From contig JBDREN010000019.1 of NCBI GenBank assembly GCA_043819795.1, forward strand, positions 1 through 32,349: a DNA stretch of 32,349 nt, written 5' to 3'. Source of the stretch: Elusimicrobiota bacterium (GTDB lineage: Bacteria; Elusimicrobiota; Elusimicrobia; UBA1565). The notes beneath the pieces were generated by a model. That model was not told where the DNA came from and searched no databases. It saw only the letters and a list, made by a program, of their open reading frames with translations. Positions 1-32,349 of the stretch are shown in pieces. Numbering within the stretch: position 1 is the stretch's first letter; the number at the start of each line of letters is the position of its first letter. The position numbers were made by a program, and so were the translations under genes.

Positions 1-58
1 ATACCACCGAGTCGTTGAGCCCGTCCCCGTTGGGGGTGATGAGGCGGTTGGACACGCC
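1..58 (-). other. Start of gliding motility-associated / T9SS type B-like C-terminal domain (CHU_C / TIGR04131-like)
   Basis: GVSNRLITPNGDGLNDSVV matches the hallmark N-x-[FI]-[TS]-P-N-G-D-G-x-N-D motif. Only the first ~19 residues are in the window. Confidence 0.75.
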
Positions 59-2929
59 CGCCGTATCGAAGGTGAACGCGCCCACGCGCTCGACCGCGCG
101 CAGCTGATAGCGGCCCAGGTACTGCGTCCGGAGCACGATGAGCTGGTTGGTCTCATCGAGCTTCCCATAGAGCTGGACCCACTTGCTGCCGTTGTACCAG
201 TACACGCTCAGGTTCTCTGGGACCGGAACGACGGCCGTGGGCCTGGAGGCCGCGCCCGCGCCCGAGGGCGCCACCAGCGTGCCCTGCCGCTGGTAGCGCA
301 ACCGCATGGTGGCCAGGGCCGCGAGCTTGAGGTTGGGGACCTCTTCCTTGCCGCCCCGCCGGGCCATGAAGGCGATGGACTTGAGCACCCGGCCGCCTAA
401 GTCCTCAGGGTGGCTGGAGGAGCCGATCTGGTAGGCCGTGTCCGGGCCGCCGCCGGCGCCGCCCAGCGCGTCCATGACCGTAGAGGGAAGCTCGATCGTG
501 CTCGTGCCGTCCGGGTCCGTGATGATGCCGGCGTCGGAGGCGTTGGACATGACGAGCGAGTCCGCCGAGATCTCGGTGAAGTTCACCGCTTTCAGGCGGT
601 AGAAGTACGCCCGGGACGTGTCGTTCTCCGCCCAGGTAATGGTGCCGGTCGACGGCGCGACGGAGGCGACGTGCGTCCAGGACGCGCCTGTGGCGGCCGT
701 GGCCCGGTACACGCGATACTCGGTGAGCTCGTCGAAGGTCGGAGCGTCCGGGTCGGCGAAGGCTTGGCCGTGGTCGTAGGCCCGCACCGGCAGCCAGGAC
801 AGGAATAGCTGGGACGGGGCCACGACGACGCTCAGCCCGAAGGGACGCCCGGGCGGCGCGGTCCGCACGAAGACCGAGGCCGGGCCCGCCTTGGGCAGCA
901 GGAAGTCGGGGGACATCTCCGCGCTCGCCCAGTAGTAGTAGGTCGTGCCGACGACCACGCCGGTGTCGACGTAGACGGCGTCGAACGTCGAAGCGGTGAG
1001 CGGCGGGTCGGACACGATCCCGGTGGAGCGGTAGATCCGGTAGCCGAGGAAGGAGCCTCCCTTGGCGGCGTCGTCGAAGTCGGTCCAGGCGAGCCTCACC
1101 CGCCTGAACTCGGTGATCCCGGTGAAATCCGTGACCATGAACTCGGGCGGGACGGTGACGGTGGTCCCGACGAATACGTAGTTCGGCTCCGTCTGCCAGT
1201 TGAGGCTGCCGACGCGGAAGTAATAGGTGGTCGCGCCCCTCAGGCCCAGCACGCTCAGCGTGCTGCGCGTCACGTCCGCGGTCGAGGAGACGCGGACCGC
1301 GCCGCTGAAGTCCGGGGCCGTGGAGGCCTCCACGCGGTAGCCCTCGGCGGAGGCGGACTGCGGCGCGCCCGGCAGCGCGGTCCAGTCGAGCGTGACGCTC
1401 GTGAAGAGGACCTCGAAGACCCGCGCCGCGGCCACCTGCCCGGCCAAGGTGGAGCTCGAGGGGCCGGCGGCCACGTTGAGCGCCGAGTTCCAGTTGCGCG
1501 CGCCGACCCGGAGGTGGTACGTGGTGTTGGCCTCGAGGTCCTCGACGGTGAGCGATCCTAGGCCGCCCGCGATCGTGGAGGATGAGTAGATCGTCCCCGT
1601 CCCGTCGAAGGCGGTGGAGGAGGCCTCCACCAGGTATCCCTCCGACGCCACCGCGTCCCAGGAGACGGCGATCGAGCTTGCATGAACGGCCGCCACGCGG
1701 GGGCCGCCGGGGAGCTCGGCCAGCGTTGACGTCGAGCCCATGGCCGCGTACGCGCTCGGGACGCCGTTGTGGTTGACCGCCCGCACGAAAAGGTAATACG
1801 TGGTGTCGGGCGCGAGACCGGTCAGGTCGGCCGAGGGGGCGGCGGACGGCCGTGTGGATATCGTCACGTTGCCGCCGAGCCCGGGGACCAGCGGCGTCCG
1901 CGTGGAGACGACGGCCTCGTAAAGGGTGACGGCCGGATTGCCGCCCGCGGTCCACTGTCCCGACACCGACGAAACGAACACGCCGGCGAATACGGGCGAG
2001 GCCTGCGCCGGGTCGGCGACCAAGGTGGCCGTGGAGGCCGGCGTGGCCGGGGCGTAGAAGGTCTCTCCCGCCCACACCGCCCCCGCGCGGAGGTAGTACG
2101 TCGTGTTGAGGGCCAGGGACTCGACCGTCAGCGTATTCAGGCCGCCGTTGGGCGTGGCGGAGGAGAGCACGCCGCCGGTGAAGTCCGAGGCGGTGGAGGC
2201 GTCGAGCACGTAGCCGCCGTCGGGGGCCACGGGCCCGCTCCAGGAGACCGTGATCGAGGAGAAGAACACGGCGTCCACCGTCGGGGCGGCGGGCTCGGGC
2301 GCGAAGGTGAAGGCGGAGCCCGCGGGCACGAAGCGCGGCAGGCCCGCCCAGTTAAGCGAGCCGACTCGGAGGTAATAGGTCACGTTCCCGGTCAGGCCCG
2401 CGATGGCCAGGGTGGACACGGCCGCGCTCGGGGTGGCCGAGGAGAATACCGTCCCCGAGAAGCCGGGCGTGGTGGAGGCCTCCAGTAGGTAGCCCTCGGC
2501 CGTGGCGGAGGGCGGGGACGCCGGGAGCGGCTGCCAGTTGACCGTCACGCTCGTCGTGAAGACCGAGTGGACCTGCGCCCCGGCGACCGGCTCGGCCAGA
2601 GTGGAGCTCGAGCCGGCCGCGGCGAAGTTGGGCGCCGAATTCCAGTTCAGGGCCCCCACCCGGACCTGATAGGTCGTGTTGGACTCGAGGCCCGCGACGC
2701 CCAAGGTCCCGAGCCCGCCGGAGGCCGTCGAGGAGAGGTATACCGTCCCGGTCCCGTCGAAGGCCTTCGACGAGGCCTCCACGACATAGCCCTGGGACGT
2801 CACGCTGTCCCAGGCCACGGTCATGGAGCTGTTGTGGACCTCCGGCAGGTTCGCGTTCCCCGGCGGTTGGGCCAGCGTCGAGGTGGATCCGAGCGCGAGG
2901 TAGCCGCTGGGCGCGCCGCTGCGATTGAC
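1..2929 (-). CDS. C-terminal continuation (~976 aa, 3'-partial) of the giant protein after the frameshift: FN3-like repeats, ZU5/GAIN-like domain, gliding-motility/T9SS-B-like CTD
   Basis: Manual translation from 2929 gives VNRSGAPSGYLALGSTSTLAQPPGNANLPEVHNSSMTVAW..., the exact continuation of the interrupted FN3 repeat. The same frame ends ...GVSNRLITPNGDGLNDSVV at position 2. It is absent from the ORF track, consistent with no stop codon inside the window. Confidence 0.92.
60..547 (-). other. Pre-CTD beta-sandwich domain, ZU5/GAIN-like
   Basis: DPDGTSTIELP...MRLRY...ENLSVYWYNGSKWVQLYGKLDETNQLIVLRTQYLGRYQL has the L-x-[IV]-Y-W...W..L...D.....[IV]..T..[LF]..Y pattern of such domains. Recognised by eye. 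Confidence 0.45.
548..1150 (-). repeat. Two divergent, more canonical FN3 domains
   Basis: VRLAW...GYRIYRS...YVDTGVVVGTTYYYW and LFLSW...EYRVYRA...YFYRLKAVN. Confidence 0.75.
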
Positions 2930-5900
2930 TGCGCGCGAACAGGTAGTAGGTCGTGTCGGGCGTCAGGCCGGCGAGGTCCGCCGACAGGCTCCCGAGCGGC
3001 CGGGTCGAAACCGTCACGTTGCCGCTGTTCGCGGCGACGAGCGGGGTCTCGGTGGACACGGTCGCCTCGTAGAGCGTGCCCGCCGGGTTGCCGCCGGCCG
3101 TCCATCGCACGGTGAGCGACGAGGCGGACACCGCCGTGAAGGCCGCGGCGGGCGCCGCGGGTTCGGCCGCGAGCGTCGCGGTCGACGCCGGCGTGGTGCG
3201 CAGGTAGGCGGTCGTGGCCGGCCAGAGCGCTCCCACCCGCAGATAGTAGGTCGTGTTCACCTCCAGGGCCTCGACCGTCAGGGCGGTCGTCCCGCCGTCC
3301 GCGGTGATCGACGACACGATGGTCCCGGTGAAGTCGCTCGCCGTGGAGGCCTCCAGGACGTAGCCGTCCGAGGAGTCCACGCTCGTCCAGGACGCCGTGA
3401 TCGAGGACAGGAACACGGAGTCGACGACCGGGGCGGCGGGAGGCGGGGGCGCAGTGACGGTGGAGCCCGCGTCGACGAAGAGGGGGCGGCCGGCCCAGTT
3501 GAGGGAGCCGACGCGGAAATAGTACGTCGCGCTGCCGGTCAGGCCCGAGACGGTCAGCGTGGATCCGGTCACGACCGGCGTGGCCGAGGAGAGGACCGTC
3601 CCCGAGAAGTCGGGCGACGTGGAGGCCTCGACGCGGTATCCCTCGGCCGACGCGGCCTGCGGCGCGGTCGGCAGCGGCTGCCAGTTGAGCGTGACGCTCG
3701 CGTTGAAGACCGCGAAGACCTGTGCGCCGGAGACCGGCTCGCTCAGAGTGGAGCTCGATCCCGCCGACGCATAGTTGGGCGCCGAGTTCCAGTTCAGGGC
3801 GCCGACCCGGACGTGGTACGTGGTGTTGGCCTCCAGGGCGTCGAGCGTCAGGGACCCGAGCCCGGCGTTGGCCGTGGCCGAGGAGTAGAGGGTCCCGGAC
3901 CCGTCGAAATCGGTCGAGGATGCCTCGACCAGATAACCGCGTGACGACACAGTGTCCCAGGCCACGGTCATCGTGCTGCGCTGCGCCTCCGTGACGCCGG
4001 CGTTGGCCGGGCGCTGGGTCAGCGTCGAGGTCGAGCCGAGAGCCGCGTATCCGCTCGGGATGGCGTCATGGTTGACCGCCCTCACGAAGAGGTAATAGGT
4101 GGTGTCGGGCGTCAAGCCGGGGAATCCCACGGACGGAGTCCCGGAAGGCCGGGTCGACACCGCGACGTCGCCGGAGTGCGTCCCGACCAGCGGGGCGCCG
4201 GTGGACGCCACCGCCTCGTAGAGCGTGCCGGCCGGGTTGCCCGCCGCGTCCCACTGCGCGGTGACCGAAGACACGAATATCTCGAGGAAGGTCGCGGCGG
4301 CCGCGGCCGGGTCGCCGGCCAAGGTCGCGGTCGAGGACGGCGTCGCGGGCTCGTAGGAGGGCGTCCCGGACCAGACCGCGCCCGCTCGGAGATAGTAGGT
4401 CGTGTTGAGGGCCAGGCTCTCCACGCTCAGGGTGGTCAAGGACGCGCTCGGGGTGGCCGAGGACAGGACCGTCCCGCTGAAGTCCGCGGCCGTGGACGCG
4501 TCGAGGACGTAGCCGCCGTCGGGATCCGCGCCGGCGCCGACGAAGGAGACCGTGATCGAGGAGTAGTGCACGGCGTCCACGGCGGGGGTCCCGGGCGCCG
4601 GGGCCCCCGTGAAGGCCGAGCCGGCCGCCGCGTAGTTGGGCAGGCCGGCCCAGTTGAGGCTTCCCACGCGGTAGTAGTAGCTCGCGCCGCCGGTCAGGCC
4701 CGTGACGGTCAGGGTACTCGGCTCGACGGCGGCGGTCGACGACGAGAGGACGGCGCCCGAGAAGTCGGGCGCGGTGGAGGCCTCGAGGACGTAGCCCTCG
4801 GCCGTGGCGGACTGCGGGGCCGCCGGGAGGGGCAGCCAGTTGACGGTCGCGCTGGTCGTGAAGACCGCGTGGACCCGCGCGCCGGCCGCCGCGTCGGCCA
4901 GGGTGGAGCTCGAGCCGCCCGAGGCGTAGTTCGGCTCCCCGCTCCAGTTCAGCGCCGCGACGCGGATGGCGTATGTGGTGTTGGCCTCGAGGCCTTCGAC
5001 CGTCAGTCCGCCGAGCCCGCCGTCGGCCGTCGACGAGGAATAGACGGCGCCCGCCCCGTCGAAATCCGTCGAGGACGCCTCGACCCGATAGCCTTGCGAC
5101 GTCACGGCGTCCCAGGATACGGTCATCGAGCTCGGGAGGACCGCCGCGACGTTCGCGTTCGGCGGACTCTGGGCCAGGGTGGAGCTGGAGCCGAGGGTCA
5201 GGTACGCGCTTGGGATGCCGTTGTGGTTGACGGCCCTTACGCGCAGCGTGTAGGTGGTGTCGGACGTCAGGCTTTCGACCGTCAGGGAGCCGGTCCAGCC
5301 GTCGGCGGTGGAAGAGGAGTGGACCGTTCCGGTCCCGTCGAAGCCCGTGGAGGAAGCCTGCACCAGATAGCCCGGAGCCCCCACGGTGTCCCAGGCCGCG
5401 GTGATCGAGCTCGCGTACACGGCCGCGACGCCGCCGCTGACGGGCGGCAGGGCCAGCGTCGAGGTGGAGCCGAGGGCGAGGTAGGCGCTCGGCACCCCGT
5501 TGCGGTTGACGGCCGTCACGCGCAGCTCATAGGTGGTGTCCTCCTGCAGGGACTCCACGAAGGCCGAAGTCTGGAGCGTCTCCGAGGAGGCCATCGTGGT
5601 GCTGGCCGCGAAGCCCGCCGATGAGGCCTGGAGCAGATAGCGGGTCCCCGCCGGATTGCCGCCGTCCGCCCACTGCGCCGAGATCGAGGACACGAAGACC
5701 TCCAGGACTCCCGGAGGGGGCGCTCCCGGCTCGTTGGCGAGGGTGGCCGTCGACGCGGGCGTGGTCGGCGTGTAGGACGTCACCCCGGCCCACACCGCGC
5801 CGGCGCGCAGATAGTAGGTCGTGTTGAGCGCCAAGCCCTCGACCGTCAGGCTGTTGAGCGCGCCGTTCGGGGTGGCAGACGAATAGAGCGTCCCGGTGAA

Positions 5901-8900
5901 GTCCGCCGCAGTCGAGGCGTCGAGCACGTAGCCGCCGTCCGGGTCCACCCCGCCCCAGGAGGCTGTGACCGACGACATGAACGCGGCGGCGACGGCCGGG
6001 CCGGCGGGCGTCGGGGCTCCGGCCAGGCTCGAGCCCACGGAGACGAAGTGAGGCTCCGAAGGCCAGTTGAGGCTGCCCACGCGGAAGTAGTACGTGACCC
6101 CCCCGCTCAGCCCCGTGACGGTCAGGGTGCTCGGCTCCACGCCGGCCGTCGAAGAGGAGAGGATCCCGGACGAGAAGTCCGGTATCGCGCACGCCTGCAG
6201 GAGGTAGCCTTCGGCCGAGGCGGACTGCGGGGCGGGGGGAAGCGGCCGCCAGTTGACGGCCGCGCTCGTCGTGAAGACCGCGAAGACCTGCGCCCCGCCG
6301 ACGGGGTCGGCCAACGTGGAGCTCGAGCCGCCGAACGCGAAATTGGGGGCGCCGTTCCAGTTGAGCGCGCCGACGCGGACGTAGTAGGTGGTATTGGCCT
6401 CAAGGCCCTGGAGGCTCAGGGTCCCGATCCCGCTGTCGACGGTGGCCGAGGAATAGACCGTCCCCGCCCCGTCGAAATCCGTCGAGGAGGCCTCGACCAG
6501 ATAGCCCTGCGAGGTCACCGTTGTCCAGGCGGCCGTCATCGAGCTGTGGTGGGCGGCGGCGATGCTGACGCCCGACGGCCGCGCGGCGAGCGTGGACGTC
6601 GAGCCCACGGCCAGGTAGGCGCTTTCCAGGCCGTTGTGATTGACCGCCTTCACGCGGAGCGCGTAGGTGGTATCCTCGAGCAGCGTCTCGACGAAGGCCG
6701 TCGTGTCCAACGTTTCGGAGGACACCAGGGCGGTGTCCGCGGCGAAACCGGCCGATGACGCTTCGAGGACGTAGCGCGTGCCCGCCGGGTTGCCGCCGTC
6801 GGTCCATTGCGCCGACATGGACGAGACGAATACCGCCGGGAAGGCGGGCGCCGCCGCCCCGGGCTCCCTCGCCAAAGTGGACGTGGAGGCCGGGACCGCC
6901 AAGGCGTAGAAGGTGGAGCCGGACCAGACCGCGCCGGCGCGCAGGTAATAGGTCGTGTTGAACGCCAGGCCCTCGACCGTCAGCGCGGTCAGGCTCCCGT
7001 TGGCGGTCGTCGAGGACAGGATGGCGCCGGTGAAGTCCGGGGCCGTGGACGCCTCGAGCGCGTAGCCGCCGTCGGGATCGAAGCCGCTCCAGGATGCCGC
7101 GATCGAGGAGCCGAAGACGGCGTCCAGGACCGGGTCGTCGGGCGCCGGGGTGTGGGTATAGGTCGAGCCCGCGGAGATGAAGTTCGGAGCGCCGGCCCAG
7201 TTGAGGCTGCCGGCTCGGAAGTAGAACGTCGTCCCGCCCGTCAGTCCGGTCACGGTCAAAGTGCTGGGCTCCACCCCGGCCGTCGAGGAGGATAGGATGC
7301 CGCCCGTGAAGCCGGAGGTGGTGGAGGCCTCCAGGAGGTAGCCTTCGGCCGTGGCCTCCTGCGGGGCGGCGGGCCGCGGCTGCCAGTTGACCGTGGCGCT
7401 CGTGGTGAAGACCTCGAGCACCTGAGGGCCGATCACCTCCTCGGCCAAGGTGGAGCTGGAGCCGCCCGCCGCGTAGTTGGGCACGCCGTTCCAGTTGACC
7501 GCGCCCACGCGCACCTGGTACGTCGTGTTCTCCTCCAGGCTTTGGACCGTCAAGGCGCCGAGCCCGCCGTTCGCGGTGGAGGAGGAATAGACCATGCCCG
7601 TGCCGTCGAAGTCCGTGGAGGAGGCCTCCACCAGGTAGCCCTGGGCGGTCACGGCGTTCCAGGTCACGGTCATCGAGCTCGGGTGGACGACGGCCACGCC
7701 GACGCTCCCCGGCGGCGAGGCCAGGGTCGAAGTGGAGCCCAGCGCCAGCGGCGCGGTCGGGACGCCGTTGCGGTTGACGGCCTTGACCCGCAGATAGTAG
7801 GTGGTGTCGGAGAGCAGGAGCCGGACCGTGGCCGAGAAGGCCAGGGTATCGGAGGAGACGAGCGCCCCGGACCCGTCGAAGCCGGTCGAGGAGGCTTCCA
7901 GGGCGTAGAGCGTGCCCGCCGGGTTCCCGCCGTCGGCCCACTGAGCAGCGAGGGAGAAGGAGGACACTCCAAGGATGGCGGGCGCGGCCGGCCCGGGCAC
8001 GTCGGCGAGCGTGGCCGTGGAGGGCGGCGCGGTGAAGGCGTAGGATGTGGCTCCGCCCCGGACGGCGCCCGCGCGCAGATGGTAGGTGGTGTTCACCGCC
8101 AATCCCTCGACGGTCAGGGACGCGGCCGCGGCGCTCGGCGTGGCGGATGACAGCACCGTCCCGGAGAAGTCGGGGGCCGTGGAAGCGTCGAGCACGTAGC
8201 CCTCCTCGGGATAGACCGGAGTCCAGCTGACCGTGATCGACGAGAGGAAGGCGGAGTCGACCGCGGGGGCGACCGGAGCGGGGTTGTAGGTCAACGTGGA
8301 GCCGGCCGAGACGTAGTTGGCGACGCTCTCCCAGTTGATGCTGCCCACGCGGAAGTAGTAGGTGACGCCGCCGGTCAGGCCCGTGACGGTGAGGGTGCTG
8401 GGCTCCACCCCGGCCGTGGAGGAGGAGAATATCCCTCCCGAGAAGTCGGAGGCCGTGGACGCCTGCACGAGGTAGCTCTCCGCCGAGACGGATTGCGGGA
8501 CGGGGGGCAGCGGCCGCCAGTTGAGCGTCACGCTGTCGGTGAACACCGAGTAGACCTGCGCCCCGGAGACCGGTTCGGCCAGGGTGGAGCTCGAACCGGC
8601 CGCGGCGTAGTCCGGCACCGAGTTCCAGTTGACGGCGCCCACGCGGAGGTAGTAGGTGGTGTTGGCTTCGAGGCTTTCGACCCTCAGCGCGCCCAGGGCC
8701 CCGTTCGCCGTGAAGGAGGCGTACACGACGCCCGCGCCGTCGAAGTCCGTGGAAGAGGCCTCGACCAGATAGCCCTGCGACGTCACCGTGCTCCAGGCCA
8801 CGGTCATGGTGCTCAGATGCGCTCCCGCGATGTTCACGCCCGTGGGCGGGGACGCGAGCGTGGAGGTGGACCCGAACGCGCCGTATGCGGTCGGGATCGC

Positions 8901-9434
8901 GTTATAGTTGACGCCCCGGACGAACAGGTAATAGGTCGTGTCCGGGGTCAGGCCGGTGAAGTCCGCCGACGGGGGTCCGGAGGGCCGGGTGGACACCGTC
9001 ACGTTGCCCGTATGCGCGATCACCAGCGGCGTCTCCGTGGACACGACCGCCTCGTAGAGGGTGCCGGCCGGGTTGCCGTTGGCTTCCCAGGCGCCGGTGA
9101 AGGACTGGTCCGCGACCGCGCTGAACGTGGCGGGGGCGCTCAGCGGCAGCGCGGCGAGCGTCGAGGTGGCGGCCGGGACGCTCAGGCCGTAGCTCGTCGT
9201 GGTCCGCCAGAGGGCGCCCATGCGCAGGTAGTAGGTGGTGTTCGGGGCCAGGCCGTAGGACGTCAGGGTGGACACTCCGAGCTCCGCGGTGGCCGATGAG
9301 AAGAGCACTCCGGTGAAGTCCGCGGCCGTGGACGCGTCCACGAAGTAGCCGCCGGCCGCGACCGTGGAATAGGAGACGCTGAGGCTGTGGGTGGAGACGT
9401 CCGTGACCGTACGGCTCGCGGGCGGCAGCTCCTT
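1151..9434 (-). repeat. Array of 29 FN3-like domains (~92-100 aa): 7 x four-domain super-repeat (~1.14-1.15 kb) plus one extra
   Basis: Recurrent S.T..W...GY..[ED]AS...F.G...SS.T......L.V.GL..[ND]TTY..R.G. Super-repeats start at about 9434, 8285, 7151, 6017, 4604, 3449 and 2302. Confidence 0.88.
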
Positions 9435-12400
9435 GTAGACGTATGAGCTGATCTCCACGCTCCAGGAGCTCCGGGCCAGGCCGAGGTCCACGGCCTGCAG
9501 GCGGAAGTAGTAGGTGGCGTCGCTCTTGAGGGCGTTTCCGAGCAGGTCGAGCCGGAGCGGGACCCCGTGCTTGGGCGAGGCGTCGCCCGGCCACACTCTG
9601 TAGGCCGGCCTCAGATAGTGGCCCAGGAGGGGGGTGCCGTTGGCCCAGGGCAGGACGAAGCTCGACGGCCCGGTGATGCGCCGCCCGTCGGCGGATACCG
9701 AGATGGGCTGCGTGGCCATGGCCAGGGCGTAGTAGACGGTCGTGGTCGCGCCGTTTCCGTCGTAGTCTCCCGCGTCCCACTTGACGGTCAGCGTGCTCGT
9801 GTCCGTGCCGTACTCCAGGCCGAGGTCCGAGGCCGAGAGGGACGGCGAGGAGGGCGCCGCGTTCACCGTGCCCGTGTCGTTGCGCACGATGAAGTCGTCG
9901 GCCCCCGACTCGCCCACCGCCAGGTCCGGGTCGCCGTCCCCGTCGAGGTCTCCCCAGGCCGCGGCGAAGGAGTCGCCGCCCGTCTCCCTCAGGGCGAGCT
10001 TCGCGAACGTGCCGTCGCCGTTGTTGTAGGCGATGTAGTCGAGCTCGAAGTTGTTGGCCACGACCAGGTCCAGGTCCCCGTCCGAGTCGTGGTCCGCGCA
10101 GGCGATATCGAAGGAGAAGCCGCCGGTCCCGGCGATAGCCACCTTCGTGAACGTCCCGCCGCCGTCATTGCGCGCCACGTATTCGTCCTGGTTGTTCGTG
10201 TTGGCCACGGCCAGGTCCAGGTCCCCGTCGTTGTCGTAGTCGCCCCAGGCGAGCGCGGTCGAGTTGTCGCCCGTCCCGTCCAGCGACGTGGTCTTCGTGA
10301 AGGTGCCGTCCCCGTTGTTGCGGGCTATGTACTCGTCCTGGTTGCCGTCGCCGTTGGCCACCGCGAGGTCGAGGTCCCCGTCGTTGTCGTAGTCTGCCCA
10401 GGCCAGGTCCTTGGAGTTCCCGCCGGTGCCGGTCAGGGTGATCTTCGTGAAGGTCCCGCCGCCCTCGTTGCGGGCGAGATACTCGTCCTCTCCGAGGGCG
10501 TTGGCCACGGCTAGGTCCAGGTCCCCGTCGTTGTCGTAGTCGCCCCAGGCCACGGCTTTGGAGTTGCCGCCGAACCCGGTCAGAGCAATCTTCGTGAACG
10601 CGCCGCCGTCGTTGCGGAGCAGGTAGTTGTCCTGGCCTCCGGCCTCGGCCACCGCCAGGTCCGGGTCGCCGTCGTTGTCGTAGTCGCCCCAGGCCAGGCC
10701 CGAGGAGAACACGTCGGTGCCGGCCACGGTGAAGGTCGAGAAGAAGCCGCCCCCGTCGTTGCGGGCGATGTAGTCCTCCCGGCTGTTCGTGTTGGCCACC
10801 GCGAAGTCCAGGTCGCCGTCGTTGTCGTAGTCCGCCCAGGCGACGTCGTAGGCGTCGCCGCTCGAGCCGAAGAGCGCCTGGATGTAGCTCTGGGCCGTGG
10901 CCGGGTTGGATAGCGAGGACCGGACGCCCATGCCGTCGGTGGTCGTGATGCCGAAATAGTAGGTGGCGGCGGCGTCGAAGAACTCGAAGGTGTACGCCTG
11001 CGGATCGCCGGGGCTGACGGAGGTGGCGATGACCACGCTGACCGGAGCGTTCGCGAAGGCGCCGGTGCTCGTCATCGGCGTGAAGGTCGAGTAGCGGATG
11101 TCGAACGCTCCGGCGGTGATCGCGCCCGCGCGGCCGCTGTCCCCGGGGGCCGTCCAGGTGAGCGTGACCGTCATCGAGCTCGCCCCGAGGCCGGTGGAGA
11201 CGATGGCGCTGACCCTGAGGTCCGTGACCCCCGCGGGCGCCACGACCTCGGTCGTCTGCTCGGCCGATTCGGGGCTGCGCCGCAGCTCGCCGTCCTCGGT
11301 CGCGACCGCCCAGTAGGCCGTGGTCTCTTTTTGGAGGACTATCTTCATCCCGCGTTGTGAGGAGGAGATCTTCGTGCTGTAGAGGAAGGAGCCGCCGGAG
11401 AGGCCGTCGTGTCCGTGGCGGGCCGGGAGCTTCAGCGTCGTGCTGCTTCCCGCCACCGTCGTGCCCACCCGAACCAGGTAGCGCAGCGAGGCGGTGGAGT
11501 TCTCCACGTCGGAGCCGTCGCCCCAGCCGAGAGTCAGGACGCCGGAGCTGGAGAACTCGGAGTACTCGCTGAAGGAGTCGGAGAACCCGGAGGAGGGGGC
11601 GGCGGGATCGTTGTGGGCCAGGTCCGCGTCGTTGCGCGCGAGGTATTCGTCGTCGCTGTTCGTGTTGGCCACGGCGAGGTCCAGGTCCCCATCGTCGTCG
11701 TAGTCGCCCCAGGAGATGCCGACCGAGTTTCCGCCCGTTCCCGTCAGCGTGAGCTTCGAGAAGGCGCCGTCGCCGTTGTTGCGCGCGAGGTAACCGTCGT
11801 CGCCGTAGTTGGCCACGGCGAGATCCAAGTCCCCGTCGTTGTCGTAATCGCCCCAGGACACGCCCTGGGAGTAGCCGCCCGTTCCGCTCAAGACGACGCG
11901 GGTGAAGGTCCCGCCGCCGTCGTTGCGCGCGACGTATTCGTCCTCCGTCCCGGCGTTGGCCACGGCCAGATCCAGGTCCCCGTCGTTGTCGTAATCGCCC
12001 CATGCCAGGCCCACCGAGTCCCCGCCCGTCCCGCTCAGGACGATCCGCGTGAAGGTCCCGCTCCCGTCGTTGCGCGCGATGTATTCGTTCTCGCCGGCCT
12101 GGTTCGCCACCGCCAGGTCCAGGTCTCCGTCGTTGTCGTAGTCGCCCCAGGCGACTCCCATGGAGTCGCCGCCCGTCCCGGTCAAGGTGAACGTCGAGAA
12201 CGTCCCGTCCCCGTTGTTGCGAGCGATGAATTCGTCCTCCGTGCCTCGGTTGGCCACGGCCAGGTCCGGGTCCCCGTCGTTGTCGTAGTCGCCCCAGGCG
12301 ATGCCCGCGGAGTTCCCTCCCGAGCCCGACAGGCTTATCCGGGTGAAGGCTCCGCCTCCGTCGTTGCGGGCGACGTATCCGTCCTCGCCGTTCGTGTTGG

Positions 12401-15400
12401 AAACGGCCAGGTCGAGGTCTCCATCGTTGTCGAAGTCGCCCCAGGCGATGCCGTAGGAGTCTCCGCCCATGCCCGCCAGGGTGAACGTCGAGAACGTGCC
12501 GTCCCCGTTGTTGTGTGCGATGTATTCGTCCTGGCCGTTGCGGTTCGCCACGGCCGGGTCCAGGTCCCCGTCGGCGTCGTAGTCGCCCCAGGCGGCCCCC
12601 ATCGAGTTCCCGACGGTGCCGGCCAGGACCCGGATGTAGCTCTGCGCGGTGGCGGCGTTGGAGAGCGCGGAGCGCACGCCGAGGCCGTCTTTGGTCGTGA
12701 TCGCGAAGTAGTGGGTCGTCGTGTAGTCCAGGCCCGTCAGCGTATGGACCTGCCCGTCGCCCGGGCTCACGGAGGTGGCCAAGACCACCGCGTACGACGC
12801 GTTGACGAAGGCGCCCGCGCTGGTCATCGGGGTGAACGTCGAGTAGCGGATCTCGAACGCGCCGCCCGTGATGGCGCCCAGGTAGCCGCTGTCGCCCGGA
12901 GCGGTCCACGTGAGGGTCACGGACATGGTGCTGAAGCCCAGCCCTCCCTCGGTGATCGTCGCATGGAGGTCGGTGACCGCGTCGGGCGCGGCGACCTCGG
13001 TCGTCTGCTCCGCGGACTCGGGGCTGCGCAGCGACTCCCCGTCCTCGGTGAGCACGGCCCAGTAGGCGGTCGTCTCTTTCTGGAAGATGAGCTTCATTCC
13101 CCGCTGGGAGGAGGAGATCTTCGTGCTGTAGAGGAAAGAGCCGCCGGAGTAGCCGTCGGTGCTGTAGCGGGCCGGGAGCTTGAACGTTGTGCTGCTCCCC
13201 GCGACCGTGGTCCCCAACCTCACGAAGTACCGCAAAGAACCGGTGGAGTTCTCGACGTCCGAGCCGTCGTCCCACTGCACGCTCAATACGCCGGAGCTGG
13301 AGAATTCGGAGTACTCGCTGAACGAGGCCGAGAACCCTGATCCGGGCGCGCTCGGACTGTTGTGCGCGATCACGATATCGTTGCGCGCGAGATACTGATC
13401 CTCGGCGAAGTTGGCGACCGCCAAGTCCAGGTCCCCGTCGTCGTCGTAGTCTCCCCAGGAGATGCCCACCGACTCCCCGCCCGCGTTGATCAGCGTGAAT
13501 GTCGAGAACGTCCCGCTGCCGTCGTTGCGCGCGACGTATCCATCCTGGCCGCTGCCGTTGGCCACGGCCAGGTCCAGGTCCCCGTCGTTGTCGTAGTCGC
13601 CCCAGACGATGCCAAGCGAGTCCCCGCCCGTGCCGGTGAGCGTGACCTTCGTGAAAGTCCCGCCGCCGTCGTTTCTCGCGATGTACTCGTCCTCGCCGCC
13701 GTGATTGGCCACGGCCAGGTCCAGGTCCCCGTCGTCGTCGTAGTCGCCCCAGGCCAGGCCGTAGGAGCTTCCGCCGGTGCCGGTCAGCGTGAAGGTGGAG
13801 AACGTGCCGTCCCCGTTGTTCTGCGCGATGTACTCGTCCTGGCCGCCGTCGTTGGCCACGGCGAGGTCGAGGTCCCCGTCGTTGTCGTAGTCGCCCCAGG
13901 CGATGCCCGCGGAGTTCCCTCCCGAGCCCGTCAGAGTGAATGTGGAGAACGAGCCGTCTCCGTCGTTACGGGCGATGAACGTGTCCTGGCCGCCGTCGTT
14001 GGCCACGGCGAGGTCCAGGTCCCCGTCGTTGTCGTAGTCGCCCCAGGCGATGCCGCTGGAGTTTCCGCCGGATCCGTTCAGAACGAGTTTCGTGAAGACC
14101 CCGGCCCCGTCGTTGCGGGCGACGTATTCGTCCTCCGTCCCGGCGTTGGCCACCGCGAGGTCCAGGTCCCCGTCGTTGTCGAAGTCGCCCCAGGCGATCG
14201 CTGCGGAATCTCCGGCCGTCCCGGTCAACGTGAAGGTCGAGAAGGTCCCGTCCCCGTTGTTCTCCGCGATGTACTCGTCCTGGCCGGAGGCGTTGGCCGC
14301 CACGAGGTCGAGGTCGCCGTCGTTGTCGAAGTCGCCCCAAGCCGCGCCCATCGAGTCCCCGCTCATGCCGGCCAAGACCTCGATGTAGCTTTCCGCCGTC
14401 GTGGCGTTGGAAAGCGGGGATCGCACGCCGAGGCCGTCTTTGGTCGTGATGGCGAAGTAGTGGGTCGCGCTGTAGTCCAGGCCGGTCAACGTGTGGACCT
14501 GGGCATCGCCGGGGCTGACGGAGGTGGCGATGGCGACTCTGTACGACGCGTTCGCGAAGGCGGCCGTGCTGGTCATCGGGGTGAACGTCGAGTAGCGGAT
14601 GTCATACTCGCCGCCGGTGATGGCGCCGGCGTAGACGGCGTCGCCGGGCGCGGTCCAGGTGAGGGTCACCGACATGGTGCTGGCGCCGAGCCCGTCGGCG
14701 GAAAGCGCCGCGTACAGGTCGGTTACGGCCGCGGGCGCGACGAGCGAGGTCGTCTGCTCGGCCGATTCGGGGCTGCGCAACGATTCGCCGTCTTCCGTCA
14801 CCACGGCCCAGTAGGCGGTGGACTCCTTTTGGAGGATCACCTCCAGACCGCGCTGGGAGGGGGAGACCTTCGTGCTATAGAGGAAAGAGCCGCCTCCCGA
14901 GAGGCCGTCCGTGCCGTAGAGCGGGGGGATTTTGATGGTCGTGCTGCTTCCCGCGACCGTGGTCCCTACCCGGACGAAATACCGCAGGGAGGCGGTGGAG
15001 TTCTCCACGTCGGAGCCGTCGTCCCACTGGACCCGCAGGACCCCGGAGCTCGAGAACTCGGAGTATTCGCTGAACGACGCCGCGAAGCCCGCGGCGGGCG
15101 CGCTGGGGCTGTTGTGCGCGATGACGGCGTCGTTGCGGGCGATGTAGGTGTCCTGGCCGGAGTAGTTCGCCACGGCCAGGTCCAGGTCCCCGTCGCCGTC
15201 GTAGTCTCCCCAGGAGAGGGCCACGGAGTTCCTTCCCGTGCTCTGCAGCGTGAACCGGGTGAAGGTCCCGCCTCCGTCGTTGCGCGCTACGTACTCGTCG
15301 GCCCCGCCGTATTTGGCCACGGCGAGGTCCAGGTCGCCGTCGTTGTCGTAGTCTCCCCAGGCGATGGCGAAGGAGTTGCCGCCGCTGCCCGCCAGGGTGA

Positions 15401-18400
15401 ACGTCGAGAACGTCCCGCCCCCGTCGTTGCGCGCGATGTATTCGTCTCCGTTGCTGACCGCCGCGGCCAAGTCCAGGTCCCCGTCGTTGTCGTAGTCGCC
15501 CCAGGCGATGCCGCGGGAGTCCACATCCGTCCCGGTCAGCGTGAAGGTCGAGAACGTGCCGCCGCCTTCGTTCCGGGCGATAGCGTCCTCATCCCCGTTG
15601 TAGTTCGCCACGGCCAGGTCCAGGTCCCCGTCGTTGTCGTAGTCTCCCCAGGCCACGCCGTAGGAGTTCCCGCCGGTGCCGGTCAGCGTGAAGGTCGAGA
15701 ACGTCCCGTCGCCGTTGTTTCGCGCGAGGGTCTCGTCCTGGCCGCTCTTGTTTGCCACGGCGAGGTCCAGGTCCCCGTCGTTGTCGTAGTCGCCCCAAGC
15801 CACGCCGTAGGAGTCCCCGCCGATGCCGGTCAGATCGAACCGCGTGAAGGAGCCGCCCCCGTCGTTGCGGGCTATGTATTCGTCCTGGCCTGAGAGGTTG
15901 GCCACCGCGAGGTCCAGGTCCCCGTCGCCGTCGTAGTCGGCCCAGGCCACGCCCGCCGAGTCGCCGGCCGTCCCGGTCAGCGTGAACGTGGAGAACGTGC
16001 CGTCGCCGTTGTTGCGCGCGATGAGTTCGTCCGCGCCGCTCCGGTTGGCCACGGCGAGGTCCAGGTCCCCGTCGCCGTCGTAGTCGCCCCACGCGAGCCC
16101 TTGGGAGTCCCCGCCCGAGCCGAGCAGGTCCACAACCTTGAAGACGCTGGGCGTGGTGGCTCCCAGGACCGTGAAGTGCGGCGCCCCGTTCCAGTTCAGG
16201 CTCCCGATGCGGAAGTGATACGGGACGTACGGCTCCAGGCCCGAGACGGTCAGGGTGCTGAGCTCCACGTTGGGCGTGGCCGAGGAGAAGAGCGCGCCCG
16301 TGAAGTCGGGCGCGGTGGACGCCTCCACCAGGTAGCCTTCGGCGGTGCTCGAGGAGCCTTCCTGGGCCGCCGTGGGCAGGGGCTCCCAGTTGACCGTCAC
16401 GCTGGTGACGAAGATCCCGAAGAACTGGTCGCTCGTGACGAGGTCGGCGAGCGTGGAGGTGGACGCCGGGGCGGCGTCGGTATAGGTGGTCACGTCCACC
16501 CACAGGGCCCCGGCCCGGATGTAGTAGGTCGTGTTCGGGGCCAGGCCCTGAGTCGTGAGCGTGGTCAAGGCCACGACGAAGGTGGCCGACGAGAGGATCG
16601 CGCCGGAGAAGTCGGGCGCGGTCGAGGCATCCACCGAGTAGCCGTCGGAGAATACCTGGCCCCAGGTCACCGTGATGCTCGATAGGTGGACCGCCGCCAC
16701 GGCGGGGCCGTCCGGCGGCCGGTCGGACCAGATGACGCTGACGCCTCCGCCGAGCTCGTCGTCATGGTCCTCGCCCCAGAGGGGCCCGTTCTCGCCCCGG
16801 AAGCGCCATTCCAGGTTCGAGTCGCCGGTTTCCACGCGCACGTTGTGGGCCGAGTCGAAGCCGTGCGAGGAGCGGGAGAGGCCGAAGGTCACGCTGTAGA
16901 AGGTGGCCGAGGAGGTAAGGTCCCGGGCGGTGATGTAGGCGTTGGTCCCGGAGGCGAAGCCGAGGTAGTCGAACACGGACGACGAGATGGCGACGCCGCC
17001 CGAGCCCGTGAGCTGCATGCCGCCGGGGTCCATGTTCGTCATGGACGAGTACTCGGCGGTGAAGGCCCCGGAGTCCACGAAGGTGTAGTACGTGCTTCCG
17101 GCCATCATGTCCACCAGCGTGTGCGTTCCCTTGATGCCGCGCAGGACGACGCCCGCGTCCGAGGCGAGCGCCAGCTTGGAGCGTCCGCCGCGGAAGGAGG
17201 CGGCCGCGGGTCCGAACAGCAGCCGCTTCTGGACGCTCGCGTCCCGCGAGGCGGCGAGCAGGGCGAAGTCGAGGCGGTCGCCCTCCTCGGGGGAGCCGCC
17301 GGGGGTGAAGTCCAGGCGGAACTGGGGGCTGCCGGGGGGGATGTCGCGGCCGGCCACGCTGCCCGGGAAGCCGTCCATGTCCACGCCCGACGAGGAGCCG
17401 TCCACGTGCCACTGGCCGCCGCGGTACTCGATGGTGATGAGCTGGCTCAGGGCTTGCGCGTCGTAGGTCTGGTCCAGGCTCGCCGAGTGGCCGCTTCCGC
17501 GCATGAGCTTGGGCACGGTCGTCGTGGACGCGTAGATCTGGGCGGAGTGGTCGAGGGTCAGCGTCTGTCCGGAGAGCGCGCAGTCTCCCCAGACGCGCAC
17601 CGTGCCCGTGTCGAGGTCCTGGTTGTAGGTGAGCAGGCAGTCGCCTCCCCGGTTGAACCCCTCGGTGGAGATGCCCACGGCCGGGTTGACGCGCGCGGCT
17701 TTGACGGTGAGGCTTTCGCTGTCCGAGGCGTCGAAGAATATCTCGGCGGAGGCGTTGGGCGCCGATGGCCCCGCCGGGTCGTAGCCGAGGCTCCCTTCGA
17801 TGAAGACGGTGTCCAGGGAGCCGCGCGTGGAGAGCCCGTATCCCGAGTTGGAGTAGACGTCGTTGGACACGAAGACGTTATCGTTGGAGTTGTAGAGATG
17901 GATGCCGCGGTCGGCGTTGGAGTGGACGCGGTTGGCGACGAACAGGTTGCCGTCCGAGGATCCGGAGGGATAGACGCCGAAGCTCGCGTTGGAGAAGAGG
18001 TCGTTGGACGCGAAGGTGTTGTCGTCGCAGCTGTTGAGGTAGACGCTCCAGTTCGAGTTGGAGTAGACCTTGTTGTGTGTCAGGAAGTTGTTGTCGGACG
18101 AGCTCTGCAGGAAGACGCCGTACCCGGCGTTCACGAACGAATGGTTGTATGAAACGGCGTTGCCGTTCGCCGCGTTGTCGAGGAAGACGCCGTGGCTCGC
18201 GTTGTTGTATAGGAGGTTGTGGGAGAACGTGTTCGCGTCCGCGCCGTTGACATAGATCCCGATATAGCCCTCCCGCATGGTGGAGCTCGAGATCGAGCCC
18301 TCCACCGCCGCGCCGTCGAAGGTGATCCCGTACTTGCCGGAGGCGTTGGCTCCCAGGTACTCGAACTCGCCGTAGGACAGGCTGAAGCTGGTCGCGTTGC

Positions 18401-21400
18401 GGGCCAGGTTGCGGATATAGGCGGTGTCGCCGGCCGTGTCGGTGCCCGAGGACCGGACCAGGACGTTGCGGGTGAGGTCGGACACGAGCGCGGCGCCCGT
18501 CGCGTAATGGACGGCCGAGAAGTTCGAGTCCACTGTTAGGAAGTTGGCCAAGGTGCCGCTGATCGTCTTCTTCTCGGTCGCGGAGGGGCCGCTGCCCTGG
18601 GTCGGCGCGAAGGTGGCGAGGTCGCCGGTCTCCCAGCCGAGCGAGGCGATGGTCTCGGCCAGGATCGCGGTGGTCTGGCCGGCCGAGATGTCGCTCGAGG
18701 GCGCGGCCGTCGGGGTCTTCGTGGCGCCGCGGACCGTGAAGTCGCCGCCGTCCTGGATGATCAGGCCGTACTGGCCGGCCGTCCGGCCCAGGGCCAGAAC
18801 GAGGTGCGCGTCGATGCCCGTCGGGATCGGGTCCGCTTCGGTGCCCAAGTCCAGGTGGCCGCCCGCCTCCACCGTGAGGTCGCCCTCGACCATGGTCAGG
18901 CTCGAGTGGCTCACGCGGCTGAACTTCAAGGTCCCCTGGACGGTCATGGTGGACGCTGTCGCGGCCGTGTCGTCCACCGTCACGGTATCTCCCGCCGCCA
19001 CCGTGACCGCGTTGCAGTCGGTGGGCACGAAGCCCAGCTCCCAGGTCGAGCCCGAGGACCACGCTCCGTCCTGGGCGCTGACCAGCGACCGGCAGCCCCA
19101 GCCCACCTTGTTGGCCGGCTCCTCGTCGAAGTCCTCGCCCCACAGCGTGCCGACCCTGCCGACGAAGAGCCACTGGAGATTGGAGTCGTCTCCCTCCACC
19201 CGGACGTTATAGGCGGAGTCGAAGCCGTGCGAGGAGCGCGAGAGCTTGAAGCCGACCTGATCGAGGGTGATCTGGGACGAGAGGTCGCGCGCCGTGATGT
19301 ACGCGTTGGTGCCGGAGGCCAGGCCCATGTAGTCGAACACCGTCGTCGAGATGAATACCCCGGCCGAGCCGGAGAGCTGCAGGCCGCGGGGGTCCATGTT
19401 CGTCATCGAGGAGTAGTCGGCGGTGAAGGCGCCCGAGTCCACGAAGGTGTAGTAGGTGCTTCCGGAGAGCATGTCCACCAGGGTATGCGCGCCGTCCACC
19501 CCTCTGAGCACGATCCCGCCGTCGGCGGCCACGGTGAGCTGGGAGCGGCCCTCGCGGAAGGAGGACGCTCCGGGCCCGAAGAGCAGGCGCTTCTGCGCGC
19601 TCTGGTCCTGCGAGGCGGCGATCAGGGCGAAGTCCACGCGGTCGCCCTCCGCCGCCGAGCCGCCGTCCGTGAAGTCCAGGCGGAACTGGGAGTTCGCCGC
19701 GGGGATGTCCTGGTCCGTCACGCTTCCCGGGAAGCTCTCCATATCGGCTCCGGAGACCGAGCCGTCCACGTGCCACAGCCCGGCGCGGTGCTCGATGGTG
19801 ATGAGCTGGCTCACGGCCTCGGCGTCGTAGCTCAGGACCACGCCGGCCGAGTGGCCGCTTCCCCGCATGAGCCTGGGCGCCGCGGCCGTGGAGGCGTATA
19901 GCCGGGTAGCGTAGTCCAAGGTCAGGGTGCTTCCCGAGATCGCGTAGTCGCCCCAGAGTCGGATCGTGCCCGTGTCCGAGTCCTGGGCGTAGGAGATGAC
20001 GTAGTTGCCTTCCTTGTTGAAGCCGTCGGCGGACACGCCGGTCGCCGGATTCACGCGGACGTCTTTGAGGGTGAGCTCGCCCGTGTCCGCGGCGTTGATC
20101 AGGATTTCTGCCGAGGAGTTGGGAGCGGGAGTCCCCGACGCGTCGTAGCCGAAACTGCCTCCGACGACGACGGTGTCGAAGGCGTCCAGGATGATGATGC
20201 CGTAGTCCGTGTTCGAGAAGGAGTCGTTCGAGATCAACGTGTTGCCGATAGCCCAGTCGGCCAGGTAGAAACCGTAGCTCAGGTTGGCGTATGCGTTGTT
20301 CGAGACAAACGTGTTGGTGGACGCGGCCGAGCCATGGATGTAGTAGCCATAGCCTAGGTTGGAGTGAGAGTCGTTGGAGGACAAGGTGTTATGGGACGAA
20401 TTATCGATATCGAAGCCGATCCCCGCGTTCGAGTAGGAGCTGTTGGAGTCGATGATGTTATGGTTGGATTCGTTGAGACAGACGCCGCAGTTCGAGCCCG
20501 CGTTCGAGTAGGAATAGTTGCCGGCGACAGTGTTGTTGGATGCGACATTGAGCCGGATGCCGTAGAGCGAGTTCGAGACCAGGTTATTGTAGGCGAAGGT
20601 GTTGTTGGACGAGTTCTCCGCATAGATGCCGTCCAACGCGTTCTCATAGGCCAGGTTATGCGTGAAGGTGTTGCTGGACGCTCCCATCACGACGATGCCG
20701 CCGTATCCCTGGCGGACGGTGCAGCTGGAGACCGAGCCTCGGACGCCCGCCCCGTCGAAGGTGATCCCGTATTTTGACGCCGCCATGGTCCCGAGGTGGG
20801 CGAACTCGCCGTAGGCGAGGCTGAAGCTGGTCGCGTTCGCGGTGAGGTTCCGGATGTACGCGGTATCGCCGCTGGTATCGGTGCCCGAGGACCGGACCAG
20901 GACGTTCCGCGTCAGGTTGGCCACGACGATGGGACTCGTGCCGGTGAGCACGCGTGCGTTCGTGAGCCCGCCGCTCCAATCGATGGTCAGCGTGCCGCCG
21001 CCGCTGATGCCGGTGATGATCCTTTCTTCGGTGCTGGAGGCGCCGTTGCCGCTTGTCGGCCCGATGGTGATGGTGTCGCCCACCGTCCAGCCGGTGGCGC
21101 CGTCGATCGAGACCGTGAGGCTCGTCCCGCCGGCGGAGATGCTTCCCAGGGCGAAGCCGTAAGGCGACTTGGTTGACCCTCGGACCGTGAAGTTCCCGCC
21201 GTCCTGGACGATGAGGCCGTACTGGCCGGCCACCGTGCCCGAAGCAAGGACGAGATGGGCGGTGGTCCCCGCCGGGATCGGATCGGCCTCGGTTCCCATA
21301 TCCAGGTGGCCGCCCGGCTCGATGGTGAGGTCGCTCTCGGCGATGGTCAGGCTCGAATGAGCCACGCGGCTGAAGGCGAGCGTTCCCGAGACCGTGGTCG

Positions 21401-24400
21401 TGGACGCGGTCGCCGTGGTGATGTCCACCGTCACCGTATGGGCGGGCGCCACGGTGACGCTCGTGCAGTCCGTGGGCACGAAGTCGAGGTCCCAGGTCGA
21501 GGCCGAGGACCATGGCCCGCTTTGCGCGCTGGTCAGCGGCCGGCACTCCCAGGTGACCTTATCGTTGGGATCGTCGTCGTGCTTCTCGCCCCACAGGGGG
21601 CCGTGCCTGCCCACGAAGCTCCACTGGAGGTTCGCGTCGCTTCCCTCCACGCGGACGTTATCGGCGGAGGCGAACCCGTGCGACGAGCGCGAGAGCCCGA
21701 AGCCCACGCCGTGGAGGGTGAGCGCGGACGTGAGGTCGCGGGCCGTGATGTAGGCGTTCGCCGCGGAGGCGAACCCCATGTAGTCGAAGGACGTGGTCGC
21801 AATCGAGACGCCGGCGGAGCCCGAGAGCTGCAGGCCGCCGGGGTCCATGTTCGTCATGGAGGAGTATTCGGCGGTGAAGGCGCCCGAGTCCACGAAGGTG
21901 TAGTAGGTGCTGGCGGCGAGCATGTCCACCACCGTGAGCGTGCCGTCCACTCCCTTGAGGACGATCCCGGCGTCCGCGGCCGCGGTCAGCTTGGAGCGGC
22001 CCTCGCGGAAGGAGGAGGCACCGGGCCCGAAAAGGAGGCGCTTCTGCACGTTCTGGTCGCCCGAGGCGGCGATGAGAACGAAGTCGAGTCGGTCGCCCTC
22101 GGCCGGCGAGCCCCCGGCGGTGAAGTCCAGACGGAACTGGGAACTCGACGCCGGAATGTTCTGGTCCGTCACGTTGCCCGGGAAGCTGTCCATGTCCGCC
22201 CCGGAGGAGGAGCCGTCCACGTGCCACTGGCCGCCGCGGTACTCGATGGTGATGAGCTGGCTCAAGGCGTCGGCGTCGTAGGTCTGGTCCACCGCGGCCG
22301 AGTGGCCGGTCCCGCGCACGAGGATGGGGAGGCTGGCGGCGGAGGCGTGGAGCTGGGCGGCGTAGTCCACGGTCAGGGTGCTTCCCGACACCGCGTAATC
22401 GCCCCAGAGGCGGATGGTGCCCGTGTCCGAGCTCTGGTCGTAGGAGATGACGTGGTTGCCTTCCCTGTTGAAGCCGTCGGGGGAGACGCCGTTCGCGGGA
22501 TTGACGCGGACCTGTTTGAGGGTGAGGTCCGAGCTGGTTCCGGTGTCGAGCTGGAACTCGCCCGTGGCGTTTGGGGAGGACTCTCCTGACGGGGTGTAGC
22601 CGAGGCTCCCTCCCACCAACGAGTCGCCTGAGGCGTTCCGGACATAGATGCCGAGCGAGTTGTTGAAGGAGTTGTTCGAGATCAAAGCGCTGTCCGAGAA
22701 GCTGTCTAGATAGATGCCGAAGCTCGAGTTGGCGTAGACGTTGTTCAGGGCCAACGTGTCGTCCGACGAGTTCGAGATGTAGACGCCGTAGCCCGCGTTC
22801 GAATAGACGTCGTTGGACTCCAGGGCGCTGCTCGAGGAGCTGACCAGATACATTCCGTGGGTCGAGTTGCAGTACGAGGCGTTCGAGACGAAGATGTTGT
22901 TGTTCGAGTTGCCGGACAGGTAGATGCTGCGGTTGGTGTTCGAGTAGGAACGGTTCCCGGTCAGGATGCTGTCGGAGGCGCCTGAGAACCGGATGCCGTA
23001 GTTCCAGTTGGCGTAGGAGTTGTTCGCATCGAGGGTGTTGCCGGAAGAGGTCCGGATATAGATCCCGTCGAGCGCGTTCTTGTAGACGAGGTTCCGCGCG
23101 AGATCGGCGGCCCCTTCCGTCACGTAGACGCCGGTGTATCCTTCCCGGATGGTCGAGCTCGAAATGGAGCCCCGCACGCCCGCGCCGTCGAAGGTGATGC
23201 CGTACTTGGACGAGGCCAAGGCGCCCAGGTAGGCGAACTCGCCGTATGCGAGGCTGAAGCTCGTGGCGTTCCGGGCCAGGTTCTGGATATACGAGCTGTT
23301 GGCCGCGGTATCGGTGCCGGAGGAGCGCACCAGCGCGTTCCGCGTCAGGTTGGCGACGACGATGGGGCTCGTGTCCGTCAGGATGTGATCGCTCAAGAGC
23401 GCGTCGGACCAAGAGACGGTCAGCGGATCGGTCCCCGAGATGCCGGTGACGATCCTCTCCTCGGTGGCGTCCGGGCCGGCGCCGCTGGTCGGGCCGATGG
23501 TGATGGCGTCGCCCGCCTGCCAGCCGGCGGCGCTGGAGGCCGGGATCGTGAGGCTCGTTACTCCCGCCGAGATGCTGCTCAGCGCCAGGCCGTAGGGAGA
23601 CTTGGTGGATCCGCGGACCGTGAAGTCGCCGCCGTCCTCCACGATGAGGCCGTACTGGCCCGCCGAGCTCCCGTAGGCCAGGACGAGGTGGGCGGTCGTC
23701 CCCGACGGGATGGGGGCGGCCTCCGTGCCCATGTCCAGATGGCCGCCGGCCTCGACCGTCAGGTCGCCGCCCACGAGCGTCAGGCTGGAGTGGCTCACCC
23801 GGCTGAACTTCAGGGTCCCCCGTACGGTCGTCGCGGCCGCGGTGGCGTCCGTGTCGTCCACCGTCACCGTATGGCCGGAGGCGACGGTGACCGGGTTGCA
23901 GGCTTGCGGCTTGAGGCCCAGGTCCCAGGTGGTGCCCGCCGACCAATCCCCGGTCTGCGCGCTCGCGGTCGGGCCGCAGGTCTGCCACACGACCTTGTTG
24001 TTCGCGTCATCGTCATAGTCCTCGCCCCAGAGCGCGCCGCCCGCGGTGTTGAACGCCCATCCGAGACCCGAGTCGGTCCCCTCCACGCGGACGTTGTAGG
24101 CGGAGTCGAAGCCGTGCGAGCTGCGGCTGAGCCCGAATGTCACGCTGCTCATCGCGACGCTTGAAGTGAGGCTTCGTGCCGTTATGTAGGCGTTGGTGCC
24201 CGATGCGAAGCCGAGGTAGTCGAAGGTCGAATCGGACAGGCTCACGCCCCCGCTGCCCGAGAGCTGCATGCCGCCGGGGTCCATGTTCGTCATCGAGGAG
24301 TACTGGGCGGTGAACGCGCCCGAATCCACGAAGGTGTAGTAGGTGCTTCCGGCGAGCATGTCCACCAAGGTGTGGGCGCCGTCGACGCCCTGCAGCACGA

Positions 24401-27400
24401 TGCCGGCGTCGGGCGCGATGGTCAGCTTGGAGCGGCCGTCGTGGAACGGGGAGACCGAGGGCCCGAAGAGAAGCTGCTTCTGAACGTTCTGGTCCTCGGA
24501 GGCCGCGAGCAGGGCGAAGTCCAGCCTGTCGCCGTCCTCCGGCGAGCCGCCTTGGCTCAGGGCCAGCTCGAACTGGGTGAAGTCCGTGGGAGAGGCGCAG
24601 GTGCCGGGCGTGATGGCGCCGAGGACGCCGGAGGATGAGCCGAGCACCCGCCAGGCCCCGGCCGCGCGCTCGATGGTGATGACCTGGCCGAGGGCCTCGG
24701 CGTCGCTTGTCGAGCAGACCTCGGCCGAGTGGCCGGTCCCGCGCATGAGCCTGGGCGCGGTGGCGGTGGACGCGTAGAGCCGGTTCGCGTAGGCGAGGGT
24801 CAAGGTCTCGCCCGAAAGCGTGCAGTCGCCCCAGACGCGGACCGTGCCCGTGTCCAGGTGATGGTTGTAGGAGAGCAGGCAGTTGCCCTCCCGGTTGAAG
24901 CCGTCCATAGAAAGGCCCGCGGCCGGGTTGACGCGGACGCCCTCCAGGGTGAGGCTCTCGCTGTTCGAGGTGTTGAAGTAGATCTCGGCGGTGGCGTCGG
25001 GAAGGCCCGCGCCGGAGGCGTCGTAGCCGAGGCCGTCTCCGGCCAGAAGGTTCGCCATGGAGCTGTCGGGGTAGACGCCGTAGCCCGAGTTGGCGTACAC
25101 GTTGTTGGATACGAGGGTGTTGCTCGAGGAGCCGGAAAGATAGGCCCCATGGCTCGAGTTGTAGTAGAGGCTGTTGCCGGCGAGCGTGTTGCTCGAGGAG
25201 TCCGTCAAGGAGACTCCTTCGGTCAGGTTCAGGTAGGACTCGTTCGATGTCAACGTGTTTCGTGACGAGCCGTTGAGGTCTATGCCGGCGTCCGAGTTGC
25301 AGTAGGAGCCGTTGGATTCCAGGGTATTGTCCGGCGCGTTGAGAAGAGCGATCCCCTCGGCCGCGTTGGAGAAGGCCTTGTTTGAGCTTAGGACGTTGCC
25401 GGAGGAGCCCGAGGAGGCCAGGTAGAAGCCGCCGGCCGAGTTGGCGTAGGAGTCGTTCGACGTGAGGTCGTTGCCGGAGGCGCCGTCGAGATGGACGCCA
25501 TGGCTCGCGTTGTCGTAAACGAGGTTGCGCGCGAGGGTGTTGCCCGAGGCCCCGGAGAGATATATCCCCCGGTACCCTTGCCTCACGGTCGAGCTGGAGA
25601 TCGAGCCTTGGACGCCCGCCCCGTCGAACGCGATGCCGTATCTGCCGGAAGCGTTCGCTCCCAGGTGGGCGAACTCGCCGTAGGTGAGGCTGAAGCTGGT
25701 CGCGTTTTGGGCCAGGTTGCGGATATAGGCGGTGTCGCCGCCCGTATCCGTCCCCGAGGAGCGCACGAGGACGTTCCGGGTCAGATTGCCCGCGCGGATC
25801 GTGCTCGTCGTGTAGTGGTCGTCTGAGAAGTTCAGATTCACCGTCACCACGGCGCCCGCGATCCCCGTTATCGTGCGCTCTTCGGTCGTGCCCGCGCCGT
25901 CGCCCTGCGTGGGCCCGATGGTGATGACGTCGCCGACTTCCCACGCGGTGGGCGCGGCGGACAGGGTGAGCTGATTGTCCGACGTTGTGAGGTCGCCGAT
26001 GGCGACGGAGGCCGGGGTCTTGGTCGCTCCCCGCACCGTGAAGTCGCCTCCGTCCTGGACGATGAGGCCGTATTGTCCGGCCACCGTGCCTGAGGCGAGG
26101 ATCAGGTGCGCCGTCGTGCCGGAGGGTATGGGATCGGCCTCGGTGCCCATGTCCAGGTGTCCGCCGGCCTCGACCGTGAGGTCGCCGCCCACCAGCGTCA
26201 GGCTGGAGTGGCTCACGCGGCTGAAAGCGAGCACTCCCTGGACGGTCGTCGTGGAAGCCGTGGCCGTCGTGACGGCCACGGTGACCGTATGGCCGGCCGC
26301 GACCACGGCGCCGTTGCAGGCGGCGGGCGCGAAGCCGTGGTCCCAGGTGGAGGCCGAGGACCATGCTCCGCTCTGCACGCTGGTCAGCGTCTTGCACTCC
26401 CAGAGCACCTTGTTGTTCGGGTCGTCGTCGCGCTCCTCGCCCCATATCGGGCCGAGTCTGCCCCAGAAGAGCCACTGGAGGCTCGAATCGGGTTGCTCCA
26501 CGCGCACGTTGTGGGCGGAGTCGAAGCCGTGCGAGGAGCGCGACAGCCCGAAGGTGACGTCATAGAACGTGCCGACCGAGGCCAGGTCCCGGGCCGTGAT
26601 GTAGGCGTTGGTCCCGGAGGCGAAGCCCAGGTAGTCGAAGGTCGAGGTCGTTATGGAGACGCCGGCCGTGCCCGAAAGCTGTATGCCGCCCGGGTCCATG
26701 TTCGTCATGGAGGAGTACTCGGCCGTGAACGCTCCCGAGTCCACGAAGGCGTAGTAGGTGCTCCCGGCGAGCATGTCCACCAAAGTGTGCGCGCCGTCCA
26801 CGCCCTTGAGAACGACGCCGGCGTCGGCGGCGACCGTGAGCTTGGAGCGCCCGTCGCGATAGGAGGCGGCGGATGGCCCGAAGAGGAGCTGTTTTTGGAC
26901 GTTCTGGTCCTGCGAGGCGGCGACAAGGACGAAGTCCACGCGGTCTCCTTCCTGGGGCGAGCCGCCGTCGGTGAAGTCCACGGTGACCTGGGCATTGGAG
27001 CTCGGGATGGCGAGGTCGGTCGGCGAGCCCGTGAAGGGGCTGATCATATCCACTCCCGAGGATGAGCCGTCCACGTGCCACTCGCCGGAGCGGAACTCGA
27101 AGGTGATGAGCTGGCTCAGGGCGTTCGCGTCGCCTGTCGAGTCGATGGAGACCGAATGTCCGGTCCCGCGCATGAGCCGGGGGGTGGTGGCCGTGGAGGC
27201 GTAGAGCCGCGTCGAGTGATCCAACGCCAAGGTGCTCCCGTAGAGCAGGTAGTCTCCCCAAACGCGGACCGTTCCCGTGTCGAGGTCCTGGTTATAGGAA
27301 ACCAGGTAGTTGCCCTCCTTGTTGAAGCCGCTTATGGAAAGGCCGGCCGCGGGGTTGATCCGCGCGCCCTTGATCGTCAGGTCCTCGGCGCCGGAAGGGT

Positions 27401-30400
27401 CGAAGTAGAGCTCGGCCGTGGCGTTCGGCCGGTCGGCCCCGGTATCGTCGTAGCCGAGCCGGTCCTCAATGAGGATGTTGCCGCCGGAGTCCTTGAGGTC
27501 GATGCCGTAGGAGGAGTTGGCGTAGATGTTGTTGGCTATGAAGGTGTTGTGGTCGGAGGAGCTGTCCAGGAAGGCGCCCTGGAGCGTGTTGGAATACACG
27601 GCGTTGGAAGCCAAGGTATTGCTTGACGACTGGGAGAGATATAGTCCGCGGGAGCCGTTGGAGTACGCGCTGTTGGCGCTGAGGGTGTTGTCGTCCGAGG
27701 ACGAGTCCAGATGGACTCCGTTCGCGTTCGAGTATAAACGGTTGTCCGAGAGCGTGTTGTTGGAGGATCCGGTGAGGAAGACTCCGTCGCCCTGGTTGGA
27801 GAAGGACCTGTTCGACGCGAGGGTGTTGCCCGATGAGCCCGAGAGGTAGAAGCCGTATGACTCGTTGGCCTGGACGCAGTTCTCTGTGTACGTATTGCCG
27901 GACGAGTTCGAGAGAAAGACGCCGTGCGCGGAGCTCTTGTGGATCAGGTTGCGCTCGAACGCGTTGGCGCCGGTCGCGGAGGTATGGATCCCCCTGTATC
28001 CATGCCTGAGCGTCGAGCTCGAGATCGATCCCTTCACGCCGGTCCCGTCGAACGTGACGCCGTACTTGCCGGAGGCGTTCGCGCCCAGGTAGGCGAGTTC
28101 GCCGTATGCTAGGTCGAAGCTCGTGGTGTTCTGGGCCAGGTTCCTGATGTAGGCGCTGTTGGCCCCCGCCCCGTCCACGATCGCGCCGGAGGAGCGCACC
28201 AGCACGTTGCGCGTGAGATTGGCCACGATGATGGGGCTGGTGTCGGTCAGGACGCGGGCGCTGGCGAGCGTGCCGCTCCAGGCCACGGTGAGCGTGGCGC
28301 CGCCGCTGATGTCCGTGATGATCTTCTCTTCGGTGGCGCCCGTGCCGCTGCCGCCGGTCGGGCCGATGGTGATGGCGTCGCCCACAGCCCAGGCCGTGGC
28401 GCTGGAGGCGGCGATGTCCAGCTGAGTCGCGCTCGCCCCGATGCCGGCCAGCGCGAATCCGTAGGGCGACTTGGTCGCTCCGCGGACCGTGAAGTCGCCG
28501 CCGTCCTGGACGATGAGGCCGTATTGTCCGGCCACCGTGCCCGAGGCTAGGATGAGGTGCGCCGTCGTGCCGGAGGGTATGGGGTCGGCCTCGGTCCCCA
28601 TGTCCAAGTGGCCGCCCGCCTCCACCGTGATGTCTCCGCCGACCAACGTGAGGCTCGACTGCGCGACGCGGCTGAACGTGAGCGTTCCCGAGACGGTCGT
28701 CGTGGAGGCCGTCGCCGTGGTGGTGCCCACGGTGACCGTGTGGCCGGCCGTGATCGTGACCGCGTTGCAGCCGGTGGGGACGAAACCCGAGTCCCATAGC
28801 AAAGCCGCCGACCAGTCGCCGCTCTGGACGCTGGCGGGCGCGAAGTCGCAGATATCGTCCGTCCAGCTCACCTTGCCGTTGGGATCATCGTCGTAGACCC
28901 CGCCCCACCGGTCTCCCAGAAGGGCGCTCGTGCCCGTGAAGGTCCAGTCCAGCCCCGCGTCGCCGCCCTCCACCCGGACATTGTGGGCCGAGTCGAATCC
29001 CTGAGAGCTGCGGCTCAGGCCGAAGCTCACCCTAGGGAAGATGGCCGTGGAAGTGATGTCCCGGGCCGTGATGTAGGCGTTGGTGCCCGAGGCGAAGCCC
29101 AGGTAGTCGAAGCTCGACGTCGATATCCATACCCCGTCCGAGCCCGAGAGCTGTATGCCTCCGGGGTCCATGTTCGTCATCGAGGAGTGTCCGGCGGTGA
29201 ACGCCCCCGAGTCCACGAAGGTGTAATAGGTCCCGCCGGCGAGCATGTTCGTCACCGTATAGGCTGTCTCCATGCCCTGGAGCACGACGCCTCCGTCGGC
29301 CTCCACGCGAAGCCTGGAGCGGCCGTCCCGGAAAGAGGACGCGGACGGTCCGAAAAGGAGCTGTTTCTGTAGGTTCTGCACTGGCGAGGCGGCTAGCAAG
29401 GCGAAATCGAGCCTGTCGCCGTCTTGCGGCGAGCCGCCCTGGCTCAAGGCCAGGCCGAACTGCGTGAAGTCGGTAGGGCCGGCGCAGGTGCCCGGGGAGA
29501 TGGCGCCCAGGGCGCCCGATGAGGAGCCGCGCACCTGCCAGGAGCCGGACACGCGCTCGATGGTGATCAGTTGGCTCAGGGCGTCGGCGTCGCTCGTGGA
29601 GCAGACCTCGGCCGAATGGCCGGAGCCGCGCATGAGCTTGGGCGTCGTGGCCGTGGAGGCGTAGAGCCGGGTGGCGTAGTCGAGCGTCAGCGTGCTCGCC
29701 GAGACCAGGTAGTCGCCCCAGAGCCTCAGCGTGCCCGTGTCGAGGTCCTGGTCGTAGGACAGGAGATAGTTGCCCTCGCGGTTGAAGCCCGCCGTGGAGA
29801 TGCCCACTGCCGGATTGACCCGGACGCCCTTGAGGACGAGGTCCTCGCTCTCGGCGGTGTCGAAGTAGATTTCGGAGGTGGCGTTGGCGGCGGTCGCGCC
29901 CGCCTGGTCGTAGCCGAAGCCTCCTCCCGCGACCGTGGTGGTGGACGCCCCGTCAACGTAGAGGCCGTAGCGGGAGTTGGAGTAGAAGCGGTTGGAGACC
30001 AGAGTGCTGTTCGAGGTGCCGCTCGACCAGAAGCCATCGAAAGAGTTCGAGTGGACGTCGTTCGAGGCGAACGCGTTGCCGTCGGAGTCGAAGGCGGCGA
30101 TGCCGGAGCCGGAGTTGTCGTGGACGCCGTTGGCGACGAAGCTGTTGTCATCGGAGGATGCGCTGAGCACGATGCCGTAGGCGGTGTTGGAGTGGGCCTC
30201 GTTCCCGTCCAGCGTGTTGTTCGATGAGCCGCCGAGCCCGATGCCGGAGTCGTTGTCGTAGGCCGCGTTTCCGGCCACCGTGTTCTTGGAGCTCCCGTTC
30301 AGCCAGATGCCCCTGGAAGCGTTCAGATAGACGGTGTTGGAGGTCAGCGTGACCTCCGAGGAGGAGCCGATCTCGATGCCGTCGTCCGCGTTCAGGTAGG

Positions 30401-32349
30401 CTGTGTTGGAGCTCAAGGTCACGTCCGAGGAGGAGTTGAGCTCGATCCCGTCGGCCATGCTCGAGTGGGAGAGGTTGGCTGTCAAAGTGTTGAAGGGGGA
30501 GTTCTCGATGTACAAGCCGCTGTCAGTATTGTTGTGTGTCTCATTGCCGGTCAAGGTGTTGCTGGAGGAGGCGCTCATCAGATTGATGCCCCGGTCGTCG
30601 TTGCCGTAGGTCTCGTTGTCGGCCAATCCGTTGTCGGAAGAGCCGGACATATAGATGCCTTGGAAGTGATTGGCGTAGCTATGGTTCGACTCCACGACGT
30701 TCGCGGAAGAGGTGTTGAGTTCTATGCCGTCGTCCTTGTTGGCATGCGTGCTGTTGGCGCTCAGCGTGCTGTGGGACACGTCGTGCAGGTGGATGCCGTC
30801 ATACTCGCTGAGATAGACGTTGTTCTCGGTCAACGTGATGTTGTCGGAGCCGTCGATGTAGACGCCGTAGGAGCCGGCGCGGATGGCGCAGCTCGAGATG
30901 GAGCCCCGGACTTCGGCGCCGTCGAAGGTGATGCCGTACTTGGAGGCGGCGTTGGCGCCCAGGTAGGCGAACTCGCCGTGGGCGAGGCTGAAGCTGGTGG
31001 CGTTGCGGGCGAGGTTGCGGATGTAGGCCGAATCGCCGGTGGTGGCGGTCCCCGACGAGCGGACGAGCACGTTGCGGGTCAGGTTGGCCACGACGACGGG
31101 GGTCGTGGCGGTCAACGTGCGCGCAACGGATATCCCGCCGGTCCAGTCGATGGTGAGCGTGCCGCCGCCGCTGATGCCCGTGATGACCTTGCTCTCGACA
31201 GCGTTCGTATCGGTGCCGGTCGTGGGGCCGATGGTGAAGAGGTCGCCCTCGGCCCAGGCCGTGGCGCTGGAGGCGGCGATGGTCAACTGGATCCCGCTCG
31301 CCGAGATGCCGGCTAAAGCGAAGCCGTAGGGTGTTTTGGTGGCTCCGCGGACCGTGAAGTCGGCTCCGTCCTGCACGATCAGGCCGTACTGCCCGGCCGT
31401 CTGGCCGTAGGCCAGCACCAGATGCGCGGTCGTGCCCGTGGGGATGGGATCGGCCTCGGTGCCCATGTCCAGGTGCCCGCCCGCCTCCACCGTGAGGTCG
31501 CCCTGGACCACAGTGAAGCTCGACTGCCCGACGCGGCTGAACTTGAGCGTCCCCGAGACGGTGGTAGTCGAGGCCGTGGCCGCGGTGTCGTCCAACGTCA
31601 CCGTATGTCCGGCCGCGACCGTGACCTCGTTGCAGGCGGCGGGCGCGAAGCCCAGGTTCCAGGTGGAGGCCGAGGACCAGTCGCCGGTCTGCGTGCTCGT
31701 CAGCGCCTTGCATCCCCAGATCACCTTGTGGTTCGGGTCGTTGTCGTGGTCCTCGCCCCAAAGATCGCCGAGAGCGGCGTTCACACCGCGGAACGCCCAA
31801 TCCAGCCCCGAGTCGGTTCCCGTCACGCGCACGTTGTAGGCCGAGTCGAAGCCGTGCGAGGAGCGGTTCAGGCCGAAGGTCACGTCGTAAAAGGTGGCCG
31901 CAGAGGTCAGGTCCCGGGCGGTGATGTAAGCATTGGTGCCCGAGGCGAAGCCCAGGTAGTCGAACGTGGACGTCGAGATGGAGATGCCGGCCGAGCCCGA
32001 GAACTGGAAGCCGCCCGGGTCCATGTTCGTCATTGATGAATAGCCGGCGGTGAAGGCCCCAGAGTCCACGAAGGTGTAATAGGTCCCGCCCGAAAGCATG
32101 TCCACGAGCGTGTGTCTGCTGGCGATCCCCTGAAGCACGACGCCGGCGTCCGTGCCCACGATGAGCTTGGAGCGTCCGTCCCTGAAAGACGGTTCGGACG
32201 GCCCGAAAAGCAGCTGCTTCTGCCGGTTCTGCACCGGCGAGGCGGCGATGAGCGCGAAATCGAGCGCGTCGCCCTCAACCGCCGAGCCGCCCTGGATCAA
32301 GGCCAGGCCGAACTGCGTGAAGTCGGTGGGACCGGCGCAGGTGCCCGGG
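2352..32349 (-). CDS. Giant multidomain surface protein, main frame, 5'-partial (G8/beta-helix modules, FG-GAP propellers, FN3-like repeats); true coding in this frame ends at ~2931 (frameshift)
   Basis: 9982-aa ORF with GC-ending codon bias and a coherent repeat architecture. The frame stays open upstream of 32300 (32348: PGTCAGPTDFTQFGLALIQGG, matching the internal repeat PGTCAGPTDFTQFGLALSQGG), so the real start lies beyond the window. The last ~193 codons (2930-2352) are out-of-frame Arg/Gly-rich sequence. Confidence 0.95.
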   Translation of the reverse strand, partial: PGTCAGPTDFTQFGLALIQGGSAVEGDALDFALIAASPVQNRQKQLLFGPSEPSFRDGRSKLIVGTDAGVVLQGIASRHTLVDMLSGGTYYTFVDSGAFTAGYSSMTNMDPGGFQFSGSAGISISTSTFDYLGFASGTNAYITARDLTSAATFYDVTFGLNRSSHGFDSAYNVRVTGTDSGLDWAFRGVNAALGDLWGEDHDNDPNHKVIWGCKALTSTQTGDWSSASTWNLGFAPAACNEVTVAAGHTVTLDDTAATASTTTVSGTLKFSRVGQSSFTVVQGDLTVEAGGHLDMGTEADPIPTGTTAHLVLAYGQTAGQYGLIVQDGADFTVRGATKTPYGFALAGISASGIQLTIAASSATAWAEGDLFTIGPTTGTDTNAVESKVITGISGGGTLTIDWTGGISVARTLTATTPVVVANLTRNVLVRSSGTATTGDSAYIRNLARNATSFSLAHGEFAYLGANAASKYGITFDGAEVRGSISSCAIRAGSYGVYIDGSDNITLTENNVYLSEYDGIHLHDVSHSTLSANSTHANKDDGIELNTSSANVVESNHSYANHFQGIYMSGSSDNGLADNETYGNDDRGINLMSASSSNTLTGNETHNNTDSGLYIENSPFNTLTANLSHSSMADGIELNSSSDVTLSSNTAYLNADDGIEIGSSSEVTLTSNTVYLNASRGIWLNGSSKNTVAGNAAYDNDSGIGLGGSSNNTLDGNEAHSNTAYGIVLSASSDDNSFVANGVHDNSGSGIAAFDSDGNAFASNDVHSNSFDGFWSSGTSNSTLVSNRFYSNSRYGLYVDGASTTTVAGGGFGYDQAGATAANATSEIYFDTAESEDLVLKGVRVNPAVGISTAGFNREGNYLLSYDQDLDTGTLRLWGDYLVSASTLTLDYATRLYASTATTPKLMRGSGHSAEVCSTSDADALSQLITIERVSGSWQVRGSSSGALGAISPGTCAGPTDFTQFGLALSQGGSPQDGDRLDFALLAASPVQNLQKQLLFGPSASSFRDGRSRLRVEADGGVVLQGMETAYTVTNMLAGGTYYTFVDSGAFTAGHSSMTNMDPGGIQLSGSDGVWISTSSFDYLGFASGTNAYITARDITSTAIFPRVSFGLSRSSQGFDSAHNVRVEGGDAGLDWTFTGTSALLGDRWGGVYDDDPNGKVSWTDDICDFAPASVQSGDWSAALLWDSGFVPTGCNAVTITAGHTVTVGTTTATASTTTVSGTLTFSRVAQSSLTLVGGDITVEAGGHLDMGTEADPIPSGTTAHLILASGTVAGQYGLIVQDGGDFTVRGATKSPYGFALAGIGASATQLDIAASSATAWAVGDAITIGPTGGSGTGATEEKIITDISGGATLTVAWSGTLASARVLTDTSPIIVANLTRNVLVRSSGAIVDGAGANSAYIRNLAQNTTSFDLAYGELAYLGANASGKYGVTFDGTGVKGSISSSTLRHGYRGIHTSATGANAFERNLIHKSSAHGVFLSNSSGNTYTENCVQANESYGFYLSGSSGNTLASNRSFSNQGDGVFLTGSSNNTLSDNRLYSNANGVHLDSSSDDNTLSANSAYSNGSRGLYLSQSSSNTLASNAVYSNTLQGAFLDSSSDHNTFIANNIYANSSYGIDLKDSGGNILIEDRLGYDDTGADRPNATAELYFDPSGAEDLTIKGARINPAAGLSISGFNKEGNYLVSYNQDLDTGTVRVWGDYLLYGSTLALDHSTRLYASTATTPRLMRGTGHSVSIDSTGDANALSQLITFEFRSGEWHVDGSSSGVDMISPFTGSPTDLAIPSSNAQVTVDFTDGGSPQEGDRVDFVLVAASQDQNVQKQLLFGPSAASYRDGRSKLTVAADAGVVLKGVDGAHTLVDMLAGSTYYAFVDSGAFTAEYSSMTNMDPGGIQLSGTAGVSITTSTFDYLGFASGTNAYITARDLASVGTFYDVTFGLSRSSHGFDSAHNVRVEQPDSSLQWLFWGRLGPIWGEERDDDPNNKVLWECKTLTSVQSGAWSSASTWDHGFAPAACNGAVVAAGHTVTVAVTTATASTTTVQGVLAFSRVSHSSLTLVGGDLTVEAGGHLDMGTEADPIPSGTTAHLILASGTVAGQYGLIVQDGGDFTVRGATKTPASVAIGDLTTSDNQLTLSAAPTAWEVGDVITIGPTQGDGAGTTEERTITGIAGAVVTVNLNFSDDHYTTSTIRAGNLTRNVLVRSSGTDTGGDTAYIRNLAQNATSFSLTYGEFAHLGANASGRYGIAFDGAGVQGSISSSTVRQGYRGIYLSGASGNTLARNLVYDNASHGVHLDGASGNDLTSNDSYANSAGGFYLASSGSSGNVLSSNKAFSNAAEGIALLNAPDNTLESNGSYCNSDAGIDLNGSSRNTLTSNESYLNLTEGVSLTDSSSNTLAGNSLYYNSSHGAYLSGSSSNTLVSNNVYANSGYGVYPDSSMANLLAGDGLGYDASGAGLPDATAEIYFNTSNSESLTLEGVRVNPAAGLSMDGFNREGNCLLSYNHHLDTGTVRVWGDCTLSGETLTLAYANRLYASTATAPRLMRGTGHSAEVCSTSDAEALGQVITIERAAGAWRVLGSSSGVLGAITPGTCASPTDFTQFELALSQGGSPEDGDRLDFALLAASEDQNVQKQLLFGPSVSPFHDGRSKLTIAPDAGIVLQGVDGAHTLVDMLAGSTYYTFVDSGAFTAQYSSMTNMDPGGMQLSGSGGVSLSDSTFDYLGFASGTNAYITARSLTSSVAMSSVTFGLSRSSHGFDSAYNVRVEGTDSGLGWAFNTAGGALWGEDYDDDANNKVVWQTCGPTASAQTGDWSAGTTWDLGLKPQACNPVTVASGHTVTVDDTDATAAATTVRGTLKFSRVSHSSLTLVGGDLTVEAGGHLDMGTEAAPIPSGTTAHLVLAYGSSAGQYGLIVEDGGDFTVRGSTKSPYGLALSSISAGVTSLTIPASSAAGWQAGDAITIGPTSGAGPDATEERIVTGISGTDPLTVSWSDALLSDHILTDTSPIVVANLTRNALVRSSGTDTAANSSYIQNLARNATSFSLAYGEFAYLGALASSKYGITFDGAGVRGSISSSTIREGYTGVYVTEGAADLARNLVYKNALDGIYIRTSSGNTLDANNSYANWNYGIRFSGASDSILTGNRSYSNTNRSIYLSGNSNNNIFVSNASYCNSTHGMYLVSSSSSALESNDVYSNAGYGVYISNSSDDTLALNNVYANSSFGIYLDSFSDSALISNNSFNNSLGIYVRNASGDSLVGGSLGYTPSGESSPNATGEFQLDTGTSSDLTLKQVRVNPANGVSPDGFNREGNHVISYDQSSDTGTIRLWGDYAVSGSTLTVDYAAQLHASAASLPILVRGTGHSAAVDQTYDADALSQLITIEYRGGQWHVDGSSSGADMDSFPGNVTDQNIPASSSQFRLDFTAGGSPAEGDRLDFVLIAASGDQNVQKRLLFGPGASSFREGRSKLTAAADAGIVLKGVDGTLTVVDMLAASTYYTFVDSGAFTAEYSSMTNMDPGGLQLSGSAGVSIATTSFDYMGFASAANAYITARDLTSALTLHGVGFGLSRSSHGFASADNVRVEGSDANLQWSFVGRHGPLWGEKHDDDPNDKVTWECRPLTSAQSGPWSSASTWDLDFVPTDCTSVTVAPAHTVTVDITTATASTTTVSGTLAFSRVAHSSLTIAESDLTIEPGGHLDMGTEADPIPAGTTAHLVLASGTVAGQYGLIVQDGGNFTVRGSTKSPYGFALGSISAGGTSLTVSIDGATGWTVGDTITIGPTSGNGASSTEERIITGISGGGTLTIDWSGGLTNARVLTGTSPIVVANLTRNVLVRSSGTDTSGDTAYIRNLTANATSFSLAYGEFAHLGTMAASKYGITFDGAGVRGSVSSCTVRQGYGGIVVMGASSNTFTHNLAYENALDGIYAENSSNNTFAYNNLVSNSLYGIRLNVASNNTVAGNYSYSNAGSNCGVCLNESNHNIIDSNSSYSNAGIGFDIDNSSHNTLSSNDSHSNLGYGYYIHGSAASTNTFVSNNAYANLSYGFYLADWAIGNTLISNDSFSNTDYGIIILDAFDTVVVGGSFGYDASGTPAPNSSAEILINAADTGELTLKDVRVNPATGVSADGFNKEGNYVISYAQDSDTGTIRLWGDYAISGSTLTLDYATRLYASTAAAPRLMRGSGHSAGVVLSYDAEAVSQLITIEHRAGLWHVDGSVSGADMESFPGSVTDQDIPAANSQFRLDFTDGGSAAEGDRVDFALIAASQDQSAQKRLLFGPGASSFREGRSQLTVAADGGIVLRGVDGAHTLVDMLSGSTYYTFVDSGAFTADYSSMTNMDPRGLQLSGSAGVFISTTVFDYMGLASGTNAYITARDLSSQITLDQVGFKLSRSSHGFDSAYNVRVEGDDSNLQWLFVGRVGTLWGEDFDEEPANKVGWGCRSLVSAQDGAWSSGSTWELGFVPTDCNAVTVAAGDTVTVDDTAATASTMTVQGTLKFSRVSHSSLTMVEGDLTVEAGGHLDLGTEADPIPTGIDAHLVLALGRTAGQYGLIIQDGGDFTVRGATKTPTAAPSSDISAGQTTAILAETIASLGWETGDLATFAPTQGSGPSATEKKTISGTLANFLTVDSNFSAVHYATGAALVSDLTRNVLVRSSGTDTAGDTAYIRNLARNATSFSLSYGEFEYLGANASGKYGITFDGAAVEGSISSSTMREGYIGIYVNGADANTFSHNLLYNNASHGVFLDNAANGNAVSYNHSFVNAGYGVFLQSSSDNNFLTHNKVYSNSNWSVYLNSCDDNTFASNDLFSNASFGVYPSGSSDGNLFVANRVHSNADRGIHLYNSNDNVFVSNDVYSNSGYGLSTRGSLDTVFIEGSLGYDPAGPSAPNASAEIFFDASDSESLTVKAARVNPAVGISTEGFNRGGDCLLTYNQDLDTGTVRVWGDCALSGQTLTLDHSAQIYASTTTVPKLMRGSGHSASLDQTYDAQALSQLITIEYRGGQWHVDGSSSGVDMDGFPGSVAGRDIPPGSPQFRLDFTPGGSPEEGDRLDFALLAASRDASVQKRLLFGPAAASFRGGRSKLALASDAGVVLRGIKGTHTLVDMMAGSTYYTFVDSGAFTAEYSSMTNMDPGGMQLTGSGGVAISSSVFDYLGFASGTNAYITARDLTSSATFYSVTFGLSRSSHGFDSAHNVRVETGDSNLEWRFRGENGPLWGEDHDDELGGGVSVIWSDRPPDGPAVAAVHLSSITVTWGQVFSDGYSVDASTAPDFSGAILSSATFVVALTTLTTQGLAPNTTYYIRAGALWVDVTTYTDAAPASTSTLADLVTSDQFFGIFVTSVTVNWEPLPTAAQEGSSSTAEGYLVEASTAPDFTGALFSSATPNVELSTLTVSGLEPYVPYHFRIGSLNWNGAPHFTVLGATTPSVFKVVDLLGSGGDSQGLAWGDYDGDGDLDLAVANRSGADELIARNNGDGTFSTFTLTGTAGDSAGVAWADYDGDGDLDLAVANLSGQDEYIARNDGGGSFTRFDLTGIGGDSYGVAWGDYDNDGDLDLAVANKSGQDETLARNNGDGTFSTFTLTGTGGNSYGVAWGDYDNDGDLDLAVANYNGDEDAIARNEGGGTFSTFTLTGTDVDSRGIAWGDYDNDGDLDLAAAVSNGDEYIARNDGGGTFSTFTLAGSGGNSFAIAWGDYDNDGDLDLAVAKYGGADEYVARNDGGGTFTRFTLQSTGRNSVALSWGDYDGDGDLDLAVANYSGQDTYIARNDAVIAHNSPSAPAAGFAASFSEYSEFSSSGVLRVQWDDGSDVENSTASLRYFVRVGTTVAGSSTTIKIPPLYGTDGLSGGGSFLYSTKVSPSQRGLEVILQKESTAYWAVVTEDGESLRSPESAEQTTSLVAPAAVTDLYAALSADGLGASTMSVTLTWTAPGDAVYAGAITGGEYDIRYSTFTPMTSTAAFANASYRVAIATSVSPGDAQVHTLTGLDYSATHYFAITTKDGLGVRSPLSNATTAESYIEVLAGMSGDSMGAAWGDFDNDGDLDLVAANASGQDEYIAENNGDGTFSTFTLTGTAGDSAAIAWGDFDNDGDLDLAVANAGTEDEYVARNDGAGVFTKLVLNGSGGNSSGIAWGDYDNDGDLDLAVANDGGQDTFIARNDGDGSFSTFTLTGSGGNSAGIAWGDYDNDGDLDLAVANDGGQDEYIAQNNGDGTFSTFTLTGTGGSSYGLAWGDYDDDGDLDLAVANHGGEDEYIARNDGGGTFTKVTLTGTGGDSLGIVWGDYDNDGDLDLAVANGSGQDGYVARNDGSGTFSTFTLINAGGESVGISWGDYDDDGDLDLAVANFAEDQYLARNDIVIAHNSPSAPGSGFSASFSEYSEFSSSGVLSVQWDDGSDVENSTGSLRYFVRLGTTVAGSSTTFKLPARYSTDGYSGGSFLYSTKISSSQRGMKLIFQKETTAYWAVLTEDGESLRSPESAEQTTEVAAPDAVTDLHATITEGGLGFSTMSVTLTWTAPGDSGYLGAITGGAFEIRYSTFTPMTSAGAFVNASYAVVLATSVSPGDGQVHTLTGLDYTTTHYFAITTKDGLGVRSALSNAATAQSYIRVLAGTVGNSMGAAWGDYDADGDLDPAVANRNGQDEYIAHNNGDGTFSTFTLAGMGGDSYGIAWGDFDNDGDLDLAVSNTNGEDGYVARNDGGGAFTRISLSGSGGNSAGIAWGDYDNDGDPDLAVANRGTEDEFIARNNGDGTFSTFTLTGTGGDSMGVAWGDYDNDGDLDLAVANQAGENEYIARNDGSGTFTRIVLSGTGGDSVGLAWGDYDNDGDLDLAVANAGTEDEYVARNDGGGTFTRVVLSGTGGYSQGVSWGDYDNDGDLDLAVANYGDDGYLARNNGDGAFSKLTLTGTGGNSVGISWGDYDDDGDLDLAVANTNSDDEYLARNDADLAHNDPAAPSSGFSDSFSEYSEFSSSGVLTLGWGDGSDVENSTASLRYLVRVGTTVAGSSTTLKLPARHGHDGLSGGSFLYSTKISSSQRGMKIVLQKETTAYWAVATEDGELRRSPESAEQTTEVVAPAGVTDLRVSAIVSTGLGASSMTVTLTWTAPGDSGRAGAITAGAFDIRYSTFTPMTSTGAFANAPVSVVIATSVSPGDPQAYTFEFFDAAATYYFGITTTDGMGVRSSLSNPATAQSYIQALFGSSGDAYDVAWADYDNDGDLDFAVANTNSREDYIARNDGGGFFSTFTVAGTDVFSSGLAWGDYDNDGDPDLAVAEAGGQDNYLLRNDGGAFTKIALTGFGGNSKAVAWGDYDNDGDLDLAVANALGEDEYLARNEGGGTFTKITLTGTGGNSKDLAWADYDNDGDLDLAVANGDGNQDEYIARNNGDGTFTKTTSLDGTGDNSTALAWGDYDNDGDLDLAVANTNNQDEYVARNDGGGTFTKVAIAGTGGFSFDIACADHDSDGDLDLVVANNFELDYIAYNNGDGTFAKLALRETGGDSFAAAWGDLDGDGDPDLAVGESGADDFIVRNDTGTVNAAPSSPSLSASDLGLEYGTDTSTLTVKWDAGDYDGNGATTTVYYALAMATQPISVSADGRRITGPSSFVLPWANGTPLLGHYLRPAYRVWPGDASPKHGVPLRLDLLGNALKSDATYYFRLQAVDLGLARSSWSVEISSYVYKELPPASRTVTDVSTHSLSVSYSTVAAGGYFVDASTAADFTGVLFSSATAELGVSTLTSYGLAPNTTYYLRMGALWRTTTSYGLSVPAATSTLAALPLSAPATFSAVADQSFTGAWEANGNPAGTLYEAVVSTETPLVIAHTGNVTVSTRPSGPPSADFTGLTPDTTYYLFVRGVNYNAIPTAYGAFGSTSTLASPPTGVNIAGAHLSTMTVAWSTVTSQGYLVEASSTDFDGAGVVYASFTANGALGALRVESLEANTTYYLRVGAVNWNSVPDYAAAGSSSTLAEPVSGAQVYSVFTDSVTLNWRPLPPVPQSVSAESYLVQASTASDFSGGIFSSSTAGVEPSTLTVTGLTGGVTYYFRVGSINWESVANYVSAGSTLTYNPAPVAPAVDSAFLSSITVSWTPVYPEEGYVLDASTAPDFSGTVLSSATPSAAAASLTVEGLAVNTTYHLRAGAVRGGATSYAFTAPPSTATLADVPGPAAPAILGVSSFSLAAQWADGGNPAGTLYALEASSTGFDGSGALVSSDTLAFSATVRLLLSDTTYYLRVKAVNRNGVPTAPLALGSTSTLASPPGSVGVAVVHPSSMTVTWNAVTAQGYLVEASSTDFDGTGMVYSSSTANGGLGALTVQSLEENTTYQVRVGAVNWNGVPNYAAGGSSSTLAEEVIGPQVLEVFTTSATVNWQPRPAAPQEATAEGYLLEASTTSGFTGGILSSSTAGVEPSTLTVTGLTGGTTFYFRAGSLNWAGAPNFISAGSTYTHTPAPDDPVLDAVFGSSIAASWSGFDPDGGYALEASTAPDFTGAILSSTTANGSLTALTVEGLAFNTTYYLRAGAVWSGSTFYALAVPASTSTLAREPGAAAPAFPAVFVSSMSAQWTDGGNPAGTRYVLEASSAGFAADTALVSSETLDTTAFVETLLEDTTYALRVKAVNHNGLESAYLAVGSTSTLAARPSGVSIAAAHHSSMTAAWTTVTSQGYLVEASSTDFDGAGTVYSSATVDSGIGTLSLQGLEANTTYYVRVGALNWNGAPNFAFGGSSSTLADPVGGAQVFAVFTTSAAVNWRPLPPAPQSASAEGYLLQACAIPDFSSGILSSSTAGVEPSTLTVTGLSGGVTYYFRVGSLNWPSEPHFVSVGSSLAGAPTPAGPAVAAAFMSSVTASWGGVDPDGGYVLDASTAADFTGTLYSSATPNGALNSLTVEGLALNTTYYLRAGAVWAGVTSYTPTTPASTATLANEPGAPPPGVLEVFVSSISAQWADGGNPAGTRYLLQASSAGFAASTTMASSETLQTSAFVESLQEDTTYELRVTAVNRNGVPSAYLALGSTSTLALPPVSGGVAAVYASSITAAWDTVGAPGYLVQASSTGFDGTGTVHSSSTADGWTGSLTVESLTSDTTYTLRVRAVNHNGIPSAYLTLGSSSTLAQSPPNANVAAVLPSSMTVSWDAVTSQGYRVEASSTDFDGAGAVYSSSTADGGLGGLTVEGLEANTTYAIRVAALNWSGEPNYASGGSSSTLADAAAGARVHAVFTTSATVNWLPLPAAPQSATAEGYVLEASTAPDFSGAVLSSSTAAVEPSTLTVTGLTGGASYYYRVGSLNWAGLPNYAAAGSAFTGAPAPGTPAVDAVHYSSITVSFVGAGADPDGGYVLDASTAADFSGTVLSSATPSASLTTLSVESLALNTTYYLRAGAVWSGTPSYEPATPSSTATLAGDPAAAAATFLEIFVSSVTAQWDAAGNPAGTLYEAVASTGAPLVGTHSGDVAVSTRPSGTPSVGFPGLTPDTTYYLFVRAVNHDAIPSGYAALGSTSTLTQRPANAGVTEAQRSTMTVAWDTVSSRGYLVEASSTDFDGSGTLYSSATANAGLGSLTLDALEANTTYHVRVGALNWNSAPNYASAGSSSTLSEPVSGAQVFAVFNASVTLNWQPLPTAPQAASAEGYRVEASTSPDFSGTVLSSATPVVTGSTLTVSGLTGSATYYFRVGSLNWAGRPLFVDAGSTVTAPPPPAAPVVDSVFLSSITASWTSVDSSDGYVLEASTASDFTGTIVSSITADGGTTALTVEALEVNTTYYLRVGALWPATTAYLRTTPASTATLAAEPAAPAAAFTAVSASSLTVRWTAGGNPAGTLYEATVSTETPLVAANSGNVTVSTRPLGSLSADLAGLTPDTTYYLFARSQSQRRAQRLPRARIHLDAGPTAGEREPAGGPQQLHDRGLGQRDVPGLCRGGLVEGLRRDRDGIPLLDGLRRARDLGRRGPRVQHDLSGPGGGPELEFGAQLRRGRLELHSGRAGRRGAGPLGLHDERDGQLAAAPGVPALRHGRGLPTGGLHHARLLGDGILLGHPERGRVHPGHRGPDRERDLLPPSRLA
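2929..2939 (-). other. Apparent 2-nt deletion frameshift in a short GC dinucleotide run
   Basis: The minus strand reads TTC GCG CGC A GTC AAT. Paralogous repeats read TTC GTG CGG GCG GTC AAC (~1780), TTC GTG AGG GCG GTC AAC (~4080) and TTC GTC CGG GGC GTC AAC (~8915), i.e. F-V-R-A/G-V-N. This copy is two nucleotides short. Confidence 0.9.
9435..9875 (-). other. FN3-like domain with long insertion following the last propeller
   Basis: NAAPSSP...LTVKWDAG...VYYAL...LKSDATYYFRLQAVDLGLARSSWSVE. Confidence 0.6.
9876..10889 (-). repeat. FG-GAP/VCBS 7-repeat beta-propeller #4
   Basis: Seven ~49-aa repeats with [WC][GA]D[YHL]D.DGD[LP]D; the most divergent of the four blocks. Confidence 0.88.
11628..12641 (-). 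repeat. FG-GAP/VCBS 7-repeat beta-propeller #3
   Basis: Seven repeats of GG[DN]S.G.AWGDYDNDGDLDLAVAN....DEY.ARN.G.GTF. Confidence 0.9.
13377..14390 (-). repeat. FG-GAP/VCBS 7-repeat beta-propeller #2
   Basis: Seven repeats with the same consensus and a ~147-nt period. Confidence 0.9.
15129..16145 (-). repeat. FG-GAP/VCBS 7-repeat beta-propeller #1
   Basis: Seven repeats with the same consensus and DxDxDG Ca2+-binding-type loops. Confidence 0.9.
16146..16727 (-). repeat. Two FN3-like domains (types a and d of the C-terminal array)
   Basis: SSITVTW...GYSVDASTAPDF...GLAPNTTYYIRAGALW and SVTVNWEPLP...AEGYLVEAST...YHFRIGSLNW. Confidence 0.82.
16728..32349 (-). repeat. Tandem large modules: G8-like domain + right-handed parallel beta-helix (PbH1/NosD-like) + beta-rich cap; six complete (starts 31712, 28850, 26396, 23978, 21545, 19094) and one partial
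   Basis: Each unit begins C...S.Q.G.WS....W..G..P..C..V.VA.GHTVT....T.V.GTL.FSRV...L.VE.GGHLD[ML]GTEA.PIP (G8-like). It continues W..GD..TIGPT...NLTRNVLVRSSG, then ~23-aa G[IVLF].L..SS.N....N..Y.N coils, then FVDSGAFTA.YSSMTNMDP.G...WGE..DD. Unit lengths are about 954, 818, 806, 811, 817 and 789 aa. Confidence 0.9.

Follow-up and report, generated by a model that had tools for sequence, protein, structure and literature searches.

What protein is encoded by a contig of an Elusimicrobiota bacterium that is filled from end to end by one reading frame, how would such a protein reach and stay at the cell surface, and what could it do there? The window, i.e., the whole stretch of 32,349 nucleotides analysed here, is the entire contig C19 of a 4.99-Mb genome (241 contigs, 66.8% GC, 90.3% complete). 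An earlier note on this DNA had read it as one giant gene for a modular surface filament held at its C-terminus. Elusimicrobiota are described as rich in huge proteins without assigned function or architecture (PMC11573180, bioRxiv 2023.11.21.568195), and T9SS export has been described as a trait of Bacteroidota alone (PMC12618676). We found no published account of the present architecture, or of type-9-like export in Elusimicrobiota, in the open-access literature.

Reading Frame and Assembly

On the minus strand, frame A is stop-free from 32348 to 2355 (9,998 codons, 5' open) and frame B from 2962 to 2 (987 codons, 3' open); none of the other four frames stays open for more than 1,266 codons. 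Third-position GC (GC3) is high in frame A (0.87-0.97) up to a 2-nt frameshift (2929..2932, minus strand) and in frame B (0.90-0.98) past it; at the frameshift, GC is missing from a short GC run at ~2930, inside an FN3 repeat. The stop-free frames and the GC3 switch bear out the claim of the earlier note that, apart from a single 2-nt slip, one frame of more than 32 kb spans the window. When the slip was read through with X, the window encoded 10,783 aa, in agreement with the at least ~10,780 aa given in that note.

Three public runs were compared over window positions 1-12000, and only one of them, X1, has a contig across the slip. This contig (342 nt, window 2657-2996, depth 3.6) carries GC inserted behind 2930, which restores the frame; run X2 gave a diverged relative only, and run X3 next to nothing. 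The intact form exists according to X1, in this one low-depth contig only, and X1 may be the source sample itself; the absence of a deletion is not thereby demonstrated. Since an independently assembled public run fills the slip, we think it probable that the contig was misassembled at this place. A genuine slip, through phase variation or decay, would give a 9,998-aa product without the sorting tail, i.e., a gene switched off, and the location of the deletion in a dinucleotide run speaks for it. However, the run is merely 3-4 units long, the two bases are present in the X1 assembly, no other stop or shift occurs in 32 kb, and GC3 stays at 0.9 or above past the slip, so that we regard a genuine slip as improbable.

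A chimeric repeat assembly, which the earlier note had named as a possible objection, was also looked for. Judged from the sequence, repeat chimerism is unlikely because the longest exact repeat inside the window (60 nt) is far shorter than the contig overlaps in this assembly (141 nt), and the six whole G8 modules described below are just 51-66% identical to one another. The view that the giant length is an artefact, assembled from repeats of several shorter genes, can point to the fact that both G8-module genes of the genome break within their repeats and that the X1 contigs each cover at most ~580 nt of the window. Yet the X1 pieces match scattered places of the window with 0-2 differences, and relatives have single ORFs of 6,000-7,800 aa with all three parts of the present protein; an artefact of this kind is extremely improbable.

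Gene Ends and a Second Giant Gene

Extension of the contig, as the earlier note had proposed, succeeded at the 3' end of the gene only. There, the window overlaps contig C66 by exactly 141 nt, and the stop lies 70 codons beyond the window. Including the 70 codons on C66 and with X at the slip, the giant ORF (2..32348, minus strand, 5' open) encodes a protein of 10,853 aa or more, with a mass of about 1.12 MDa. Its net charge is about -640, and no membrane segment was found (no 19-residue window above 1.6 on the Kyte-Doolittle scale). At the 5' end, no contig of the genome overlaps the window, and no X1 contig runs past its end or bridges it to another contig.

Six contigs of the genome hold a G8 module. 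Three of these (C76, C89 and C141; L006, L004 and L005), which have 141-mers in common and match one another exactly over 1,538 nt, make up a second giant gene with G8 modules that has both a start and an end. Its start is on C76, C89 is a looped two-module contig, and the end, on C141, has 14 or more FN3 domains, a His-Leu-Ser pre-tail domain and the other tail type, with a PorV-family barrel adjoining. After the second gene is set apart, one start (C40), one internal piece (C110) and one end (the window) are left. C110 terminates in the same 141-mer as C40, and its module is 73% identical to module 1 of the window. Exact matches of at least 30 nt to the G8 zone of the window amount to 474 nt for C110, 326 nt for C40 and 35-104 nt for each contig of the second gene. 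Because one start, one internal piece and one end remain, and because of the shared exact matches, C40 is probably the missing N-terminus, a link made by elimination only. If C40 and C110 are joined to the window, the chain would measure 2,828 + 905 + 10,853 = about 14,600 aa or more. One X1 contig is a 96% copy of the linker of module 1 and matches nothing assembled, which fits a further, unassembled module just upstream of the window.

C40 carries, in this order, a signal-like N-terminus (recognised by eye), a subtilase with an intact Asp/His/Ser triad, FN3, seven FG-GAP blades and two modules, and is 3' open. A fusion of subtilase and G8 module was found in no other genome among the listed module matches of at least 1,200 aa, and the closest S8 relatives lie mostly in frames of 1,345-1,580 aa. 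On C40, the subtilase fusion lies at L001:1-8550; with 66% identity to the S8 domain of a 1,406-aa protein encoded on C71, its own S8 domain looks like a recent in-genome duplication.

Very long frames are common in this genome: 21 high-GC3 frames of at least 3,000 aa take up ~7% of it, including frames of 12,270 aa (C218) and 10,012 aa (C15), and a 6,644-aa protein on C56 has another four FG-GAP blocks. In one relative, a frame stays open over 20,647 codons and matches a beta-helix weakly (G007:C17, near 88026).

Domain Architecture

The Pfam families G8, Beta_helix, NosD, FG-GAP, FG-GAP_3 and fn3 were over cut-off in a scan that covered about 6,200 aa, the remainder being repeats of the same modules. 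With the CHU_C tail described below, they confirm the three zones ending in a TPNGDG CTD that the earlier note had drawn. All features lie on the minus strand and are given here from the N-terminal side. The tail of a seventh G8/beta-helix module (aa 1-217; 31698..32348), cut by the contig end, is followed by six whole modules, namely module 1 (28833..31697; 955 aa, with a central helix ~140 aa longer than in the others), module 2 (26385..28832), module 3 (23967..26384; 806 aa, the TMEM2-like module that was folded), module 4 (21537..23966), module 5 (19089..21536) and module 6 (16716..19088). Two FN3 domains (16152..16715) precede four FG-GAP/VCBS blocks with seven blades each, i.e., 28 blades: block 1 (15129..16136), an FN3-like spacer of ~250 aa (14367-15128), block 2 (13374..14366), a spacer (12612-13373), block 3 (11619..12611), a spacer (10872-11618) and block 4 (9864..10871); the second and third spacers are likewise FN3-like and ~250 aa long. 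A stalk of 29 FN3 domains (1150..9431) comes next. Two divergent FN3-like domains (540..1150), whose likeness was judged partly by eye, open a ~480-aa C-terminal core that continues with a pre-CTD domain (70..540) and the start of a type-B T9SS sorting domain (2..46; TPNGDG at 37-20), which is completed on C66.

Fold and Conservation of the G8/Beta-Helix Module

Whole modules measure 790-955 aa each. AlphaFold with a 74-sequence alignment gave a model of module 3 that is nearly all beta (pLDDT 96.9, pTM 0.93); a first run with 9 sequences (pLDDT 49.9), usable for the central helix only, was superseded by it. In a Foldseek search with this model, the TMEM2 ectodomain ranked first (E 8e-15). The structural Z-scores from VIA were 31.4 for AlgG (315 residues, 2.5 A), 29.4 for AlgE4, 29.2 for NosD and 28.7 for TMEM2; the top scores, which are tied within about 2 of TMEM2, belong to enzymes and a substrate-binding protein, and the TMEM2 alignment is the longest by far (485 residues, 2.7 A, model residues 3-618 on 8c6i). 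None of the listed VIA matches covers model residues beyond about 720. The module profile also finds TMEM2 by sequence (E 7e-13), and G8 (PF10162) is over cut-off, with the CEMIP beta-helix family PF24606 below it (E 0.013, 15.8 bits against 27.3). The equation of G8 plus PbH1 with a TMEM2/CEMIP-type layout in the earlier note is borne out both by fold and by profile.

No Pfam family matched the two inserts of about 80 and 90 aa or the last ~350-370 aa of each module. This C-terminal part, with 304 matches among 1.84 billion representatives, defines a narrow family, and the second half of the module met beta-helix clusters in the ESM Atlas, as sub-0.9 leads only. An internal duplication of the module halves was considered and is unsupported (hhalign probability 2.8%). 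On the basis of the model, the module is predicted to fold into a beta-helix like that of TMEM2, capped by G8 and interrupted by inserted sandwiches. Most G8 domains begin with a Cys pair that links neighbouring modules (window 16716-31706), and two modules have a second Cys pair, in the second insert; these pairs are likely periplasmic disulfides.

Identity among the six window modules is 40% in the central helix, 49% in the first insert and 57-77% in G8, flanking helix and tail, and over all 74 sequences the central helix is 27% identical. Between modules, it ranges in length from about 170 to 330 aa, and the number of rungs differs as well. At positions 271-445, no column of Asp, Glu, His, Lys or Arg reaches 50%, and none of three sequence sets shows a conserved charged or His column in the central helix; the conserved residues of the module cluster at the domain joints. 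In AlgG and AlgE, the rung with the Asp-Pro-His motif is catalytic. In the module profile, the rung that aligns with it lacks this motif. For TMEM2 itself, G8 is described as part of one continuous beta-helix, with no assignable active site and no hyaluronidase activity seen (PMC10206443).

FG-GAP Blocks and FN3 Stalk

Each of the 28 blades has a DxDxDG-type loop, and the likeness between blades is about 70% whether they belong to one block or to different blocks. The best solved relative of the blocks is CRTAC1 (E 3.5e-6); no integrin was found among their solved-sequence matches, and the RGD motif was searched for and not found. Of the integrin-alpha-like heads put forward in the earlier note, the seven blades per block stand, and the reading as integrin heads does not (no RGD, no transmembrane segment, CRTAC1 as best relative). 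By their sequence, the blocks are best classed as VCBS/FG-GAP-type bacterial propellers, not integrin heads. VCBS-type propellers typically bind carbohydrate (PMC9218822), and the propeller of the Vibrio adhesin Bap1 binds exopolysaccharide (bioRxiv 2026.08.03.742583).

The FN3 stalk is built of a four-domain super-repeat, with a mean BLAST score of 103 at lag 4 vs 44-51 at lags 1-3. It has one extra domain near 5250 and, at 25% Ser+Thr, is a candidate for glycosylation.

C-Terminal Tail, Barrel and Export

The tail matches CHU_C (PF13585) at 29.1 bits, over the cut-off of 27, and TIGR04131 below cut-off (E 1.8e-5, 24.8 against 35); in the ESM Atlas, it met an Elusimicrobiota fn3/CHU_C cluster, as a sub-0.9 lead only. 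The stop at C66:353 overlaps (ATGA) the start of a PorP/SprF-like barrel-TPR gene. Homologues of this barrel are named PorP/SprF in 10 of the 120 listed cases and carry PF11751, and 17 of the 18 with an organism name, among the matches listed, are from Elusimicrobia. TIGR03519 matches the barrel below cut-off (E 3.4e-5), and NF033709 is likewise below it for the tail-barrel pair. Three CHU_C tails are over cut-off in the genome (C66, C158, C172), and each precedes a barrel of the same subfamily, 40-44% identical to the C66 barrel. In addition, the genome has 32 PorV-family matches.

ESMFold2 placed the tail on the barrel with a score of 0.92 in three runs, which likeness to solved CTD-barrel complexes may have helped; the best of 3 controls scored 0.01. 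The runs agreed in at least 94% of contacts, with a partner pLDDT of 90. Among 157 solved complexes, 116 attain the mark used for a complex, as against 2 among 215 mismatched pairs. The tail is predicted from these models to dock on the barrel encoded by the next gene. The C-terminal anchor of the earlier note is real and can now be specified: it is a T9SS tail of type B, paired with a PorP/SprF-like barrel of its own. The anchor of type-B cargos is a cognate PorP/SprF barrel that is usually encoded directly downstream, and the cargos of Bacteroidota, e.g., SprB, need this barrel and stay bound to it (PMC9143113, PMC12618676).

As for other parts of the export machinery, a SprA-like frame of 1,889 codons on C134 has three collinear TIGR04189 matches (E about 1e-15, below cut-off). 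SprA_N (PF14349) had no match in the genome, with a control that was silent too, and GldM had none either, with a control silent in all 14 genomes.

The pre-CTD domain aligns weakly with a His-Phe-Ser (HFS, MAIN-like) domain (E 5e-4, above all 200 shuffles) that was found before the other tail type in 25 proteins. Such MAIN/GAIN-type domains self-cleave via His-x-Ser/Thr (bioRxiv 2026.05.12.724683). At this position, the pre-CTD domain has Tyr-Leu-Gly (window 121-113), and His-x-Ser/Thr was found in none of the 9 type-B tails, out of 54 examined, that reach it. Because Tyr-Leu-Gly replaces the motif, the domain is predicted not to self-cleave.

Five relatives have a small ORF, consisting of a signal-like start and a bare type-B tail, directly before the orthologous barrel (L042:11932-12321, L043:9282-9671, L045:10346-10786, L046:582-1052 and L032:14162-14464). 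It is absent in this genome, and could be a plug or decoy for the barrel.

Relatives and the Conserved Base

The module query matched 16 of 40 related genomes, 11 of them strongly (10 of the 16 in the family) and 5 via the generic helix only. Of 200 genomes from the phylum, a profile of the second half of the module matched 14, which belong to 9 families; it matched none of the 58 and 63 genomes in the two most sampled families. Where the listed module matches name an organism, 8 of 11 are Elusimicrobiota; relatives of the tail that bear a name belong to this phylum as well. Among the 150 listed matches (those of at least 1,200 aa), seven from other genomes have a module, a seven-blade block and FN3 together (P0001, P0003, P0005, P0008, P0012, P0020 and P0040), and the same three parts occur in ORFs on G001:C33 (6,006 aa) and G010:C119 (6,776 aa). 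The combination occurs in other genomes too, and all the relatives that share it are uncharacterised. Among the matches listed, the window protein is the longest with all three parts; single-module proteins of 1,200-1,700 aa number 26 of the 150 by manual count.

The ~480-aa C-terminal core is common to short cargos of relatives. The cargos with the closest cores measure 640 aa (G001), 736 aa (G013) and 733 aa (G007, on another contig), and that of G016 has at least 4,397 aa, with a module and 32 FN3 and without FG-GAP. The barrel is 57-59% identical in 5 of the 16 family genomes. These comparisons suggest that a conserved base carries an exchangeable passenger, with orthologous loci holding cargos from 640 to more than 10,850 aa.

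Kinase and FliF/FliG-Like Gene Behind the Barrel

The barrel is followed by a HAMP kinase and then by a FliF/FliG-like gene (C220 in this genome), and this order is kept in all four relatives whose contig reaches that far (G001, G007, G011 and G013). Besides the HAMP kinase and the FliF/FliG-like gene, C220 (L007:89-5659) holds a coiled-coil HATPase without a Pfam HisKA match; two response regulators come next, on the opposite strand. FliG_C was matched five times in the genome, and in three cases (C218, C56 and C220) the match lies behind a giant gene or its barrel. MotA adjoins three of the five, and no MotA match was found on C220. No flagellin was found in the genome, the control being positive in 4 of 14 genomes.

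Discussion

We put at about 60% the probability that the product is a docked SprB-like giant adhesin with type-9-like export and multivalent polysaccharide or glycan binding. Specifically, the protein would leave the cytoplasm through Sec by an N-terminal signal lying outside the window and would then pass through the SprA-like protein of C134. The type-B tail is predicted to stay docked on the barrel from the next gene, and no release would follow, as the pre-tail domain is without a His-x-Ser self-cleavage motif. Held out by the FN3 array, the propellers and the beta-helix modules would stand at a distance of roughly 0.2-0.3 micrometre from the cell, going by the usual sizes of such domains. 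There, the variable rungs of the central helix and the calcium-loop propellers may bind polysaccharides or glycans many times, without cutting them. Less surely, if C40 is the distal end, a subtilase would sit at the tip of a chain of the length given above.

The closest known counterpart is SprB-SprF of Flavobacterium johnsoniae, which shares the very large repetitive cargo and the CHU_C/type-B tail (PMC9143113, PMC12618676) as well as a barrel gene directly downstream, the predicted tail-barrel complex and a SprA-like gene in the genome. In contrast to SprB-SprF, the host here is an Elusimicrobiota and not a Bacteroidota, the barrel carries a fused TPR region, GldM was searched for without a match (with a silent control), the cargo consists of G8/beta-helix modules, FG-GAP blocks and FN3, and a kinase and a FliF/FliG-like gene follow. 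We describe the locus as one that would work like SprB-SprF, outside the Bacteroidota. The modules resemble TMEM2, CEMIP and fibrocystin (PDB 8c6i; PMC10206443) in that G8 starts a continuous right-handed beta-helix with an early inserted domain. Unlike these proteins, they are bacterial, stand in at least seven tandem copies per chain and have no membrane helix; no lectin-like GG domain was detected by Pfam on the module, and ~350 C-terminal residues per module are without a Pfam family. The PbH1 beta-helix core is also that of AlgG, AlgE4, NosD and phage tailspike depolymerases (Z 27-31 over about 310-340 residues), whereas the catalytic rung of AlgG and AlgE4 is absent and the central rungs are hypervariable.

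The propellers share blades with DxDxDG-type calcium loops with CRTAC1, integrin alpha and Vibrio Bap1/RbmC, and, by sequence, seven blades per block with integrin alpha; they differ from known VCBS/FG-GAP propellers in that the loop is kept in every blade, the blades are so much alike and four blocks stand in series, and from integrin alpha in that there is no leg, membrane segment or partner here. Giant proteins of a neighbouring phylum, the Omnitrophota, are likewise very long, modular and at the surface, some have N-terminal S8 peptidases, and adhesion has been proposed for them (bioRxiv 10.1101/2023.11.21.568195). As that source describes them, they have many membrane helices and SecA-like domains, with type II secretion genes adjoining, none of which was seen here.

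The filament might instead be an array of enzymes, in which the modules are polysaccharide lyases, hydrolases or epimerases that, with the tip subtilase, digest matrix or prey envelope. The module has alginate epimerases, lyases and phage depolymerases as structural neighbours, and it occurs singly in many secreted proteins of 1,200-1,700 aa, a format common for secreted enzymes; the subtilase triad on C40 is intact, and the giants of Omnitrophota have been proposed to digest prey walls (bioRxiv 2023.11.21.568195). On the other hand, a common beta-helix fold proves no function, the Asp-Pro-His motif is missing where it would be expected from the alignment, the central helix with its varying number of rungs offers no conserved charged or His column, and the conserved residues gather at domain joints. 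An adhesin is likelier than an enzyme because no conserved catalytic site was found, and the adhesin role suggested in the earlier note fits this absence of conserved catalytic residues; we consider the enzymatic reading unlikely.

Compatible with the docked adhesin is a further reading, in which the protein serves in motility or tension sensing and a flagellum-free FliF/FliG rotor with MotAB stators moves or loads it, taking the part that the GldLM motor plays for SprB. The conserved order behind the barrel, the position of three of the five FliG_C matches behind a giant gene or its barrel, and the lack of a flagellin match in the genome argue for it. Against it, the stators sit at other loci than C220, the same rotor gene follows cargos of just 640-736 aa, the FliF/FliG-like protein may be a signalling protein tied to the kinases, and in a genome that is 90% complete, flagellar genes could be missed. 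We also know of no link across the periplasm. A motor-driven adhesin is doubtful on this balance; if the FliF/FliG-like protein does act on the adhesin, this would be an undescribed motor-adhesin coupling. Equally speculative, and quite unlikely as a whole, is a wider picture of a stripped-down type-9 export in Elusimicrobiota. In this picture, an FN3 pair, a dead self-cleavage domain, a type-B tail and a private barrel would form a conserved base for a freely exchanged passenger of 640 to ~15,000 residues. In the present case, the passenger would be a 1.5-MDa protease-tipped filament of TMEM2-like modules, moved or tensioned by a flagellum-derived FliF/FliG rotor and not by the Bacteroidota motor, and the outcome would be a new surface motility or prey capture.

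For the docked adhesin that we prefer, the locus offers a concrete export route and an anchor for one Elusimicrobiota giant. It also shows a mode of growth, with modules stacked on a conserved base and a 15-fold range of length at one locus. The ~800-aa module is, by prediction, a well-folded bacterial relative of the G8 beta-helix of TMEM2, CEMIP and fibrocystin, whose biochemical activity is disputed, and its single-module bacterial versions are expressible and usable for tests of glycan binding and cleavage.
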